This document shows, in pieces, positions 1 to 64,000 of a DNA stretch of 64,000 bases. A program made the translations under genes and the position numbers. Source of the DNA: an uncultured Acidobacteriota bacterium. Lineage in GTDB: Bacteria > Acidobacteriota > UBA6911 > RPQK01 > JAPXNP01. Every line of letters starts with the position of its first letter. Position 1 is the stretch's first letter. The DNA lies in contig CAVZRV010000007.1 in assembly GCA_963777605.1 (NCBI GenBank), positions 416,001-480,000 on the forward strand. The letters are read 5' to 3'. The notes beneath the pieces were generated by a model that was not told where the DNA came from, did not search any database, and saw only the letters and a list, made by a program, of their open reading frames with translations.

Positions 1-1
1 C

Positions 2-1429
2 GAAGGTCGGCGGTGGAAGCGGCGGGGACGTCCTGCGTATTCGCCGCGGGTGATGGTGAAGATACTTTTGTACGCCTATAGCCAACGGGTGTACTCGTGT
101 CGAGGGATTGCGAAGGCGTGCCGGCAGAACCTGAACTTTCTGTGGTTGTCGGCTTTGGAGCGGCCGGACTTCAACACGGTGAACCGATTTCGGTCGGTCC
201 ACCTGGCGGAATGCCTGGAAGAGGTCTTTGGGCAGTTGATGGAACTGCTGCTGGAGCAGGGGTACGTGAAGGGACGGGACTATTTCGTGGACGGGACGCT
301 GGTGGAGGCGGATGCGGGGAAGTACACGGCGGTCTGGCGCAAGAACGCAGAGCGATATGCGGCACGAGTCCGGCAGCGGGCGAAAGAGATTCTGGCCGAG
401 GTGGAGCGGATCAACCGGGAAGAAGACGAGGAATATGGGGATCGGGATCTGGAAGAGACGGGGGAAGGGACGCAGTTGACGGCGGAGGCGATCCGGGAGG
501 CGGCGAAACGGCTGGGACGGGAGTTGGAGGAAAAGCAGGCCCGGAAAGAGCGAGGGGAAGCGAAAAGGGATCCGAAGCAGCGGGCGGTGCGGCGTCTGGA
601 GCAGGAGGCGGAGAAGTTGCAGAAGTATGAGGCTCAACAGGCGGAACTGGGGGAGCGGAACTCGTACTCGAAGACGGACGCCGGGGCGACGTTCATGCGG
701 ATGAAGAACGGGGAATTGCGGGCGGGCTACAACGTGCAGGTGGGGACGGAAAACGGGTTCATCATGGGGTACTCGGTGAGCCAGAGTCCGAATGATGCCA
801 GTGCGTTGGCCGGGCATCTGGAAGCGCGGGACCGGCAGGGGTTGGACGGGAAGCCGGAGCGCGTGATCGCGGATGCGGGCTACGGAACCGAGGAGAACTA
901 CGAGGCGCTTGAGGAACGGGGGATCGAAGGATATGTGAAGTACCCGGGCTGGCACCGGGAGGTGACGGGGAAGCTGAAGCGATTTGAGAAGGCGGCGTTT
1001 GGATACGACGCAGATCGAGACGAGTATATCTGCCCCGAGGGGCGTCGGTTGGTGAGGACGGGGGATGAATGGGTGGAACGGCGATCGGGCTATGTCACCG
1101 AGGCGATCGTCTACGCGTGTGCGGATTGCCGGGGTTGTCGGTGGAAGTCGAACTGCACACAGGGGGAAGGCAACCGGACCCTGAAACGGCTGCCGAAACT
1201 GGAAGCGCATCAGTCGCGGGTGCGGCAAAGGCTGACGTCGGAGGAGGGAGTCAAGCTGCGTCAGCGGCGGGGATGGGAGACGGAGACGCGGTTTGCGATG
1301 ATGAAACGGAATCTGGGGTTTACCCGGTTTCGGTTGCGGGGATTGGGGAAGGCGACCGTCGAGTTGGGCTATCTGGTGATCGCGATGAATCTGATGCGCC
1401 TGGCCAGTCCGGCAGCACAGCCGATCTGA
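2..1429 (+). CDS. IS1182-family DDE transposase (5'-truncated by window)
   Basis: Frame open from position 2. Motifs GRPAYSPRVMVKILLYAY, PDFNTVNRFR, FVDGT, SKTDAGATFMRMK, GYNVQ, ADAGY, CPEG..CRGCRWKSNC, ETRFAMMKRNLGF. Confidence 0.93.
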   Translation, partial: EGRRWKRRGRPAYSPRVMVKILLYAYSQRVYSCRGIAKACRQNLNFLWLSALERPDFNTVNRFRSVHLAECLEEVFGQLMELLLEQGYVKGRDYFVDGTLVEADAGKYTAVWRKNAERYAARVRQRAKEILAEVERINREEDEEYGDRDLEETGEGTQLTAEAIREAAKRLGRELEEKQARKERGEAKRDPKQRAVRRLEQEAEKLQKYEAQQAELGERNSYSKTDAGATFMRMKNGELRAGYNVQVGTENGFIMGYSVSQSPNDASALAGHLEARDRQGLDGKPERVIADAGYGTEENYEALEERGIEGYVKYPGWHREVTGKLKRFEKAAFGYDADRDEYICPEGRRLVRTGDEWVERRSGYVTEAIVYACADCRGCRWKSNCTQGEGNRTLKRLPKLEAHQSRVRQRLTSEEGVKLRQRRGWETETRFAMMKRNLGFTRFRLRGLGKATVELGYLVIAMNLMRLASPAAQPI

Positions 1430-1501
1430 ACCGGAAATAAGAGCTCGAATAGGCCGAAAGAACGAACGGATACGACTGGATTAGATTGGTTGCCGAAGCC
1501 G

Positions 1502-1533
1502 GCTGACCCGGCCGCGAAAAAGGCCGGGTCAGC
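1502..1533 (+). terminator. Hairpin downstream of transposase (terminator-like, no U-tract)
   Basis: Perfect 12-bp stem GCTGACCCGGCC/GGCCGGGTCAGC with 8-nt loop. Confidence 0.45.
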
Positions 1534-1595
1534 GGGAAACAAGCGAAGGCTGGACACCTTTTTGATACAGTCCCTCTGAAACCAAGGCGCCAGGG

Positions 1596-1644
1596 CAGTT
1601 TCACACTCTGAATGATCCAGCGGCGACCGGCGACCCGAGACCTG
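1596..1644. repeat. Degenerate copy of the ~65-bp dispersed repeat found at 62235-62966
   Basis: CAGTTTCACACTCTGAATGATCCAGCGGCG closely matches CAGTTTCACTCTCTGAATGATCCGGCGGCG at 62751. A further half copy lies at 1788-1810 (18/23 identical to 62235-62257). Confidence 0.75.
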
Positions 1645-1658
1645 CGCCCCCCGGGAAG

Positions 1659-1693
1659 GAATCGGGAATCGAGAAGCGAGCATCGAGAATGGG
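1659..1693. repeat. Degenerate heptamer tandem repeat (5 units)
   Basis: GAATCGG GAATCGA GAAGCGA GCATCGA GAATGGG. Confidence 0.6.
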
Positions 1694-1855
1694 GCGGTCG
1701 CAGAAGCTCCACGTCCGCGGTTTTTGGAGCGATCCTGGAGACTCCGCATTAAGTACGCGGGAATCACGATTGTCGGCCCGGACTCGGCCGGTTTCACTTT
1801 GCGAACGGTCTCCGCAGCGCGCCGGAGGACACATGATGGCTATGCCGGCCAATCA

Positions 1856-2875
1856 TCACATGCCGAGGTCCCGGAGCGTTTCCAGAACCCGGGCGTGGAT
1901 TCGACCGTTGGAAGCCAGCACTCCGCGGTTGCGTTCCAGTTGGCGGCCGGCCGTGAAGTCGAGCGCGTTTCCGTCGAGATCGGTGACTCGCCCACCCGCC
2001 TCTTCGACGACCAGAACACCGGCAGCCTGGTCCCAGATCTTCTCTCGATAGTCGGGCCGTCGCGCCGAAATCAGCCGGACCAGCAGGTCGCCCTCCCCGT
2101 TGGCGAGAAGCGCGTACTTGGCCTGGCTGTCCATGGGAACCGGGGCCGCAGCGATGCCAAGTTCCAGCTTGAGGCGGCCAACCTGATCCAGGTTGGTATG
2201 GGCCTTCTCGAAGGAACGCAGGAGCACCGCCGATTCCATGCAGTCCGTCGGGGACACATGCAAGGGAATCGGATCCGCCTGCCCTTCCAACCACACCCAT
2301 GATGCTCCCCGGCCTTGCTCAGCGAAAGCGAGGATTCCCTGGTCTGCCGCCTCGGCCGATGTACCCACTCCGTCCATGGAAAGCTGCAGCCGAGGACAAC
2401 CCAGGATGCCCAACTTGACCGTTCCCTGAGCCACGCGCGCCAAGGCCACGGCATAGTGAGCATTTCGGAGAAATCCCTTGGTGCCGTCGATCGGATCGAG
2501 GACCCAGTACTCACCCTCCGGGGTCCCCTTTCCCCGGTCAAGCCAGTCCAGTATCTGTTCCGGTCCCGAATTGGGCTCAAATTCCCGGACGTGTTCCACG
2601 ACACGATCGAGGACCGACCCGTTTTCGGCCGCCCTGAGGTAGTCGGCGCTCTCCTCCGCAACCAGAATGGCCCCTGGGAAAGCCCGCAAGAGGCGGAGAG
2701 CAACCAGTGCCTGGACCGCAAAGTCCGCCACCGTCACCGGAGACCGATCTTCCTTCTGAAGTGCAGGAGTGACCATTCGGCGGCGAACCTCCTCGGCCAA
2801 CCGACAACAATCGGCAACCAAATTGATTCCGAATTCGAGTTCCGGGCCGTGTGATCCCTTAGACGATGCGGTCAT
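1856..2875 (-). CDS. 3'(2'),5'-bisphosphate nucleotidase, HAL2-like (inositol monophosphatase superfamily)
   Basis: KEDRSPVTVADF, AEES, WVLDPIDGTKGF, DSQAKY, EKIWDQAAG motifs. Start trimmed to ATG 2875. Confidence 0.9.
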   Translation of the reverse strand: MTASSKGSHGPELEFGINLVADCCRLAEEVRRRMVTPALQKEDRSPVTVADFAVQALVALRLLRAFPGAILVAEESADYLRAAENGSVLDRVVEHVREFEPNSGPEQILDWLDRGKGTPEGEYWVLDPIDGTKGFLRNAHYAVALARVAQGTVKLGILGCPRLQLSMDGVGTSAEAADQGILAFAEQGRGASWVWLEGQADPIPLHVSPTDCMESAVLLRSFEKAHTNLDQVGRLKLELGIAAAPVPMDSQAKYALLANGEGDLLVRLISARRPDYREKIWDQAAGVLVVEEAGGRVTDLDGNALDFTAGRQLERNRGVLASNGRIHARVLETLRDLGM

Positions 2876-3022
2876 TAGATACTTTTCTCCTGAATGTCTC
2901 CGAAAGGGACCATCGTAGCGCAACCGCAAAACGATGTGAAAAGGCGGGCGCAGATACGCGAGAGGGTGATGGAAGGCGACGCCGGGACCGGTCCGGCGCT
3001 CCGCCTTCCATCAGAAACGGAA

Positions 3023-4765
3023 TCAGACCTGGACGGGTTGGGTGGCGTGCACCTGGTCGAATTTCTTCATTCCTTCCGGGTCGAGAGCCCACTCGTAGGA
3101 CTCCTTACAGTCCCGGTGGGAAGCATAATCACTCCGAATTGCATCGACGTCGAACCCGAAACTTCGCAACTGAATCGACTCCACAAAGCTGCAATTCGTC
3201 CTCACGGATTCGTCGTCCAGGACCCGGGAGGCGACATAGGCATAGATGAACCTGGCGAACTCCTTGAGGTTCGCCAGGTGGCGGTCCAGGACCTCCTCAC
3301 CCTCAGGAACCGTGACTCCGACTTCGTAGAAGCCGGTCTCGGCATACTTGAGGGGAGTCAGCTCCATGAAGTCGTTCAAGACCTTGTGAATCGGCAACTC
3401 CCGTTCCTCCTTCCACTGGTAGTAGTCGCTGAGGAACTGCTGGAGATTTCGATTGATGGGACCCAATTGTGCGAACTTCCTGAAGAAGATCTGGATGAAA
3501 TCACGGTTGGTGAAAAAGTCGTTGGCAACTGGGAAAACGTAGAAACTGAAGTATATCGCCAGTTCCCATGCGTACTTGAGCGTGAAGACTTCCTGGTCCC
3601 CCAGAGCGTTGTAGCTCAAGACATAGCTGGGAACATAAGCCTCGTAGAACACCTTCATCAGGGGTTCGTAGATTTGGCACTTCTTCTCGAGTTCGTCCTG
3701 GTCCCCGGACAGTATCGCGTCGACCACCATTGAGTTATAGAACGAGATCAAGTCCGAACCGGGGCTGTAGAGCGGATCGGTGAAGCGCCCCGCCATCCCC
3801 GACATACCCCACTTGTGTGGGCTGATGGTCTGTTTGCAGTCATAGGCGAAGCTCGCCAGGCGGGCGCTGTCCACCAGTCGCCGATTCCTGAAATCTCGCT
3901 CAAAGAGTGGAAACTCCTCGCAGGCCCAGTCAATCAGCTTCTCTGGGGTTGAAACCCGATTCTCGTCAAACAGGGCCCGATCGTAGACCAAACCCAGGCT
4001 CGTCAGGCCCTGGAGGGGGATCACCCAGAACCAGAAACCCTTCCCCATGAAGTGGTTCGTGGCCAGCCAGAGGGGGATCATGCCCTGTTCCCGCCGGTCA
4101 GACTTCTTCCGGATCTCGTCCAACGAGGCGTCGGTGAGCTTCTCGATGTTGATCAGGCCCTCCAGCCAGCACCATGAGGAGCCATGCCGGATTTCACTCT
4201 CCGCCGCCAGGTCGTTCTTTCGCTTGAGAAACTGACCACGGCCGGTCGTGTCAACCACCCACTCCGAGTCCAGTTCAACCTGTGCGCCCTCCAGCTTGAA
4301 GCTGACTCGGTGCCTGCCGCCCTCATCTAGTTCCACGTTCAGCGCGACTGCGGGATTGCAGAAGGTCACGTCGGGATGCTTGCTGTTCTCGGCAAGTAGG
4401 TGAGCCTCGAGGACATTGCGGTCCAACTGGTAGCTGCAGACGTTGGAGAGAGGGCGAATGTAAGACTGGCTGTAGTCCTCGAAATTGCGATCACCCGACG
4501 TCGTCTTCCAATAAAACCGCAAGTTGTACTTCAAGTAATGGTGGTTGAACAGGTGCTCCTCCAGGTCGAGAACCTTGGAGAAATAATATCCCCCCACCTG
4601 AACCAGGGACTCTCCAACTTTCTGTTTCTTCCCGGGAACCTCGGGCTTGTTGTCGAGCAGCAGGATCTTCTTGCCCGACTTGGCCACCAGAAGGTGGCGG
4701 CACAGGGACAAACCCGCCAGTCCGGCCCCAAGGATCACCACATCGTAATGTCTTTCAATTTTCAT
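3023..4765 (-). CDS. Flavin-dependent halogenase
   Basis: GAGLAG FAD motif, KVGES, candidate catalytic Lys in LKYNLRF, WFWVIP (WxWxIP) and FTDPLYSPG. GAGGTG RBS before ATG 4765. Confidence 0.82.
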   Translation of the reverse strand: MKIERHYDVVILGAGLAGLSLCRHLLVAKSGKKILLLDNKPEVPGKKQKVGESLVQVGGYYFSKVLDLEEHLFNHHYLKYNLRFYWKTTSGDRNFEDYSQSYIRPLSNVCSYQLDRNVLEAHLLAENSKHPDVTFCNPAVALNVELDEGGRHRVSFKLEGAQVELDSEWVVDTTGRGQFLKRKNDLAAESEIRHGSSWCWLEGLINIEKLTDASLDEIRKKSDRREQGMIPLWLATNHFMGKGFWFWVIPLQGLTSLGLVYDRALFDENRVSTPEKLIDWACEEFPLFERDFRNRRLVDSARLASFAYDCKQTISPHKWGMSGMAGRFTDPLYSPGSDLISFYNSMVVDAILSGDQDELEKKCQIYEPLMKVFYEAYVPSYVLSYNALGDQEVFTLKYAWELAIYFSFYVFPVANDFFTNRDFIQIFFRKFAQLGPINRNLQQFLSDYYQWKEERELPIHKVLNDFMELTPLKYAETGFYEVGVTVPEGEEVLDRHLANLKEFARFIYAYVASRVLDDESVRTNCSFVESIQLRSFGFDVDAIRSDYASHRDCKESYEWALDPEGMKKFDQVHATQPVQV

Positions 4766-4913
4766 ATGAATGCGCACCTCGCAGGACCCAACCTCTCGCA
4801 TCAGCGGCCCGAGCTCTTCATCCATGCTCGATCCGAAACGGCACTATCACTCCTGGGGGGAAATTTACTAAATGCGCTATATATTAACGTTTTTTTATTT
4901 AAACGAAAAGTTC

Positions 4914-5972
4914 CTAAAATGTCTCGATTTGTTCGACCAGCTGTTCGAGAGAGGCCATTCCATCGACCGGCGTTGCCAGTTCACGAATCCTCAGGAGCGG
5001 TTCGGAGCCGGCGGTTCTCGCCTCCAGGCTCTCCAAAACTCTTTTCTGCTCTCTAACCACGGCAGTTCCCCATGCCAGGGTCCGTTGATCACCGGGTTCA
5101 GTCGGGCTCAGCCCTTCCGGGGGCTCGGGCCAACAGCGATTGACGATGGTCCGAGGTGCTGGATAGTGTCGGGCCTGCAGCTCCCGTTCAAAGAATTCCA
5201 CGTCTCGTTCGGCTTTGTCCGGAATCGTGACAATGAAGAACCGAGCCGTCTCCGGGTCTCTCAACATGGCCGCTGTTCGCCGGGCACGTTTCGCGTAACC
5301 CTCGGCGATTGAGCGGAATAGCCCGTAAAAGTCGAGTACCTGTCCCACGACCCCGACTCCGACCAGCTCTTCCAGGCGGGCGTAGAGATCAAGAGAGCGC
5401 CTGCCCATCGCTCCAAAAGGAGATGCCGCCCAGACTCGGTAGGTGGCGCTGGCGATCTTGACCACCGGGAAAGAAACCAGGTCAGCGAAATACTCCGGCT
5501 TGTCGAGAAACTCAAAAGCGTGACGACTGGGAGCAGTATCGATCACCACGGCATCGTATCCACGGTTTAACGCCTGGTCGAGGTACTCCAGTGCCATCAA
5601 CTCCTGCATCCCCGACAGCGAAGTGATCAGCATCCGGTAAATCCGATGATCGAGGATCGACCGAACCTGGCGTGGATTGCCATAGGTCCGGACAGCGGTC
5701 TCGAGAGTGTGCTCAATGTCGAGCAAAGCAGCCCACAACTCCCCGGCAAATGAATCGGGGAGAGCAACCCGGTGCTCACCTCCGCGATTGTCCAACCCGA
5801 GCAACCCCTTCAGCCTTCTGGCAGGATCAATCGTCAAAACCAGGGTCTTGTGCCCGGAATGAGCGTACTTCATGGCGAGGACGCTGGAAACCGTGGTCTT
5901 GCCAACCCCGCCCGTCCCCACCAGAACCGCAATCCGAGTTTTCCTTCCACTTCGGCCTGTCGCCTCGTTCAT
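4914..5972 (-). CDS. ArsA/Get3-family ATPase (second subunit of pair)
   Basis: GTGGVGKTT P-loop, TIDPARRL, SGMQELMALE, VIDTAPSRHAFEFLD. Confidence 0.88.
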   Translation of the reverse strand: MNEATGRSGRKTRIAVLVGTGGVGKTTVSSVLAMKYAHSGHKTLVLTIDPARRLKGLLGLDNRGGEHRVALPDSFAGELWAALLDIEHTLETAVRTYGNPRQVRSILDHRIYRMLITSLSGMQELMALEYLDQALNRGYDAVVIDTAPSRHAFEFLDKPEYFADLVSFPVVKIASATYRVWAASPFGAMGRRSLDLYARLEELVGVGVVGQVLDFYGLFRSIAEGYAKRARRTAAMLRDPETARFFIVTIPDKAERDVEFFERELQARHYPAPRTIVNRCWPEPPEGLSPTEPGDQRTLAWGTAVVREQKRVLESLEARTAGSEPLLRIRELATPVDGMASLEQLVEQIETF

Positions 5973-6910
5973 GGGCTCTCACCCCGTGACTTTCGGCCCC
6001 CAATCATGCCGAGAAGGCCGGCGCCGGAGAGCTCCTCGGCCAGCCCTCCCAGAAATGCGAGGTCGGCAAACTGCCGCGGCCTGCGCTCCAGAGCCAGGAC
6101 CGGACAGGAGAGCGCCTCCCGGATCCGACTGTGCTGCGCACGTTCTGCCGCAACCTGGGATCGGGCAAACCGGCCCCACTCGCCAAGACCACGATAGTCC
6201 GGAAGAGCCTCCGATCCGGCCACAGGGCCCTCGTTCGCCAGGCACACCAATTCCGGCGACACCAGGTTGCAGATCGCCACGCCTGCGTTCATGCCCAACT
6301 CCTCGAGTCCCTGTTCCAACTCGAGGGTTTCGTCAACCGACATTTCCTCAGGAACGCAGACCGGGACAACAAAGGGTGACGCTCGCTCGATAAAATCACG
6401 AATCTGCCTGCCCTGGCTGGCAAGCGGTCCCGAGAAAAACTGTTCGAAATTCCGGGCTACTCGAAGGGTCTGCAGAAAGTGGCCGGAAGCGGGTGCGTCC
6501 CAGACAATCACATCGTATGACTGAACTCAATCCGGTTGGGCCGTTCCGATATCGGTCAGTCTCCAAAGGAACGCGAATTCCTTCAACCCAGGAACAACCT
6601 CGATGAAATTCGTGTAAATCCGGCTCTTGACGAGAAATTCGGCAATCCCAGAGGGCCTGATCCGGGACCTAACCATCCCATCCAGGACGTTCTTTGGGTC
6701 AAGGTGAACCACGAAGAGTCTTTTAGCAGCCTCCGGTTCACTATCCTCGATCCCTTCCAGGTTGATGGCGAGGGCCAGTTCCGACAGCGGGTGAGAAGAC
6801 ACGACCAGCGTTCGGCTGCCCCGGCGGCTCAACGCCAGCCCCGTCGCCACCGACAGAGTGGATTTCCCGACTCCACCCTTCCCACAAAAGACAATCAGGG
6901 ACACTGCCAC
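5969..6910 (-). pseudogene. ArsA/Get3-family ATPase (first subunit), interrupted by one in-frame TGA at 6529-6527
   Basis: ORFs 6527-6910 (GKGGVGKS, VPGLKEF) and 5969-6511 (WDAPASGH, VCVPEEMSVDET) share a frame: ...QPD-TGA-VQSYDVIVWDAP. Confidence 0.8.
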
Positions 6911-6962
6911 AATCGACTACCAGTCAAGCAGAGGTTCAATTCGGGGATTCCAATCGGACCGG

Positions 6963-8459
6963 CTACCGTCCTCGCGCCACAGAGAAAACCAACGCCACAC
7001 CACACAACAGCGAGGCGGCGGCCAGCAGAGTCCCAAGACCGGAACCCTCTGCAGAAAATGCCCCTTGGAGCGTGGCCAATGAGGCAAGCAGCAGTACCCC
7101 GCCGAACCAGGATCGCCTGGATTGGCTCTGGTTGGGCGAAGACGTTGTGGTCGACACCGAAACGGAAAGGTCATTTTCCCTCAACTGCTCGACAAACGAA
7201 CTCACCTGGCGCACTACCCCCATCATCAACAGACCGCTCCCGACCGCCCACTCGCGGGCTTTCTCAATGCTCATTGTTTGGCTCACCCGCAACTTCACGA
7301 GCCGGGACAGAACCGTCGCAACACCCACAACAAACTGGTCCACTTTACGGCTTGCCATCTTGGGGCCGAGAAGCACCAGTTCGCGTTGAAAAAAATCAAG
7401 GAAGAATGGAACCCGAACTCGACTGCCGGCGAGGGCCTTCCAGAAATCCACCAACTTCTCGACAGAATCGGGGAATCGCCCTTCTCGGTCCATCTCGAAC
7501 CGGAGCCCGGAGAGTTCTCTCCAGATTTCCGACTCGGGGATCACCACCTCCTCATTCCGGGTCATGCGTACCAGCATCCGCATGGCACGCCCGGAGTCTT
7601 CCGCAATTGATGAAGCCACGTACTGGATAAGGGGCTGGTAATGCTGGATTGGAAGAGACTCCATGAAGGGCCAGACGCGATATCCGAACTTCCCCTCCCC
7701 ACAGGCCCGCATCTCGTCGAATGAGTCATCCACCGCGATGCAGGAAAGAATCAGGATCTGCTCAACCACTGCCTCCACCCATCGAGTAGAATCACTCTCC
7801 CCATCCGCTCCGGGTTGGCGCACGGGTTGCCCTTCGGTCAGCGAGTAGGCGAGGATGTTCGAGCGCTGCAAATCGGGGATCAGTTGGGGGATTTCTGTCA
7901 CGCATCCCGGTGGTGCCTCCTGGAGTGTCTCCAGCATCCGCCGCTTGCGTCCCAGATCAGCATGAAGGTCGAGCCACTTGTGGAAGGAGTGAAGGACATC
8001 CGGCTCCAGGATGCGCGACTCCGGGAACCCTTCCAACTCGGAAACGCCCGCTTCGAAATCCTTCCAGGCCGATTGATCTACGCCCGCGTCCGGCACAGCC
8101 ACCTCAAGAATCACGATCCGGCGACCGAAAAGAGCGCGAAAAGACCTGGTGAAATACGACCGGGTCAGTTCCTCGACTTCGAGGGCTTCAACAGGCAGAT
8201 CGAGCGGCCCATCCGGCCCGAAATAGGGGGCCGTCACCTGTTCGAGTTCATCCAGGTAGGGATTGGGCAAGAAATCCGCACGACCGGATAGAAAAACGGC
8301 AAACGCCTGGAAGTAGCCGCCCAGTTCCTCGCATGCGGAGCGAAATCCGGTCGCCCGGGAAAGAGTGCTACCGGCCAGAAGGGGCCCCCGACCCCAGCCC
8401 CGAGACCGGGCCAGCCCGTAGTCCTGCCAAACCGTTGAAGGGTTTCGTCTGGGATTCAC
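6963..8459 (-). CDS. AarF/UbiB (ABC1) kinase-like protein, catalytic motifs degenerate (pseudokinase)
   Basis: FRSACEELGG..FLSGRADFLP..YLDELEQV matches the UbiB N-terminus, and two C-terminal TM helices are present. KxGQ, VAVK, HADxHxxN and DFG are not recognisable. Confidence 0.7.
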   Translation of the reverse strand: MNPRRNPSTVWQDYGLARSRGWGRGPLLAGSTLSRATGFRSACEELGGYFQAFAVFLSGRADFLPNPYLDELEQVTAPYFGPDGPLDLPVEALEVEELTRSYFTRSFRALFGRRIVILEVAVPDAGVDQSAWKDFEAGVSELEGFPESRILEPDVLHSFHKWLDLHADLGRKRRMLETLQEAPPGCVTEIPQLIPDLQRSNILAYSLTEGQPVRQPGADGESDSTRWVEAVVEQILILSCIAVDDSFDEMRACGEGKFGYRVWPFMESLPIQHYQPLIQYVASSIAEDSGRAMRMLVRMTRNEEVVIPESEIWRELSGLRFEMDREGRFPDSVEKLVDFWKALAGSRVRVPFFLDFFQRELVLLGPKMASRKVDQFVVGVATVLSRLVKLRVSQTMSIEKAREWAVGSGLLMMGVVRQVSSFVEQLRENDLSVSVSTTTSSPNQSQSRRSWFGGVLLLASLATLQGAFSAEGSGLGTLLAAASLLCGVALVFSVARGR

Positions 8460-8544
8460 AATACTCCCGCCGCCACGCCAACCTGTTTCACAGCCGAAAC
8501 CCCTCTGTCTGCCGGCCCTGCCGACCCTTCAAGAACCGGAAAAA

Positions 8545-8976
8545 TCAGGAGGCCTTGGCCCTCGCTTTTCGCTCTGAACCACCCAGCGCCTCGGACGCCG
8601 GCTGTGGCGCTTCCCCGGAGCTCTCGCTCCCACCGTCCATCCAGCTCATGACTGAGTCCGACGTCCGTTTCACCATGTCCGCCGTATTTTTCACCATTTC
8701 ACGAGGGTCGGCAATGGTGGCCCCGACTCCCGAGAAAGCACGATGAACGGTGTCTTCGGAAACCCGCGTTACCGTGTCGAGCGTTTCTCGCTTACTCTGG
8801 TCGACATGGTTCATCACGGCGTCTGAAAAAGCGTCCATAGTCTGGCGCATCCGCTCGAGCGGAGCAGTCATATCTTCACCCGAACCCACCGATGTTACCG
8901 CTCCCTGGACCTGCTCGAGGCCGAACAGCGTCATCGCGGTCGAAAATCGCATCATGGAAACAAGAAACTTGTCCAC
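8545..8976 (-). CDS. Small helical hypothetical protein (phasin-like composition)
   Basis: GGAGG RBS before GTG 8976. Met/Ala/Ser/Thr-rich amphipathic sequence, lying between the two UbiB genes. Confidence 0.7.
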   Translation of the reverse strand: MDKFLVSMMRFSTAMTLFGLEQVQGAVTSVGSGEDMTAPLERMRQTMDAFSDAVMNHVDQSKRETLDTVTRVSEDTVHRAFSGVGATIADPREMVKNTADMVKRTSDSVMSWMDGGSESSGEAPQPASEALGGSERKARAKAS

Positions 8977-9148
8977 AGAAACCTCCCTCTCTAAAATATT
9001 TGGTTGAAACTGGCTCAATGAGTACCCGCACTTCGGGTCCTTGAGGATTTGGAGTTAGAATACCTCTCAGATGGTCCCTTTGTCCAGTATAAGGTCTGTA
9101 ATTGCACTCTGATCCGGCAATCTTACAGAGTTGTTGCCTGGCCCGCCG

Positions 9149-10795
9149 CTAATGGGTCAGTCTCCAGAGAATGCTCAGCACCCAAGCCGTAAAGACACCC
9201 AAGAGTCCGAAACAAACGAGTGCCGGCACTGCCGTCGGAGCCGCCGCGAGCGTCCCCCAGTTGAAGGCGGCACCTCCAAGGATTGCGAGCCAGGCGACAA
9301 CCGCCCAGAAGGCCTTGTGCCCGGTCTGATCGGCTGGTCCCGAGTCGACCAATCGGACGCGCAACGGCAATTCGCTCCGCTCCAGCATGTCGAGCGATCG
9401 GAGCATGCTCCCCGGCCCCATCTGAAGCCACCCGGCCAGATCCGCCATCGCGGGTAGAGAAGCCCGGTTCGACAACATTTTTCGCTGGGCCTCTTCCATG
9501 ATGTACTCCTCGCAGAGCTCCTTCAGGTGAGGGCCGTAGTCGAGCCCCGGAGCGAGACGGGAGACCAGGCCGTCTGCCAGAAACAACGAGCGGATGTACT
9601 TGATCATTTCCCGCCGAGGAAGGATCCCGAAGGAACGGCAGAGCGTCAACAAGTCGATCATAAGGATCGTCAATGAGCGGCCAAACTGGGGGCGGCCCGT
9701 TATCGCGGGTTCCCGGTACCAGCGTGGTGAGAGTTTCTCCAACTCCCTTCGAAAGCCCTCAGGGTCGGCGTGGTCGGTCAATTCACAGACTGCCATGAAT
9801 GACCTGAAAATCTCGTCGTTCTGACCTCTCACGTACCCGAGGGTCATTTGGATGATTTTCCGCCGGGCTTCCGAGGTGAGGTGCCCAACAATGCCGAAAT
9901 CCACATAGCCGACCTTATTTTCCGGCAGAATCAAAAGATTGGCGGGATGTAAATCGGCGTGAAAAACACCAAATCGCAGCGCGTCACTAACAAAGTTCCG
10001 AATAACGTTGGACACAAAGACCGGAGGGTCAAACCCGATCTTCCCCAGGACCCCGATCGAGTCTTCCTGGGTCTCGTCGCGGATTCGCATGTACTCCCGG
10101 ACGCTCCTCCCTTCCAGGAAATCCATCGTCAGAATCCGTTCCGTGGTCAACTCCCATTGGACACAAGGCACCTGTTCGGTCGGGGTCTCGCGCGAGTTCC
10201 GCTCCAGGAGGCGAGCGTAGTGCGCCTCGGTACGGTAGTCGAGTTCGTCCTGGATCCAGTCGTTGAACTCCTTGGCCGGATCACGAAGGAAATAGAGGGT
10301 CCGAATTCTCAGCAAGAAAATGAGCTTGATGAAGTACTTCATCAAAACCGCGTCGCGGGTAAAGGTATCCCGTATCCCCGGTCGCTGGACTTTGACCGCG
10401 ACCTTGTGTCCATCAGGCAGAACGGCCCGGTGAACCTGCCCTATTGAGGCTGCCGCGATCGGCACGAAGTCGAATTCCGTGAAGATTTCCTCGGGATTCG
10501 CCTTCAGGTCCTCCCTGAATATCCGCCGGACCTCCTCCTCACGAAACGGGGGCACCCGGTCGAGGAGATCGAGAAGGGCATCACAATAGGCCGTCGGCAG
10601 GGTGTCCACCTGGAGTGAGAGGATCTGGCCGAACTTGAGGAAGCTGCCGGAGATCTCTTCGAGCGCGATGCGCAGCCGGACTGGACCGCTCATCCCTGGC
10701 TTTCCGGTGAGGCGAGCCCAGAGGGCACCCACCAGGTGAGAGACTACGATCCTCGCGACCTCCAGAGCTCGGGCCAGATAATTTACGAAAGCCAT
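9149..10795 (-). CDS. AarF/UbiB (ABC1) family kinase
   Basis: SFLKFGQ, AAASIGQVH, VAVKVQRP, ELDY, FHADLHPAN, VDFG; C-terminal TM helices. Confidence 0.92.
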   Translation of the reverse strand: MAFVNYLARALEVARIVVSHLVGALWARLTGKPGMSGPVRLRIALEEISGSFLKFGQILSLQVDTLPTAYCDALLDLLDRVPPFREEEVRRIFREDLKANPEEIFTEFDFVPIAAASIGQVHRAVLPDGHKVAVKVQRPGIRDTFTRDAVLMKYFIKLIFLLRIRTLYFLRDPAKEFNDWIQDELDYRTEAHYARLLERNSRETPTEQVPCVQWELTTERILTMDFLEGRSVREYMRIRDETQEDSIGVLGKIGFDPPVFVSNVIRNFVSDALRFGVFHADLHPANLLILPENKVGYVDFGIVGHLTSEARRKIIQMTLGYVRGQNDEIFRSFMAVCELTDHADPEGFRRELEKLSPRWYREPAITGRPQFGRSLTILMIDLLTLCRSFGILPRREMIKYIRSLFLADGLVSRLAPGLDYGPHLKELCEEYIMEEAQRKMLSNRASLPAMADLAGWLQMGPGSMLRSLDMLERSELPLRVRLVDSGPADQTGHKAFWAVVAWLAILGGAAFNWGTLAAAPTAVPALVCFGLLGVFTAWVLSILWRLTH

Positions 10796-12505
10796 CTACT
10801 TCTGCCGGGCGACAAAATGCGCCCCGTTTTCCTGATATGACCCGAATATCTTGCCAAAGAAGACATGTTTCCGCCTAGCCAGCATGTCGTTGATGCTGGT
10901 CTGCAGGACATCCCTGACATGAGCGGAGAACTCTTTGACTTTTCGGCGGCTGGAGGCGTCTTCCCGCGTAAGTGGGGAAACCGGAATCGGTTCGAGATAA
11001 CGAATATGCCACTTCGTGGGCAGGGGAAGCGGAACCAGAGGAAAAGTCGGAGTAATCGGGATAAACGGCCATCCGGTCAAGCGCATCAGTGAGGAGATGT
11101 GCATCTTGCCGAGAATGGGGAAGATCTCGACATGGCCCACAACTGCGGCAGGAATGACTGGGATCTGATGCTCGATCGCCATTTTCGCGAAGGCGTCTCT
11201 CCCGAACTGGCCCAACTCGTAGGCCCCCTTGTACATGCGAAAGGCTCCCGAAATTCCCTCCGGGAAAATCCCCACCAGTTCGCCTCGCTCGACGAGACGG
11301 CCGGCATTCTGCTGACTCGCGACCACTCCTCCCTGCTTGATCAGGAAATCGGAGAGGAACGGGAACTTGAACAGTGACGGGATCACCAGGAACCGGATCT
11401 GGCGTCCCCGCGCCTCGAAGACGAGTGATCGATGCACCACCCCGTCGAAGGGCATGAACCCGCGGTGATTGGGTGCAATGATCGCGCTTCCCGATTTGGG
11501 AATGTTCTCGAGCCCTTCGCTCTCCACTCGCCAGTAGACGTTGCGCAGAAATCGAAACCAGAAATCCCACTGCTTCAGGTAGGCGGGATCCAGGCCGAAT
11601 TCATCGACCGCATGGTCTACCTGCCCCCGCTTCAAGCGGCCCGAACGCTCAAGCAGGGAGCCGAGAGCGTCGGCACTGGACTTCCTGGGCTCGAAAGACA
11701 ACTCTCTTCGCGCTCGCTCCGACGAGACGGTGACATTGTACCGAAGTTGGTCGGCGGAAACGTCCGGATGCGCCCCGAGGCCAACCATCGCCGCGGTCTT
11801 CCGGAACCCCCGCTGGATCACGTGGGGTATGGGAAGTCGCACCGGGACACTGGCCCGCAGCGTCCTCCGGAAGTCAACACAGCCATCCCCGGAAACATTG
11901 AAGACTCCGGTCGCTCGGGAATTGACTGCTGCCACAATCGCACGAGCGGCATCATCAAGATCGACAAACTGAACTCGCGGGTCATAGCCGGTCGCCGGCA
12001 TGCAGGCCTTCCCCACAAACATCCGGGTAAGGAAGTCGCCTTCAGCCGGGTCGGAAATGGGCGAAAAACGGAGAATGACGCAACTCAGCGAGTCCTGCTC
12101 TCCGGACCCTAGCGCCTCTTCCGCCTTCAGCCAGCGCTGTTCGATCGAACCTTCTTCAAGCAGGGAGACCCTGTCCTCCTCCATCAGTCCGTAGTTCTTG
12201 AAGCTGAACCCGTAAGCGGCGACATGGCTTCTGAGGACAACCCGCTCAATTCCGGCTGGTCTGGCCTTCGCGAGCAGGGACCGGATCCATTGCACGTCGG
12301 CCTCACACTGGCCTGGATTGCGATCGGACAGGTCGAAAGGGAAGACAATCAGTGTCCGAACCGAACCGTCACCCAAATCCTCCGGCTCGTTTTCCCGTGG
12401 CAGGCGCCTGATGGTGTGTCCGGCAGCTGAAAGCAGCGCCACCGTTTTCTCAGCCAGTTCACCCTGATGTCCGGCAACAAGAATCTCAGATTGCTCCAAT
12501 GCCAC
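10796..12505 (-). CDS. Fusion: NAD-dependent epimerase/extended-SDR-like domain + PlsC-like lysophospholipid acyltransferase
   Basis: N-half: QFVDLDDAARA, GVFNVSGDG. C-half: DEFGLD, GLENIP, PNHRGFMPFD, GIFPEG, LPLPTKW. GTG 12505 with GGAGG RBS (ORF extends to 12535). Confidence 0.85.
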   Translation of the reverse strand: MALEQSEILVAGHQGELAEKTVALLSAAGHTIRRLPRENEPEDLGDGSVRTLIVFPFDLSDRNPGQCEADVQWIRSLLAKARPAGIERVVLRSHVAAYGFSFKNYGLMEEDRVSLLEEGSIEQRWLKAEEALGSGEQDSLSCVILRFSPISDPAEGDFLTRMFVGKACMPATGYDPRVQFVDLDDAARAIVAAVNSRATGVFNVSGDGCVDFRRTLRASVPVRLPIPHVIQRGFRKTAAMVGLGAHPDVSADQLRYNVTVSSERARRELSFEPRKSSADALGSLLERSGRLKRGQVDHAVDEFGLDPAYLKQWDFWFRFLRNVYWRVESEGLENIPKSGSAIIAPNHRGFMPFDGVVHRSLVFEARGRQIRFLVIPSLFKFPFLSDFLIKQGGVVASQQNAGRLVERGELVGIFPEGISGAFRMYKGAYELGQFGRDAFAKMAIEHQIPVIPAAVVGHVEIFPILGKMHISSLMRLTGWPFIPITPTFPLVPLPLPTKWHIRYLEPIPVSPLTREDASSRRKVKEFSAHVRDVLQTSINDMLARRKHVFFGKIFGSYQENGAHFVARQK

Positions 12506-12542
12506 GATTCCGGCCCTCCCTGTACAGGAATTCAATGGAAGC

Positions 12543-13166
12543 TCACGGCCTCGGTAAAACTCCCTGCAGGAACAGGTCGGACATCCCGGCGATCAGCCGG
12601 GCGTCACCGACCTTCTCAATTTCTTTCCCCCCAAGCATCTCGAGAGCGAGAAGCGAGAAAATCAGGGCAGACAGAAAGAAGGCGGCCGCGGCCTCCACGT
12701 CGATGTCCTCCCGGATCTCACCGCGGCTCTGCCGCTCCTTAAGGAATTCGGTGAACAATGTCCGCCCCCGCATGATGAAAGTCGAGTAGAAGACAACGCC
12801 GAATTCGGGATTGTACATGGCCTCGCTGAGACAGGTTCGAAGGAAGCCAATATGCGTCCGGCACTCATCCAGGAGAATCCGCGCCAGCACCCCCAATTCA
12901 TCTCCGATGGTCTCTCCCGGGAATCGGAGTTCGGGTTCGGCCACTGAACCCGCTATCAGGTAGAGCTCCCGCTCCAGCAGGGACTGCATGAGCCGACTGG
13001 CACCTCCAAAATGGAGGTAAATGCGAGCCGGGCTGACACCCGACCGGCGGGCCACCCGCTCGACTACGTCCACCTGTAGGCCTTCTTCGCCAAGCAGGTG
13101 GAACGTTGCGTCCAGCACACTGTTGATCTCGTCGAGCGTCAGCGCGTCGCCCGGCTTCTCGGTCAT
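12543..13166 (-). CDS. TetR/AcrR family transcriptional regulator
   Basis: N-terminal HTH VLDATFHLLGEEG..VERVARRSGVSPARIYLHFG; RGEIREDIDVEAAA in the C-domain. Confidence 0.88.
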   Translation of the reverse strand: MTEKPGDALTLDEINSVLDATFHLLGEEGLQVDVVERVARRSGVSPARIYLHFGGASRLMQSLLERELYLIAGSVAEPELRFPGETIGDELGVLARILLDECRTHIGFLRTCLSEAMYNPEFGVVFYSTFIMRGRTLFTEFLKERQSRGEIREDIDVEAAAAFFLSALIFSLLALEMLGGKEIEKVGDARLIAGMSDLFLQGVLPRP

Positions 13167-14719
13167 CGTTGTTCTCCCTCATGACTGGTGAGGTTCGGAA
13201 AGTCCAACCGCGCCTCTCGGGCCGCCTCAGTGGTCTCGTCTTCAATGTCCTGCTTCTTGAGAATCATCTCCGCCACCCGCTGGGCGGAAACGATCACAGG
13301 AGTAATGCCTCCTCCAGGTCGCGTCCAGTGGCCAACCAGGTAGAGGTTTTCAATCGGCGTCCGGTTGGCCGGGCGGAGTTCCCCCAACTGGTCCGGGGAC
13401 ATTTCCCAACCCAGCATCGCCCCTCTGTGGTTGAGCGTGTACCGGTATGAAGTGTGGGCCGATGCACTCATGTGTACGACGATCTTCTCGTCGAGTCCGG
13501 GAATCAGCCGGCGCAATTGGCCCAGGATGTAGTCTTCGGTAGAGGCCTTGTGGGCACCCCAGTCCTGAATCTGGTCATAGTTGGCCGTTCCCCATTTCTG
13601 TACGATGAGTATGTCGTGTCCTTCCGGGGCGAGGCTGGGGTCGAAAGACGTGGTGAAAAAGACCTTAAAGAAGGTGTTCTGGAGGTCCGCCGGATTCCAC
13701 GATCTCCAGTAATAGCCTTCGATATCCTCCTTGTGTTCGTGAGAAAGGCCTTTTAGCCCCATGTGAAGGAGATAGCAGGGGAACGATGGACGCATCGACT
13801 TGAGGCCGTCAATCACCTCGGAACCGCAGAGCTCACCGCCCACCAGTTTCTCGTAGGTGAGGAGCACGTCCGCATTCGACACGATCACGGGTGCGCGAAA
13901 CTCGACTTGCTGGGGCCGCCTCTTCGACCGGGTTGTGGCCACTACCCCAACAGCGCGATCACCCTCGACAAGTATCTTCTCAACGTTGGTGTAAAGCAGC
14001 GTCTCCCCGCCCCGGCGCCGAAGAGCCTCTCCGAGATCGTCGGCGAAAGCCTGGGAACTGCCCATCGGATAATAGTTCCCGAGGAAATAAGACAGGCGCA
14101 GCATCGAGTCGAACAGGAACGAAGTATGCCTGGGAAGAGAACCCCAGTGGGAGTGGTCCGCCATCAGGTTCGATTTCAGCCGCGGATCACTGAAGTGCTC
14201 ATCGAGTTTCTGGCCGAGTGTGAAGTCGCGGTACTTTTCGGCAACCGGGTGGGCGATCTCCTTGAAATAGTAAAGGAGCCCATAGAGGTAGGCTTCCCGA
14301 ACCTCCCCAAAGAACTGGTCGATGTTGTGCGCCTCTTCGGGATACCGACCCTTGAGCTGCTTCATGTAGTCGGACAGGTCGGCCGGGACTACAAATGTGT
14401 CTCCGTCGGGGAAGTGGAATTTGTCAACCGGATCCATCTTGTGCCACTCGGTCGGAATCCCCAGTTTCTTGAGGAGCTTTCCGGTGAGCGTAGTCGGGTT
14501 GCCCAGGAGCGGGTAGAAGTGAGTGGCCGAGTCGAACAGGAAGCCCTTGCGCCGAAAACTGCTGCAGTATCCCCCCAGGACGTAATGCTGCTCAATGACG
14601 AGGACCTTCATCCCGGCATCGGCCAGGAGATTTGCGCAAAAGAGCCCGCCGACTCCAGAACCGATCACTATCACATCGTAATACTTCGAATATTCTCGAC
14701 CCAGGATCTGGTAGGTCAC
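13163..14719 (-). CDS. Phytoene desaturase (CrtI)/retinol saturase-like FAD oxidoreductase
   Basis: DVIVIGSGVGG, EQHYVLGGYCSSFRRKGFLFD, TPIENLYLVGHWTRPGGG. Confidence 0.85.
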   Translation of the reverse strand: MTYQILGREYSKYYDVIVIGSGVGGLFCANLLADAGMKVLVIEQHYVLGGYCSSFRRKGFLFDSATHFYPLLGNPTTLTGKLLKKLGIPTEWHKMDPVDKFHFPDGDTFVVPADLSDYMKQLKGRYPEEAHNIDQFFGEVREAYLYGLLYYFKEIAHPVAEKYRDFTLGQKLDEHFSDPRLKSNLMADHSHWGSLPRHTSFLFDSMLRLSYFLGNYYPMGSSQAFADDLGEALRRRGGETLLYTNVEKILVEGDRAVGVVATTRSKRRPQQVEFRAPVIVSNADVLLTYEKLVGGELCGSEVIDGLKSMRPSFPCYLLHMGLKGLSHEHKEDIEGYYWRSWNPADLQNTFFKVFFTTSFDPSLAPEGHDILIVQKWGTANYDQIQDWGAHKASTEDYILGQLRRLIPGLDEKIVVHMSASAHTSYRYTLNHRGAMLGWEMSPDQLGELRPANRTPIENLYLVGHWTRPGGGITPVIVSAQRVAEMILKKQDIEDETTEAAREARLDFPNLTSHEGEQR

Positions 14720-15456
14720 ACCATTCCTCCGTCAACCGGAAGAACCTGGCCGGTGATGTAGCCCGCATCCTCACTGGCCAGGAACCGGACCACTCCGGCT
14801 ACCTGGCGGGGAGTCCCAGGGAATCCCACCGGAATCTGGGCAAACAGTTTCTTTCTGGACGACTCAGGGATGTCGTCCAGCATCTCGGTCTCGATAAACC
14901 CGGGAGCGACGGCATTGACCCTGACGCCGAACCGGGCCACTTCCCTCGACAGCACCTTGGTCAACGCAATCACGCCTCCCTTTGAGGCCGCGTAATTGGC
15001 CTGTCCGGCGAGGCCCAGGATCCCGCTCACACTGACGACGTTGACGATCGTACCGGCCTGACGCTTGATCATGTCCATCACCACACAGCGGCAGAAGTTG
15101 AAGGTCCCGGTCAGGTTCGTCGCCACCACGTCGTTCCAGTTTTCCGGTGACATGCGGTAGACCGGCTCATCCTTCTTGATCCCGGCGTTGTTTACGAGCA
15201 GATCGATAGGGCCGAGCCGGTCGCGGACCTCCTGGACCACGGCTTCGCTTCGCCCGAAATCCCGGACGTCGGCCTGCACTGCCAGAACGCGAAACCCGTT
15301 CTCTTCCAGGGACGCTACCAGTTCCTCGGCCGCGTCCTTTCGGCCCAGGTAGGTAAAGGCAACAGACCAGCCCGCGTTAGCCAAGTCCTCAACGATGGCC
15401 CGACCAATTCCGCGACTGCCCCCGGTGACCAACGCGACTCCAGCTGAATTTTCCAT
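14716..15456 (-). CDS. fabG: 3-oxoacyl-ACP reductase (SDR)
   Basis: TGGSRGIG, NNAGI, GQANYAASK, VAPGFIET, YITGQVLPVDGG. ATG 15456 overlaps the upstream stop (TAATG). Confidence 0.85.
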   Translation of the reverse strand: MENSAGVALVTGGSRGIGRAIVEDLANAGWSVAFTYLGRKDAAEELVASLEENGFRVLAVQADVRDFGRSEAVVQEVRDRLGPIDLLVNNAGIKKDEPVYRMSPENWNDVVATNLTGTFNFCRCVVMDMIKRQAGTIVNVVSVSGILGLAGQANYAASKGGVIALTKVLSREVARFGVRVNAVAPGFIETEMLDDIPESSRKKLFAQIPVGFPGTPRQVAGVVRFLASEDAGYITGQVLPVDGGMV

Positions 15457-16688
15457 TACTTTTCCCCCGGCCTGTTGCGTCCGTACGTTTCGTGAGCTCG
15501 CGTAAACTCGCCCGATGCAATTGCCCCTGCCATGGAGATCTCTCCCCCCAGGAGCGTTCCCGCTATTACCTCGGCAAGCCGCACCGCCTTGCCGGTCCCA
15601 TAACAATCCATCATCTCCAGGCATTCCCGCTGAGTACCCAGTGCAGTACCGCCACCGACGGTTGCAATGGTCAGGGCCGGAAGTGTGACGCTAACGTGAA
15701 TCCCGCCCTCGACCGGTTCGAAACTGGTGATCCCGCAGGCGCTGTTCACCACGTTGGCCACGTCCTGGCCGGTGGCAATGAAAATGGCCGTCAGGCCGTT
15801 CGCGAACTGCCCATTGTAGCCAACGGCGTTGGCGGCAAGGTGCCCCACCAGCGTCGAGTGCCACACCTGATAGAGCTGAACAGCGGAGCAGCCCAGGTAA
15901 CTCTTGAGAATCCTGTCATCGAGGAAGGCCCCGGCAGTCACCCACTTCCCTTTCCCCCGGGACATGAGATAGCCGGACGGGCGTTTCTCGGAACTCATCC
16001 CACTGAATACGTAATACTGAGGGACCGGAAAATTGTCGGCAGCCCAGCGACAGGCGGCGTCCGTCGCCTTGACGATCATGTTCATGCCCTGGGCATCCCC
16101 GGTTGAGAAACGGAAGTTGACGATCACCTGGCGGGCAATCTGATAGGTTTCGCACCCGAGCAGCCGACCGTGCCGGGTCGTCGCCTCAGCCTCCCTCTTG
16201 AGTTCGTGGAAATGCTCTTTCAGCCAGCCCGGGAAACGAGCGGCATCGTGGATCGAGTCAAAGAAGAAGGACGGGTTGGTCTGGTTCTGGTCGTCAACAC
16301 AGGCGGCTTCAACCCCGCCGGAACGAGTCAATGCCACCATCCCCCGTTCGTAGGATCGAACCAGCGCACCTTCGGTCGTCGCCAGCGGCACGTAAAAAGT
16401 GCCGTCGGCGTGTAACCCCCGAATGCGAAGAGGACCGGCAATGCCGGTCGGGATCTGGGAGACACCGATCGGGTTCTCGATGTTCCCTCGCCACTGGAGG
16501 GAGTCCTCCGAGAACGACCCGACGTGCCGGGATGAGGTTCCGGTCCGCTGCTCGAGCCACTGCCGGCGACGGGTCACCCGCTCGGCATCATAGCCCTGCT
16601 CCTTCATTCTCGGTATCAAGTCTGTGGTTGCCGAAGTGCTTTCTTGTGAGGACATTGTCGTCACACCCATCCGATCGATGGCTTCCAT
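15456..16688 (-). CDS. Class I HMG-CoA reductase homologue (substrate-site variant)
   Basis: NIENPIG, PLATTEGALV, TGDAQGMNM, ATGQDVANV, TVGGGT, GEIS and C-terminal His (RAH). True start may be ATG 16655. Confidence 0.88.
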   Translation of the reverse strand: MEAIDRMGVTTMSSQESTSATTDLIPRMKEQGYDAERVTRRRQWLEQRTGTSSRHVGSFSEDSLQWRGNIENPIGVSQIPTGIAGPLRIRGLHADGTFYVPLATTEGALVRSYERGMVALTRSGGVEAACVDDQNQTNPSFFFDSIHDAARFPGWLKEHFHELKREAEATTRHGRLLGCETYQIARQVIVNFRFSTGDAQGMNMIVKATDAACRWAADNFPVPQYYVFSGMSSEKRPSGYLMSRGKGKWVTAGAFLDDRILKSYLGCSAVQLYQVWHSTLVGHLAANAVGYNGQFANGLTAIFIATGQDVANVVNSACGITSFEPVEGGIHVSVTLPALTIATVGGGTALGTQRECLEMMDCYGTGKAVRLAEVIAGTLLGGEISMAGAIASGEFTRAHETYGRNRPGEK

Positions 16689-16704
16689 CGTCCCGATTTC
16701 AGGA

Positions 16705-16732
16705 TTGACTTTATTGAAAAGAACACTATCCT
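16705..16732 (+). promoter_or_regulatory. Putative sigma70 promoter for the 16826 gene
   Basis: TTGACT-N16-TATCCT in an AT-rich gap. Confidence 0.35.
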
Positions 16733-16747
16733 TTATTGATTCCGAGA

Positions 16748-16776
16748 ATGATACTTGGTGGAATCATCTAAATCAA
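16748..16776 (-). promoter_or_regulatory. Putative sigma70 promoter of the HMGR-fabG-crtI-tetR operon
   Basis: TTGATT-N17-TATCAT on the minus strand. The -35 overlaps palindrome AATCAACATTGATT (16771-16784). Confidence 0.5.
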
Positions 16777-16825
16777 CATTGATTGCCATGATTTGTTACT
16801 TCTGCTCGCGTCGGAACCTTTGTAC

Positions 16826-17749
16826 ATGAAAGAGCCCGTACCAGTTTGGAAGAATGCACTTCGTAAAGCCAACACAATCCGCAGCGTTTCCTCGCCTGCG
16901 GACCGCCTCAACCAGTCCCAGTACGTGGAACGAATCACCCGAATCCAGGGTGCCGCAGCCGACAGCGGCGATCCTTTTTTCACGACCCGCTCGTTCTGGC
17001 AGATGGAGAAGGTCTCGGCCGAGTTCTTCAAGAATCCTCCCCAAGGAGGGACTTTGGCGGATTCCCGCATACCGCTGGCCGCTCGCCCGATCGTCCACTG
17101 CGGGATGGGAATTGGCGCGGTCGAGGCGGTGGGCTTTGAGCTGGCTCGGCTGCAGCCACGAGTTGAGGGGTTCACTTCCCCCGACTACCGTCCATTCTGC
17201 ACCGAGTCACTCGGGGCCATGCTCGGGGTCTACGCTCCCGGGCCGTTCTTCGCTATTGCGTCGGGCATGCGCCGTATCGGGCTCCTTCCGATGGCGAACC
17301 TGACCCGCCCCGAACCGGCGTCCTATTTGGAGCACTTCGACCTCGTGGGGCGGCGCCTGCTTTCCCATGGGTTCGGTCGAATTCTCTTCTTCCGCAATCT
17401 CTCCGTTTCGGCGGCGATTCGAATCGCCCGGAACGAGCCTCACTTCGACCGGGGCTCCTGCGTCCGTGGGATCGCCTTTGCCATGGCGATGGTCAATTGC
17501 GCAGATGTCCGGCGGGTGATCTCCGACCGGTTTGAATGGGGCGCTGACTGGATCGACCATGCGTTCGATCAGGGACTCGTTTACGCTCTCGTTTTCTGGG
17601 AGTGGATGTCACCCGGCTTCCTGGAACGCTTCCCGGGCCACGGTGAACTCGCGCGACGTCGAAGATTGGCTGCTCGTCGCGAAATCGAGGCTGCACTTGA
17701 TCGCGGGCACCCGGCAGTGTTCGACCTGGAGTTCGAACTCGATTTCTGA
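16826..17749 (+). CDS. Hypothetical helical-repeat protein (weak DUF1702-like resemblance)
   Basis: Fills the gap between flanking genes; recurring Gly-containing helices HCGMGIG, ESLGAMLG, HGFGRILFF, RGIAFA, DQGLVYA. Confidence 0.65.
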   Translation: MKEPVPVWKNALRKANTIRSVSSPADRLNQSQYVERITRIQGAAADSGDPFFTTRSFWQMEKVSAEFFKNPPQGGTLADSRIPLAARPIVHCGMGIGAVEAVGFELARLQPRVEGFTSPDYRPFCTESLGAMLGVYAPGPFFAIASGMRRIGLLPMANLTRPEPASYLEHFDLVGRRLLSHGFGRILFFRNLSVSAAIRIARNEPHFDRGSCVRGIAFAMAMVNCADVRRVISDRFEWGADWIDHAFDQGLVYALVFWEWMSPGFLERFPGHGELARRRRLAARREIEAALDRGHPAVFDLEFELDF

Positions 17750-18730
17750 TTATCGGGCAGGGCCATTCGCCCATAATGGCGCCATTTCCTCCAGCAGGTT
17801 CTGATGAACCCGCCCGTGGAGCCTCAACATTACCGCATCCATACGGTCGTGAAAGCGCCGGCTCAAACGGATGCTTCGCAAGGTAAGGAGATCGAGAAGT
17901 TCAACCACCGAATAGACAGGATCGAACCCTCGCAAATCCAAAATCTTCTCGCTCCGCGGGGCCACGATGAAAGCCAGCCTGATCTCCAGGGTTCGGTCCG
18001 CCATCAATGCGAAGTGAAACTGCTTGATTGCGCTGCGGAAGTGTCCCGGCCCAAAACCGAAGATGTTGGGTTCGGGAGCGAGCGGCAGGAAGGCATACCC
18101 AAACGCCACTTCGGCCACGACCACCTCCCCGGCTGGGATCAGCGGTTGAGAGAGTGCCGGAATCACGGTGATCAATGCCGCCTCACGGACCCGTCGGCTC
18201 ATGGGGCGAGCGACCGGGCGCATCATCGGGATCGCTCTCACGAAATCATGAATGTCAACCCGAAGCAGCTTCCACTCGAAACCGCCGAGGCCAAAATCAG
18301 CCTCCCCAGAAGGCGGGGATTCCGGCGCATCGGCGCCGGTTCGCCGGGCCAGGACCGGCGCATAACTGAATCCTCCCCGGTCTCCGTCCTTCCGCTTCCA
18401 ACTGGAGTACCGGGCGAAGGTAGTGGGGAGTTCCTCGACAAACCGGGCCGCTGCGTTTGAGTCAATACCCATCTCAAAGCGGGCCCGTTGCAGACACCCC
18501 ATCACGCTGCAGCCGTCGCCGAGAAAATCGTAAAAGCAGTCCATGGCCACAAGCGAGCCACCCGGCGGCCTCAGGGGAAAGGTTCTGGAAAGGACTCTGG
18601 CACGCTGTTGCTCCCACCAACCGAGCAGCGCATTCCCGGTATCAATGGCCTGCCGGTTTGCCGGCAAAAGTACATTCGGCGGGAACAAATGGGACTGGGA
18701 ATCCGCGGATGGTTGGGACGGCGAGGGCAA
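17750..18730 (-). CDS. Hypothetical protein
   Basis: 326-aa ORF with globular, aromatic-rich composition (FGYAFLP, FGFGPGHF); stop abuts the convergent gene. Confidence 0.7.
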   Translation of the reverse strand: MPSPSQPSADSQSHLFPPNVLLPANRQAIDTGNALLGWWEQQRARVLSRTFPLRPPGGSLVAMDCFYDFLGDGCSVMGCLQRARFEMGIDSNAAARFVEELPTTFARYSSWKRKDGDRGGFSYAPVLARRTGADAPESPPSGEADFGLGGFEWKLLRVDIHDFVRAIPMMRPVARPMSRRVREAALITVIPALSQPLIPAGEVVVAEVAFGYAFLPLAPEPNIFGFGPGHFRSAIKQFHFALMADRTLEIRLAFIVAPRSEKILDLRGFDPVYSVVELLDLLTLRSIRLSRRFHDRMDAVMLRLHGRVHQNLLEEMAPLWANGPAR

Positions 18731-18822
18731 TCTACACCCCGGTTAAAGACGTGGCGGGAGTTCGCCCGCGGCGATCGGGAAGGCTACCACCCAATCGCCA
18801 CGAGCACTAACTGCGAAACCGA

Positions 18823-19413
18823 CTAGAAGTCGAACTGGTCACTGTACACTTCAGCGTAAACCGAACCAATCGCCGGGTTCTTGGCCGGAGTCGTTCCCAC
18901 ACCCTTGCAGGGGAACTTGCGGCCTATCAGGGATTGGTACTTGCCGGTGGCTTCGACGACTTCGTAGATGCCGGTGTAGGGTCCGCCGAAGGCGACGATG
19001 TCCTTGCGGGGGTCTTCCGAGGGACCCTGCACCGGAACGATGAAACGTCCCTGGACCTGGACCCTGAAAAGAATCTGATCTCCCTCAGGGTCGACCAGCA
19101 GACAAAGGTCGTCAGCCGCGAATTCCGGCGGCGGAATCGGCAGAAACTGGAAATTAGTCGTTGCGGTTCCCGAGATGGCGCCCCGGAACGTGCCGGTCCT
19201 GACCCCGTCACCAGTGGCCGGAAAATCGGTCACAACGTCCTGATGAATGAAGAGCAATTTCGGCGACTGGAGCATATCGGTTTCGGGGTCGATACCATTA
19301 CCATTGTCTCCTCTGGTCGTCGCTCTCACGCCGGCCAGCGCCCAAACCGCGCTCAGTGCAATCAGCAGCAATGCCACACCGATAATCTGTTTCCTGGAAG
19401 CAAAAGACTTCAT
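18823..19413 (-). CDS. Secreted beta-rich hypothetical protein
   Basis: AAGGAAGGAG RBS, signal peptide, beta-strand pattern with YEVVEATGKY. Confidence 0.8.
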   Translation of the reverse strand: MKSFASRKQIIGVALLLIALSAVWALAGVRATTRGDNGNGIDPETDMLQSPKLLFIHQDVVTDFPATGDGVRTGTFRGAISGTATTNFQFLPIPPPEFAADDLCLLVDPEGDQILFRVQVQGRFIVPVQGPSEDPRKDIVAFGGPYTGIYEVVEATGKYQSLIGRKFPCKGVGTTPAKNPAIGSVYAEVYSDQFDF

Positions 19414-19496
19414 ACCCAAACTCCTTCCTTCTTAATTCACTGAGGCCGGAAGTCGAGGATTCGACCGCCCGCCTCCACCCGTAACTTTTCAGAGAC

Positions 19497-19895
19497 CTAC
19501 GCGAAAGACTCCTTGAGCGGAGTCCAGTAATAATCCACCCATCCCTTTTCGTATGATCCGGCCTGAGATACCGGAACGCGACTGTGAACCATCGTCAACT
19601 GCGTTCCTCCATCGCACGGAGCCAGGCGAATTTCGACAAGAGACGGGTCCTGGCCATCCGGCCATTCCGTCGTGCTCCATTCCTGAACGATCAGTCGCCC
19701 CTTTTCGAGTTTCAGAAAACGGCCCTCGATGTAGCCGTCCCATGCGGTGAAGACGGCTCCTTCGACCGCATCGCCGGTAGCTTCCGCCCCGGTAAAGGCA
19801 GAGTGCTTCTCAGCGTCAACCAGGGCCTCGAACACGTCGTTGGGAGTCGCCGGGATAATTTGAGACTGTTCGAAGGAGGTCGTTTTCTCTGCCAT
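19497..19895 (-). CDS. SRPBCC/AHSA1-like domain protein
   Basis: ATPNDVFEALVD, FTAWDGYIEG, LIVQEW, GTQLTMVH, GWVDYYW. Confidence 0.88.
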   Translation of the reverse strand: MAEKTTSFEQSQIIPATPNDVFEALVDAEKHSAFTGAEATGDAVEGAVFTAWDGYIEGRFLKLEKGRLIVQEWSTTEWPDGQDPSLVEIRLAPCDGGTQLTMVHSRVPVSQAGSYEKGWVDYYWTPLKESFA

Positions 19896-21763
19896 TAGGG
19901 AAGGGAGTCCTCCAGGTTGGGCGGCTTGGTGTTCACATTCGAGACGATCCCTCCGTCAACGATGATGCTGATGTAGGGAGCGTCCGGGGCATTCGAGAAC
20001 TGCACCGTTGCCAAATGCGGGTCGGAGTCCTTGCTCCAGGAACCGAACCCGCTGAAAGTCACCGTATCGAACTGCCCCTCGGGAAGCGTTGACCCTCTCG
20101 AGTTCGTACAACTGACCGACGCCAGGCTGTACATCTTGAAAGTGCCTCCATCCGAACTGTTGAAGTTCTGGTATTCAAAGAAGGCATCCTTTCCAACCGG
20201 GTCACACGACACCGAGTAGTTGTAGCTGAAGTCATCGCCAGTTGACGATATTGCCTGGCCGCTGTCGCTCATCACTACCTCGGATGGAGGTCCGGGATGC
20301 ATCGCCTGGATCCTCAGGAACGGATCCAGAGTGGATCCTTCGCCGGCAATCCAGCTGTTGGCCTTGACCAGATCAGGGGACGGGTACCGAAACCCGGAAA
20401 AGTCAACCGTGACGTCTCCGTTGAACCGGAAGACCGTCTGGCCGTTGACCCCATTTTCGAAAAGGGCCGGCCCCCTGAAGTTGAACGAGCTCGGCGCAAT
20501 GGCTCCGTCGTTCTGTTCGAGCAGCGCAAACAGCAGATCCTGTGCGATGAATCCCCGGTAAAGCAGCTCACCCAGGACTCTGCCGGTCTTCAGGTCAATC
20601 GCACCCAGGGCCAGGTCGAACGGATCATCCGCAAACGCTACGTCCTGGAGGTGATAGGTCTGGAGCGGAAACCGCAGGTACTCGTCGTGCCCAAGCAAAC
20701 CAACCGAGAGCCCCGGGATCGAAAGTGGAGTCTCCGGCGGTTCGGCCAGCAACCCGGCCGGCACCAGGCTGGACACCCAGAAAGGCACCGTATCCCCAAA
20801 CCGTGGCCCGAATTGAATCTGGATACGACCCAAGAGGTGCGACCGCCCGGTCGCAGTCCCGCCCAGTTGCGGGATATTCAGGTTAAAGGCATCCCCGAAA
20901 CTGGTGTTGTGAGTAAAGGTCGTCAACTGCCACATGGTGTTCGTCGGGATCTCAGGACAGTTGTCCCCGCACGATTCGCCTTCCGGAGCAGCGGTGGAAA
21001 GCAACAGGTGAGGATGCAACGAAGTACCCGGCGACGGAATGCTGGCACAGTCCAGGCGAATGTTGCAGAAGGGGAGTGGAAACCGCGGGACATCACCAAC
21101 CAGGCCGCTTCCCTCAATCTTGTTCCCCAAAGGCAGGAAACTCGTACCGTAAAAGGTGAAGTCCAGCAGCCCGTCGTCGCGCTGCGAAAACTTCGCCCAC
21201 GATGAGCCGTACACCCCGGGAAATTTGATCACCGGGGCTTCCAGCTTCGGATTGACTTGGCCAAGAGCGTAGATCGCCGTGTTGATGAACAAGACGCGGT
21301 ATTCGAGATTGGTGACTTCACCCGTCTTCAGGTTGAGGTCCCCTTCCGATACGATCTGGTCCTGCGAATCGCTGACCAGCTCAAACTCGACCGGAAACTT
21401 GTAGAACTGGGGAGCTGCCAGCACGCTGTCGTCGCCAGACAACCCTCGCGGATGGGTCACTTCAAAGTGGGCAATGTCCTTGACCGGTTCGTAAAACTTG
21501 ATGTGCACGCTTCCGGCTAAGTGGGCATCGGTCATCGCCAGACCGCCGAAAAGCAGGTTTCCGCAGGTCCCGAACGGGTTATCCGCATCATCGGGGCAGT
21601 CGACCGCCCGCAAGGCATCTCCGAAATAACTAGTCTCAGAGTTGATCGGAAGGGTCTGCTCCAGTCCTGGCGGCAACTGCAGGGGCACGGCAAGATCGCC
21701 CTCGGAGGCAAAGAGACTGACAGGGAGCAGCGTAACTTGAGCAATCAGCAATAGACGTCTCAT
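19895..21763 (-). CDS. Secreted hypothetical protein with internal duplication
   Basis: Signal peptide, paired Cys, two homologous ~250-aa halves; coupled to both neighbours by stop/start overlaps. Confidence 0.82.
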   Translation of the reverse strand: MRRLLLIAQVTLLPVSLFASEGDLAVPLQLPPGLEQTLPINSETSYFGDALRAVDCPDDADNPFGTCGNLLFGGLAMTDAHLAGSVHIKFYEPVKDIAHFEVTHPRGLSGDDSVLAAPQFYKFPVEFELVSDSQDQIVSEGDLNLKTGEVTNLEYRVLFINTAIYALGQVNPKLEAPVIKFPGVYGSSWAKFSQRDDGLLDFTFYGTSFLPLGNKIEGSGLVGDVPRFPLPFCNIRLDCASIPSPGTSLHPHLLLSTAAPEGESCGDNCPEIPTNTMWQLTTFTHNTSFGDAFNLNIPQLGGTATGRSHLLGRIQIQFGPRFGDTVPFWVSSLVPAGLLAEPPETPLSIPGLSVGLLGHDEYLRFPLQTYHLQDVAFADDPFDLALGAIDLKTGRVLGELLYRGFIAQDLLFALLEQNDGAIAPSSFNFRGPALFENGVNGQTVFRFNGDVTVDFSGFRYPSPDLVKANSWIAGEGSTLDPFLRIQAMHPGPPSEVVMSDSGQAISSTGDDFSYNYSVSCDPVGKDAFFEYQNFNSSDGGTFKMYSLASVSCTNSRGSTLPEGQFDTVTFSGFGSWSKDSDPHLATVQFSNAPDAPYISIIVDGGIVSNVNTKPPNLEDSLP

Positions 21764-23136
21764 CGAGGGTTCCTCCGTGAGGGGGATTGGGGAGGTGGAC
21801 TGACCCGTCGACTGGACCGGGGAGTCTTGTCAGGGTTCACGTTCTCCAGTTCGGCTTTGACGCGAAGGATATTGCGCATCTTATCCCGCGGAATGAACCG
21901 GGAAAGTTCATCCAGGGTTGTCTCTGCCCCGGTGGACACCCGGAAATCGCCAACACTGTCGTCTGCGAGAATGTTCTCGACCGAGACCAGCGGATAGCTC
22001 TTGCCGTAGCTGGAATTCAGGAAGCTCAGAATCCCGTTCGCGATCAAAGCATGGCCGGTTGGCCCCGGGTAGTAGCCGTTCAGGGAATAAAGCCCGCCAA
22101 GGAAATCCGCCCCAAGCTGCTTGTCTCCCACGACGGCCCCGTTCACCTTGAGAGTGTGCAACTGCGCATTCAGGTCGTAGACCAACGCACCGTTCCGGCC
22201 CGCCACATCGGCAATTGCCGAATTCAACTGACTGACGTAGGCGGTCAACTCCGCAGCCGACTCCGCCGTAATGACCGAGCCGTTGGGCAGAGGACCCGAT
22301 GTCCGGGCAAGGAACTGGTTCCCAATCTCAACAAGCCCCGGCACCGTGATCCAGTCATCCACCGTGAGCCCGTACAGCCCGAGCACCACGTAGGGGAGGA
22401 CCCTGAGGAGTTTCGCACTCGAAACGGGGGAATTTGCGAAGGCGGTATCGAGAGGATTCGGTACCGTCATCACGACCACTTCGGCGTAGGTCGAACGCAG
22501 TCCCGAGATCACCGCCTCGTAGTCCGACCGAAACTGGGCCGGATCCGGCAACCGGCTGAAATCGCCCGTCGCCGCCGCATCGACAACCTCACTGTATCCC
22601 AGTTCCACCAGTGCAAACGTCGGCCGCATTGCTTCGGCGTACTCCAACTGGGTCCAGAATGGGACCTCATCTTCGAGAATCAGCTGCGGAAACCCCAGCA
22701 CGAAGTTGACCAGGGTCTGCTTCTTGTCCTGATCCTGAATCAAGGGAAGCGTCGGCCGGCGCGTGATCGAATCAGAAAGTCGCAATCCGGGAACCGAAAG
22801 GTTGAAAACGAACAAGTACGGAGGGAAAGGCTTCCGTACCGTCGTCTGCAGGGCGGCAGGAATCCGCAGGGGCAACTCGTTGTAGCCGACCACATTTCCG
22901 ATTCCGGGAGGCTGGAGATTCGGCTGCGGCAGAATTGTGCCTACCTGCTGGGCGATCAGTGCCGGGAAGGAGTTCTCCTGCCCCTTCGAACTCAGGCTGA
23001 AATTGTAAACTCCGGCTGCCATGCCCTCACCGAGAACGACGAATGTCGTCGTATCCAGGCGACGGGACGCTTGAGCTCCCAGGAATGGGCTCACCAATAG
23101 AAGGCAGAGAATAAGAACAACGGTTCGCTTCATCAT
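21760..23136 (-). CDS. Secreted SGNH/GDSL-fold protein lacking catalytic residues
   Basis: Signal peptide; FVVLGEGMAAG (block I), FNLSVPG, YSLNGYYPGPTGHALIAN (block V). Confidence 0.78.
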   Translation of the reverse strand: MMKRTVVLILCLLLVSPFLGAQASRRLDTTTFVVLGEGMAAGVYNFSLSSKGQENSFPALIAQQVGTILPQPNLQPPGIGNVVGYNELPLRIPAALQTTVRKPFPPYLFVFNLSVPGLRLSDSITRRPTLPLIQDQDKKQTLVNFVLGFPQLILEDEVPFWTQLEYAEAMRPTFALVELGYSEVVDAAATGDFSRLPDPAQFRSDYEAVISGLRSTYAEVVVMTVPNPLDTAFANSPVSSAKLLRVLPYVVLGLYGLTVDDWITVPGLVEIGNQFLARTSGPLPNGSVITAESAAELTAYVSQLNSAIADVAGRNGALVYDLNAQLHTLKVNGAVVGDKQLGADFLGGLYSLNGYYPGPTGHALIANGILSFLNSSYGKSYPLVSVENILADDSVGDFRVSTGAETTLDELSRFIPRDKMRNILRVKAELENVNPDKTPRSSRRVSPPPQSPSRRNPR

Positions 23137-23140
23137 GATG

Positions 23141-24583
23141 CTACCAATCCGGATCCAGGTTGTCCTGCCCAAGGTTGATTCTCAGGCCGAGGCCGCCGAG
23201 GTGGGCAAAGTTGTCGTAGACCCCGTTTGTGAATACATCGGCATTTGCGGCGACGTTGGTCTCGCGGACCATGAATTTCATCGCCTGGTAGAAGATGCTG
23301 AATTCCATGTTCCCCCGCGTCATCGACGCTCCCGCGGTAAAACTGTGCCGGCTGCTGTCGGGAAACAGCGGCCCGGTACTCTTGTCGGGAACCGGGCTGT
23401 GGTCGAACATGTAGCCGCCACGGACGTCCATCCCCCACTTGAAGGGGTGTTCGTAACCCGCGTTGATCTGGTAGGAGTTGTTGAAGTCAAACTCGAGTCG
23501 CAGTTCCTCCGGCGTCGCGACATCCACGGTCTGACTGAAATTCACCGGAACGCTCTTGAACCGATGATAGTCCATATATTGGAAATCAAACGCCGCGGTT
23601 CCGCCGAACACTTCCTCCTTGGCCACGGCCACCTTGTATGACGCCGGTGTCGTGAAGGAGCCCTTGATCGGCTGATCGGGAAAAAGGTCGGGAATCGTGT
23701 CGGCTCCAACGAAAGGCTCCAGCGTGTAACCGGTCGTAAAAGCAAAGGTGGCCCTTCCGTCAAGGTGATGGGTCACCGCGCTTCGGTACATCGCCCCGAA
23801 GTTCATCTTGCGCTCAGGGTCACGGTGGAGAAAACCAAGGTTGAACCCAAGACTCTGGCTCGTTCCGGCCAGCCGGGAGCGCCCCTCGGGAAGGAGGCGC
23901 GCAATCGCCGGGCCGGCCAGTTCGGGATCTTCGCCTGGGAAAATCAGGTTGGACAACTCCTTCCCGAACACGATCCCGTCGTCGAGCGGGTTCAGGATGC
24001 TCTGCTCGAGCATCAGGTGAGTGTGGACCAATGCCACCCCGAGGGCTACCGCCGTGTTGGGTCTGACCCGGTACGCTACCGTCGGTTGAAACCAGATTGA
24101 CTCAAGTCGCGCCCGGTCGCCCGCGTAGCGGGCCACGAACTTGGTCTCCTGCGGGTCACTGTCCTTGAAGCTGGTCCAGTTAGCCGAAAGACCGAACGGC
24201 GAGAAGACTCCGAAACCGAAGGTCAGTTTCTCGGAGAGGTCCTTGGTCATGTACATGCTCGCCACTGGTATCAGCTTCGGCGCCACCGACCCGTTGAATC
24301 CCTTTTGTGGGACGTACTGGCCGGCCGGCGTGTCGAAAGGAGTGAAGCGGAAGAGACCGACGACTCCCAGGGAGTCCATTTCCATCCGCAAGCCCTTCTG
24401 GAAGGCAATACCGGCGGGATTGTAGAAAAGGGCGGAACCGTCATCGGCAATCGCCGCAAAGGCACCTCCCATCCCCATCGCCCTGACACCAAGCTCATAG
24501 ATTGAAAATGCCGACGCATCCAACCGTCCTGAGACTGCAAAAAGGGAGACGCAAACTAGAAGAACGAGCTTTTTCGCGGTCAT
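23141..24583 (-). CDS. fadL: OmpP1/FadL family outer-membrane hydrophobic-compound channel
   Basis: Signal peptide, AFSIYELGVRAMGMGGA, DDGSALFYNPAG (NPA motif), PFGL, RGGYMFDHSPVP, PDSSR. Confidence 0.88.
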   Translation of the reverse strand: MTAKKLVLLVCVSLFAVSGRLDASAFSIYELGVRAMGMGGAFAAIADDGSALFYNPAGIAFQKGLRMEMDSLGVVGLFRFTPFDTPAGQYVPQKGFNGSVAPKLIPVASMYMTKDLSEKLTFGFGVFSPFGLSANWTSFKDSDPQETKFVARYAGDRARLESIWFQPTVAYRVRPNTAVALGVALVHTHLMLEQSILNPLDDGIVFGKELSNLIFPGEDPELAGPAIARLLPEGRSRLAGTSQSLGFNLGFLHRDPERKMNFGAMYRSAVTHHLDGRATFAFTTGYTLEPFVGADTIPDLFPDQPIKGSFTTPASYKVAVAKEEVFGGTAAFDFQYMDYHRFKSVPVNFSQTVDVATPEELRLEFDFNNSYQINAGYEHPFKWGMDVRGGYMFDHSPVPDKSTGPLFPDSSRHSFTAGASMTRGNMEFSIFYQAMKFMVRETNVAANADVFTNGVYDNFAHLGGLGLRINLGQDNLDPDW

Positions 24584-24668
24584 CCTACTCCCCGGTCGTT
24601 CGGAACAGATAGTCCCCTGCCCCCAACGTCACCGAAACTAATCCAGGGCAGGCTTCAGAATTGGGAAC

Positions 24669-24725
24669 AGACTAAGACAACAGTTCCAAGTTTGTCAATA
24701 TAAATAAACGGATGCAAATTATTTA
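24669..24725 (-). promoter_or_regulatory. Putative sigma70 promoter and upstream inverted repeat for the fadL operon
   Basis: TTGACA-N18-TAGTCT (24698 to 24669); TAAATAA-N11-TTATTTA at 24701-24725. Confidence 0.45.
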
Positions 24726-24738
24726 AACATGCGCGTTG

Positions 24739-25503
24739 TCATTGAACTGAACCCAGGGCCTCATCCACTGCGGCTTGCAGATCATGAAATCCGTAGCGTA
24801 CCTCGGACGGCGAGGCACCATATTCGTTGCCCCAGAAGGGCTCCCGAAGGACAACGCCCGAACGGTCGAAAATCCAGATAGTCGGCGCGCCGTAGCGCCT
24901 AGGGTCAAGGTGCCATTTGAAACGCCCCAACCAGGCGGGATTTCCGGAGACTTCCCCACTTTCCTTCGAAAGCAGGGTCATTCTCGGGTCAAAGTATAGC
25001 TTCGAAAACGGGATCAGTGATGACTTCCTTAAGCTGACAGTCTTTGCAACAAATGTCTTGAGGGCAACCCTGTAGGCAGGAGACTGGTCCGGGGCAGTCA
25101 GAAAGAGGTCAGCAGGATACCCGTATTTCTCAGGGGCAAAGACAGGAGGGACCGCCACCCCGATCACCTCCACCGGCTTGTCCCCGAAAGCGTTGACAAG
25201 CGCCCTTTGGATGGCCAAATCGTCGAAGCTGTCCTGGCACCACAGCGGTCCCCGGAAGGAGCCGGCGGGAAACTTCGCGGCGCCCCCGCCGAAAATGACG
25301 AGCACGACTACCCGCGTGTCCGGTCCCACCTGGGACAATAGCTGCACCGGGACCAGGTCCTCACCCAGAACTGTCGTATCGGGCGCGATCCGGTCGCCTG
25401 GCTGATAGCTCGAGACTTCGGAAAGAACCAGTTTCGGCTGCCCAGATAGAAGCGCAACAGTCAAACATAGAAACAGGACAACCAGAGATCCCGCAGCTTT
25501 CAC
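24739..25503 (-). CDS. Exported thioredoxin/redoxin-like hypothetical protein
   Basis: Signal peptide; GDRIAPD..VVVLVIFG..LWC..PTIWIFDRSGVV pattern with a single Cys. Confidence 0.6.
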   Translation of the reverse strand: MKAAGSLVVLFLCLTVALLSGQPKLVLSEVSSYQPGDRIAPDTTVLGEDLVPVQLLSQVGPDTRVVVLVIFGGGAAKFPAGSFRGPLWCQDSFDDLAIQRALVNAFGDKPVEVIGVAVPPVFAPEKYGYPADLFLTAPDQSPAYRVALKTFVAKTVSLRKSSLIPFSKLYFDPRMTLLSKESGEVSGNPAWLGRFKWHLDPRRYGAPTIWIFDRSGVVLREPFWGNEYGASPSEVRYGFHDLQAAVDEALGSVQ

Positions 25504-25504
25504 C

Positions 25505-26800
25505 TTAGCCTTTCCCTTCCCTGGAAATATTCATTTTCATCAGGACCAGCCCAGTCAGGAGCTTGGGGTAGAAATCGGTCGATTTCTGGGGCATCTTAGC
25601 CCCAAATTCGGAAACTTCTCTCACCTGTTCAAGTGAAGTTGGTCTGAGAAGACATCCCAGTTGAATTTCTCCCGACTTCAACGCGCCCAGCAGTTCTTCT
25701 CTCTCCCGAAAATAGGAAACTCGCCCACCGCCGGCAACCTGTTCCGGGGTGATGTCCAGAATCTCTTCGAATACTCCGCTGTGGAGGACGCTCACATCCA
25801 GGCTCCGCAGAGGCCCCGCGACCGAGGGCATGAAGGATCGATCGGACAGAACCTCGGTTTTCAGCACGGCCAGGACCGTCTTGACCTGGCCGTCCTCGAC
25901 CCAGCAGAAACCGAAATGGTGGTGCCCATGGTTGATTCGGGCGACAAGAACATCCAGGCCCTCAACCGGGGACACCTCAAACCGGGACGCCAGGCGAGCT
26001 GAAAACCAGGACGAATCGAACTGGCCGAGCCCTTTCACCCCACGGTGCGTTGGAAGGATGCGCATGCCTTCGCTGTCCATGTTGAAGAGTGCCACCATTC
26101 GCTTGTCAAAAGACTCTGCCGCCGCCGGCTTCCAGCCCTTTTCGATGCATTCCCGGTAGAACGTAAGAGAGGTCTGATAGCGGTGGTGACCATCGGCGAT
26201 ATACAAAGGGCAGGCCGCGAGCGCCTTGCGCGCCGCCGAAACGACTTCCGGATTCGATACTGCCCAGATCCGGTTGAGCACGCCGAAATCGTCCCGGACC
26301 TCGATTGAAGGCGACCGCTCTGCGACACCCGACTCGAGGATCCGGTCAACCGCCAGCGTCGGGTCGGAAAAAAGAGTAAAGACCAGGCCTTCATTCGCCT
26401 CGGTGTACCGGATCAGGTTGAGCCGGTCCGCCAGCGGCCGTGCCAGGACGTTCTCGTGGCCCTTTACAGCCAGTTCCGGATCATCCAGCGCGACCATCCC
26501 GATTAAGCCGATCCGGACGCGGTCCTCGCCCTCGAACCGAAACCGCTGTTCGTAAATATAGAGGCAGGGTTCGGTATCCTGGGACAAGGCTCCTGAGTTG
26601 ATCCACTGCTCCAAAACGCTCGCTGCTTCCCCGTAATTCTCGTTCTTGATGACGCGGACGATATTGAAGGGACTCCGGTTAAGGTAGTCAGCTCTGAGGT
26701 CATCGGGTATCTTGTCGTAGGGCTGGGTTACAACCGCTTCCAGACTGCCCACGTGCTCTTCGTGAAATCGGTATCCTTTGAAGGGATAGATGTGTGCCAT
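25505..26800 (-). CDS. DUF1015 family protein
   Basis: IYPFKGYR, QPYDKI, HENV, LYIADGHHRY, PTHR, MPQKSTDFYPKL. Confidence 0.9.
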   Translation of the reverse strand: MAHIYPFKGYRFHEEHVGSLEAVVTQPYDKIPDDLRADYLNRSPFNIVRVIKNENYGEAASVLEQWINSGALSQDTEPCLYIYEQRFRFEGEDRVRIGLIGMVALDDPELAVKGHENVLARPLADRLNLIRYTEANEGLVFTLFSDPTLAVDRILESGVAERSPSIEVRDDFGVLNRIWAVSNPEVVSAARKALAACPLYIADGHHRYQTSLTFYRECIEKGWKPAAAESFDKRMVALFNMDSEGMRILPTHRGVKGLGQFDSSWFSARLASRFEVSPVEGLDVLVARINHGHHHFGFCWVEDGQVKTVLAVLKTEVLSDRSFMPSVAGPLRSLDVSVLHSGVFEEILDITPEQVAGGGRVSYFREREELLGALKSGEIQLGCLLRPTSLEQVREVSEFGAKMPQKSTDFYPKLLTGLVLMKMNISREGKG

Positions 26801-26866
26801 CTGCGCATTCTACAATCTCAGGCCCTTGGTTTCGATAAACTGCGGATTCATCTCGAGGACTGACAA

Positions 26867-27958
26867 ATGAGTGACTATCTTGGCGGAAAAGCGATTGAAC
26901 CACCCCCGATCACCGGCGACCTGTCTATCCGGCAACTCGTTGATCACTACCTGAATGCCTACAACGCAGCCCGGCTGCGCGAAGCCTGTCAGCTCTTTGC
27001 ATCCAGGATGCTGGAAGACGACGTCACCGTCGGCATGTCGCTTTCCGGGGCCCTGACACCGGCCGGAGTCGGGATGTCAAGCCTGATTCCTCTGATCGAA
27101 GCCGGTTACGTTGACTGGCTCGTCTCGACCGGGGCCAACCTATACCACGACACCCATTTCGGGATTGGGTTGTCGCTCCACCAGGGACGAGCACAGGTCA
27201 GCGACGTGGAATTGCGAAGGGAAGGCGTCGTGCGGATCTACGACATCTTCTTCGATTACGAGGTCCTGCTTTCGACCGACCGTTTCTACCGGGAGATCAT
27301 CCAGGCACCAGAATTTCAGAAAAGCATGAGCACTTCCGAATTCCATCATCTGGTCGGCAAATATCTGGATCAGAGAGAGCGGGTCCTCGGCCTCGGCGCA
27401 AAATCGATCCTGGCGGCTGCCTATCGGAACAACGTCCCGGTCTATACCTCCTCTCCGGGAGACTCGTCAATCGGGATGAACGTCGCAGCCCGCGCGCTGG
27501 ATGGCAACGCCCTGGCAATTGATGTCTCGAAAGACGTCAACGAAACGGCCGCCATCGTTCTCGGGGCCAAGCGTACGAGTGGCAAGAGCGCCGTCGTCAT
27601 CCTCGGCGGCGGTTCTCCGAAGAATTTCGTTCTCCAGACTGAGCCGCAGATCCAGGAAGTGCTCGGTATCGATGAAAAAGGCCACGATTACTTTCTTCAG
27701 ATCACCGATGCCCGTCCCGACACCGGGGGACTCTCGGGTGCGACACCCTCGGAAGCGGTGAGCTGGGGGAAAGTTGACCCGAGCAAGCTTCCCGATGCGG
27801 TCGTCTGCTATCTCGACTGCACTGTTGCCGTCCCAATCCTGGCCTCCTACGCTCTCGCGAGCGGCCGGAAGAGGACCAGCAAGGCACTATACAAGCGCCT
27901 GCCTGATCTCATGGCCAGTCTTCGCTCTGAGTACGAGAAGTCGTCCCGCAATCGGTAA
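26867..27958 (+). CDS. Deoxyhypusine synthase-like protein (probable homospermidine synthase)
   Basis: [47 protein letters not shown]. Confidence 0.9.
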
Positions 27959-27982
27959 CCCTGCGGATCTGGTCAGACCTGG

Positions 27983-29224
27983 CTACTTCTGGGTAGTGCC
28001 CACGGGCAGGCTGGACAGAACGAGACCATTCCCGGTCCGAAGGATAACCACGGCCAGAGGCACATCGCTCTCAAACCGGATCGTCCCGTCGAAATCGGAA
28101 TTCTTGATGTCCGGGAAAATCTCCGAGAGGAACTTCGCAGTGTGCTCTCCCGGGCCCAGCAACAGCGCATTCGCGTTCGTGTCAATAACGACCCCTCGCT
28201 GATCGAGCAGGTCTACGCGGGCCGAGGCGTTTTGACTGGAGGTATTGACCGCCGCGATGCCACTGTCGAAGGATCCGGCAACTGCCTTCTGTACGGCGCC
28301 GACACCCGTCACGGAACCCTTCGCTCCGCCAACGCCGGCTTCCGTCTTCACGCCACCAGATTCGGTGACGATTCGGAAAACTGCCGTTCCCTCGATAGGA
28401 ACGTTGCTCGTAATGCGGGCATAGCCAATCGCCAGGGCGGTACCGCCCGACGTTCCAGTCAACGAACTGAATGCAGGCACCGTGAGCGGAAATGAACTGG
28501 CCGCAGTGTTCCCAATCTGCAGTTCCAGGGGGCTTCCGTCGCTGTTGAAAAATTCGACTTCGCCTTTCGCAGTCGAGTTGCTCAAGTTCGAAACCACGAT
28601 CGTCGTCTGGAGGCTATCAGGTTGGATCGCCCCATTACCCACCTGAGCCAAATAAGTGACGAACTGGGGCCGCTGAATGTACTGAACCTGGAGGTCATCC
28701 AGTTCTTCGGAAGCGTTCTCCGCTCCGTAACTGATCACCAGCTTGCTTATTCCCTGGGCGCTCGTGGTGCTGACCGCAACGTCGCGGGCTTCCGCCAGGC
28801 CGTTGATCTGAACGTTCCCGAGAGAGATCCCCAACGGTCCAAAGGCCTCGATCCGAGCCTGCGTCTGGGCAGTCCCCCCGGACAGGATCATCCCTACCTT
28901 GCTGAGGGGATATCGAAAGTTGAGCACCATCGGCCGGTTGGCCGACGTCCCGGAAGAAGGCTGGTTGAGAACCTTGATATTCGTAGACCCGGCAAAAAAC
29001 GTGGCGACCGCAGTGGCGGTGCCCCATTCCCCACGCTGGAATGTGATTCCCCACTCACCCAGCACGTTACTGACATCGGAATTCTCGGAAAGACCGGTGA
29101 AACTGAACTTCGCCGAATCGCCGGAAAAGCCGGGATTGCCGGTGACATCACTTAACTGGGCCGCGAGGGGAGCCGTCAGAATGAAGAAAATTGAAAACAA
29201 GACGATCAGAACGGTGCGCTGCAT
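27983..29224 (-). CDS. Secreted protein with shared ~220-aa C-terminal module
   Basis: GGAGGAG RBS, signal peptide; C-terminus YLAQVGNG..DSGIAAVN..HTAKFLSEIFP..FDG..SSLPV. Confidence 0.82.
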   Translation of the reverse strand: MQRTVLIVLFSIFFILTAPLAAQLSDVTGNPGFSGDSAKFSFTGLSENSDVSNVLGEWGITFQRGEWGTATAVATFFAGSTNIKVLNQPSSGTSANRPMVLNFRYPLSKVGMILSGGTAQTQARIEAFGPLGISLGNVQINGLAEARDVAVSTTSAQGISKLVISYGAENASEELDDLQVQYIQRPQFVTYLAQVGNGAIQPDSLQTTIVVSNLSNSTAKGEVEFFNSDGSPLELQIGNTAASSFPLTVPAFSSLTGTSGGTALAIGYARITSNVPIEGTAVFRIVTESGGVKTEAGVGGAKGSVTGVGAVQKAVAGSFDSGIAAVNTSSQNASARVDLLDQRGVVIDTNANALLLGPGEHTAKFLSEIFPDIKNSDFDGTIRFESDVPLAVVILRTGNGLVLSSLPVGTTQK

Positions 29225-29361
29225 CTCACTCCTCCAAATTGCAGTTCGGTTCGTAACAACTCCCCCAAGTTTCAACGCCGAGAAGATATTATATAGGTTT
29301 GGCGCCTTGCCCAGCAGGACGCTCCCATCGAAACACATCCCAAGGGAGGAGACTTGATCAT

Positions 29362-30081
29362 ATGAATCTTCAGAATAGAAATGCCATTGTCACCGGAAGT
29401 ACCAAAGGGATCGGTTTAGCAGTCGCCGAGGCATTGCTTGTCGCCGGCACCAACGTGGTGATCTCTTCTCGCCACGAAAAGGAAGTTGGAGCGACCGTCG
29501 AGCGACTGGCTGCCCGCACGTCTTCGAGGGTGATCGGCCGAGTCTGCGATGTCCAGCGCGCCGATCAGGTCCGAGACCTGGTCGGGTTTACAGTCAGCGA
29601 ACTGGGAGGCCTGGATATTCTGATCAACAACGCCGGTGTGGGAATGTTCCAGGACGTTGAGGAGATGAGCCCGGAGAGTTGGCGCAAGGTCATTGCGACA
29701 AACCTCGACAGCCTCTTTTACACCTGCCACTACGCTATCCCGGAAATGCGCAAGCGCGGCGATGGATTCGTGATCAACATCGGGAGCCTTGCGGGGAAAA
29801 ATGCATTTCCCGGGGGTGCGGCCTACAACGCGTCGAAGTTCGGACTCGTCGGCTTCAGCGAAGCATTGATGCAGGAGGTACGCCACGATGATATTCAGGT
29901 CGCCTACGTCATGCCGGGCAGCGTCGATACCTGGTTCGGGGGAAGACCTCCGGTGGGAGAAGAGTCGTGGAAACTCAGCGCCGGTGACATTGCCCAGATC
30001 GTGATCGAAACCTTGAGCCGCAACTCGCGCTGCCTGACCAGCCGCATTGAAGTGCGTCCCTCCAAACCACCCAAGAAGTGA
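29362..30081 (+). CDS. Short-chain dehydrogenase/reductase
   Basis: GGAGG RBS; TGSTKGIG, NNAG, YNASK. Confidence 0.9.
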   Translation: MNLQNRNAIVTGSTKGIGLAVAEALLVAGTNVVISSRHEKEVGATVERLAARTSSRVIGRVCDVQRADQVRDLVGFTVSELGGLDILINNAGVGMFQDVEEMSPESWRKVIATNLDSLFYTCHYAIPEMRKRGDGFVINIGSLAGKNAFPGGAAYNASKFGLVGFSEALMQEVRHDDIQVAYVMPGSVDTWFGGRPPVGEESWKLSAGDIAQIVIETLSRNSRCLTSRIEVRPSKPPKK

Positions 30082-30088
30082 AGACGAG

Positions 30089-31039
30089 TTACGGAGACGG
30101 GTATTCCAGTTGGGCCGTCTTGGGGTGAAACCGGGCCAGGAAGTGCTGTGAGCAGGCTCCACAGAAACAGGAGAGTTCCAGGTAACGTCCTCCAGCCTTG
30201 AGGTCGCTGCGATCAAGAATTTTCACCTGCTTCGCATGACACTGAGAACACTCGAGCAGCGAAGTCGGGATCTTGATTTCCGACCGCGTTTTCACCCCGC
30301 GCGGGCGGAAATCCATACCCGCCTTGTGAATCTCGGAGCGAGCGTCGGGGCCGGAAATGTGGACAACTTCACACATCTCCATGAGCCGCGAGTGAAGCCG
30401 CGTCCCGATCCGCTCTTCCAGGTTTTGATCCCCTCCGCGACTCGGTCGCTCTCCCTTCTTCGAGGCCGCCAAAAGGTGCCAGTTGGTCGTCAGAATGGTG
30501 TGCTTCCGGTTGGTATAGCGATAGTTAATCACCATCCTGGTCGTTTCGCGGACCCAATCCGTCGGCCGTCCGGTCCCCAGGTCGTCCCAGATAAGAAGGT
30601 CCGCCTCCATCAGGGGCATCATGACTTCTCGTTCGGTATCCGGGGAATCCGGCCCGTAGGAGTACTGGAGGCGGCGAAGCAGTTCGGCCTCATCAACGAA
30701 CCGTCCGTTGACACCGCGTTCGACCACCAGACTCTTCAGAATAGCCACAGCAAGATGAGTTTTGCCGACGCCACAGTCGCCTACGAACAGCAACCCACGT
30801 TCGACATCCGGAAAACCGTCAACGAAATCGATCGAGCGGGTCAGGGCAGCCTGCTGGGACGGGTGATGCACGGAGTAGAGTTCGAATCCCCGATCAAGAT
30901 AGCGGGGAGGAATCTGGGCCAGTTCAACCCGGCGCGACTTCGAGGCTGAATCTCGACAGTCGGGACAGGGGACTACCGCCTCTGCCGATCCCTTTTGTTG
31001 CAGAATCCAGCCGGTGTCCCGGCACCTCGAGCAAGCCAT
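30089..31039 (-). CDS. DnaC/IstB-like AAA+ ATPase with N- and C-terminal Zn motifs
   Basis: CSRCRDTGW..CPDC, IPPRY, GDCGVGKTHLA, LIWDDLG, TTN, SRLMEMC; extra CSQC..CGAC tail. Confidence 0.85.
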   Translation of the reverse strand: MACSRCRDTGWILQQKGSAEAVVPCPDCRDSASKSRRVELAQIPPRYLDRGFELYSVHHPSQQAALTRSIDFVDGFPDVERGLLFVGDCGVGKTHLAVAILKSLVVERGVNGRFVDEAELLRRLQYSYGPDSPDTEREVMMPLMEADLLIWDDLGTGRPTDWVRETTRMVINYRYTNRKHTILTTNWHLLAASKKGERPSRGGDQNLEERIGTRLHSRLMEMCEVVHISGPDARSEIHKAGMDFRPRGVKTRSEIKIPTSLLECSQCHAKQVKILDRSDLKAGGRYLELSCFCGACSQHFLARFHPKTAQLEYPSP

Positions 31040-31249
31040 CGAGTGCTCAAGATAGCACGGAGGCAGAAAAATCCGAAAGGTGCGGGGAACCGATTTGGTT
31101 TGAATCTCGCAACGGGCTGACTTAGAATGGTTGCGGAGTCTCTGCTGGCATCGGATCGGCACGATTGCTCCGCATCGGCGGTCCACCGTCTCGGTTGGCT
31201 CGTCAATCCACCTCGAATCTTCAAACGTCTAAGCGTTAAGGATCCTGAA

Positions 31250-31705
31250 ATGAGCCGCAAATACCGACAGGCCGGATATCAGGACTCGGGCCCGAAGGAA
31301 CGCCTGCAACCGCAGCGGTCGGAGCGCAGCCCGCTTCACCGGGAAGGCCCCCGTTCTCCGAAAATGCCGGGACTGGGACGCGTCGTAAAGTGTGCGATGT
31401 GCGGACTGAAGCTGCCGCCGAACTTCGAAGAGATCGCTTACACGAGTCAGTGCCCCAGGTGTTCAGCCGATCTGCACACTTGCCGAAACTGTGTCTTTTT
31501 CAACCCGGCTTCCCGTTTTGAATGCGAGCAGTCGATCCCGCGCAGAGTCAGCCCAAAAGACAAGCGGGCCGACTGCGACTTCTTCGAAGTCCGTTCCACG
31601 GTAGAGAAGATTACGTCTTCAATCACTTCAAACGCCGGAATCAGCGCCGGCCCGCAGAACTCGGACGACGCTCGAACCGCCTTCGAGAACCTCTTCAAAC
31701 GTTAG
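31250..31705 (+). CDS. Cys-rich zinc-finger hypothetical protein
   Basis: CAMC, CPRCSADLHTCRNC, FEC, CDFF; ends AFENLFK. Confidence 0.8.
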   Translation: MSRKYRQAGYQDSGPKERLQPQRSERSPLHREGPRSPKMPGLGRVVKCAMCGLKLPPNFEEIAYTSQCPRCSADLHTCRNCVFFNPASRFECEQSIPRRVSPKDKRADCDFFEVRSTVEKITSSITSNAGISAGPQNSDDARTAFENLFKR

Positions 31706-31723
31706 CAGCCCATTTCGCAAGCC

Positions 31724-32512
31724 ATGAGAATTCTCGTTTGTGTCAAGGAAGTCCCGGACCGGGATTCCCGCTACCAACTTGCCGACGACGGCCGCTGGTA
31801 CGACGAGAGCCAGGTGTCCTTTGTGGCCGGAGAATGTGACGAGTACGCCCTCGAAGAAGCACTCCGCCTGAAGGAGACTCATGGCGGGGAGGTCGTCCTG
31901 GTTTCGGTGGGAGGGATCCGAGCCGAGAAGGTCCTCCGCAAGGGCTTGGCGATGGGTGCCGATCGCGGGATTCTGGTCGTAGCGGACCCGGGCCGGGCTT
32001 CCCTGGGCCCCTTTGAGACGGCTTCCGCGTTGGCGACAGTTCTAAAAAGCGAACAGGTTGACTTGATCCTGGCCGGGACTCAATCGGATGATTCGGGCAA
32101 TGGGCAAACAGCGATCATCCTGGCCGAACTGCTCGGTCTTCCCCATGCCTCCATTGCGATGCAGGTTGAGGCCGATCCCGCTCACGGGAGTGTGAAGGTT
32201 CTCAAGGAGATGGAAAGCGGGACCTTCCAGTCCCTGCGGCTGTCCCTGCCCGCAGTGGTTGGAATCCAGGCAGGTAGCTCACCAATCCGCTTCGTCTCGC
32301 TGAAGGGGATCATGCAGGCCAAGAAGAAGGAGATTGCGCAGCTGCCCTGGTCCCAGATGGGAATCGATGAGGCTGAGATTCCGTCGCTTGAGATCGAGCG
32401 CCTTTACGTTCCGAAGGTCGAACGGCGCGCCGAGATATTGGAAGGTGAGCCGGCGGATGTAGTCGAAAGGTTGATCGAGAAACTGCGGCTCGAAGCCAAG
32501 GTACTGGAATAG
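31724..32512 (+). CDS. etfB: Electron transfer flavoprotein beta subunit
   Basis: ILVCVKEVPD, DEYALEEALRL, LAMGADR, GTQSDD, SLKGIMQAKKK. Confidence 0.93.
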   Translation: MRILVCVKEVPDRDSRYQLADDGRWYDESQVSFVAGECDEYALEEALRLKETHGGEVVLVSVGGIRAEKVLRKGLAMGADRGILVVADPGRASLGPFETASALATVLKSEQVDLILAGTQSDDSGNGQTAIILAELLGLPHASIAMQVEADPAHGSVKVLKEMESGTFQSLRLSLPAVVGIQAGSSPIRFVSLKGIMQAKKKEIAQLPWSQMGIDEAEIPSLEIERLYVPKVERRAEILEGEPADVVERLIEKLRLEAKVLE

Positions 32513-32526
32513 GTCCGAGGGGGTAA

Positions 32527-33510
32527 ATGCTGAAGAAAGTTCTGGTTCTTGTCGACTTCGGAGAGAACTCGATCCGGCAGGTTTCGCTCGAAGCACTCGG
32601 TCTCGCAAAGGAACTGGCGGCGGACTCGGAAGGGTTGGTCACTGCCCTGGCCGCGGGATCGAATCTCGACCAGGCAGTCGAACAGCTCTTGCATACCCCT
32701 GCGGACGTGATCCAGGCCCTGGATCACGAAAGCCTTTCTCCCTTCGACCCGGAAGTCTGGTGCTCGGCCCTGACCCGCGTGATCCGCTCTCAACAGCCCG
32801 ACCTCGTGCTCATGGGCCAGACCTATCGCAATATGGATCTTGCCCCCCGTCTGTCGGCGCGGCTCAGGACGGCTCTCGTCAGCGGGTGTACAGACTACCG
32901 ACAGGATTCCGGCGAGTTGCTCTTCGTCCGCCCGATGTTTCGCGGGAAGCTCAATGCGGACGTCCGAGTTCGATCCCCGAAACCGTGGCTCGTGACCATT
33001 CAACCCGGGGCCTTCAATGCTGCCACTGAGACAGGACGGGCGGCAGCTGCGAGCCGCCTCGATCTGGAGGGTCCTCCGACGGCTCGCAGCTGGGAGTTGC
33101 TGGACACGACTGAAGTCGCCCGCGAACGGGTGGACCTTTCCCGGGCTGACGTCATCGTGGGAGTAGGCCGCGGCATCAAGAAGCAGGAGAACCTGAAACT
33201 GGCCGAGGACCTCGCTGACGTCCTTCATGCCGAAATCGGCGCCAGCCGTCCCGTGGTTGACAGCGACTGGGTCGAAAGAGATCGTCAAATCGGCAGTTCG
33301 GGACAGACAGTCAGCCCACGCCTCTACATCAGCCTGGGCATCTCGGGAGCGATCCAGCACGTGGTGGGGATCAAGGATTCCGGCTGTATCGTCGCCGTGA
33401 ACAATGATCCCAATGCACCGATTTTCAACCTCGCTACTTACGGGATTGTCGGGGACGTCGAAACAATCGTCCCTCTCCTCACGGAACGCCTTCGTCAAAT
33501 CAGGGATTGA
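32527..33510 (+). CDS. etfA: Electron transfer flavoprotein alpha subunit
   Basis: GVGRG, GASRPVVD, QIGSSG, GISGAIQH, NNDPNAPIF. Confidence 0.95.
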   Translation: MLKKVLVLVDFGENSIRQVSLEALGLAKELAADSEGLVTALAAGSNLDQAVEQLLHTPADVIQALDHESLSPFDPEVWCSALTRVIRSQQPDLVLMGQTYRNMDLAPRLSARLRTALVSGCTDYRQDSGELLFVRPMFRGKLNADVRVRSPKPWLVTIQPGAFNAATETGRAAAASRLDLEGPPTARSWELLDTTEVARERVDLSRADVIVGVGRGIKKQENLKLAEDLADVLHAEIGASRPVVDSDWVERDRQIGSSGQTVSPRLYISLGISGAIQHVVGIKDSGCIVAVNNDPNAPIFNLATYGIVGDVETIVPLLTERLRQIRD

Positions 33511-33554
33511 CATTTCCTTCCGGGCAACTGATGTTGGGGAAAAGAGTGGTATCA

Positions 33555-34958
33555 ATGAAGGCAATAGTTTCTATACTTTCCCTGCTTCTCCTGGTGACAG
33601 CTTGCGGCTCCCGAGAGGAAGCCCACAAGGAGACGGGTTCTTCCCCAAACTTCGTCATCATCTTCTGTGATGACCTCGGCTACGGAGATCTGGGCATCTT
33701 CGGGCACCCGACCATTCACACTCCGCGCATCGACAGAATGGCGGAGACGGGTCAGAAGTGGACCAACTTCTACGTCGGGGCGTCAGTGTGCACTCCAAGC
33801 CGGGCGGCGCTGATGACAGGGCGACTGCCGATTCGTTCAGGCATGTGCTCCACCGAACGCCGGGTCCTCTTCCCCGATTCGGCCGGGGGTCTCCCCGACA
33901 GCGAGGTAACGATCGCGGAAGCACTCCAGGACAAGGGCTACACGACCGCGTGTGTCGGGAAATGGCACCTCGGTCACCTGCCCCAATACTTGCCGCTTCG
34001 CCAGGGCTTCGACTACTACTTCGGTATCCCTTATTCCAACGACATGGACCGGGATCCCTCTTCTCCTCCGGGACGGGCAGCGTTTCTCGATCCCCGCGTC
34101 GAGTACTGGAACGTGCCCCTGATGCGCAACGACGAGATCATCGAACGGCCTGCCGTCCAGACCACCATTACCCAGCGTTACACACAAGAAGTCATTGACT
34201 TCATCGAGCAGAATCGCGAACAGCCCTTCTTCGTTTACCTGGCCCACAGCCTTCCCCACGTCCCGCTGTTTCGATCGCCCGACTTCGAGAATCGCAGCTT
34301 GCGCGGCCTCTATGGCGATGTCGTGGAAGAAATCGACTGGAGCGTCGGCCAGATCCTCGACACCCTCGACCGACTCAATCTCAGTGACAACACGCTGGTC
34401 GTGTTCACAAGCGACAACGGCCCCTGGCTGACCTATGACCAACTGGGCGGCTCAGCCGGTCTGCTGCGGGGTGGGAAGGGTGGCACCTACGAGGGTGGCA
34501 TGCGAGAACCGACCATCTTCCGCTGGCCTGGCCGAATCCAGCCGGAGGTCGTGCCGCAACTGGGATCCACCCTGGACCTGCTTCCAACCTTCGTGTCCCT
34601 GGCCTCTGCTGCGCTACCCTCCGATCGGACTCTCGACGGGTTCGACCTGAGCCCGGTGCTCTTCGGAACCGGGCCGTCTCCAAGGGAGGACATGTTCTAT
34701 TACCGGGGAACGGAGCTCTTCGCGGTACGACACGGAGCCTACAAGGCTCACTTCACCACCCAACCCGCGTACACCGGGGAGGGCCCTGCGCGGCACGATC
34801 CCCCGCTTCTGTTCAACCTGGAGGTTGACCCATCCGAGAAGTACGACCTGTCCGGAGAGCTCCCGTTGGTGGTCCAGCAACTGACCGCGATCGCCCGCGC
34901 ACATCAGGCAACCGTGCAACCCGTGGCGAACCAGCTGGAGCGAAGGATTTCCGAGTGA
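33555..34958 (+). CDS. Sulfatase (arylsulfatase A-like), probable lipoprotein
   Basis: VTAC lipobox, DDLGYGD, CTPSRAALMTGR, GKWHLG, SDNG. Confidence 0.93.
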   Translation: MKAIVSILSLLLLVTACGSREEAHKETGSSPNFVIIFCDDLGYGDLGIFGHPTIHTPRIDRMAETGQKWTNFYVGASVCTPSRAALMTGRLPIRSGMCSTERRVLFPDSAGGLPDSEVTIAEALQDKGYTTACVGKWHLGHLPQYLPLRQGFDYYFGIPYSNDMDRDPSSPPGRAAFLDPRVEYWNVPLMRNDEIIERPAVQTTITQRYTQEVIDFIEQNREQPFFVYLAHSLPHVPLFRSPDFENRSLRGLYGDVVEEIDWSVGQILDTLDRLNLSDNTLVVFTSDNGPWLTYDQLGGSAGLLRGGKGGTYEGGMREPTIFRWPGRIQPEVVPQLGSTLDLLPTFVSLASAALPSDRTLDGFDLSPVLFGTGPSPREDMFYYRGTELFAVRHGAYKAHFTTQPAYTGEGPARHDPPLLFNLEVDPSEKYDLSGELPLVVQQLTAIARAHQATVQPVANQLERRISE

Positions 34959-35026
34959 CCTGAATCTCTCGGGAAGGTCGAATCCTGCTGATTCCGGACG
35001 CCCGACGGACCGGACTCGCGCAAACG

Positions 35027-35812
35027 CTACTCCACGTCTTCCCCTTCGAACCCGAAGTGCCGGAAATTCTCTCTCGACCAGTCCGAGCAAGCGAAATCGA
35101 AAAGTTCCCGGGCTTTGAAAGCGTGGTCGGAGAGGAGGACGAGCGGATATCGGATCTCCCCCGTCAAATCCGGGCCGAGGCGGCAGACGACTCGGACACG
35201 AGACGAGATGGCGGCATCGGTTGAATAGACGAAGCCCGCATCGACCTCTCCGGACTCCACGTAGGCCAGCGCCTGCCGAACGTCAACTGCCGCGACGATC
35301 TTGGGCAGCAGAGCCGTCCACAAGCCGAGTTTCTCCATCGCCTTCCTGGCGTACGTCCCGGCCGGAACCGAATCCGGAGCACCCGCACTGATGAGTCGGA
35401 ACCGGGAATTAAGCAGGTCCTCGGGACGGAGGGCCTCAACGGACGACCTCTCCGGGACAACGACCACGAGAGCATTTCCGACCAGATCGTTCCTCGCCAC
35501 CACCCTGTCTTCATCTTCCAGGAGATCAACCCATTCGGGGTGGGCCGAGAGGAAAAGATCGGCTCGAGCGCCAGCCCGGATTTGTTGCGCAAGGGTGGCT
35601 GACGATGCAAAATTGCACATCACCCTCGCAGAATGCTCCTTCTCGAACTCCGCCACCAGCGCCCTGACGGCGTCCGAGGAGCTCGCGGCGGCAAAAAACA
35701 TCAACTCCGGCGTGGAGGACTCCCCCTCGGTTCTGCAGGAGACGGTACCCAACAGGAGAAGTGTGATGAGAACAGCCCGTCGCGACCAATTCAGGTTCCA
35801 GGGCAACGCCAT
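35027..35812 (-). CDS. modA: Molybdate ABC transporter substrate-binding protein
   Basis: FAAASS, NFASSATLAQQI, ADLFLSA, VPAGTYA, DVRQAL, GFVYSTDA, IRYP. modBC are not in the window. Confidence 0.9.
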   Translation of the reverse strand: MALPWNLNWSRRAVLITLLLLGTVSCRTEGESSTPELMFFAAASSSDAVRALVAEFEKEHSARVMCNFASSATLAQQIRAGARADLFLSAHPEWVDLLEDEDRVVARNDLVGNALVVVVPERSSVEALRPEDLLNSRFRLISAGAPDSVPAGTYARKAMEKLGLWTALLPKIVAAVDVRQALAYVESGEVDAGFVYSTDAAISSRVRVVCRLGPDLTGEIRYPLVLLSDHAFKARELFDFACSDWSRENFRHFGFEGEDVE

Positions 35813-36073
35813 TTTCAGACCGATTCCTTCTCGGATGATTTCGAATTTCCCGGACTTCCTGCGGATTGCGCCCGTGAAGGTCCCTGCTCGTGGCCGAAGA
35901 CTTCGCCCTCCAGGCGGGATTCGGCGACGGCGCTGCACTGAACACTCCGAGAACTGCAAGAGTTTAAATCGTCGAGTCATCACATTCCAAGCTCTCCGAA
36001 CGAGGATGGCGATGTTCTGTGTTGGGAACGAAAGAGGGATCTTGCCGGCACCGCATTTCCGGGCTGGCCCGGA

Positions 36074-36670
36074 CTACTGGAGGATCTTCATGCCGTTCTC
36101 CAGTACCCAGAACAACTCCCTGGCACTCTTGGGTGGGATTTCGAAAAACCGGGCCCGAACGCTCCCGTCGCGAAGAAGGCGGCCCGCTACGTCCAGAAGA
36201 AGTCGCAGTTGAAGCCTGCTCTTCTTCCAGGCCGCCGACAGACCCCGCCACCCCTCAAAATTGACCATCCAGATGGTGCCGTCGTCGAACTTCACCACGT
36301 ACATTTCCGGCATCTCGTCAACGCCGATGATCTGGTCGAGTGACGAAACATCCGCACTGGTATCCTGTGCTTCCTCTGCCATGGCCGCTGAGTCGAGCAC
36401 TACCCGGCGCGGAGGGTCCAGAGGGATCACTTCGTCTACCACGGTCACTTCATTTCCTTCCCCGATTGCGACCTGGTGAATAAGCGCAGGAAATTCCTTA
36501 ACCCTCCAGCCGGCCACGTAGATGGCGATCGACTCTTCTTCCACCTCAAGAAAGCGGTGCCCCTCCTTGATCAACGCCAGCCGTTGCGAGAGCGCGGAAG
36601 GATCTGCAGCAGCAGCATCGGCCAACCCCGCCAGGAAACTGATTGTCAAGAACAAAACGGTCAGTCGCAA
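36074..36670 (-). CDS. Exported hypothetical protein, possible degenerate YkuD fold
   Basis: Signal peptide; last gene of the L,D-transpeptidase run; no His/Cys catalytic motif. Confidence 0.65.
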   Translation of the reverse strand: MRLTVLFLTISFLAGLADAAAADPSALSQRLALIKEGHRFLEVEEESIAIYVAGWRVKEFPALIHQVAIGEGNEVTVVDEVIPLDPPRRVVLDSAAMAEEAQDTSADVSSLDQIIGVDEMPEMYVVKFDDGTIWMVNFEGWRGLSAAWKKSRLQLRLLLDVAGRLLRDGSVRARFFEIPPKSARELFWVLENGMKILQ

Positions 36671-36685
36671 TTCAAAGCCTCTCGG

Positions 36686-37324
36686 TCAGTAGATAAAGAC
36701 TTTTGTTCCAATCGGGACCTTCTTTGCCAACGCCGCCAGGTCGTCTCCACCCAGTCGGATACAGCCGTGCGTCACGTTGGTTCCCAGGAGCCGGGGGTAG
36801 AGGGTCCCGTGGATGAAATAGCCGTCTCCAATTCCGAGGGCATATTTCCCCAGCACTCCGCGTTCGAAACGGTCGCCCTCTTTCTTGGGGACCGGTTCCC
36901 CCTCTTCGAGAAAAGCCCAGTCCGGTCTTCTCCATACCGGGTTGCGAGTCTTACTGATCACCCGGAAGGCTCCTCGAGGAGTTCGAAACGTCCATTTCTT
37001 GTCGGCGGACACCAACTCCACGCCGCTGCCGGTTGAGCAGACCGCCTCCATCAAGATCTCGCCACCCTTTCGAAGATAGAGGCGGTTTCGGGCCGTATCC
37101 ACGAGAATGTAGAGTCCCCCGATGCGGGCTTTCTCGATCTGCCGGTTAAGGGCCTGTGCTTCAGCGTTGCCCGGATCACCCGGCCCAGGCGCCTCTCCTC
37201 CCTGCCCGCCCATCAGGGAATAGGCCAGGAGGACGAAAACGCCCAATACACCCAGCCCGATGACGCCGGTTCCGCCCAGTCTAAGCCTGCGATTCCACGC
37301 CTGTCCTATTGGCCTATTCGACAT
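36686..37324 (-). CDS. L,D-transpeptidase (YkuD)
   Basis: CSTG, TPRG, FIHGT..VTHGCIRL. Confidence 0.92.
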   Translation of the reverse strand: MSNRPIGQAWNRRLRLGGTGVIGLGVLGVFVLLAYSLMGGQGGEAPGPGDPGNAEAQALNRQIEKARIGGLYILVDTARNRLYLRKGGEILMEAVCSTGSGVELVSADKKWTFRTPRGAFRVISKTRNPVWRRPDWAFLEEGEPVPKKEGDRFERGVLGKYALGIGDGYFIHGTLYPRLLGTNVTHGCIRLGGDDLAALAKKVPIGTKVFIY

Positions 37325-38391
37325 TTCCCCACCACGAAAACCGGCATTCCGACGTAAGCCTGCTCGAAAAGCGTCTCCAACTCATCGTTGTCGAGGGCGA
37401 CACAACCGTCCGTCCAGTCCTTTCCACGTCCACCCTCACCATGAATCTCAATCATACTTCCGATCCGGGCATTCCTCGGCAGTTGGCCCGACTGGACGAG
37501 CTTCGCGAAATCGCGGCGGTCGGTCGGATTCGGGTAGTTGAGCAGGAGAGCCCGGTGGTAACCAGTTTCCCCTGCGCCCTTGAGCTTCTTGATCAGGTAC
37601 TCCCCCTCAGGAGTACCACCATCTCCCTGACAAAGCTTATCGTTCAGGCCGTTCCAGCCCAGGTCGGCATCGAAGCTCCGGTCAAGCTTCCGGTTCTTGA
37701 GCAGGAGGAGTTTACGGTGGTACTTGTCCACCACAATAACTCCCCGTCGATCCGTCGCCGACAATGTCACAGCCCGATCCGCGAGCCTGTTCCACTTATC
37801 CAGGAAGGCAGGATCAGAAAATCGTTGCTCGAGGCGGTCGAAATGGGTGCTGAACTCCCGACTCGACTCCCGCAGTTCGCGAAGCACCTGCTCAGCCAAC
37901 CACGGGTCACCTTCGTCGAGGTGCAGACGCAGCCGGGACAACTGCAGGTTGGCTTTCGTCATCTGCAACCGCAACTCGGGAATCAGCGTGCGATGGGCAT
38001 AGGGATCGAGAAGATCCTCGAGTGCAGCCATCTCCATTCGAAGGCTCTCCATCTTCTCGCGGCGGCGCTCCACGGCCTCCCGGGCCAGATCCGTTCCCTC
38101 CCTCTGGAGGCTGGAAACCTCGTCGGCCAACTGTTGCAGAGCTTTACTCGACCGCAGCCAGGACCATTGCGACCCCAGATAGATGGAGCGCTCTCTAACT
38201 CTGAAATAGCGATTCTCGAACGCTCTGGCACCTTCGGGAATCCAGCGTTCTGTTTGGAATTCGGCCAACTCGTGGCGGATGGCTTTCAGATTCTCCCAGC
38301 CGGCCTGGGAAACTTCACCACAGGAGTTGCAGACAACCAGGAGGATGAAGAGGGAAGACTTGATGAGAGATTGCGAAAGGCATCGTTTCAA
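37306..38391 (-). CDS. L,D-transpeptidase family protein with N-terminal coiled coil
   Basis: VDK, GDGGTPEGEY, LNYPN, IEIHG..WTDGCVAL. Confidence 0.88.
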   Translation of the reverse strand: MKRCLSQSLIKSSLFILLVVCNSCGEVSQAGWENLKAIRHELAEFQTERWIPEGARAFENRYFRVRERSIYLGSQWSWLRSSKALQQLADEVSSLQREGTDLAREAVERRREKMESLRMEMAALEDLLDPYAHRTLIPELRLQMTKANLQLSRLRLHLDEGDPWLAEQVLRELRESSREFSTHFDRLEQRFSDPAFLDKWNRLADRAVTLSATDRRGVIVVDKYHRKLLLLKNRKLDRSFDADLGWNGLNDKLCQGDGGTPEGEYLIKKLKGAGETGYHRALLLNYPNPTDRRDFAKLVQSGQLPRNARIGSMIEIHGEGGRGKDWTDGCVALDNDELETLFEQAYVGMPVFVVGKCRIGQ

Positions 38392-38571
38392 CTGGGAATC
38401 CCGGAGGAAGATGCTACTACAGAACCTCCGCGACAGTTGGCCACCATCTGTTCCGGCCCAGACACTCAGGAGGAGGATCCCCTGCTGATGTTCCGCGGAA
38501 TTCTCCTCCTGGCCTTATTCAGAACCGGTCGGGACCAGCCGATCGACCTGGCTGGTCAACGAGTCCGGCAA

Positions 38572-39177
38572 TCATCCCCTCCTGCCGCGCCTGGCCACTA
38601 TGGCCTGCTCGACCTCGGAAGTGATCGACTCAGCCTGCGATTTAGCCGAAGCAATCTTGCTTTTGGCTTCGAGATACTTGCCGGCCGAGATCGACTCTCG
38701 GGCACTGTCGAGCGCTGAACTCACAGCATCCAGATCGGCCGCGAAGGCGGCTAAGTCAGCCTTGGTGCCTTTGCCCTTCGGGGCCTTCGCCAACATATCC
38801 CGCGCCGAATTCAGAGCCTGTTCGGCGTCCGCAAGAGCCTGCTCGGTCTCCTGGCCAACCCGTTCCTTTTCCGCTTTGGCACTTTCGGCGGCAGCCGCGA
38901 ACTCAGTTTTGGCCTGGTCCAGCTTGGCTACGATCGGGTCATACTCCCGAAACAGGGAAAACTTTTCGCTTTCCGCCTTGATTGCGGCCTGAGCCTCGTC
39001 GAAGGTTTCCTTGGCGGTCCGAAAATCTGTCGAGGCATAGGTTTCAGCCTCAGAGGCCACGGCCTGGTCCATCGAGCTCTTGGCTTCAGCGATGTCCTGG
39101 GTGGGTTCTGACGAACAACTCGCAAAAAGCAATGCCACACTGGCAAGAACGATCAAAAACGTAACACGACGAAACAT
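38572..39177 (-). CDS. DUF4398-like Ala-rich coiled-coil lipoprotein
   Basis: FASC lipobox, AEAETYA, APKGKG. Confidence 0.8.
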   Translation of the reverse strand: MFRRVTFLIVLASVALLFASCSSEPTQDIAEAKSSMDQAVASEAETYASTDFRTAKETFDEAQAAIKAESEKFSLFREYDPIVAKLDQAKTEFAAAAESAKAEKERVGQETEQALADAEQALNSARDMLAKAPKGKGTKADLAAFAADLDAVSSALDSARESISAGKYLEAKSKIASAKSQAESITSEVEQAIVARRGRRG

Positions 39178-39497
39178 GGTTTATCTCCCTCCCAATGGAA
39201 ACGCGCAGGAATACCTATTCCCGCGCACTCAAAGGGATAGCACGTACTGTACCACTGTCGAAAAAGTCTCCTTAGCCATCATAATCCAGCCCACGGGCCA
39301 CTACAATTGACAACATCGGAACCTGCGATTCCGATCTACTGGGAGACCAGGACCCACTAGTTCCGAATTGACGGGAGGGCGGGAGTCGTGTGCTCCAGAT
39401 TCACGACACTGGCTGGCGGGGGTCCCGCGAGTTCGACGCTTCAAAAAGAAACTGGCCAACTCCCGGCCAAGAGACCCCTTCCGATGGCCACCCCGGC

Positions 39498-40370
39498 TCA
39501 GATAGCTCTCGGCAGCTCCCGGAGCATCTTCCGCAGCGCCTCCCTCCAGTGAAGGCCCGGCTCGTTCACGAAATCGCGCGACTTCGATTTGTCGAGCACG
39601 CTGAACTGGGGCCGGCGAGCAGGAGCCTGATACTCGTCGGTAACGGTCGGAGCGATGGGAGTCTTCCGCTCGAGCAGGTTCAACGCGAGGGCTTCCTCCT
39701 GGATCGCCACCGCGAAGTCATACCAGGAAGCCACTCCCTCATCCGTCCAGTGAAGAATCGAAGGAATCTTTTGACGAGCGGAAGCCACCCAGATGAACCG
39801 GGCCAGAGAACCCGCCCAGGTGGGCGTCCCAACCTGGTCGGAGACAACGCGCACCTCCGGCAGTTCCTTCATGAGACGAAGCATCGTCTTGACGAAGTTC
39901 GCCCCGAACGCGGAATAGAGCCAGGACGTCCTGACCACGGAGGCACGATCGTTGAGAATTTCGAGTACGCGATGTTCTCCTTCCAGCTTGCTCCGGCCAT
40001 AGACGCTCAGGGGGCGGGCAGTGTCTTCCGGTTTGTAGGGACTCCCCGAACGGCCATCGAACACGAAATCCGTCGAGACGTGCCACATGCGGGTTCCAAA
40101 TTCGAGAGCAGCCGTCGCCAGGTTGGCCGCCCCCTGCGAGTTGACGAGGAAGGCCGCCTCCTCGTTCGACTCCGCCTTGTCCACCGCCGTGTAGGCCGCA
40201 GCATTGATCAGAAGTTCGGGACGGGCCTCCTCGAACGCCGCCCAGACACTCGATCGGTTCCGGATATCAATCTCATCGATATCTACCGCCGTGATTCGAT
40301 ACCCTTCGGGAGCTGACCGGATCAGTTCACGACCCAGTTGACCATGGGCCCCGGTAATCAACACCTGCAT
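39498..40370 (-). CDS. rfbD: dTDP-4-dehydrorhamnose reductase
   Basis: TGAHGQLG, NAAAYTAVD, STDFVFDG, YGRSK, DQVGTPT, RPQFSVL. Confidence 0.95.
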   Translation of the reverse strand: MQVLITGAHGQLGRELIRSAPEGYRITAVDIDEIDIRNRSSVWAAFEEARPELLINAAAYTAVDKAESNEEAAFLVNSQGAANLATAALEFGTRMWHVSTDFVFDGRSGSPYKPEDTARPLSVYGRSKLEGEHRVLEILNDRASVVRTSWLYSAFGANFVKTMLRLMKELPEVRVVSDQVGTPTWAGSLARFIWVASARQKIPSILHWTDEGVASWYDFAVAIQEEALALNLLERKTPIAPTVTDEYQAPARRPQFSVLDKSKSRDFVNEPGLHWREALRKMLRELPRAI

Positions 40371-40397
40371 AGCGACATCCCTATCCGTGACCGGACA

Positions 40398-41468
40398 CTA
40401 GAGCCAGTTCTTCCTTCGGAATAAGTAAAGCATCAGGAGGGCCAGCACCACCATGATCACCCACACGACCGGGTAAGCCCAAGCATAGTGCAGCTCGGGC
40501 ATGTAATCGAAGTTCATCCCGTAGACACCGACAATGAATGTCAGCGGTATGAAGATGGTAGCGATCACGGTCAGAACCTTCATGACTTCGTTCATCCCGT
40601 TGCTCACCACCGAGAGGTAAATGTCGAGCAGGCTGGAACTGCTGTCCCGCAATGCCTCGACGGTCTCGAGTACCTGCACGGAATGGTCATAGACGTCGTG
40701 CAGAAAAACCTGGATTTCCTGGGTTACCAGCGGATTCTCTTCCCTGATCAGCCGGCTCAAGGCGTCCCGAACCGGCCAGATAGCCCGCCGCATCGGCACA
40801 AGGTCCGCCTTCAGGCGCTGGATACCCCGGAGCGTCTTTTGGGTCGCCTCGCCGAACACCTCCAATTCGAGCGCCTCAGAAAGGTGCCCCAGACTCTCCA
40901 TGACCAGGAAGTAGTGGTCCACAACCGCATCAATCAGCGCGTAAAAGAGGTAATCCGGCCCCATACTGCGGATCCGAACACGCCCGGTGCGAATCCGCTC
41001 GCGAATCGGTTCGAAAACATCGCCCGGGACTTCCTGGAACGAAATCACGTAACCCTTCCCCAGGACGAAGCTCACCTGCTCGGTGATGATCATCCGCCCG
41101 TGCATATCCTGAGCCTGAAGCATGCGGAGGACAAAGAAAACGTGATCCGGATAGAAATCGGTCTTGGGACGTTGATCCGTGTGCAGCACATCTTCCAGAA
41201 GCAACGGATGCAGGTCAAACATGGAACCGAGCCGGCCCACCAGGTCCGCGTGATGGATTCCTTCAACGTTGATCCAGGTCACCGACTCCTGCCCCGCGAG
41301 CTCTTTCAGAACCTTGTCCGGCTGTTTCATCTCCTGCTCGCTGAAGTGCTCCGGACCGTAGTCGATTACCGTAATCCTCGCCTCGACGGCCCGCTCCTCG
41401 CCAACATAGATGAGACTTCCGGGAGCTTCCCCCGGTCGTTTCTGGGTCTTTCGCCTTTTCTTGAACAT
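40398..41468 (-). CDS. corA: Magnesium/cobalt transporter CorA
   Basis: PGSL, WINVEG, LHPLLLED, QRPK, MNEVMKVLT, YGMNF, MPEL. Confidence 0.95.
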   Translation of the reverse strand: MFKKRRKTQKRPGEAPGSLIYVGEERAVEARITVIDYGPEHFSEQEMKQPDKVLKELAGQESVTWINVEGIHHADLVGRLGSMFDLHPLLLEDVLHTDQRPKTDFYPDHVFFVLRMLQAQDMHGRMIITEQVSFVLGKGYVISFQEVPGDVFEPIRERIRTGRVRIRSMGPDYLFYALIDAVVDHYFLVMESLGHLSEALELEVFGEATQKTLRGIQRLKADLVPMRRAIWPVRDALSRLIREENPLVTQEIQVFLHDVYDHSVQVLETVEALRDSSSSLLDIYLSVVSNGMNEVMKVLTVIATIFIPLTFIVGVYGMNFDYMPELHYAWAYPVVWVIMVVLALLMLYLFRRKNWL

Positions 41469-41545
41469 CTCGCGCCCCGTCAACCTCATTCGTATAATAC
41501 CTTCGCTGATCGGCCGGGGAAATTTCCGGCCTTGCGCGCCTGCGG

Positions 41546-42020
41546 TCAAGCGGCAGGCTGCGAATACTGGATAAGCCCCGCTCCGCGATAGAGGAAATAG
41601 AGAGCAACCAGGACCAGGCAGTGGAAAAGGTCGTTCTGATTGAAATGTTGATGAAAGCTGACCCTGAGCGCCGATTACGACTTCACCGAGTGCCGTGATG
41701 GCAATCCCGGCCAGAAGCCAGTCGCGCGCAGGCCCTATCGTCCCCACCAACGACCCGGCAACCATGAAACCAGCGCTCGATCCGATCAATACGAGCGTGA
41801 CGTCCCACAAGGCATGCAGCGTCGTTTCGGGAAGGACATTGCGAAAGCCGTGAAACGTCCCACCGGTCAAAGCCGCGAAACCGAGCAGAAACATTCCGAC
41901 GGGCCAGAGCCAGCCGGTCCTGCCATCAGCACCGTGCGGCAACAACAAAATCCCGTAAACGGCGCAACTCGCGGTGATCAGGTAGTCAGTCAGCGCTGTC
42001 GTTGGTTCGCTGAGGGTCAT
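41546..42020 (-). pseudogene. DUF6962-like membrane protein, frameshifted near 41670-41690
   Basis: N-part EPTTALTDY..GGTFHGF; the expected C-part SFHQHFNQNDLFHCLVLVALYFLYRG is in another frame and ends at TGA 41548-41546. Confidence 0.75.
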
Positions 42021-42144
42021 GGGCGTAAGATTACCTCAAGTTGTTCCCATTTATGTCAGCAACCGGCAATCATTTGCAGGCGTATCGAACTTCGCGCCGC
42101 TTGCCGCGGATGCCAGTCGGCCGGATCAAACCGGCATTCAAACC

Positions 42145-43521
42145 ATGTCGATCGATTTTCGTGTCGGTGACTTTTTCGCACCGCGAACCATTCTTGATCT
42201 TCGGCGAACCCTGGAACGTACCCAGTGGCTGCCACGGGGAGAACTGGAAGAGTACCAGAGGAGGCGGCTCGCGGCAGTCCTGGATCATGCCCTGACCAAG
42301 GTTCCATACTACCGAAGACTGCTACGCCACCTCGGTCTGGCACGCTCCGATTTCAGAGATGTCGAGGATCTTCGACACCTCCCTCTGCTCCGCAAGAACG
42401 CCCTGCGACAATACCTGCCGAGCTTGCTTGCCGACGATTTCAAACGTTACCATCCCGTGCTCTGCACGACCAGCGGGACCTCCGGGGCTCCCCTCCGCTT
42501 TTTCATGGACCGCCGTTCGAACGCGCTCGAGTTCGTCTACTACTGGCGCCACTGGTCGTGGGCTGGGTACCGGCTCGGCGACCGCTTCGCCGAATTGAGC
42601 AACCACTTTTTCATAGCCCGGCCCCACCTTCGTAGTCGGGACTGGGTCTATCAGCCTCACCTGCGCCGACTGGTTCTGAACGGGCTCCGAATCTCGGCTC
42701 AGTCCGCTCCCCGGCTGGCCCAGGGGCTTCGCCGGTATCGCGTCAAATACCTGAAAGGATTGGCTTCCGGCCTCTACTTCTTTGCCCACAGCCTGGAGGA
42801 ACGCAGAATAAAGGACGTCGCACTTCGTGCAGTATTCTCAACCGGAGAACTGGTCACGGGAAAACACCGCTCCACCATCGAGGATGTCTTTTCCTGCAAA
42901 GTGCTCGACTCCTACGGCCACATGGAACGAACCGTAGCCGTTTCTCAGTGTGCCGACGGGGGATACCACATCAACAGCGACTACGGGGTGCTCCAACTCG
43001 GCAGCCGGCGGCAGGAAGGCGCGCACGAAATCGGCAGGGTGGTTGGGACGTCGCTCTACAACTACGCGATGCCCTTGATCCGCTACGATGTGGAAGATGA
43101 AATTGAACTGGCGACACCCGGAACTTCGTGCCCCTGTGGACGAACGCTTCCTCTGGTCTCTGCAATTCGGGGCCGGGTCGGTGATATCGTTGTCACCCCG
43201 GAAGGTGAGTTCGTCACCGCTCTTTTCATCATCCCGGAGATGATCCCGGAGGCCAAGTTCATCCAGTTCCACCAAACTGATGCAAGCACTCTCGAAGTCA
43301 GGGTCGTCCCCAGGCAAAGTCTCGCAGAGCACACTAAAGGCGAGATCGAGGACCGGGTCCGCTCGATGATCGGCGAATCCATGGAAGTCCGGATTTGGGC
43401 TGCAACAGAATCCGACCTGGTCCGGGGCAACTCGGGCAAGCTCCGCACCGTCATCGGCCTCGGGAGCGAAGGAAAAGATTTGACACCGCCGGCGCCGGCC
43501 GCCAACATTGTTGGCTCATAG
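42145..43521 (+). CDS. Phenylacetate-CoA ligase/CapK family adenylate-forming enzyme
   Basis: VPYYR, TTSGTSGAP, STGE, DSYGHME, MPLIRYDVED, CPCGR, IRGR, SGKLR. Confidence 0.9.
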   Translation: MSIDFRVGDFFAPRTILDLRRTLERTQWLPRGELEEYQRRRLAAVLDHALTKVPYYRRLLRHLGLARSDFRDVEDLRHLPLLRKNALRQYLPSLLADDFKRYHPVLCTTSGTSGAPLRFFMDRRSNALEFVYYWRHWSWAGYRLGDRFAELSNHFFIARPHLRSRDWVYQPHLRRLVLNGLRISAQSAPRLAQGLRRYRVKYLKGLASGLYFFAHSLEERRIKDVALRAVFSTGELVTGKHRSTIEDVFSCKVLDSYGHMERTVAVSQCADGGYHINSDYGVLQLGSRRQEGAHEIGRVVGTSLYNYAMPLIRYDVEDEIELATPGTSCPCGRTLPLVSAIRGRVGDIVVTPEGEFVTALFIIPEMIPEAKFIQFHQTDASTLEVRVVPRQSLAEHTKGEIEDRVRSMIGESMEVRIWAATESDLVRGNSGKLRTVIGLGSEGKDLTPPAPAANIVGS

Positions 43522-43575
43522 GCTCAGCGGAGAACTTCCGACGGAAGCTCGCCGTCAGAACACTTGAGAATTGTC

Positions 43576-44985
43576 ATGGCAGACGGTCCCGAACGACATC
43601 TTACTATTCTCGGAGGAGGGCCTGCGGGACTCTCGGTGGCTCACTACGCGCACCGGAATGGCCTTCCGTTCGTTCTCTTCGAGCGTGCCTCCGAGTTTGG
43701 TGGGTTGTGTCGAACCGAAACCTGTGCCAGCCACCGATTCGATACCGGGGCTCACCGGTTTCACGATCAGGACAGCGAGATCACCACTGATCTGAAAGGG
43801 CTCATCGGCAGCGAACTCCGGTCGATTTCCAAGCCCAGCAAAGTCTGGCTATCGGGCCGTTTTGCCGATTTCCCTCCAACCCCGGCAAATCTGGTTCTGT
43901 CGGGGGGAATCTTCAACGCTTCCAGGATTGGATGGGATCTGCTTAAGACGCGCTTCCAGGACAAGGGGCAGGAACCGGTCTCCTTCGCGGACCTTGCCGT
44001 TCGAAGTTTCGGGCGCACTCTGGCGGAGCAGTTCCTGCTCAACTACTCAGCCAAGGTCTGGGGGTTGCCGGCCGAGCAACTCTCTCCCGCCGTCGCCACC
44101 CGACGTTTGTCCGGGATGACTTTGAAAACCCTGGTCACCGAACTGTTCCAACCGGGCCGCAAGACGACTCACCTGGACGGTCAGTTCCTTTATCCGCGCG
44201 GAGGCTACGGCCGAATTATGGACGCCATCCTGGAAGGTCTCCCCGCCGACAGCCTGTACAGCAATCATGAAGTGTGCGGCATCGACCTCTCCAGCGGCAG
44301 CATCAGCCGGATCCGGTTTGCTGACGGAACGAGCCGGGAGGTCCAGGACCGTGTCGTCTGGACGCTGCCTTTGACCCTGGCAGTCCGGCTTCTCGGCTCC
44401 AGGGTCTTCACCAAGGAGGCGATCTCATATGCCGGTGAGCTTCGATTTCGCCAAATCAGGCTGCTCTATTTCCGCATCAGTCGGTCCCGATTCTCGGACA
44501 ACGCGTCCATCTACATTCCCGACCCACAATATTGTCTCTCGCGGATCTACGAACCGAAGAACCGTTGCGAGACTATGGCCCCGGCAAACGAAACCGGCCT
44601 GGCCGTTGAAGTTCCCTGCTTTGCCGGAGACGATCTCGATCAATTGCCGGACGAAGAACTCAAGCACCGCATCACAGCAGAGATGGTGCAACTCGGCCTG
44701 ATCCGTCCTTCTGAGATCCTGGGCTGGCGTCACCTGCTCCTCCCCAACGCATACCCGGTCTACTCCCTGGGTTTTGCTGATCAAGTGGACTTGATAGCCC
44801 GGCAGGCTTCCCAGGTCCAAAATCTGGAATTGCTGGGAAGAAACGGAACCTTCTTTTACAGCCACCTCCACAACCAGATGAGGTTTGCGAAGGATCTAAT
44901 CCGGCGAATAGGCGCTGAAACTCCGCAGGTTTCAACAAATGCAGGCTACCAGGGATCAGACCGGTCATCGGGCACTTTTGGATAG
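43576..44985 (+). CDS. FAD-dependent oxidoreductase (HemY/UDP-galactopyranose mutase-like)
   Basis: ILGGGPAG, GGLCRT, FDTGAHRF, YPRGGYG, AYPVY, GRNG. Confidence 0.85.
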   Translation: MADGPERHLTILGGGPAGLSVAHYAHRNGLPFVLFERASEFGGLCRTETCASHRFDTGAHRFHDQDSEITTDLKGLIGSELRSISKPSKVWLSGRFADFPPTPANLVLSGGIFNASRIGWDLLKTRFQDKGQEPVSFADLAVRSFGRTLAEQFLLNYSAKVWGLPAEQLSPAVATRRLSGMTLKTLVTELFQPGRKTTHLDGQFLYPRGGYGRIMDAILEGLPADSLYSNHEVCGIDLSSGSISRIRFADGTSREVQDRVVWTLPLTLAVRLLGSRVFTKEAISYAGELRFRQIRLLYFRISRSRFSDNASIYIPDPQYCLSRIYEPKNRCETMAPANETGLAVEVPCFAGDDLDQLPDEELKHRITAEMVQLGLIRPSEILGWRHLLLPNAYPVYSLGFADQVDLIARQASQVQNLELLGRNGTFFYSHLHNQMRFAKDLIRRIGAETPQVSTNAGYQGSDRSSGTFG

Positions 44986-46249
44986 GCTGTCGCAGAATTC
45001 GTCGGCGAAAGGCATCCTGAGGAAGTTGGGAGAACGCCCCCTTCCGCTGATCGCTGTCGTCTTCTTCCTATCTTCTCTCGTCACCGGGCCACTCGATCCC
45101 AAGACTGCAGCCGACTCCTTCCACTGGAGAGTCGGCCCGATCTACGTCGGCCGACCGGTTTCCTTCTGGGGAGACACGCCGCATTACCTGCTTATCGTCA
45201 ACAGCATTATCGAAGATGGTGATTTCGACGTGGCCAACAATTACGCCCAGGCTGAGCAGGGGGACTGGGACCAGGGGACCCGCTTCAAAGGCAAACCGAT
45301 CGATCACCATGTCGATCGGGATACGGTCGGCCAGGAACTCTCGTATCACGCTCCGTTCCTCCCCCTTCTGCTCGCAGCGTTTTGCTGGCCCTTCCGAGAG
45401 ACTCAGTGGGTCGAGTCGGTCTGCATTTGGCTCACACTCGCGGTGTCGATCATTTCCCTTGGGTTCCTGTCGAAGCGATTCTCAAAAGGAAACAGCATTG
45501 TGCTACTGCTGGCATTTGCCACGCCGCTCTGGTGCTACAGCAGGGATGTCTGGACCGAACCCTGGATTATGGCCGCCTGGATCTTGATGTTGACGTTCAG
45601 CAACCCCTGGGTGCAAGCCGTCGCAGCGATCGCCGGCATTCTCTTCAAGTATTCTTTCGCCGTCGTGCCGGCAACGTTCGCCCTGGTTGCCATCTATCGG
45701 AAGGACTGGCGACGGGCGCTGATTATCGGCGGCGCTTCGGTGGTGGCGGTCCTGTTCGCATTCGGATTCATCCAGCTCCTGTTTCGCCACACCGATCATT
45801 TCAGTCTCTTCCACCTGGGAGCCCACGGCCTTCCTGGTCAAAGGGAACGGTTCGGCCCCTTTACGCTCCGGTCGGCCGGTTTGATCGGTCTGCTGCTTTC
45901 TCCTAAGGACGGGATCCTGCCGTTCAGCCCATTTCTGGCCTGGGGTTTTTGGAATTTTCGGAGGGGCGGCGCGGTCTTTCTGCCGGCGCTGTCCTTCTTC
46001 GCACTGCACGGTTTCTATTACGGCTGGAAGGCCGGCAGCGGCTTTTCAGCCCGCTACCTCGTACCCATGCTGCCGGTCATGGTCTATGGGGCGGTGCTCT
46101 CGGGCCGCCGGCCCCGGAGCCTTTTCTGGGTGTTCGTTATTTACTCGGCCGTGGTCTGCGGCATCGCCGGACTGCTTCCCTCTGCGGCCTACGATCGAAG
46201 CGTTCCTGAAATCTTCGGTTTCCTCTGGTCGGAGATTCAACTTCCCTGA
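44939..46249 (+). CDS. Polytopic membrane protein, GT-C-type glycosyltransferase-like
   Basis: GDTPHY..SIIEDGD after the first TM helix, TPLWCYS..WTEP, GLLLSPKDG..FSP, ARYLVP; start uncertain. Confidence 0.65.
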   Translation: MQATRDQTGHRALLDRLSQNSSAKGILRKLGERPLPLIAVVFFLSSLVTGPLDPKTAADSFHWRVGPIYVGRPVSFWGDTPHYLLIVNSIIEDGDFDVANNYAQAEQGDWDQGTRFKGKPIDHHVDRDTVGQELSYHAPFLPLLLAAFCWPFRETQWVESVCIWLTLAVSIISLGFLSKRFSKGNSIVLLLAFATPLWCYSRDVWTEPWIMAAWILMLTFSNPWVQAVAAIAGILFKYSFAVVPATFALVAIYRKDWRRALIIGGASVVAVLFAFGFIQLLFRHTDHFSLFHLGAHGLPGQRERFGPFTLRSAGLIGLLLSPKDGILPFSPFLAWGFWNFRRGGAVFLPALSFFALHGFYYGWKAGSGFSARYLVPMLPVMVYGAVLSGRRPRSLFWVFVIYSAVVCGIAGLLPSAAYDRSVPEIFGFLWSEIQLP

Positions 46250-46290
46250 GCCTCTGGTTCAAGACCGGCAGCTTGAGTACCATAGGTGGC

Positions 46291-46554
46291 GTGACCGACT
46301 ACGAGCTCGAGCTGGCAGTGAAACAGATCCTGGTCGAAGACCTTCAACTGACATCCGAATCCGTTGAGAGCCTTGGACCCGACACCCCGTTGCTCGGGCG
46401 TGGACTCGGGCTGGATTCGATGGAAGCCCTCACGCTGGCCACATCCCTGGAACAACGTTTTGAAATCCAGATCCTCGACCCCGAACTGACTCCTTCCCTG
46501 TTCAACAGTTTTTCAGCCCTCGTCCAGTTTGTCCGCGGCAAGCTCGACGGGTAG
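46291..46554 (+). CDS. Acyl carrier protein
   Basis: LGLDSMEAL phosphopantetheine motif; acidic, ~87 aa. Confidence 0.9.
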   Translation: MTDYELELAVKQILVEDLQLTSESVESLGPDTPLLGRGLGLDSMEALTLATSLEQRFEIQILDPELTPSLFNSFSALVQFVRGKLDG

Positions 46555-46586
46555 CTCGAAGAGATATTCCCTGGTGAGACCAACCA

Positions 46587-48065
46587 ATGAAGACAGTCGC
46601 CGAGATTCTCCCTTCAATTGCCGAAAGAACCCCACGTCAGACCGCCATCGTCGATGGCCCAAAGCGCCTCGACTACCGCCAACTCGACCTCAGCACCCGC
46701 CACCTGGCGATACGACTTCGTGAACTCGGAGTCGAGACCGGCGATCGGGTCGGGCTCTTGCTCCCCAACAGCCTCGAATTCGTCACCGCGTATTTCGGAG
46801 CGGTTGCTGCTGGTGCAGTCGTCGTCCCGCTGAACGAACACTACCAGGAAACCGAATTGCGCTACTTCACCGAACAGTGCGGACTCAAAGTTCTGCTGAC
46901 TTCGGCGCAGCATCGGGACCTGTGCGGCCGCGTCCTGGAGGAGGCGTCTCAGCCCTGCCTGCCGTTCTTCGTGGAGAAGTGGATCAACGAGACACCGCTG
47001 GTCGAACCGGATCGAACTTTATGGGCACGGCCCGATTTGCCAGTGATGTATCAGTTTTCATCGGGCTCAACCGGAGCACCCAAGAGGATTGCCCGAGACC
47101 ATGCCCGCATCCTCTTCGAGTTGGAGAGCTTTCGCACCACGATGGGAATCCGGAGCGAGGACCGGTTCATTGGGGTCGCTCCTTTCTCCCACGTGAACGG
47201 GTTGATGAGAAGCATGATGTCTTCGCTCTACGCCGGCGCCACGCTCTTTCCAGTCTCTCGTTTCGATCGACACGGCGTCGCCGAGCTAGTTGAGCGGGAG
47301 CGCACCAGCATCTTCATCGCCGTTCCATTCATGTTCGGAATGCTGGCCAAAACCCGATTCACCAGGCAACCCGACTTCTCATCACTTCGGCTCTGCGTCT
47401 CCGCCAGCGCGCCTATGCCGGTGAATCTCAATCAGGAGTTTGAACGACGTTTCGGTCGTTTTGTGCGACAGCTCTACGGATCTACTGAAACCGGGACGAT
47501 CAGCGTCAACCTCAGTGCGGACGTGTCCGAATCTCTCGAAACGGTGGGCACTCCCATCCGGGGAGTCCGTGTCGGGAGCTTCTCGGAGACCGGAGAACTG
47601 CTCGAGCCGGGAGCGGAAGGAGAACTCGGCATCTGCAGCCCCGGGGCGATCAGCGGCTACGAGGACCTCGAGGAAGTGAACCGCGAGGTCTTCCGCGATG
47701 GGTTCTTTCTGACCGGTGACATCGGCAGGATCAACGCTCGGGGTGAAATTACCTTGCTGGGAAGAAAGAAATTTTTCATCAACAAGGGAGGCTACAAGAT
47801 CAATCCACAGGAAATCGAGAGCCTTCTTGAAACCCATCCCGCAGTAGAAGAGGTCGCGGTGGTCGGAGTTCCGACGGCCTTTGAAGATGAGAAAGTCAAA
47901 GCCGTGATCATCAAGAAAGGCGAAGTCACTGCAGATGAACTGGTTGAATACTGCAGGGAGAAGATTGCCGACTTCAAAATTCCCAGTGTGTTGGAGTTTC
48001 GCGAGGCCCTTCCCAAGAGTTCGACCGGGAAGATCCGGAAGAAGTTGCTGGTCGAGAACCCATGA
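46587..48065 (+). CDS. AMP-dependent acyl-CoA/acyl-ACP ligase
   Basis: FSSGSTGAPK, YGSTETG, TGD, GRKK..INKGGYK, PKSSTGK. Confidence 0.92.
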   Translation: MKTVAEILPSIAERTPRQTAIVDGPKRLDYRQLDLSTRHLAIRLRELGVETGDRVGLLLPNSLEFVTAYFGAVAAGAVVVPLNEHYQETELRYFTEQCGLKVLLTSAQHRDLCGRVLEEASQPCLPFFVEKWINETPLVEPDRTLWARPDLPVMYQFSSGSTGAPKRIARDHARILFELESFRTTMGIRSEDRFIGVAPFSHVNGLMRSMMSSLYAGATLFPVSRFDRHGVAELVERERTSIFIAVPFMFGMLAKTRFTRQPDFSSLRLCVSASAPMPVNLNQEFERRFGRFVRQLYGSTETGTISVNLSADVSESLETVGTPIRGVRVGSFSETGELLEPGAEGELGICSPGAISGYEDLEEVNREVFRDGFFLTGDIGRINARGEITLLGRKKFFINKGGYKINPQEIESLLETHPAVEEVAVVGVPTAFEDEKVKAVIIKKGEVTADELVEYCREKIADFKIPSVLEFREALPKSSTGKIRKKLLVENP

Positions 48066-49025
48066 ACCTTTCGCCCCCGGCCCACCTGATCTACTGCTTT
48101 GTGGTAGCCTCCCTGGTCGGAGCCACCGGCCGCATCGGCTCGGACACATTACGCGAGGCAGTCGTCCGGATACTTGGATCTGTCGCATTCCGCCTTTCAT
48201 CAGAAAAGCGGGAGGATGCCCGCGCCGGGTTGCATGCCTTCTTCGGCGACTCGAAACAGGGCCAAGACCTGATTGTGCGAGAGAGTTTTCGGTTCTTCTG
48301 GGAGGAACTGTTCTGGCTCTCACCAACAAGACGAGAACGCCGGCTCGCGAGAGACGCAGCGATTCGAGGGATCGATCATCTGAAGTCAGCCCTTGACCAG
48401 GGGAAGGGAGCGATCCTGATCGAGAGCAACAGCTTCGGCTACCGCAGTGCGGCCAAGCAGGTTCTCCGCAGAAGTGGCTATTCGATGGCCCAAATCCATG
48501 CCGAGAGTCACCTGGGCGGACTCCGCAATCGGGCTCCGGCCGGCGGTGCCAGCAGGGAAAAGATTCGGAACATCTTCGAATCCTGGGAGCGCCGATTCAT
48601 CGACGAATTCGTCTACATTCCTTCCGAACCCAATCTCGCCTATGGCCGGACGTTGAAGACGAATGCTCGCCGAGAATCGGATCATCTGCAGCGCAGGTGA
48701 CGGAGACTGGGGAGAGAGGCTGCTTCCGATTCCCTTCCTGGGCGGGATCCGCCATTTCCCGACCGGCATGGTGAGCTTGTCCCGCATTACGGGAGCGCCC
48801 ATCCTCCCTCTGTTTGCAGTCCGGGAACCGAACGGAAATCTTGAAATCGTGCTGGAAGCTCCCCTTCAGATCGGCCCCGGAACCACCCGGGAATCGGCGC
48901 CGCGGGAGGCACTGGCAGAATTTGCCGGCGTGTTGGAATCGTGGATATCGAAGTATCCCGGGCTTTACCGAAACTGGCAGAGCGCGGCTCAAACCCAGGT
49001 TCGAAACCCAAAGACTCCCCAGTAA
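48062..49025 (+). pseudogene. LpxL/HtrB-family acyltransferase, frameshifted near 48659
   Basis: N-part GIDHLKSALDQGKGAIL; C-part LAENRII..GD..IPFLG..FPTG..TGAPILP..YPG..W. Removing one base at TTGAAG-A-CGAATG joins them (RTLKRMLAEN). Confidence 0.78.
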
Positions 49026-50827
49026 ACCAAGTACGAAGCAACCAGCACCGCACTCAGTGCGGCAACCAGGGAGAAAAGCCAGACATTCGAACTCGAGTGG
49101 TTCCGCCATCGGAGGAGAACCGCACCGAGCGCGAGCACTGCACTGACGGGACATGCCAGGCTCCCTACAAAAAGCAGACCGGAAATCCAGGTCAGACGCC
49201 CGAAACTCTCAACCATGTCTCCCCGACCGATGACCAGGGGGAGCACGACGGCCGCCACCGAAACGGCCGCCAGCGACGGGAACACCAGCGGCAAGAATTC
49301 CCCGGAGCCGGCTCCGCGACGAATGCTCCGGCCGGCCGAGAACAGGACCGCAAAGGCCAGCCAGGCCCCGAGTACTCCCAGTCCGACGACTCCACCAATG
49401 CGCTCGAGCCATACCAGCCCGCCGGAAGCGCGGAAGAAGCTCCCCTGGAAATACTCGCTAAACCCTTCCACCACAGTCCGCCCATCCGGTCCCCTGGAAA
49501 AGACCACGGTAGGCAGGGGCTCTCCCTCGGCCCTGAACCGTCGATCGGTCACCGGGAAGAGTTGGACCTCGGACCCGCCCTGCGAATCCACGAGAAGCTT
49601 CCCCTGAAGGTATTCAATGTAGTTCACGTCCAGGATACGCAGAAAAAACCTGGTCCATGCCCAGCGGAAGGTCAAAGGCCGATAGTACCCATCCACCGCC
49701 GCCAGCCGGTTGGCCGGAAGGTCAACAAACAGCGGCTGCGGAGGCTCCAATCTGGATGTGCAAAACCGCTCCAGGCTGCCGACCAGCGTCGAAAAATCCG
49801 CTCCACTCGTCCCCCGCGCCAGGACCGCGAATCCGAGGCCGTGCTGGGGAAGATACCGGAAAGCTGCGTAGTCCGAATCCAGGCCGCTCTGGGCTCCGTG
49901 AAAGACGAAGCCGTTGGCCGGGAAGGTTCGAATGCCCAATCCGAACCCCACCTGGAGCCCATTGCGGAACGCGTCAGAAGTTGCCGGGGTTTCCAAACGC
50001 TGCACGTCACTCTCGGCGAGATAGTCCGCTCCGGCAACCTTTCCACGATCAAGGAACATCTGAAGCAGAGCAGAAATATCCCTGGCGGATGCTTCCAGGC
50101 CCAGAACGGGCCAAAGGTTCCCACCTTTCAGACCGGTCGCGCCACTCTCCCCGTGCCGGTATCGGGCCGACATGCGGAGCGGGTCGAAAACGGCACTCTT
50201 AATCCAATCCTGGAAAGGCTGTTGGCCAATTTCCTCCGCCACCAATGCAGCCACCATCGGCCCCGTCATGACCGGGTCGCTGAACCGTCCGGGCCGGTTG
50301 AGACAAACCAGGGAGTCGGAATCGCGCAACAAGGTGTCCCGGATCGAACCCGACGTCTCTCCGGAGCCGGCATATTCCCTCATCGGCAGGTCCTGGAAAC
50401 CCGCGGTGTGTTCCAGGAGATGTTCGACCCGCAACGGTTCGGTTGACGCCCAGAAATTCTGGATGGGAAGATCAGGAACCACCGTGTCGAGGCGGGCGTC
50501 AACGACCGGCATACCTCTCTCCGAAAGACGCATCAAGCCGACCGCGAGAAGACTCTGGGCAACTGTCCCGACATTGAAGCGAGTCTCAGGGTTTGCCGTC
50601 GTCCCACCCGGAGATGATTCACAGACAAAAACCGGCTCGCCTCCCCGCGCGGACAGGGCCACACAAATTGCTGAAAAGGATCCACTTTCGACGAAGCTCT
50701 TCAGTTGGGGCCCGATCTCATCGACCGGAGGCAAAGCGGGGTTGGCAGGTTCAGGTGCCGATTGCGCCCACCCCATGCCTCCAAACAGACCCATCAGAAC
50801 AAGCAATAGAACCAATAAATTTCGCAT
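48989..50827 (-). CDS. Beta-lactamase/serine hydrolase-fold membrane protein lacking catalytic motifs
   Basis: Signal peptide, ETRFNVGTVAQ, LRVEHLLEHTAGF, VFDPLRM, FHG; four C-terminal TM helices. Confidence 0.8.
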   Translation of the reverse strand: MRNLLVLLLVLMGLFGGMGWAQSAPEPANPALPPVDEIGPQLKSFVESGSFSAICVALSARGGEPVFVCESSPGGTTANPETRFNVGTVAQSLLAVGLMRLSERGMPVVDARLDTVVPDLPIQNFWASTEPLRVEHLLEHTAGFQDLPMREYAGSGETSGSIRDTLLRDSDSLVCLNRPGRFSDPVMTGPMVAALVAEEIGQQPFQDWIKSAVFDPLRMSARYRHGESGATGLKGGNLWPVLGLEASARDISALLQMFLDRGKVAGADYLAESDVQRLETPATSDAFRNGLQVGFGLGIRTFPANGFVFHGAQSGLDSDYAAFRYLPQHGLGFAVLARGTSGADFSTLVGSLERFCTSRLEPPQPLFVDLPANRLAAVDGYYRPLTFRWAWTRFFLRILDVNYIEYLQGKLLVDSQGGSEVQLFPVTDRRFRAEGEPLPTVVFSRGPDGRTVVEGFSEYFQGSFFRASGGLVWLERIGGVVGLGVLGAWLAFAVLFSAGRSIRRGAGSGEFLPLVFPSLAAVSVAAVVLPLVIGRGDMVESFGRLTWISGLLFVGSLACPVSAVLALGAVLLRWRNHSSSNVWLFSLVAALSAVLVASYLVYWGVFGFRTWV

Positions 50828-50918
50828 TTGTGAACTGGGACCTCAAGCAAAAGTCTATTGCTCTGAGGAGGTTGAGTCAACAAACGGGGGGGACTGCGGC
50901 CGGCCTGCGGACGAGACC

Positions 50919-51179
50919 TCAGCCCCCTACAGGCTCGGCCGGGGCGGCTACGACCGGGGCGGGTAGGAGATCGACAGAAGGACCTGATCCATTTCGGGTT
51001 TTCAGAAGAAACGTCGTCACGGAGTCAAGAAAGCTGAGTGGAAAGGCCCCCCCACAAAGGAGGCAGCTCAAACTGAGCAGCCTGCCGCTCGTACTGTAAC
51101 GGTACAACATCGCCGTACGGCAAGCCGGACACGGAACGAATATCTCACCTTGTTCCATCGAATGCGGATTATAGAACAT
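50919..51179 (-). CDS. Small zinc-ribbon hypothetical protein
   Basis: CPAC..CLLC; sits co-directionally between two genes. Confidence 0.45.
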   Translation of the reverse strand: MFYNPHSMEQGEIFVPCPACRTAMLYRYSTSGRLLSLSCLLCGGAFPLSFLDSVTTFLLKTRNGSGPSVDLLPAPVVAAPAEPVGG

Positions 51180-51195
51180 TCGAGATGACAGCTTG

Positions 51196-52281
51196 TCACG
51201 ACCTGAGATGCCGGGTGAGAATCGACTCCAGTTCGGAGGTCTCGCGATATTCCTGAATCCCAACGATCTTGCCCGAATCCGGCGCATCTGCAATCGACCC
51301 TGCCGGAGACGACTGCCCGACAATCAGGACCGGGAGCTCGGGGTAAGATTTCAGGAGCGGGCCAAGAAGCTTCTTCCCCTGCCGAACCGAGGACAGGTCA
51401 ACCACCACAAACCGCGCCGACTGAAGCAACGGCTCGAGCAGCTTCAGGCTTTCCGACGGGGCCGACTGGTCGAGTTCCGACACGACCGGAAGCAGTTGCT
51501 GTTTCGAAACTGACCGAGCGATGGCTCGCGCCGCCTCCTGCTGAGCCCCCCTAAACCGCCCCAGGACCAGCACTATTCGGGATGCCACGCAGACCGATGC
51601 ACGAACCGCACGGTTGGTTGCATAGATCTGAAGGCTGACCAACTGGGCAGCTTCGAGATCGTCAACCCAGATCGCAGGTTCCTTACGCGGTGTGATGATC
51701 AGCCGAGACTGGGCAGCCGGTCTCCCCTCCAGTCTCCAGGCCGACAGGCCATGAACCCAACACGAATCAATCCGGGCACCTTCTACACGCGTTCCGATAA
51801 GCGATGCCGCCGTCAGATCAGCCTGGGAGAGATTGACGCCGGTCAGGTTGGCCTCATGGAAGTTGGCGCTCATCAGATGAGCTCCGGTAAGGTCCGCGTT
51901 ACTCAGGTCGGCCCCCATCAGGCTGCTTCCCAGCAAGTTGGCCCCCTTCAGATTGGCCGACTTGAGGCGAGTGCCGAACAGGAAAGCCCCGAAGAAACTG
52001 GCGCCGGCGAGACAGGACTCGTTGAGCGAGGCCCCGAGCAGGTCGGCGAGGATCAGGGTCGCCGATTCGAGGTTGGCGCGATTCAGCGAAGCGTGGCTCA
52101 GTTGCGCCTTGCTGAGGTCGGCCTGACGAAGATCCGCACCGTCGAGAACGGCTCGTTCGAGATCTACGTTCACCAACCTCGCCTCGGTGAGGTCCGGCTT
52201 CACCGAAGGGTTGCGACGCCTCCAGGCATTCCAACCATCCACCCCTTGCAGCAACAGTTCCAGATGTTCCTGATTCGCCAT
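51196..52281 (-). CDS. Pentapeptide repeat protein with C-terminal alpha/beta domain
   Basis: MANQEHL..GVDGWNAWR leader, long run of A(D/N)Lxx repeats, then VLVLGRF..ARFVVVDLS. Confidence 0.9.
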   Translation of the reverse strand: MANQEHLELLLQGVDGWNAWRRRNPSVKPDLTEARLVNVDLERAVLDGADLRQADLSKAQLSHASLNRANLESATLILADLLGASLNESCLAGASFFGAFLFGTRLKSANLKGANLLGSSLMGADLSNADLTGAHLMSANFHEANLTGVNLSQADLTAASLIGTRVEGARIDSCWVHGLSAWRLEGRPAAQSRLIITPRKEPAIWVDDLEAAQLVSLQIYATNRAVRASVCVASRIVLVLGRFRGAQQEAARAIARSVSKQQLLPVVSELDQSAPSESLKLLEPLLQSARFVVVDLSSVRQGKKLLGPLLKSYPELPVLIVGQSSPAGSIADAPDSGKIVGIQEYRETSELESILTRHLRS

Positions 52282-52487
52282 AGACCAGCAAGCCGATAGA
52301 CTTCAACACCCATTATGGATCCCGCGAAGATTTCAGGCGAGATTCGCTCGGGCAACTCCCGCAAGCCTCAGTCGAAAGATAGCCGACCTTGCCCATTCGA
52401 TCCCTGCAAACGCAACCCCTTTCCCAACGATCTTCATTGAGCTATAAACAAAATTAACAGAAACCATCGAGATCCAGGAGGAAACGG

Positions 52488-52811
52488 ATGGAAATCACCT
52501 ACGAGGAAGTCAAGAAGAAGACGCTGGCTCAACTGCGCGAAATGGCGGCAAGTATGGATCACCCTGCCCTGCAGGGATACACGCAGCTGCACAAGGCCGA
52601 GTTGATCCCGAAGATCTGCGAAGCACTCGGAATCGAAGCTCACGTCCACCATGAAGTGGTGGGCATCGACAAGGCGGACATCAAGAAGGAGATCCGCAAA
52701 GCAAAAGCTGCGCGGGACAAGGCGCTCGAGGCCAAGAACCAGGAGAAACTCCGGGAAACCCGGGTTCAGATTCACGAACTCAAGCGCCAACTACGTAAGG
52801 CACTGACTTGA
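52488..52811 (+). CDS. Small basic helical protein (Rho N-terminal-like)
   Basis: AGGAGG RBS; KKKTLAQLREMA..LHKAELI. Confidence 0.8.
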   Translation: MEITYEEVKKKTLAQLREMAASMDHPALQGYTQLHKAELIPKICEALGIEAHVHHEVVGIDKADIKKEIRKAKAARDKALEAKNQEKLRETRVQIHELKRQLRKALT

Positions 52812-52815
52812 CGGA

Positions 52816-54072
52816 TCAGTTTGGCAACGGGGGAACGCTCGTCAACTGAAAGCCCGCGGTCGTCGTCTCCAGCCGGAGTACGACGAGGTAGAAATCTCCG
52901 GATGATTCCGCGACGACGGAACCGGTGAAATTCTGTGGCACGCCCGTGAAGAGTTCATCAAAGAACCTGGACAAGCCACTGCCGCGACTGATTTCCTGAA
53001 CCTTGGAGCCATCCGCGCCGTAGAGCGTCAGGGTTATCGGTGCATCACCCTGGGAAGGCAGTCTTCGCATCGCCAGTCCGGTGTTGACCGCCGCCGATTT
53101 CTCCACTGGAAAGATGAACTTCCGGGCACTTGTTCCGGCGGGGACTCCCGTCGAATCGAGCAGTTCACCTCCGCTCGAAAAATTGAAGAAATAGGAGACT
53201 GCCAACGCGCTCACGTCGGAACCCGAGTCAGGAACGATGACCAACCCGGTTGTGACCGCGTCGGGGCCACCGGTAAATTTGTACTTCCGAGTTTCCCTCG
53301 GGCCGAGGTCGATCGAGGTTCGAAGGTAGTCGAGCGACCCATCGGAAAGGAGAGGCTCTGCCCCGCCTGTCCAGGCTGAGTCCGAAGTGTTGTTCACCAG
53401 CAGGATGACTTCGTAGCCCCCGCCAACCGCCAACTGCGGATAGACGATCACATCGGCCGCTGTCACCTCTCCGACCTCGATCGTGAGGCTGGTGATCTCG
53501 AAACGAACCTCGCCGAACGCCCCGTCCGTCTGAGACTGAAAGATCAGGCGCCCACCAGTCGTTCCATAGGGATCCTCTGAGACGATGTCGAAGTCTCCGA
53601 TATTGAGCGAGAGTGGAAGCGAGTCATCCGTGAAAGTGGCCGCAACGGAATCGAGCATGACCAGATCAATCTGAACCGGGGACAATTCCGAAAGAGCAGG
53701 CCCCGTCACATCCTGGTAGGGGCTGACCACTTCATATGCATCGAACGCGGGTTGACCCGAAATCAGTGGGCGGTCATTCGATACCTCAATCGTGTTGTCG
53801 GACGCGCTGAACTGGTAGTCCCTGACCGACAAGGCCAGGGAAGTGGCAAGGTAGCGCCCGGTGTTCGGGTCCTGGGCGACTGCATCAGCGGCATCCGTGT
53901 TGAAACCGAATGTTCCGGTCACCTGATCTCCGACCTGAACTTCGGAGATTGTCACCGAGTTGGCTCCGGTTGACGTCACTCTCCCGGTAAATCGGCCGAT
54001 TGCGGTCTCGGCACTGAGCCCGGAAATAGCGGCGCAGAATGTCAGTACGGCGACAAACGTCTTTTCCTTCAT
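52816..54072 (-). CDS. Secreted protein with shared C-terminal module
   Basis: Signal peptide; YPQLAVGGG..VNTGLA..SRFFDELF..FTGS..TSVP. Confidence 0.82.
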   Translation of the reverse strand: MKEKTFVAVLTFCAAISGLSAETAIGRFTGRVTSTGANSVTISEVQVGDQVTGTFGFNTDAADAVAQDPNTGRYLATSLALSVRDYQFSASDNTIEVSNDRPLISGQPAFDAYEVVSPYQDVTGPALSELSPVQIDLVMLDSVAATFTDDSLPLSLNIGDFDIVSEDPYGTTGGRLIFQSQTDGAFGEVRFEITSLTIEVGEVTAADVIVYPQLAVGGGYEVILLVNNTSDSAWTGGAEPLLSDGSLDYLRTSIDLGPRETRKYKFTGGPDAVTTGLVIVPDSGSDVSALAVSYFFNFSSGGELLDSTGVPAGTSARKFIFPVEKSAAVNTGLAMRRLPSQGDAPITLTLYGADGSKVQEISRGSGLSRFFDELFTGVPQNFTGSVVAESSGDFYLVVLRLETTTAGFQLTSVPPLPN

Positions 54073-54297
54073 CCTCTTGTTTCCTCCGACTTGCTAAAAG
54101 GAAGAGGACGCAGAACGGCTCTCCACAAAGCACTCGACCAGACTCGTCCGAGAGACAGGGAATGTGTCCCTGCGTGGCCTGGTAGGGGCGCCCTCACCCC
54201 GAATGGTTTGCCGTTCACCTTACCAGATCATCAAAGCCGGAGGGCAGAAAGCCAAGTGATTGCGGCCCGAAGAGCGCAGCCAGGACCGGTCGCAGTA

Positions 54298-54774
54298 TCA
54301 GGGACCCGCCGTGCGACGAACCTCGGCAGGTTCCCTTGTCGGCACTTCGAGCACGTTGCGGAAGTCGCTCCAGGTGATTCGCTCGCGACGGTGAAGACTG
54401 GAGAAGAGCACGCGGCCCTTGAGGAAGAATTGTATCTCGTCCGGCAACCAAATGTCGCCTTCAACCGGTCGGCGTTGAATTTCTCCAGAGATTTCTCCAA
54501 TCGACCCCACAATGCCCCAGCCGATCTTGACCTTCTCCCTGAGCTGAAAACTCACCCGGGCAACTTCTCCATCTCCGTCAAGTTTGTCGGAGACTCGCAC
54601 CAACCTGGAGGAAAATCGTTCTTCAACCGATTCGGCCCGGTACCGCCGCGCCCGCTCCACGGACCGGGTCAGGATCTCCTTGAGAGAGGGCAAACCCTCG
54701 GCCAGGGAAATCGTCCCCGCTATCCCCCAACCGCAGATCAATAGCGGCAGTGTCTTTCGAAGCAGATTTCTCAT
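54298..54774 (-). CDS. Exported hypothetical protein
   Basis: Signal peptide-like N-terminus; DIWLP..WSDFR beta-rich end. Confidence 0.55.
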   Translation of the reverse strand: MRNLLRKTLPLLICGWGIAGTISLAEGLPSLKEILTRSVERARRYRAESVEERFSSRLVRVSDKLDGDGEVARVSFQLREKVKIGWGIVGSIGEISGEIQRRPVEGDIWLPDEIQFFLKGRVLFSSLHRRERITWSDFRNVLEVPTREPAEVRRTAGP

Positions 54775-54980
54775 CCCGTGCGCCCCAGTTGGTCAGCTAA
54801 AGTGATATCTGTAGACAGAGACGCATCCATCGGGAGAAACGGTTCATCAATGAGCGGGTCAGCAACCGAGTTCTTTCTTGCGATTGGATGTGAACCACAC
54901 TTAGTATGGGAGAGTTTTCGGCATCGAACGGCTGTGCCCAAGTAAATCCAATGTCGATTACCGAGCGAGGAGAACCTGAG

Positions 54981-56135
54981 ATGGCCAAGCATATCGGAAT
55001 CCTGACAGCAGGGGGCGACAGCCCGGGGCTAAATGCTGCTATTCGCGGCGTTGGCAAATCCGCCATCGAAGCGTATGGCATGGACGTGATCGGTTTTCGC
55101 GACGGCTTCCGGGGCCTCATGCAGGACCGAATCATGCGGTTGGACGGTGAGCTCCTCTCGGGAATCCTGACGCGCGGAGGAACCATTCTGGGTGCGAGTC
55201 GCGACAAGCCCAATCGCATGCCCGTGGGCAACAAACTGCTCGACATGACCGACGTCATGATCAACACTTACAACAAGCACCACCTCGACGTTCTGGTCTG
55301 CCTCGGCGGAGGTGGGACCCAGAAGAATGCTCTGCTTCTGAAGGAAAAAGGGCTCAACGTCATCACGCTGCCCAAGACGATCGACAACGACGTTGCTCTG
55401 ACCGACATCACATTTGGGTTTGACACGGCACTCGGGATTGCAACCGAAGCGATCGACCGGCTCCACAGCACCGCCCACAGCCATCATCGCATCATCGTGG
55501 TTGAGGTGATGGGACACAAGACGGGATGGCTGGCACTCGGCGCCGGCATAGCCGGCGGAGCAGACGTCATTCTTATCCCGGAGATCCCCTACGATACGGT
55601 CGCCGTCGCCGAAGCTATCCGTCAGCGCAGTCGGCGGGGAAAACAGTTCAGCATCGTGGCCCTCTCGGAGGGTGCGATGTCGATAGACGACCTCTCCGAA
55701 ATGCAGCGCCTGGACGACAAGATGAAGAAGGGGAAGCTGAAGTCGCCCAAGTCGAAAAAAAGTCACGGGAAGGACAAGGAGCACAGCGAGCACGAGCTGG
55801 AGCTGATGCATCTCGAGATGCGCCTTGCCAATCGTACGCTCTCCCTGTCCAAGCGGCTTGAAGAGTTGACTGGCCTGGAAACGCGGGTAACCATCCTCGG
55901 CCACCTGCAGAGGGGCGGTACGCCAAGCGCCGCAGACAGAATCCTGGCCACTCGACTCGGCACTGCCTGCGCCGAGCTGATCCAGGCAGGAGAATACGGC
56001 GTCATGGTCGCAGCCCGGGGCGAAGGGGCCCAGCCCGTACCACTCAGCGAGGTCGCGGGAAAACGCAAAACCGTACCTCTGGACCACCCGTGGATCCAGA
56101 CAGCACGCCGGGTCGGAACCTGCCTCGGCGATTGA
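54981..56135 (+). CDS. pfkA: 6-phosphofructokinase (PfkA family)
   Basis: [37 protein letters not shown]; GAGGAG RBS. Confidence 0.95.
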
Positions 56136-56150
56136 ATCGAGGAGCCCACG

Positions 56151-57569
56151 ATGAGCGAATCGCAAAACACTACCGGCAAACTTCGCCGCAGGTCTTTCCT
56201 GCTCCAGTCGGGAGCAGCAGTCGGAGGCCTGATGATCGTTCCCCGTTACGTCCTGGGGGGAAAGGGGACGGTTCCACCGAGTGACCGAGTGAATGTTGCG
56301 GTCATCGGAACCGGCGGCCAGGGTATCACCAACAGCAAGGCCCTTTTCGAACACGCTGACTGCAGGATCATCGCGATTGCTGATCCCAATGAAGAGAGCG
56401 ACTACAGCCGCTTCTACTACGGTGGTACGGCGGGCAGGAAACCGGCTCTCGCCCTGATCGAAAGCCACTACGCCAAAGCCGACGCTGCCGCCGGTAAGGG
56501 TCCCCGGTGTCTGCCCTACCTCGATTTCCGCAAGATGCTCGACGAGGTCAAGGAGATCGATGCCGTACTGGTCGCAACCCCCGACCATGTCCACGCGTCC
56601 GCCACGATAACCGCGATGGAACAGGGGAAACACGTCTATTGTGAGAAGCCGCTCGTCCACGACGTCGCGGAAGCCCGTAAGGTGGTCGCTGTCGCCAGGA
56701 GGACTAAGGTCGCAACCCAGATGGGAAACCAGGGACACTCCGGGGACGGCATCCGCCAGACCTGCGAGTGGATTTGGGACGGGGCCATCGGCAAGATTAG
56801 AGAAGTCTACGGGTGGACCGGGGCCAACGGGTGGGCTTCCGGTGGCCGACCCACTGAAACGCCCCCAGTCCCGGCCGGGCTCGACTGGGATCTCTGGCTG
56901 GGCCCCGCCCCCTACCGTCCCTACCACCCGGCCTACGCGCCCTATAACTGGAGAGGCTGGTGGCAGTTCGGCACCGGCGGGATAGGTGACATGGCCTGTC
57001 ACAACCTGGATCCCGCATTCTGGGCTCTGAAACTGGGGCACCCTCTAACCATCGAGGCGATCGATATCGCCAGAAATCCTGAGACCGTCCCGTCTGCATC
57101 AACAGTTCGATATACCTTCCCCGCTCGTGGGGAGTTCCCCTCGGTAAGCGTCACCTGGTACGACGGGGACCGCCTTCCGCCGCGGCCCGAGGGTTTGCCG
57201 GATGACGAGCCTCTTGACGGAAACGGCGTGGTCTTCATCGGGGAAGCTGGAACCATCCTGTGCAAGGGCTGGGGCGGCGCGCCACGGCTGCTGCCCCAGT
57301 CGATGGCCGATTCGTACCAGCCGCCGGCTCCCACCCTGAAGCGCTCGGCGGGGCATCACCGGGATTGGCTGGACGCCTGCAAGGGTGGGCCCGAGCCAAG
57401 CGCAAGCTTCCCTTATTCGGCCCACCTGACCGAGGTCGTGCTGCTCGGAAACGTGGCAGAGAAAGTGCCGGGAAAACTCGAATGGGATGGTGAGGCGATG
57501 CGCTTCAAGAACTCCGAGAGGGCAACCCGCCTGCTTTCCCTCCCACGGAGAAAAGGGTGGGAAATCTGA
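56151..57569 (+). CDS. Gfo/Idh/MocA oxidoreductase, Tat-exported
   Basis: RRRSFL Tat motif, IGTGGQG, ATPDH, YCEKP, WDLWLGPAP, GDMACH. Confidence 0.93.
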   Translation: MSESQNTTGKLRRRSFLLQSGAAVGGLMIVPRYVLGGKGTVPPSDRVNVAVIGTGGQGITNSKALFEHADCRIIAIADPNEESDYSRFYYGGTAGRKPALALIESHYAKADAAAGKGPRCLPYLDFRKMLDEVKEIDAVLVATPDHVHASATITAMEQGKHVYCEKPLVHDVAEARKVVAVARRTKVATQMGNQGHSGDGIRQTCEWIWDGAIGKIREVYGWTGANGWASGGRPTETPPVPAGLDWDLWLGPAPYRPYHPAYAPYNWRGWWQFGTGGIGDMACHNLDPAFWALKLGHPLTIEAIDIARNPETVPSASTVRYTFPARGEFPSVSVTWYDGDRLPPRPEGLPDDEPLDGNGVVFIGEAGTILCKGWGGAPRLLPQSMADSYQPPAPTLKRSAGHHRDWLDACKGGPEPSASFPYSAHLTEVVLLGNVAEKVPGKLEWDGEAMRFKNSERATRLLSLPRRKGWEI

Positions 57570-57627
57570 AGTCAGCCGAACGAGTCCGTTCAGGCCGCTG
57601 ATCATTGTTCCGGCAGGGGAGTTCAGG

Positions 57628-59190
57628 ATGAGATTTCGACGTTTTTGGATGTCATTAGTGCTATTGGTGGCTATCGGGACCGCCCGGGTTGGGGTGGCGG
57701 GAGAACCCAGCGCTGCCCAGCGACAAATTGAAGGTACGCTCCGGTTTCTCGCCGACGATCTGCTCGAGGGCCGCGGTACACCAAGCCGGGGCCTCGACAT
57801 TTCCGGACTCTACCTGTCCGAACACCTGTACGCTTACGGGTGGGAAGGACCGATCAACGGCGGCTACCTGCAGCCCTTCGAAACAGGATCGTTTCTTCCA
57901 TCCCAGGCCAAGTACGACATCAGGATCAACGGGGAGAAATTGAAGAGCGATGAATACTTCTTTCTTCCCTTCTCGCTCGACCCGAGAACAACCCCACTGA
58001 ATTTCCCGATCGTCTTTGCCGGTCACGGAATTTCCGCCCCGGAACGGGGCGTGGATGACTTCGGGAAGATCAACCTGAAGGGGAAGGCCGTCGTCAGCCT
58101 TCAGGGAGCCCCCTGGGAGCTTGATCCGGAAGCTCCCCATTCCTTCGATCGGGTGATCGGCAAGTCCGTTCCTGTCACGGTGCAGGGGGGCAAGTGCCTG
58201 ATCTATGTCAGCGAAGACCTCGTTTCCCGGGATCGGACCAACCCCGGACCTGACGCCGCCTTCATCCGCGAAATGGTCCACGCCCCCTACGCCTTTCTCG
58301 CGGACTCACCCAACGTCGCGACCATGGGGATGGGCCCGGTTCTCGCCATCACCCCCTCCGCCTTCGATCGCGTCCTTTCCGATCCAGCCCAGGGTGACTA
58401 CCAGCATTGGAAAGAATCCCTCTCCAGCGCAGGGTTTTCGGCCCGACAGCTTCCGGCCACCCTTTCAATTTCGGTGCAGGCTGATGTTGAAGTTGCCCCC
58501 GCATCCAACGTCATCGGCATCCGGCGCGGAACGGATCCAGCCCTTCGTAACCAGTGGATCGTGATCAGCGCCCACTACGACCACTTGGGGTTCAAGTCGG
58601 TCCCCAAGGGAGAGGACGGAATCTGGAACGGTGCCGACGACAACGCTTCGGGAACGGCGGCCGTCTTGGAACTGGCTCGTCTGCTCTCCGAGTCTCCGCC
58701 CTTGAAACGAAGCGTTCTGATCCTGTTCACCGCCGGCGAGGACCGGGGAATGCTGGGCTCGGCATATTATGTCAGTCACCCCGTCGTTCCTTTGGACCAG
58801 GTCGTCGCCGACATCAACATCGACATGGTAGGCCGCTCTGACGGCACCCTCACCGCCTACACGGAGGGAGGTCCGGAATTGTTCGAGATGGCGGGTGAAG
58901 CCGGTTCCCGAAACGGACTCCGGGTCACGGCGGACCAGAACCCTTCCTGGCGCGTGCTTTACTTCCTGGACAGCTATCACTTCGCCCGGTTCAACGTCCC
59001 CTTCATCGAACTATTTACCCAGATGCACGCCGACTATCATCAGCCGTCCGACGAGATCCAGTTGATCCACTTTGAGGAGTTGACCCGGATCACTGACATT
59101 GCGTTTGACGTCGTCCAGCGCTTGGGCGACAGTTCCATCAGACCAACCTTTAAGGCGCCGTCCTGGTTCGTCACTCCTGTGTCCGAGTGA
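57628..59190 (+). CDS. M28 family metallopeptidase with PA domain
   Basis: DDLLEGRGT, SAHYDHLG, NGADDNASG, GED, NIDMVGR, DYHQPSD. Confidence 0.92.
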   Translation: MRFRRFWMSLVLLVAIGTARVGVAGEPSAAQRQIEGTLRFLADDLLEGRGTPSRGLDISGLYLSEHLYAYGWEGPINGGYLQPFETGSFLPSQAKYDIRINGEKLKSDEYFFLPFSLDPRTTPLNFPIVFAGHGISAPERGVDDFGKINLKGKAVVSLQGAPWELDPEAPHSFDRVIGKSVPVTVQGGKCLIYVSEDLVSRDRTNPGPDAAFIREMVHAPYAFLADSPNVATMGMGPVLAITPSAFDRVLSDPAQGDYQHWKESLSSAGFSARQLPATLSISVQADVEVAPASNVIGIRRGTDPALRNQWIVISAHYDHLGFKSVPKGEDGIWNGADDNASGTAAVLELARLLSESPPLKRSVLILFTAGEDRGMLGSAYYVSHPVVPLDQVVADINIDMVGRSDGTLTAYTEGGPELFEMAGEAGSRNGLRVTADQNPSWRVLYFLDSYHFARFNVPFIELFTQMHADYHQPSDEIQLIHFEELTRITDIAFDVVQRLGDSSIRPTFKAPSWFVTPVSE

Positions 59191-59223
59191 CGGACCGAGG
59201 CAGTTCCGCTAAGGGAGGATTCC

Positions 59224-60135
59224 ATGGTTATGACGAGAAGGACGTTCCTGGCAGGAGGGTTGGCCCTTCCGCTGAGTGGGCCCTTGCCGAAAGCCGTTCA
59301 GAAAGACCAACCCGCTGGTGTCGCTGGCCGGACCGGCAATCCGCGAATCCGCATCAGCCTGAATGCTTATTCTTTCAACGATGCCCTGCGCAGCGGCCGG
59401 ATGGCTCTCGACCAGCTCCTCGAGTTTTGCGCGAAGCATGAATTCGACGCGGTTGACCTGACCGGATACTACTTCCAGGGATACCCGAAGGATCCGCCGC
59501 CTCAGGAAATTTCCGATGTGAAGCGAAGAGCGTTCGTTCTCGGCCTCGAAATCAGCGGGACCGGGGTCCGAAACGACTTCACTCTCCCCTTCGGACCAGA
59601 ACTGAATGGCGAGATTAACCTGGTCAGGCGCTGGATTCAGGTATCAAGCCGGCTGGGAGCACCCAACCTCCGAGTCTTTGCCGGGAGAAGGGTGGCCGAC
59701 GAAGCCGAGTGGAGATCCGCGCTCGACCGGGTGGCTGAGTCGATGACCGAATGCATCCCAACGGCCGCCCAAACTGGTGTGATGCTCGCCCTTCAGAACC
59801 ATGCCGAATTCATCCGGAGCAGCCGTCAATTGCAGGAACTTCTCGATCGCGTCGATTCGCCCTGGTTTGGCGTCAACCTGGATATCGGGTCCTTTCCTAC
59901 CCCGGATCCTTACGCAGATATCGCGCAGATTGCCCCCCATGCCGTGGCCTGGCAGATCAAGCAGGAAGTCAACCGAAACGATCGCAAGGAACCGGTGGAC
60001 CTCAAGCAGGTCGCGACAATACTCCGCGAGTCACAGTATCGTGGTTATATTCTTCTCGAGACACTGGGCGAAGGCGACCCCAGAGAGAAAGTCCCCCGAT
60101 TTCTTGCGGAGATCCGTGCGGCTCTCGCAGGTTAG
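59224..60135 (+). CDS. Sugar phosphate isomerase/epimerase (xylose isomerase-like TIM barrel), Tat signal
   Basis: TRRTFL, NAYSF, DLTGYYF, LQNH, NLDIG, YRGYILLE. Confidence 0.9.
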   Translation: MVMTRRTFLAGGLALPLSGPLPKAVQKDQPAGVAGRTGNPRIRISLNAYSFNDALRSGRMALDQLLEFCAKHEFDAVDLTGYYFQGYPKDPPPQEISDVKRRAFVLGLEISGTGVRNDFTLPFGPELNGEINLVRRWIQVSSRLGAPNLRVFAGRRVADEAEWRSALDRVAESMTECIPTAAQTGVMLALQNHAEFIRSSRQLQELLDRVDSPWFGVNLDIGSFPTPDPYADIAQIAPHAVAWQIKQEVNRNDRKEPVDLKQVATILRESQYRGYILLETLGEGDPREKVPRFLAEIRAALAG

Positions 60136-60227
60136 CCCGGCACGATTCTGCGGGGCTCGCCCGGAAACACTCGGGGGGGTGCGCTGTACGGATTCAACCA
60201 ATCGCCAGGGAACAGGAGCGAATCGAT

Positions 60228-60473
60228 ATGAAAGGGGAGAACGATCATAAAAAGCGCCAAAACGCCACCGCGCTTTCCGACGACCAGCGCATGGAGTTGA
60301 CAAATATCGCGATTGAAATTCACGCACTTTGTCGGATTTTTGACCATGCCGCCTGCGATAATGACTCCGCACACGAGGAGGCGAGGCACGTCTACCGGGA
60401 TGTCTCGGCCCTTCTTCGGCCCCTTTGCGGCCGACTCGACCGACTGCGGGAGGATATCGCCGGACACCACTGA
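60228..60473 (+). CDS. Small hypothetical protein (81 aa)
   Basis: AGGAG RBS before ATG 60228; fills the gap between co-directional genes. Confidence 0.5.
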   Translation: MKGENDHKKRQNATALSDDQRMELTNIAIEIHALCRIFDHAACDNDSAHEEARHVYRDVSALLRPLCGRLDRLREDIAGHH

Positions 60474-60539
60474 GTTCTGTCCACCTCGGCCTCGACTGAA
60501 CATGTAGCGTTAGGCTGGAGGATTCTATCGGAGCCTGCT

Positions 60540-62108
60540 ATGAAGAGAACAATTTTCGTATTTCTGACGGTAGTCCTGGCCATCGGCAGTCCGGCACTCT
60601 GGGCTGTCGGGTCAACCGAAATCACGTTGGTTCAACCTCCTTGTGGAGTCACGTGGCTGGAGAGCGGACTGCAGGATTCCCTCATGTCCAAGGACTACAT
60701 CGCCGACGTCAACTCCATTGCGGCCGGAACAACGATGGATCCGGACCCGGGTCGGCCCGCTTCCCTCGGCGACATCCCCGGAGACCGGATGGCAATGAAC
60801 CACTGGATCCTCTGGTTCAACGATTACCTGAAAGGAATCGAGTCATACGACTGTCGAGGCTGCGTCAGTCGAATCATCGTCTTCGACAGCTGTTTCGATT
60901 CCAATGGGATCTCTTCGGACGGAAACAACCTTGGAAACCCCTTCTCTCCGGACAAGAACCTGACCAACTACAAGTCGGTCTTCCGCCATCCCAGCGGACC
61001 GGGAAATACCTACCTGTTCAGCGGCAACAAGTACCGGGCACTTGATGACGTGATGGCCGCAAATCCGGACATCCTTTTCGTGGTTGTCACCGCACCTCCA
61101 CTCCACGACAAGGACACCACCGCCACCCAGGCCCGCCGCGCCCGGCAGTTCAACGACTGGCTGCGAAACGACTGGCAGACCTCCTACCGAAACCGCTACC
61201 CCAGATTGAACAATGTGGCCGTATTCGACTGGTACAACCTGTTGGCAAACCCCGCCGATTCTCCCTATCAGCCGAACGTTCTAAAAGCCGCCTTCGGGGG
61301 TGACGCCCTGGGAACGTCCACGCTCAACACAGCGGCGCACATCGCCTCGACCAACAGTTTTTCTGGGGCTCCCGGCAATTTCATCGACTCTGCCTGGAAC
61401 CTGTTCTCGAAAGAAGTGCTGTACTTTGCCCAACTCGGTGTCGGACCGGGCCTCGGTTCGGAACTGGTCCTGACCAATCCCTCCGCCTCCCACCCGCTCG
61501 CCTCTACGATTGAGTTCCTGGGCAACGACGGATCGGCCCTTCAGGTGGCGGTTTCGGTGATCCCGGCCGGCCGCGTGACCGATGCCTCCCCGGGGAAGGT
61601 GTCCGCCGAAATTCCGGGTGGGGGCGGTCTCATCGTCCGGACAAACCCGACGTCCGAATTGCTCAACGGCTCAGCGGTGGTGTCCGCAGATGGTCAACTC
61701 GGAGGGATCATCCGATTCTCGATCGCTGACCGGGGGATTGCCGGAGTCGGCGCAAGCCTTCCGCTGAGTGGGTTCACAGCTCCCATCCGGCGCCAGAGCA
61801 ACGGCATCAACACGGGTATAGCACTGATCAACACGAGCGGACTTCCAGTCAACCTTGAGCTTCAGCTTCTCGACCTCCAGGGTCTACCGGTGGCGGGAGG
61901 AACAAACACGATCTCGGGGATTCCACCGGCAGGGCATCTGGCCCAGTTCATCAACGAACTCCTCCCTGACGCCGACACCTCCGATTTCGAGGGCAGTCTC
62001 ACAGTCCGGGTCATCGGGGGAAAAGTGGCCGCCACCGTCCTGGAACTCGGCACCAGTTCAGGTCAGTTCACGACCCTTCCGGTCATTCCTCTGGACGATA
62101 CCGAGTAG
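60540..62108 (+). CDS. Secreted protein: SGNH-like N-domain plus shared C-terminal module
   Basis: Signal peptide; FVVVTAPPL..ARQFNDWL..NVAVFDWY; C-part YFAQLGVG..INTGIALIN..HLAQFINELLP..FEGS..TTLPV. Confidence 0.82.
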   Translation: MKRTIFVFLTVVLAIGSPALWAVGSTEITLVQPPCGVTWLESGLQDSLMSKDYIADVNSIAAGTTMDPDPGRPASLGDIPGDRMAMNHWILWFNDYLKGIESYDCRGCVSRIIVFDSCFDSNGISSDGNNLGNPFSPDKNLTNYKSVFRHPSGPGNTYLFSGNKYRALDDVMAANPDILFVVVTAPPLHDKDTTATQARRARQFNDWLRNDWQTSYRNRYPRLNNVAVFDWYNLLANPADSPYQPNVLKAAFGGDALGTSTLNTAAHIASTNSFSGAPGNFIDSAWNLFSKEVLYFAQLGVGPGLGSELVLTNPSASHPLASTIEFLGNDGSALQVAVSVIPAGRVTDASPGKVSAEIPGGGGLIVRTNPTSELLNGSAVVSADGQLGGIIRFSIADRGIAGVGASLPLSGFTAPIRRQSNGINTGIALINTSGLPVNLELQLLDLQGLPVAGGTNTISGIPPAGHLAQFINELLPDADTSDFEGSLTVRVIGGKVAATVLELGTSSGQFTTLPVIPLDDTE

Positions 62109-62143
62109 ACCTGAAACTTCATCGTGGAGGCTTCTATTTTCAC

Positions 62144-62209
62144 CGCCAAGGCGCGAAGGTCGCCAGGAATCACATTGTTGAAGGCAAAAGCTTTCTTCGC
62201 GCCTTGGCG
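62144..62209. repeat. REP-like palindrome
   Basis: Perfect 15-bp inverted repeat CGCCAAGGCGCGAAG / CTTCGCGCCTTGGCG. Confidence 0.75.
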
Positions 62210-62605
62210 ACTTCGCGGTTCAAAACAGCCATGGCCAGTTTCACTCTTTGAATGGTCCGGCGCCGCCGGGGGCCCGGCTGACCTGAAACTTCATTTGAAT
62301 GAACTGGAAATCCTGGATGATTTGGACGCGTCTGGATGGGGATTCGAGGCGATCGGTGGAGAGCTCAGAGACGGGTTCTCGGCTGGATCGTCCTGGTTCC
62401 TGGTCCGGTGCCAGACGTGGATGAGTGATGATCACAGGATCGGCGCCGGGCTGGCCCCTGAAGGGGGCCTGTTTCCAGCCCAGGCATTTGCCTGGGTTCA
62501 CGGTCCACCCATCAAGAATCCAGCCCTGAAAGGGCGGCACAGCTCTCCGGACGTGAAGAATCGGCGCGACCTTACAGGCCGCGATCGCCTTGCCGGGACC
62601 ACAGA

Positions 62606-62723
62606 GGGGCTGTTGCAAAACTCCAAAAAGGCCCAACTTAGGTACCACATATAGGGAGGCCGTCCTACTGAACCCAAAATATGGGGTACGTTTTGCAGTC
62701 CAAACGACTTTTGCAACAGCCCC
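62606..62723. mobile_element. 118-bp MITE with IS1182/IS5-like ends
   Basis: Perfect 15-bp TIR GGGGCTGTTGCAAAA / TTTTGCAACAGCCCC; AT-richer interior; no coding capacity. Confidence 0.8.
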
Positions 62724-62975
62724 CTGAAACCAAGGCGCCAGCGCCAGGTCCAGTTTCACTCTCTGAATGATCCGGCGGCGCCGGGGGCCCGACTGACTTG
62801 AAACTTCATTTGAAGCTTGGACCCTGGGTCCATTTGAAACGTGGAATGGCACGGACACAGAGCCGGGGGTAAGGCGAAGCCGCGCCCCCGGGTTCGCGGA
62901 CCCAGTTTCACCTCTTTGAATGGTCCGGCGTACGGCCGGGGCGGGGCTAACCTGAAGCTTCATTTGGGACAATGA

Positions 62976-63010
62976 GTTCCTGGTTCCTGGTTCCTGGTTC
63001 CTGGTTCCTG
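62976..63010. repeat. Perfect heptamer tandem repeat (GTTCCTG)x5
   Basis: Read directly from the sequence. Confidence 0.95.
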
Positions 63011-63368
63011 GAGGGAGAGTAATCCAGGCAGGCCTTGCCGGGTATGGCGGCCGGGCAGCTTGCCCGGCGGAAGTGAACCTTCTCAGTCCAGGATTCTTGA
63101 TTTCCGGTTTGTTCTGAAACAGTCCGCCACCGGGACTGAATCGCACTTTCAATGCTGCATTGCCGTCCCGGCTCCCATTCCCGGGGCGTTGCCGCCGGGC
63201 GCAAATCACCCTGCGCCGTTGGCGCCCTCATCTGGCGATGCTTCACCGGTTTCGCGCTGCGGATGATCTCCGCAGCGCGGAGGGGCCCGGGCTCACCTGG
63301 GGCTTCGGGAGCCGGGTCCCGAAGCCCCGATTTCTCCAGCAGGCTCTCCAGTTCCTCCAGGCCGCAAG

Positions 63369-64000
63369 TCACGGCACCGGAACCGGGGCCGGAGCGGTGA
63401 CCGTCACTTGTGCGGTGACCACTTCCGTAGTGGATGCGTCGGCAGTCCCTTCGAAACCCGGTTGTTTGCCTCCGACCGAAACCAGGAAGTCGCCCGGTTC
63501 GATGACCCGCTTTCCGGCAGCATCAATAACCGCGAAGGCTTCCGGGGCCAGTTCCAGTTCCACACTGCGTGATTCTCCGGGGGCCAACTCAATCCGCTCG
63601 AAGCCCGCCAGCGATCTTAGCGGGACCGGAACCGACGCCTTCTGGTCGGTAACGTACACCTCGACCACCTCTTCCCCCTTCAAGGATCCGGAGTTCCGAA
63701 CCTCAACGGTCACCGTCGCCGGCCCTCCGTTGCCCAGGCGGCCTGGAGATGCCTTCAGGTTTCGGTACTGGAAATGCGTATAGCTCAGTCCGTGCCCAAA
63801 GGGGTAGAGCGGGCTGCCGCTAAAATATCGATAGGTCCTTCCCGCCATGTCGTACTGATCAAACGGGGGCAGGTCGGAGAGCGACCGATACCAGGTGACA
63901 GGAAGCCGTCCGGCGGGGTTGTAGTCGCCGAACAGGACGTCGGCAATTGCGTCTCCACCTGACTGCCCCGGATACCAGGCCGTCAGGATGGCCGGCACGT
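63369..64000 (-). CDS. Glycoside hydrolase family 3, C-terminal part (5'-truncated by window)
   Basis: AWYPGQSGG..DVLFGDYNPAGRLPVTWY, GRTYRY, PFGHGLSYT and an Fn3-like domain. Confidence 0.93.
   Translation of the reverse strand, partial: VPAILTAWYPGQSGGDAIADVLFGDYNPAGRLPVTWYRSLSDLPPFDQYDMAGRTYRYFSGSPLYPFGHGLSYTHFQYRNLKASPGRLGNGGPATVTVEVRNSGSLKGEEVVEVYVTDQKASVPVPLRSLAGFERIELAPGESRSVELELAPEAFAVIDAAGKRVIEPGDFLVSVGGKQPGFEGTADASTTEVVTAQVTVTAPAPVPVP

Follow-up and report, generated by a model that had tools for sequence, protein, structure and literature searches.

A conserved gene cluster of soil Acidobacteria for a putative fatty-alcohol-based lipid

Eighteen genes lie between positions 3023 and 24583 of the 64,000 nt stretch of Acidobacteriota DNA analysed here (the window), raising the question of whether they constitute a single pathway and, if so, what it makes. 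The cluster is real and conserved among soil Acidobacteria, and its product is most likely an unusual, possibly halogenated, fatty-alcohol-based lipid that would be handled in the cell envelope. Several of the parts are already known in the literature; this combination of genes has not been described.

Organisation of the cluster

An ORF listing, together with Pfam and NCBIfam scans, recovered 18 genes, all minus-strand apart from a single plus-strand gene at 16793-17749. Coupling is tight in places, with 4 nt overlaps at 21760-21763, 14716-14719, 13163-13166 and 5969-5972, a 1 nt overlap at 19895 and a gap of zero at 10795/10796. For the FabG-type gene the most probable start codon is ATG 15456, which corresponds to Met57 of the longest ORF and results in a 1 nt overlap with the reductase stop codon. 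These analyses reproduce the gene number, strands and coupling given in a preliminary description of the locus, and profile scores or motifs bear out its FadL, SRPBCC, FabG, CrtI-like, acyltransferase, UbiB, ArsA pair, TetR and halogenase assignments. The genes are as follows:

3023-4825, minus: flavin-dependent halogenase homologue, 600 aa, with a C-terminal extension
4914-5972, minus: BagB-like ArsA/Get3-family ATPase (PF02374, 87.5 bits)
5969-6910, minus: BagA-like ArsA/Get3-family ATPase, with an in-frame TGA at 6527-6529
6963-8459, minus: degenerate UbiB-like protein, 498 aa, with a C-terminal hydrophobic tail (BLASTP against UbiB, E 8e-5)
8545-9018, minus: small helical protein, 157 aa
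9149-10795, minus: UbiB/ABC1-family atypical kinase with two C-terminal hydrophobic helices (PF03109, 218.6 bits)
10796-12535, minus: fusion of a NAD-binding epimerase-like domain and a PlsC-type acyltransferase, 579 aa (PF01553, 55.5 bits, residues 336-465)
12543-13166, minus: TetR-family regulator (TetR_N and TetR_C_7/C_11)
13163-14719, minus: CrtI-family FAD oxidoreductase, 518 aa (TIGR02734, 180 bits, below the cut-off of 238)
14716-15456 (longest ORF to 15624), minus: FabG-type short-chain dehydrogenase (adh_short_C2, 213 bits)
15456-16688, minus: FcrA-type (class I HMGR-derived) acyl-thioester reductase of an Acidobacteriota-specific clade (PF00368, 341 bits)
16793-17749, plus: all-alpha protein, distant DUF1702-like candidate (database gene start 33 nt downstream)
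17750-18730, minus: conserved 326 aa protein (orthologues at loci L001, L097 and L098)
18823-19419, minus: small secreted protein, 198 aa (N-terminal hydrophobic signal-like segment)
19497-19895, minus: SRPBCC/AHSA1-family small ligand-binding protein (PF08327, 71.7 bits)
19895-21763, minus: secreted protein, 622 aa, modelled as two tandem beta-barrel-like domains followed by a C-terminal beta-sandwich (AF2 pLDDT 90)
21760-23172, minus: SGNH/GDSL-like secreted protein without the nucleophile Ser (PF13472, E 4e-4)
23141-24583, minus: FadL/TodX-family outer-membrane channel (PF03349, 130 bits)

An FcrA-type reductase

The reductase has the class I HMGR fold and retains the catalytic residues E106, K235, D309 and H399. 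Its earlier label of HMGR-like is correct as regards the class I HMG-CoA_red domain, but the protein is of a kind already described: FcrA, a fatty acyl-CoA reductase derived from class I HMGR that was published in 2025 and is defined by three changes in the HMG pocket (PMC11948995). Two of these three are present in the window reductase, in which Ser278 is equivalent to Lys735 and Phe395 to Leu862, whereas the third is missing, the Ser684 equivalent still being Ser in a HMMER alignment, with a one-residue deletion alongside. As Ser684 is kept, and the equivalents of Asp690 and Lys692 are replaced by Glu and Arg respectively, the substrate may differ from that of the characterised FcrA. In a tree with 15 canonical HMGR rows across the split, from which the published reference FcrA sequences were left out, the window reductase falls on the non-canonical side, within an 18-row clade composed entirely of Acidobacteriota (support 100). 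An identity as the HMGR of the mevalonate pathway was rejected: in whole-genome searches HMG-CoA synthase is absent and no mevalonate kinase scores above the cut-off, and Dxr is present.

Co-occurrence with dedicated ketosynthases and other partners

The absence of PKS and ACP genes, as originally described, holds for the region itself, but a trio encoding an ACP, a ketosynthase (KS1) and a dead ketosynthase (KS2) lies on the same contig about 200 kb away (C7:637063-639810), and is orthologous to the trio adjoining the cluster in relatives. The Cys-His-His triad is found in all ten aligned KS1 rows, and the triad is dead in 9/9 places with a KS2 row. Their best PDB matches are 9s5h_B (498 bits; runner-up FabF, 336) for KS1 and 9s5h_C (244 bits; runner-up 186) for KS2. 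This dedicated ACP/KS pair is part of the system.

Co-occurrence was assessed in one fixed set of 201 Acidobacteriota genomes. The window-clade reductase is found in six. Each of these six also encodes the halogenase homologue, the CrtI-like enzyme and the special KS, any of which is present in only one or two of the other 195. The halogenase homologue occurs in these six plus G124, the contig of which stops just past KS2, where the reductase stands at locus L003; the CrtI-like gene (at least 50% identity) is found in the same seven genomes, and the special KS1 in these and G108. The 622 aa double-barrel protein is found in five, every one reductase-positive. Hence the association of the reductase with its four partners (CrtI-like enzyme, halogenase homologue, active and dead KS pair, and double-barrel protein) is almost all-or-none, although the seven positive genomes represent only four families, and kin are not independent. 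Three of the four sampled members of family f1 have the whole set, and the other, G159, has none of it.

Gene order varies between lineages. In G180 it is ACP-KS1-KS2-plus318 abutting halogenase-BagB-BagA-pseudoUbiB-157aa-UbiB-AT-CrtI-SDR-reductase, and in G005 ACP-KS1-KS2-reductase-CrtI ... AT-UbiB-halogenase; the halogenase and KS genes of G033 are on a different contig, and in G176 the genes are all present, spread over three contigs. Synteny between G100 and the window runs well past both ends of the cluster, so conserved gene order within the family says little. Outside family f1, the envelope block, plus318, the 326 aa, 157 aa and 498 aa proteins and TetR occur only in a few MAGs. The preliminary description had proposed one lipid pathway, which is partly supported: its modules do co-occur in other genomes, as the 201-genome sample reveals, contrary to the refuting observation it had named, but its HMGR-like label is outdated, the ACP and KS genes lie outside its gene set and its phasin-like assignment fails.

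Flavoenzymes and short-chain dehydrogenase

The CrtI-like protein matches PDB entries 4dgk and 4rep over its full length, and its gene is present at 14 of the 17 loci holding a window-clade reductase. As no PF00494 phytoene/squalene synthase was found, and the genome has no other full-length CrtI-family gene, the enzyme appears to act without an isoprenoid substrate. The FabG-type dehydrogenase scores 292.8 bits against TIGR01830 (cut-off 297.75), and neither a dehydratase nor an enoyl reductase was recognised within the cluster.

Both motifs (WxWxIP and a conserved Lys) and PDB matches back the halogenase call. Flavin-dependent halogenases, or a related flavoprotein, account for the best 11 of 14 PDB sequence matches, these including 8zop, Bmp2, CtcP, CmlS, PltA, PltM and CndH, and the motifs GAGLAG and WFWVIP are found at residues 33 and 265. 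Lys99 (KYNLRF) and WxWxIP are invariant in all five aligned homologues. The second FAD motif, by contrast with the usual 'GD', has Met in the window protein (GMAGRF) and Glu in the other four (GEA(G/C)RF). No flavin reductase is encoded within the cluster.

Acyltransferase, UbiB pair and BagAB

The acyltransferase fusion has weak epimerase, HpnA and AvaA7 matches across residues 78-287, conserved GxxGxxA, NHRGFMPFDG and FPEG motifs, and no PDB sequence match. The adjacent UbiB kinase scores 263 bits against TIGR01982 (cut-off 487), and its homologues adjoin FcrA-type genes at seven loci of other Acidobacteria (L103, L104, L105, L107, L109, L110 and L113). The 498 aa protein, described earlier as a pseudokinase, has no Pfam match; this designation gains weak support from its alignment with UbiB, which spans the KxGQ region near the N terminus, with AFAV standing in place of KFGQ, and from the aligned hydrophobic C-terminal tails (residues 472-490 in the 498 aa protein). 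Its orthologues, like those of the 157 aa protein, are found at L001, L097 and L098. The 157 aa protein, first described as phasin-like, is not a phasin homologue: it has no homology to PF05597 (hhalign probability 0.2%), only the L001 orthologue giving weak matches to Phasin_2 (E 0.012) and Phasin (E 0.29).

BagB and BagA are the best NCBIfam names for the ArsA/Get3 pair, the former scoring 182 bits against NF053621 (cut-off 521). Of the 201 genomes, 19 have a BagB homologue, and among these are 11 of the 12 with a cluster-type acyltransferase. The two halves of the BagA-like gene (N-terminal 6527-6910, C-terminal 5969-6511) share a frame, the TGA falling within a variable linker directly before the (W)DAPA(S/T)GH motif; G100 and G180 have intact orthologues.

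The envelope block

The FadL channel has an orthologue at L097 (79% identical), the 198 aa protein has orthologues at L097 and L147, and the SRPBCC orthologue also sits in the latter, the envelope block of G033. The SGNH-like protein had been called dead, and the nucleophile Ser is indeed replaced by Gly, block I being GEG or GDG in the window protein and in 6/6 homologous rows from five other places. Duplication within the 622 aa protein, another earlier suggestion, is visible as two tandem beta domains in the AF2 model but not by self-BLAST. In this model residues 267-492 resemble 8-stranded barrels, some of them lipid-binding, with middling Z values (BcnB 9.3, TT1927b 8.3, YceI 8.2, DynF 7.5). 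At least 405 homologues exist, many around 1000 aa, three of these having a recorded GDSL domain.

Proposed pathway and alternatives

There is about an even chance that these genes form the principal part of a system, conserved in Acidobacteriota, that makes a specialised fatty-alcohol-based lipid. From the observed family memberships, motif conservation and co-occurrence we infer a substrate, an order of steps, a halogenation, a product and a direction of transport. The dedicated ACP and a heterodimer of active and dead FabF-like ketosynthases would start or extend an acyl chain, in which the CrtI-family flavoenzyme could introduce or move C=C bonds and the FabG-type enzyme reduce a keto group; the halogenase homologue may chlorinate or brominate an activated carbon, either enol or alkene. 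The FcrA-type reductase would then convert the thioester to a primary alcohol with four electrons, and the acyltransferase fusion would place this in an ester or ether-linked glycerolipid. Membrane insertion and lipid handling may fall to the tail-anchored UbiB kinase with its degenerate paralogue and to the Get3-like BagAB pair, whilst the FadL, Ser-less SGNH, double-barrel, SRPBCC and small secreted proteins would carry either the hydrophobic product or a precursor of it through the envelope.

The cluster might instead serve neutral-lipid storage, the acyltransferase esterifying an FcrA-type alcohol to a wax-ester-like product, with the UbiB, small helical and BagAB proteins as lipid-body surface machinery and the CrtI-like enzyme and halogenase homologue only tailoring chains; we regard this as unlikely. 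Characterised FcrA does supply wax-ester synthesis (PMC11948995), and in other Acidobacteria W-type FcrA genes are flanked by UbiB, a PlsC-type acyltransferase or WS/DGAT and an ArsA pair, and accompanied by patatin, phasin (PF05597) and PhaR-like regulator genes, four annotated loci (L103, L105, L111 and L113) having some of these genes nearby and none having all. However, the 157 aa protein is no phasin homologue, patatin, PhaR and WS/DGAT are missing from the cluster (a WS/DGAT search of the whole genome gave no match, but its control likewise matched nowhere, which makes the search uninformative), and the co-occurring secreted and outer-membrane block is more in keeping with an envelope lipid than with storage in the cytoplasm. 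Slightly less likely again are alkyl-glycerol ether membrane lipids, made as by a disassembled Elb system in which the alcohol comes from the reductase and the fusion replaces ElbE and the acyltransferase domain of ElbD. ElbD combines FAR, ACS, ACP and AGPAT domains, ElbE belongs to the epimerase family (PMC9131029), and the fusion, likened to them by domain description, holds just two such kinds, epimerase-like and AGPAT-like; Acidobacteria produce alkyl ethers (PMC10087280), and some FcrA are proposed to supply ether-lipid synthesis with a neighbouring PlsC-like gene (PMC11948995). The ElbD-like FAR-AMP-ligase-ACP protein encoded elsewhere in the genome (C7:944192-948166, without an AGPAT domain) bears on both sides, fitting ether-lipid synthesis but already supplying a FAR-type reductase; moreover, an AGPS-like gene is missing from the cluster, and the halogenase and CrtI-like genes are left unexplained.

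It is improbable that FadL, the flavoenzymes and the reductase, under TetR control, take up and convert an exogenous hydrophobic, possibly halogenated compound for use or detoxification. FadL-family channels are importers in characterised cases, the TetR gene lies inside the cluster and the SGNH-like, double-barrel and SRPBCC proteins could bind a substrate, but the conserved core is elsewhere biosynthetic, the ACP and KS/dead-KS genes adjoining the reductase, FadL and TetR are missing from most loci of other lineages, and the cluster lacks an acyl-CoA ligase, a beta-oxidation gene and a dehalogenase. More improbable still is that unrelated operons merely lie side by side, linked only by the gene order of close relatives. 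The synteny with G100 beyond both cluster ends would fit this, as would the presence of at least two transcription units, separated by the plus-strand gene, which is convergent with the 326 aa gene and divergent from the reductase gene (promoter-like sites in the intervening 16688-16793 gap are overall not above chance). Against it, co-occurrence persists where the genes are dispersed, as in G033 and G176, and family f1 has everything in three genomes and nothing in the fourth.

Regulatory and uncharacterised genes

The TetR regulator is also found at L001, L002, L092, L093, L096 and L097. The 326 aa protein gave no Pfam, NCBIfam or Atlas leads. The all-alpha protein (AF2 pLDDT 93) has no match among solved folds or to the Pfam DUF1702 HMM; however, its Atlas features score 0.95 to DUF1702 clusters, and hhalign against four DUF1702 proteins gave a probability of 70.6% (E 3.9e-5). 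Three of its 36 homologues are fused to PilZ.

Gene content of the cluster

The 18 genes between 3023 and 24583, 17 of them on the minus strand, were reproduced with an ORF list and Pfam and NCBIfam scans; the gene overlaps and the zero gap claimed in the preliminary description are likewise all present in the ORF list. For the FabG-type gene, translation most likely starts at the ATG at 15456, the codon for Met57 in the longest ORF. One gene has the opposite orientation:

16793-17749, plus strand, sole plus-strand gene of the cluster (ORF list)

A scan for promoters and terminators gave counts that were not above those of shuffled sequences (8 against 4.8 +/- 1.9; 14 against 20.7 +/- 5.0). 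The genome carrying the cluster is 6.73 Mb in size and 96.7% complete, and the nearest named loci are without exception from Acidobacteriota MAGs.

A reductase derived from class I HMG-CoA reductases

The 410 aa reductase contains a complete class I HMG-CoA_red domain (Pfam, 341 bits), which bears out its earlier description as HMGR-like, but it reads as a predicted FcrA-type acyl-thioester reductase, in a genome without mevalonate partners. In this 96.7% complete sequence there was no match to HMG-CoA synthase (PF08540) and no mevalonate kinase above the cut-off (the best TIGR00549 score being 81 bits, against a cut-off of 163), whilst Dxr is present (460 bits). A role in mevalonate synthesis was rejected on these grounds.

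FcrA was described by Grossi et al. (2025, ISME J; PMC11948995) in bacteria without the mevalonate pathway, where it reduces acyl-CoA of C14 or longer, not HMG-CoA, to the alcohol, and is insensitive to statins. According to the same source, it retains the Glu/Lys/Asp/His tetrad with three changed HMG-pocket residues; the HMG-binding Lys735, printed as Lys795 in the paper, is replaced by a small residue, and in N. pharaonis FcrA Leu862 has become Trp and Ser684 has become Glu. When aligned to 6hr7 and a plant HMGR, the window protein keeps the tetrad Glu559/Lys691/Asp767/His866 as E106, K235, D309 and H399. Within the pocket set of mevalonate HMGRs, Ser684/Lys735/Leu862, both Lys735 and Leu862 are replaced, by Ser278 and Phe395 respectively. 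The former position is variable across the 18 rows of the window clade (S/H/Q/G/A/D/K), whereas canonical acidobacterial HMGRs keep Lys; the latter is Phe in 14 of the 17 clade rows having the column, the others being Met, Leu or His, and Leu in the 15 canonical rows. The Ser684 change is not reproduced: in the HMMER alignment Ser229 falls at this position, next to a deletion of one residue, and MAFFT puts Phe228 there. Ser is also kept by many W-type FcrA-like rows, hence this change may not be universal to FcrA. The DKK of HMGR reads EKR in the window protein.

A FastTree phylogeny was constructed from 117 rows drawn from the compared loci, exclusive of the reference sequences of the FcrA paper. 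In this tree, 15 canonical acidobacterial HMGRs (SGNYC-DKK, K-N, Leu) part from the 102 other rows with a support of 100. The window reductase lies on the non-canonical side in an 18-row clade (support 100), all rows of which are from Acidobacteriota, and which is separate from both a 67-row Trp-type FcrA-like group and a 17-row, mostly Bacteroidota, group comprising Sphingobacterium and relatives. It is therefore placed as a third subclade rather than within either of these groups. Given the kept tetrad, the pocket changes and this position, we read the window protein as a predicted FcrA-type acyl-thioester reductase of a new subclade. It resembles FcrA, as that enzyme is described in the paper, in the tetrad, the small residue at Lys735, the bulky one at Leu862, the host lacking a mevalonate pathway and the PlsC-like acyltransferase encoded nearby; it differs in its separate, Acidobacteriota-only clade, in having Phe rather than Trp at Leu862, and in lacking the N-terminal Lad domain. 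Annotations of 'HMG-CoA reductase' in genomes without the mevalonate pathway are probably wrong, which is a warning for annotators.

One compared locus, from a Thermoanaerobaculia MAG (L008), has two window-clade reductase copies, each preceded by a ketosynthase gene; one copy is followed by a CrtI-like gene and the other by a halogenase homologue.

The halogenase homologue and the CrtI-like enzyme

Of 14 PDB sequence matches to the 600 aa flavoprotein, the 11 best are to flavin-dependent halogenases or a related flavoprotein, although its similarity to those of the CmlS/Bmp2/PltA/CtcP type is distant (best E value 8.8e-13). In common with these enzymes it has the GxGxxG motif (GAGLAG at 33), the WxWxIP motif (WFWVIP at 265) and the conserved Lys, here Lys99 of KYNLRF, aligned to the KYG of 8zop; the motifs and the Lys are invariant in all five aligned sequences. 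It also shares a long C-terminal extension with CmlS and CtcP. Where known halogenases have a second FAD motif of the pattern GDAxxFxDP, the window protein reads GMAGRFTDP and the other four aligned sequences GEA(G/C)RF(S/L)DP, so that the Asp of 'GD' is replaced by Glu in the four and by Met in the window protein. The initial assignment as a halogenase is supported by the PDB matches and the retained motifs, and halogenation by this homologue is plausible on sequence grounds. Its substrate would probably be aliphatic or ACP-bound. No flavin reductase gene was found in the cluster by Pfam or NCBIfam.

The CrtI-like protein has full-length alignments to CrtI (4dgk) and to a carotene desaturase (4rep). 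As its genome has neither a phytoene/squalene synthase (PF00494) nor a second full-length CrtI-family gene, a carotenoid or hopanoid role was rejected, and the economical reading is that the substrate is non-isoprenoid, such as an acyl chain. A metagenome scan with this protein returned four loci, two of them useful.

An ACP and a pair of ketosynthases

The cluster itself contains neither an ACP nor a ketosynthase, as was remarked of ACPs and PKSs when it was delineated, but both are found elsewhere on the same contig (C7):

C7:637063-639810, ACP and two FabF-like ketosynthases, around 200 kb from the cluster, beside FG-GAP/ASPIC genes

In the Pyrinomonadaceae, Thermoanaerobaculia and other lineages, the ACP, active ketosynthase (KS1) and second ketosynthase (KS2) genes lie directly upstream of the reductase. 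All ten aligned KS1 rows have the Cys-His-His triad; in KS2 it is dead, reading L/T/A/I/S/E, then G/S, then E/D, in all nine places with a KS2 row. A dedicated ACP gene adjoins the two. The best PDB sequence match of KS1 is 9s5h_B (498 bits, the next FabF scoring 336) and that of KS2 is 9s5h_C (244 bits, the next scoring 186), such that the pair match two different chains of 9S5H/9S5I.

In anammox bacteria, an active and a dead FabF are reported to form a heterodimer that has a dedicated ACP and to decarboxylate malonyl-ACP, with Cluster I comprising amxACP, amxFabZ, amxFabF2, amxFabFmut, a phytoene dehydrogenase homologue and a B12 radical SAM enzyme (Granatino et al., bioRxiv 10.64898/2026.05.19.726425). 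As that preprint describes Cluster I, the acidobacterial set has in common with it the ACP, both FabFs and a CrtI/phytoene-dehydrogenase-family gene, the last being a likeness at the level of family membership; unlike Cluster I, it adds an FcrA-type reductase, a halogenase homologue, an acyltransferase fusion and UbiB. Neither a B12 radical SAM enzyme nor FabZ was present, as annotated, in the window cluster, the ketosynthase locus of the same genome, L001, L003, L004, L006, L007 or L008. Membership of the ladderane clusters was rejected because neither enzyme was recognised in these loci.

Secreted FG-GAP/ASPIC-UnbV (CRTAC1-like) proteins, some of them fused to TPRs, are encoded in L003, L004, L136, L138 and, in the genome of the cluster, L090 (13861-19917). 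Their genes repeatedly lie between or beside ketosynthase and CrtI or acyltransferase genes in several lineages. The name of the UnbV domain also derives from enediyne cassettes.

Distribution and gene order

Seventeen places with a window-clade reductase were compared: the window, L001-L010, L092 and L096-L100. In 14 of these a CrtI-like gene adjoins the reductase, or is parted from it by an SDR alone; of the remaining three, two are very short contigs, and in L099 the CrtI-like gene is carried by a different contig. In G180, from the same family as the window's genome (f1), the order ACP-KS1-KS2-plus-strand gene homologue directly abuts halogenase-BagB-BagA-498aa-157aa-UbiB-acyltransferase-CrtI-SDR-reductase. 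In G005 it is ACP-KS1-KS2-reductase-CrtI, then FG-GAP genes, then acyltransferase-UbiB-halogenase.

All phyletic counts refer to one fixed sample of 201 Acidobacteriota genomes. Window-clade reductases were detected in six of these (G000, which is the genome of the cluster, G033, G100, G180, G176 and G005), and the halogenase homologue in the same six plus G124, whose contig breaks off immediately past KS2, at the point at which L003 has the reductase. CrtI-like proteins with at least 50% identity are confined to these seven genomes, with weaker matches in G108 and G040; KS1 is found in the seven and in G108. The full-length acyltransferase fusion is present in G000, G033, G100, G180, G124 and G176, whilst G005 and five others have the acyltransferase half alone. 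Five genomes, all positive for the reductase, encode the 622 aa secreted protein, and the plus-strand gene is found in four f1 genomes, with one further weak match. The fourth sampled member of f1, G159, lacks the reductase, halogenase, CrtI-like, KS1, acyltransferase fusion and 622 aa genes.

The proposed co-occurrence of the modules in other genomes therefore holds across this sample, even where the genes are dispersed. In G033, a different contig carries the halogenase homologue and KS, and the envelope block lies at a distance of 60 kb; in G176, the genes are spread over three contigs, with the SGNH/622 aa gene around 13 kb from the UbiB-acyltransferase-ACP genes.

Acyltransferase, UbiB and ArsA-family genes

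In other Acidobacteria, Trp-type FcrA proteins with an N-terminal PF25653 domain are encoded near UbiB/ABC1, a PlsC-type acyltransferase or WS/DGAT, and an ArsA pair. The PlsC-type acyltransferases at these loci belong to the same NH(R/S)G...PFD subfamily as the window fusion, which itself had no PDB sequence match. A patatin, a PF05597 phasin and a PhaR-like regulator are also found near Trp-type FcrA, the holdings varying by locus. This PF25653-FcrA neighbourhood recurs in L103, L105, L111 and L113, also with PHA_gran_rgn, and although these loci differ in content, it looks like a gene set for neutral-lipid bodies.

The window UbiB matches the ABC1/UbiB superfamily only (PF03109, 218.6 bits), falling short of the equivalog cut-offs (263 against 487.55 bits for TIGR01982; 187 against 667 for NF003404). 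The degenerate UbiB-like protein of 498 aa aligns to the KxGQ region of UbiB, with the motif lost. Both proteins end in hydrophobic helices, and on this basis they are candidate tail-anchored clients of the adjacent Get3-like pair. This pair resembles BagAB and other Get3-ArsA pairs in consisting of two adjacent genes for ArsA-fold ATPases, here beside proteins with C-terminal anchors; it differs from BagAB in scoring far below the equivalog cut-offs (NCBIfam NF053621 and NF053622), and in the in-frame stop codon of the BagA-like copy in this genome:

6527-6529, in-frame TGA in the BagA-like ArsA gene (5969-6910), in the variable linker just before the DAPxxGH motif

No interruption is seen in the orthologues of the same-family genomes G100 and G180; the TGA may reflect a genuine nonsense mutation, a split gene or an error in the assembly. 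BagB-like genes were found in 19 of the 201 genomes, including 11 of the 12 having the cluster-type acyltransferase subfamily.

The 157 aa protein, which had been called phasin-like, has no Pfam match, no BLASTP alignment and an hhalign probability of 0.2%; its homology to phasins (PF05597/PF09361) was therefore rejected.

Envelope proteins and the plus-strand gene

FadL, the SGNH-like protein, the 622 aa protein, SRPBCC and the 198 aa secreted protein move as one block in G033. The suggestion that the SGNH protein is dead was substantiated: its block I GDS reads GEG or GDG, and hence lacks the nucleophilic Ser, in the window protein and all six homologous rows compared. The family of the 622 aa protein has at least 405 members, many of around 1000 aa, three of which have a recorded GDSL domain. 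In the AF2 model (pLDDT 90), two beta domains follow one another in tandem, with a sandwich at the C-terminus, so the description of this protein as duplicated fits its fold, but self-BLAST shows no internal repeat. Foldseek found nothing at E <=0.001. The second domain resembles eight-stranded barrels (BcnB, Z 9.3; TT1927b, 8.3; YceI, 8.2; DynF, 7.5), some of which are lipid binders, as well as outer-membrane barrels, and Z scores in this range indicate the general fold only. Pfam at E <=1 returned nothing credible for the 326, 498, 622 and 198 aa proteins, nor for a 406 aa protein of L001, and the Atlas gave no lead for the 326 aa protein (best 0.80).

The plus-strand protein belongs to a family of 36 members. 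Its AF2 model is confidently all-alpha (pLDDT 93), with no counterpart among solved folds by Foldseek and VIA (best Z 4.2). Comparison with DUF1702 gave an hhalign probability of 70.6% (E 3.9e-5, 111 columns) and an Atlas feature score of 0.95, whilst the PF08012 HMM matched none of 27 family members; the protein may be a distant DUF1702 relative. A figure legend in PMC7692728 labels DUF1702 as an enediyne biosynthesis protein family. Three family members (P0027, P0030 and P0033) are fused to a PilZ domain, which binds c-di-GMP.

Proposed function

Taken together, these genes could make up a biosynthetic pathway: an acyl chain dedicated to it would be desaturated, perhaps halogenated, and converted to a primary alcohol by the FcrA-type enzyme; the alcohol would then be esterified or ether-linked by the acyltransferase fusion, and the product handed to the membrane and envelope handling proteins. 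We hold this reading with moderate confidence, giving it about an even chance.

A wax-ester-type storage system would use the same step from acyl chain to alcohol, and WS/DGAT genes do occur near some Trp-type reductases; the window reductase departs from FcrA, as the published text presents it, in having as neighbours a CrtI-like gene, a halogenase homologue and a KS/dead-KS/ACP set, not WS/DGAT, and we consider storage rather unlikely. An ether-lipid route like that of the myxobacterial Elb operon (Lorenzen et al. 2014, as summarised in the review PMC9131029) appears slightly less probable. As the review outlines Elb, the likeness is one of logic, which calls for a reductase that yields an intermediate at the alcohol level, together with a carrier protein, an acyltransferase of the AGPAT type and a protein of the epimerase family; unlike Elb, the window has these domains on separate proteins and a reductase that is HMGR-derived, not FAR-type. 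The same genome encodes a 1324 aa ElbD-like protein (C7:944192-948166; L170:193-4167) with FAR (NAD_binding_4 and Sterile), AMP-binding and ACP domains and without AGPAT, which raises the question of whether it partners the window's epimerase/AGPAT fusion.

FadL could import a compound for the flavoenzymes and the reductase to convert, but in other lineages the ACP and ketosynthase genes lie next to the reductase, and a system for uptake and conversion seems improbable. That the genes are mere neighbours seems more improbable still. Synteny between G100 and the window runs from past FadL to past the halogenase homologue; as this extends beyond the ends of the cluster, synteny within the family carries little weight, and since the seven positive genomes fall into four families they are not independent. 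The genes nevertheless stay together phyletically even when dispersed.

The preferred biosynthetic route also admits a bolder version, which is speculative and which we think unlikely: that the ACP, active/dead FabF pair and CrtI-type desaturase are an ancient module producing a conjugated polyunsaturated chain, which would be halogenated, released as an alcohol by the new HMGR-derived clade and displayed in the outer envelope, the core being the same as that of the presumed ladderane cluster of anammox bacteria. If true, one of the most abundant phyla of soils would harbour a class of lipids, halogenated polyene alcohols or ethers, that has so far gone undetected, and the system would allow a tractable aerobic comparison for the role of the shared core in ladderane synthesis.

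Acidobacteriota rank among the most abundant bacteria of soils, and palaeoclimate proxies in wide use are founded on their unusual lipids; to our knowledge, most of their lipid genes have no assignment. The parts of the cluster are known in kind, namely FcrA (2025), flavin halogenases, the KS/dead-KS pair, UbiB and Get3-like ATPases. Neither the combination nor the acidobacterial reductase clade had a match in the literature searched, a scope exclusive of subscription journals and preprint supplements, and this literature held nothing on FcrA beyond the original paper. In the cluster, a newly recognised enzyme type, the HMGR-derived acyl reductases, meets a dedicated chain-building module whose characterisation has otherwise been confined to anammox bacteria; a flavin halogenase homologue is added, and the whole is tied to trafficking genes of the outer-membrane and Get3-like kinds. 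For lipidomics this gives concrete targets, namely fatty alcohols, alkyl or ester lipids and Cl/Br isotope patterns; it also offers a comparative handle on the roles of the active/dead FabF pair and the phytoene dehydrogenase homologue, and of UbiB and BagAB in bacterial lipids.

Surrounding genes

A second lipid-like gene set lies 18 kb from the cluster, and is absent from all the related loci compared:

42019-48700, plus strand, second lipid-like set: 500 aa unknown, amine-oxidase-type flavoprotein, 436 aa unknown, ACP, AMP-binding protein (acyl-AMP ligase-like) and lipid-A-acyltransferase-like protein

The window starts with a DDE transposase (DUF772 and DDE_Tnp_1_6; 2-1429, plus strand), its first 2 kb having a high GC skew, and an IstB-like ATPase gene is found at 30089-31186 (minus strand). 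Flanking the cluster, 24739-27958 encodes a secreted 254 aa unknown, a DUF1015 protein and a homologue of deoxyhypusine synthase of the homospermidine synthase type (NF001980, 555 bits); the synteny with G100 includes the latter two, but not the 254 aa protein. A 451 aa protein with no family match is encoded at 27983-29338 (minus strand); dozens of paralogous matches to it are spread through the genome, frequently arranged in tandem arrays.

Follow-up and report, generated by a model that had tools for sequence, protein, structure and literature searches.

A class I HMG-CoA reductase homologue of Acidobacteriota predicted to act as an acyl-thioester reductase with a KS-pair, ACP and CrtI-like cassette

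HMG-CoA reductase homologues and related gene clusters

FcrA is a homologue of HMG-CoA reductase (HMGR) that uses NADPH to reduce acyl-CoA of C14 and longer to the alcohol; HMG-CoA is not a substrate, and statin does not inhibit the enzyme (ISME J 2025, PMC11948995). HMGR-like proteins can thus be fatty acyl-CoA reductases, as that work on FcrA reports. The protein assayed was Pb-FcrA (CUS01882.1) of 'Ca. Promineifilum breve', and the FcrA of Natronomonas pharaonis was modelled (PMC11948995). As the main text of that paper describes it, FcrA keeps the catalytic tetrad of HMGR and has a small residue in place of the lysine that forms a salt bridge with HMG and a bulky one in place of L862 (human numbering, used throughout). 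The lysine is printed as 'Lys795' and, from its spacing, is K735. A change of S684 to Glu is named for the N. pharaonis protein only (PMC11948995). "Certain" FcrA proteins carry an N-terminal alkyl-carrier (Lad) domain, to which Pfam family PF25653 presumably corresponds, or a fused ACP, and ether-lipid roles are proposed where fcrA adjoins a PlsC-like gene (PMC11948995). The main text of the paper makes no mention of Acidobacteria, PilZ, Arg590, ketoacyl, or phytoene; its supplements may list acidobacterial sequences. Literature searches found no further paper on FcrA, and none on HMGR homologues together with Acidobacteria and phytoene desaturase or on PilZ together with HMGR.

The candidate 'ladderane' cluster of anammox bacteria, kuste3603-3608, is described as encoding an ACP, FabZ, FabF, a non-canonical FabF, a CrtI-like protein, and a radical SAM protein (PMC4790861; PMC2649909); its CrtI-like member, kuste3607, failed to replace CrtI in a lycopene assay (PMC4790861). 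In Myxococcus xanthus, MXAN_1675 is described as having the layout of a FAR-type SDR joined to a PlsC/GNPAT-type acyltransferase (PMC9131029). ElbB, considered as a possible CrtI-like protein, is HAD-like according to the same source, and a link through it was rejected.

The gene considered here lies in a stretch of 64,000 nucleotides (the window) from an uncultured Acidobacteriota bacterium. It probably encodes an HMGR-derived, NAD(P)H-dependent acyl-thioester reductase that works with a KS-pair/ACP/CrtI-like cassette, and not an HMG-CoA reductase (probability about 0.6). Given the FcrA precedent the enzyme is not new in kind; it belongs to a separate and rare acidobacterial clade.

Fold and substrate pocket of the reductase

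The predicted HMGR-like acyl-thioester reductase (410 aa) is encoded on the minus strand at 15456..16688, with its ATG at 16688 and its TAA at 15458-15456; the earlier note had these coordinates right. The protein has the full-length class I HMGR fold, its match to the PF00368 profile (1.1e-101) spanning positions 2-368 of a model of 368. The core begins after just 24-37 residues, and a Pfam scan of the protein found no second domain, the N-terminal PF25653 included. Its best solved relative is the HMGR of Methanothermococcus thermolithotrophicus (6hr7, 312 bits), and against human HMGR (1DQ8) it scores 180 bits, compared with 308 bits for a canonical-type archaeal representative. On TIGR00533, the NCBIfam HMGR equivalog, it falls below the cut-off (321.3 against 441.8 bits). 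Its homologues are named 'hydroxymethylglutaryl-CoA reductase (NADPH)' in databases, and some are fused to AMP-binding and carrier domains (P0139, P0143), making them carrier-linked relatives. About 60 nt upstream of the ATG, on the minus strand at 16748..16776, the elements TTGATT and TATCAT are separated by a 17-nt spacer, a hint of a putative promoter; six promoter-like sites were found, against a mean of 2.8 in shuffles.

Residues were mapped through HMMER alignments to the HMGR chains of Methanothermococcus (6hr7), Arabidopsis, and human (1dq8), and conservation was counted over the query and 120 close homologues (n=121). Every motif listed in the earlier note, which had been aligned by eye, was recovered. 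The catalytic Glu (in TTEG), Lys, Asp (in GQD), and C-terminal His are all retained, E559, K691, D767, and H866 corresponding to E106, K235, D309, and H399, and each is present in 121 of 121 sequences. The HMG-pocket residues R590, D690, and K692 are replaced. The canonical MTR(A/G)P reads NQTNP, so that R590 is replaced by T137, and Arg is found in none of the 121 sequences (I 98, T 21, M 1, V 1); DKK reads (S)EKR, with K691 kept and with D690E (E234) and K692R (R236) in all 121.

These three changes, like two others, had been taken to indicate an altered HMG pocket. The changes at R590, D690, and K692 are genuine, but they are a signature of the clade and do not in themselves indicate that HMG use was lost, since loci with the FcrA signature keep these residues. 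The reading of NxHxAN as NGQFAN is likewise genuine (H752 to Q294, with N755 kept), but it fails as a pocket marker, as position 752 is Q in 84, H in 34, and M in 3 of the 121. The same applies to DAQGMN in place of DAMGMN, in which M655 is Q in 120 of 121 but varies across the whole superfamily; judged from the alignments, both are variable positions of no diagnostic value. Two further pocket changes were absent from the earlier note. K735 aligns to Ser278, with Lys in 0/121 (S 117, T 3, A 1), the Lys of the EGRGK motif being K704 by count along the human chain, and L862 is replaced by F395, with Phe in 121/121. The S684 position is Ser229 in the HMMER alignment, which has a one-residue gap, and Phe228 when ungapped (MAFFT); it is Glu under neither. 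At the level of sequence, the pattern as a whole is not one of random decay.

The genome is 96.7% complete and contains a single PF00368 gene, with no second HMGR. HMG-CoA synthase and mevalonate kinase, which had been noted as missing from the window, are missing there by Pfam scans and were not found in the genome either: the best genomic match to HMG-CoA synthase (HMGS, TIGR01835) reaches 27.8 bits, with none over the cut-off, and the best to mevalonate kinase (MVK, TIGR00549) 81 bits, under the cut-off of 163. DXR, IspG, and IspH each score above their profile cut-offs. No DXS in the genome exceeds its cut-off, and a candidate on contig C30 was rejected as a transketolase. Of four MEP markers tested, three (DXR, IspG, IspH) accordingly indicate the pathway and one (DXS) was missed. 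Because MEP genes are present and HMGS, mevalonate kinase, and a second HMGR are absent, the earlier suggestion of a non-HMG acyl-thioester reductase is supported, as it is by the retained tetrad, the loss of K735 with a bulky residue at 862, and the sub-cut-off equivalog score.

The same evidence bears on a genuine but divergent HMG-CoA reductase making mevalonate, which the full-length fold, the intact tetrad, and the database name of the homologues would fit. That reading is very improbable, however: K735 and R590 are lost, L862 is Phe, the score lies under the TIGR00533 cut-off, and HMGS and MVK were not found in a genome that has MEP genes. Homologues in other Acidobacteriota that have the canonical signature (L132 and L133, which keep R590, K735, and L862) look different.

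A set of 70 loci, 40-46% identical (L030-L099), provides a second comparison. R590 is kept in 70/70, D690 in 69/70, and K692 in 70/70, K735 is lost in 69/70, position 862 is Trp in 61/70 and Phe in 9/70, and S684 is Glu in 20/70. Their assignment as canonical HMGRs was rejected; with K735 lost, Trp or Phe at 862, and PF25653 in the proteins scanned, they are FcrA-type. PF25653 was found in 8/8 of the Trp862-type proteins scanned. FcrA-type genes (Trp862/Glu684/PF25653) occur in Acidobacteriota as well, at 20 of the 30 loci fetched, with Glu684 in 20/20. Three kinds of "class I HMGR" can thus be separated in genomes by residue signature: canonical (R590, K735, L862), FcrA-type (R590, no K735, Trp862, often PF25653), and the acidobacterial clade (no R590, no K735, Phe862, Glu690, Arg692).

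Clade, operon, and conserved partners

In a tree of 63 rows (IQ-TREE, quick mode), constructed with neither a class II outgroup nor the assayed FcrA sequences and with 'FcrA-type' rows assigned by residue signature, the canonical-signature rows split from all others (SH-aLRT 100). The acidobacterial reductase clade has a support of 100, groups with homologues fused to PilZ, REC, or hotdog domains (98), and stands apart from the Trp862 clade (99). It is carried by 8 of 301 Acidobacteriota genomes.

Six genes on the minus strand of the window, from the reductase to an ABC1-type kinase, overlap or abut as an operon. The first after the reductase (14716..15459, 247 aa) encodes a FabG-like SDR ketoreductase (adh_short 1e-62; TIGR01830 293.8 bits, cut-off 297.75; NF009466 254.6 bits, cut-off 222). 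The coupling to fabG that the earlier note described is real insofar as the reductase stop and the fabG ATG overlap in the sequence TAATG, but it is not a conserved partnership; only in close relatives (L020, L021, L105-L107) is a FabG-like gene inserted ahead of the CrtI-like gene. The CrtI-family FAD oxidoreductase (13163..14719, minus strand, 518 aa) shares a 4-base overlap with the FabG-like stop. It matches Amino_oxidase at 6.6e-26 and TIGR02734 at 180 bits, below the cut-off of 238, and its best solved relative is CrtI (4dgk, 84 bits). A CrtI-like gene lies at most one gene downstream of the reductase in 15 of the 17 other copies with downstream DNA, and it is this gene, not fabG, that is the conserved partner of the reductase. 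None was found within 1.5 kb of the L109 clade copy or within 3.3 kb of the second clade copy in L029.

Further along the operon, a TetR-family regulator identified by Pfam (12543..13166, minus strand, 207 aa), conserved at L020 and L021, overlaps the CrtI-like stop by 4 bases. It is followed by a two-domain protein of 579 aa (10796..12535, minus strand), extended-SDR/epimerase-like and PlsC/GNPAT-type acyltransferase, in which residues 336-465 match Acyltransferase at 6.8e-15 and residues 78-287 give weak AvaA7 and HpnA matches. Loci L020, L022 (two copies), and L023 have homologues of it close to the reductase. The ABC1/UbiB-family atypical kinase (9149..10795, minus strand, 548 aa; ABC1 9.4e-65) starts directly after the acyltransferase gene and has homologues at L020 and L023. 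Beyond it, at 6963..9018 on the minus strand, two ORFs of 157 aa and 498 aa have no Pfam or NCBIfam match and no assigned function, and their gene order is kept in L020. On the other side of the reductase, genes at 16793-17749 (plus strand, 318 aa) and 17750-18730 (minus strand, 326 aa), also of unassigned function, have no Pfam or NCBIfam match, and their homologues lie beside the reductase in L020, L105, L106, and L107.

A KS and an inactive KS form a pair directly upstream of the reductase in L022, L027, L029, L109, L110, and L111. In the source genome, an ACP-KS-inactive KS set (L103) is located on the same contig, 205 kb from the reductase and not adjacent to it. The L103 ACP (11550-11810 of that locus) matches PF00550, the KS keeps its Cys motif (PTACAAG) and His motifs, and its partner reads SAGLASG, without these motifs; the pair upstream of the reductase in L022 is the same active/inactive pair. 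An orthologue of the inactive KS (E <= 1e-60) occurs in 7 of the 301 Acidobacteriota genomes, 6 of which also carry the reductase clade, and in the other two clade carriers a more diverged copy sits immediately upstream of the reductase; since the clade-carrying genomes are related (4 of the 8 belong to one family), these counts overstate independence. For the high-GC loci L026, L027, and L029, neighbours were taken from a scan of all ORFs of at least 150 aa.

This context bears on whether the reductase is a plain FcrA-type enzyme, with the SDR-acyltransferase fusion acting like the FAR/GNPAT-type MXAN_1675, a rather unlikely reading. Carriers of the clade include Pyrinomonadaceae and Bryobacteraceae MAGs, and ether lipids are made by cultured members of these lineages, SD4 among them. 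The loss of K735 and the bulky residue at 862 fit the published description of FcrA, the operon holds an SDR and PlsC-type acyltransferase fusion in the layout of MXAN_1675, and the ether-lipid roles put forward for fcrA concern genes with a PlsC-like neighbour. On the other side, the Trp862/Glu684/PF25653 genes, themselves present in Acidobacteriota, form a group apart from this clade, and the clade is linked to a dedicated KS/inactive-KS/ACP set, not to general fatty-acid metabolism. In addition, WS/DGAT was not found in the source genome, and an acyltransferase gene is near the reductase in some loci only.

Proposed reaction and comparison with known systems

The preferred reading, an HMGR-derived acyl-thioester reductase, draws on the fold, residue pattern, clade, synteny, co-occurrence, and absence of a mevalonate pathway described above, and its chemistry is predicted from HMGR and FcrA. 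The Glu/Lys/Asp/His machinery would reduce a thioester via a thiohemiacetal to an aldehyde, which could be reduced further to the alcohol, as in HMGR and FcrA. The acyl pocket has lost the cationic, HMG-holding K735 and R590 and gained a bulky Phe at 862. Enzymes of the clade would work with a dedicated ACP, an active/inactive KS pair, and a CrtI-like flavoenzyme, to which the source genome adds the FabG-like ketoreductase and the SDR-acyltransferase fusion as neighbours of the reductase. Most probably, a fatty-acid- or polyketide-like chain made by the cassette is reductively processed or released, yielding an aldehyde or alcohol that would next be modified by the flavoenzyme and esterified by the acyltransferase. 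In a more specific and tentative version, less likely than the general one, the clade is a dedicated acyl-ACP (not CoA) reductase that frees the KS-pair chain as an aldehyde or alcohol, which the CrtI-like enzyme then desaturates, isomerises, or oxidises.

The HMGR reaction is reversible, and sequence alone leaves the direction unfixed. The enzyme might work oxidatively, forming acyl-CoA from CoA and an alcohol or aldehyde, in the way that mevalonate is oxidised by the catabolic HMGR of Pseudomonas mevalonii. This is quite improbable in a context that is biosynthetic (ACP, KS pair, FabG-like ketoreductase, acyltransferase) and not catabolic, and the sole assayed relative, FcrA as described in its paper, is reductive with NADPH.

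Taken at face value, the label 'HMG-CoA reductase (NADPH)' would place a wrong mevalonate step in an organism with MEP genes. The clade represents a second pocket remodelling of this fold in a different, conserved pathway context, with a possible bearing on the formation of alcohol- or ether-derived lipids in Acidobacteria. Its product, if found, would give a function to a KS-pair and CrtI-like module that is uncharacterised in anammox bacteria. Were the acyl-ACP reductase reading true, soil Acidobacteria would have a new route, built on a type-II synthase, to unusual lipids derived from alcohols or aldehydes, and the KS/non-canonical-KS/CrtI-like core found in the anammox 'ladderane' cluster would gain a model that is aerobic and tractable.

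With canonical class I HMGRs (6HR7, 1DQ8) the reductase shares the fold, the catalytic residues, GQD, and the C-terminal helix with its His; it differs in the HMG pocket, at R590, K735, and L862, and in lacking mevalonate-pathway partners. With FcrA it has in common the class I HMGR fold and retained Glu/Lys/Asp/His tetrad, a small residue for K735 and a bulky one for L862, a genome without the mevalonate pathway, and sometimes an adjoining PlsC-type acyltransferase. In contrast to FcrA, it has Phe rather than Trp at 862, Ser or Phe rather than Glu at the S684 position, and no N-terminal PF25653 domain; because the pocket differs from that of the assayed FcrA in these respects, transfer of function is indirect. 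It also lacks R590 and has Glu690 and Arg692, whereas R, D, and K are retained at FcrA-type loci. Its clade is separate from the FcrA-type rows, in a tree that did not include the FcrA proteins assayed, and its ties are to a CrtI-like gene and a KS/inactive-KS/ACP cassette rather than to WS/DGAT.

The anammox cluster kuste3603-3608 and the acidobacterial cassette are alike in gene content, in having an ACP, active and non-canonical KS, and a CrtI-like flavoenzyme. The anammox cluster has no listed HMGR-like gene ('HMG' does not occur in PMC4790861), and neither FabZ nor radical SAM was found among the ORFs scanned at L103, L022, L026, L027, and L029. The M. xanthus ether-lipid genes, ElbD on the one hand and MXAN_1675 with the AGPS MXAN_1676 on the other, similarly pair a fatty-acyl reductase function with a PlsC/GNPAT-type acyltransferase, and the 579-aa protein of the window, likened to MXAN_1675 by description, shares its SDR-like and acyltransferase layout. 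The reductase of the M. xanthus ether-lipid genes, however, is a FAR-type SDR domain, whereas here it has the HMGR fold.

The reductase and its pocket residues

The reductase gene lies on the minus strand at 15456-16688 (ATG at 16688, TAA at 15458-15456) and encodes an HMGR-like protein of 410 residues. The Pfam match of the protein, to HMG-CoA_red (PF00368), has an E-value of 1.1e-101 and spans positions 2-368 of the 368-position model; on the NCBIfam class I HMGR model TIGR00533, the protein’s 321.3 bits do not reach the cut-off of 441.8. Its best solved relative in HMMER comparisons is the Methanothermococcus thermolithotrophicus HMGR (6hr7, 312 bits), and human HMGR scores 180 bits; for P0188, an archaeal representative of canonical type, the scores are 404 bits against 6hr7 and 308 bits against human HMGR. 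Residues were checked in HMMER alignments to 6hr7, Arabidopsis HMG1, and human HMGR, and were numbered by a count along the human chain anchored on residue numbers in the text of the FcrA paper (PMC11948995). The alignments bear out the earlier note, which described intact catalytic motifs (TTEG, GQD, and the C-terminal His are all retained) and altered motifs elsewhere (NQTNP for MTR(A/G)P, DAQGMN for DAMGMN, EKR for DKK, and NGQFAN for NAHxxN). Two changes extend that list: Ser278 at K735 and Phe395 at L862. The equivalent of S684 depends on the alignment, being Ser229 with HMMER (one-residue gap) or Phe228 with MAFFT (ungapped).

Across 121 sequences (the protein plus the 120 homologues nearest to it, at 61-92% identity), the catalytic tetrad is conserved in 121/121, as are Glu at D690, Arg at K692, and Phe at L862. 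R590 is replaced by Ile (98), Thr (21), Met (1), or Val (1); K735 by Ser (117), Thr (3), or Ala (1); and M655 by Gln (120) or His (1). These counts identify the residue pattern as conserved remodelling rather than decay. Position 752 is mixed (84 Gln, 34 His, 3 Met), so H752Q is not a character of the clade.

The earlier proposal of a repurposed acyl-thioester reductase with a non-HMG substrate is supported, and it fits a known kind of enzyme: FcrA, an HMGR-derived fatty acyl-CoA reductase whose properties are described in the text of PMC11948995 (ISME J 2025). FcrA is a class I HMGR homologue with a conserved catalytic tetrad; the purified, NADPH-dependent enzyme of ‘Ca. Promineifilum breve’ converts acyl-CoA of at least 14 carbons to fatty alcohol, leaves HMG-CoA unreduced, and is insensitive to simvastatin. 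The Natronomonas FcrA has Glu at Ser684, small residues replace the Lys that salt-bridges HMG (printed ‘Lys795’, which by its spacing from K691 is K735), and every FcrA has a bulky residue at Leu862. An N-terminal alkyl-carrier domain or ACP is present in some FcrA, and some fcrA genes adjoin PlsC-like genes. According to its authors, FcrA accounts for many of the ‘class I HMGRs’ of bacteria, and genomes with such FcrA are without the mevalonate pathway. The enzyme kind has been in print since 2025; what is new here is a clade, rare among Acidobacteriota, that has a pocket signature of its own and a pathway context that is conserved across relatives and uncharacterised. The literature search turned up no publication on the clade or on that context, and supplements might list the clade.

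Three groups of acidobacterial homologues

Searched against 301 Acidobacteriota genomes, the protein has matches at E <= 1e-30 in 47, and its own clade is rare (8/301). Thirty fetched acidobacterial loci fall into three groups by residue signature. Members of this clade (L104-L111) lack R590 and have E690 and R or H at 692; K735 is replaced in 7/8 (K in L111), and F862 is present in 7/8 (L in L109). The 20 loci assigned to the FcrA type by signature (L112-L131) have R590, E at 684, V/I/A at 735, and W862, and 14/20 have 129-170 extra N-terminal residues. This extension matches PF25653 in 8/8 proteins scanned, and the window’s protein has no such domain. Two loci (L132, L133) are canonical (R590, K735, L862). 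The FcrA-type signature also occurs at 70 loci from other phyla (40-46% identity to the window’s protein), with R590 in 70/70, K735 lost in 69/70, and W (61) or F (9) at position 862. The earlier note had taken residues R590, D690, and K692 as a sign of non-HMG use; the changes are real, but the FcrA-type loci from other phyla, of the kind that does not use HMG-CoA, retain these residues (70/70, 69/70, and 70/70), so their loss or change is, judged from these signatures, a mark of the acidobacterial clade and not of HMG loss in general. The full canonical signature occurs in some Acidobacteriota families (those of L132, L133, and the f30/f69 genomes), which may have a true HMG-CoA reductase. 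One genome (G266) has four HMGR-like matches, two of them clade copies.

Trees were built with FastTree (177 rows) and IQ-TREE quick (63 rows, LG+G4); both were rooted for drawing on canonical-signature rows, their rows include neither a class II outgroup nor assayed FcrA sequences, and three rows have unusual composition. In the IQ-TREE tree, an SH-aLRT of 100 supports the split between canonical rows and the rest. The acidobacterial clade is recovered as one monophyletic group (100), has P0122 as sister (94), and lies within a starred clade (98) of homologues likewise without R590; another starred clade (99), apart from this one, holds the Trp862 group.

Fusions to PilZ, receiver, or hotdog domains occur among R590-lacking homologues. 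A domain scan of 26 HMGR-like homologues (P0123-P0154 set) found an N-terminal PilZ domain in 16, a receiver in P0133, hotdog/thioesterase-like domains in P0125 and P0129, and AMP-binding plus carrier domains in P0139 and P0143, the last two placed outside the R590-lacking clade. The PilZ fusions suggest acyl reduction under c-di-GMP control; a term search of the main text of PMC11948995 gave no mention of them. The AMP-binding and carrier fusions show that some family members are predicted to act on carrier-bound thioesters.

The operon and its conserved neighbours

The source assembly (6.7 Mb, 53 contigs, 96.7% complete) holds one PF00368 gene. A check of mevalonate versus MEP genes, suggested in the earlier note, found DXR, IspG, and IspH over cut-off and, in the same genome, neither HMG-CoA synthase (best match 27.8 bits) nor a mevalonate kinase over cut-off; thus MEP genes are present and the mevalonate pathway is not visible. 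No DXS over the TIGR00204 cut-off was found in this genome: the best candidate, at C30:87836-89677, is a transketolase (NF004559, 895 bits), and a weak match at C31:159997-161147 has in-frame stops.

Six minus-strand genes of the window overlap or abut, with the reductase first, followed by a FabG-like SDR, a CrtI-family FAD oxidoreductase, a TetR regulator, a fusion of an SDR-like domain with a PlsC-type acyltransferase, and an ABC1/UbiB kinase (9149-10795). The claimed overlap of reductase stop and fabG start is present as TAATG, and weak evidence places a promoter-like site 60 nt upstream of the reductase gene. The fabG coupling holds in the window, but elsewhere a FabG-like gene lies between the reductase and the CrtI-like gene only in L020, L021, and L105-L107. 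What is conserved across relatives is the CrtI-like gene, at most one gene downstream of the reductase in 15/17 other copies having downstream DNA (9/10 in one locus set and 6/7 in another, with no locus common to both). A ketosynthase and an inactive ketosynthase lie directly upstream of the reductase at L022, L027, L029, L109, L110, and L111, and further acyltransferase fusions occur at L022 and L023.

The enzyme could also be an ordinary FcrA that serves fatty-alcohol or ether-lipid synthesis: the window’s acyltransferase fusion shares, by description, the layout of the Myxococcus xanthus ether-lipid protein MXAN_1675 (PMC9131029), although WS/DGAT was not found in the source genome.

An ABC1/UbiB-family kinase, 31-33% identical to that of the window, adjoins the reductase gene in 10/20 acidobacterial FcrA-type loci (L113, L117-L119, L121, L123, L124, L128, L130, and L131), so the family recurs beside two HMGR-derived reductase clades. 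Elsewhere in the window, at a distance of 6.5 kb from the operon, the minus strand encodes an outer-membrane transporter of the FadL/TodX family, which handles hydrophobic compounds (23141-24583). Another candidate lipid gene set (43564-48700, plus) comprises an amine-oxidase-fold FAD protein (PRK07208-like), a 436-residue ORF without a match, a ligase for long-chain acyl-CoA, and a short ORF that resembles lipid A acyltransferases. Mobile-element genes are a DDE transposase (50-1429, plus) and an IstB-like ATPase (30089-31186, minus).

The ketosynthase cassette and a proposed pathway

In the source genome, C7:637-640 kb encodes an ACP, a ketosynthase that retains its Cys and His motifs, and an inactive ketosynthase without them; this contig also carries the reductase, 205 kb away. 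Within the family, the inactive ketosynthase has orthologues (55-63% identity) in the three other carriers; only a FabF-like gene (~30%) is present in the one member that lacks the reductase and in a genome from the same order. At E <= 1e-60 the orthologue occurs in 7/301 Acidobacteriota genomes, six of them among the eight reductase-clade carriers, and the single cassette-only genome has 940 contigs and a completeness of 83%. The remaining two carriers have a more divergent inactive ketosynthase directly upstream of the reductase. Relatedness among the carriers means that these co-occurrence counts are not independent.

The conserved association with the ketosynthase pair, ACP, and CrtI-like gene points to reductive processing of a chain that would be built on the dedicated ACP, with the CrtI-like enzyme modifying the reductase product afterwards; the ketoreductase and acyltransferase would also act in the source lineage. 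Given the retained tetrad, hydride would be transferred to the thioester carbonyl (ACP or CoA), yielding a thiohemiacetal from which the thiol leaves to give an aldehyde; a second reduction, as in HMGR and FcrA, may follow and would give the alcohol. The pocket changes would rule out HMG as the acyl group.

A Thermoanaerobaculia contig (L029) carries two clade reductases (5496-6923 and 12379-13620) with a ketosynthase before each. An RPE65/carotenoid-oxygenase-family gene (PF03055, ~1e-90) and a halogenase-like flavoprotein occur at L026 (6735-9964) and L027 (15246-18598), inside or beside the ketosynthase-reductase-CrtI-like cluster. Together with LuxR-type regulators at the L027 and L029 reductase loci, they hint at a polyene-type specialised metabolite.

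At R590, K735, and L862, all kept by canonical HMGR (L132, L133), the window’s protein has T, S, and F. R590, W862, and E684 characterise the 20 acidobacterial FcrA-type loci, whereas the clade lacks R590 and mostly has F862. The candidate ‘ladderane’ cluster of anammox Kuenenia, kuste3603-3608, consists of ACP, FabZ, FabF, non-canonical FabF, CrtI-like, and radical SAM genes, and anammox CrtI-like proteins make no lycopene (PMC4790861). Unlike in that cluster, neither a FabZ nor a radical SAM gene adjoins the acidobacterial cassettes at the loci scanned; compared by gene descriptions, both systems have an ACP, a ketosynthase pair, and a CrtI-like gene.
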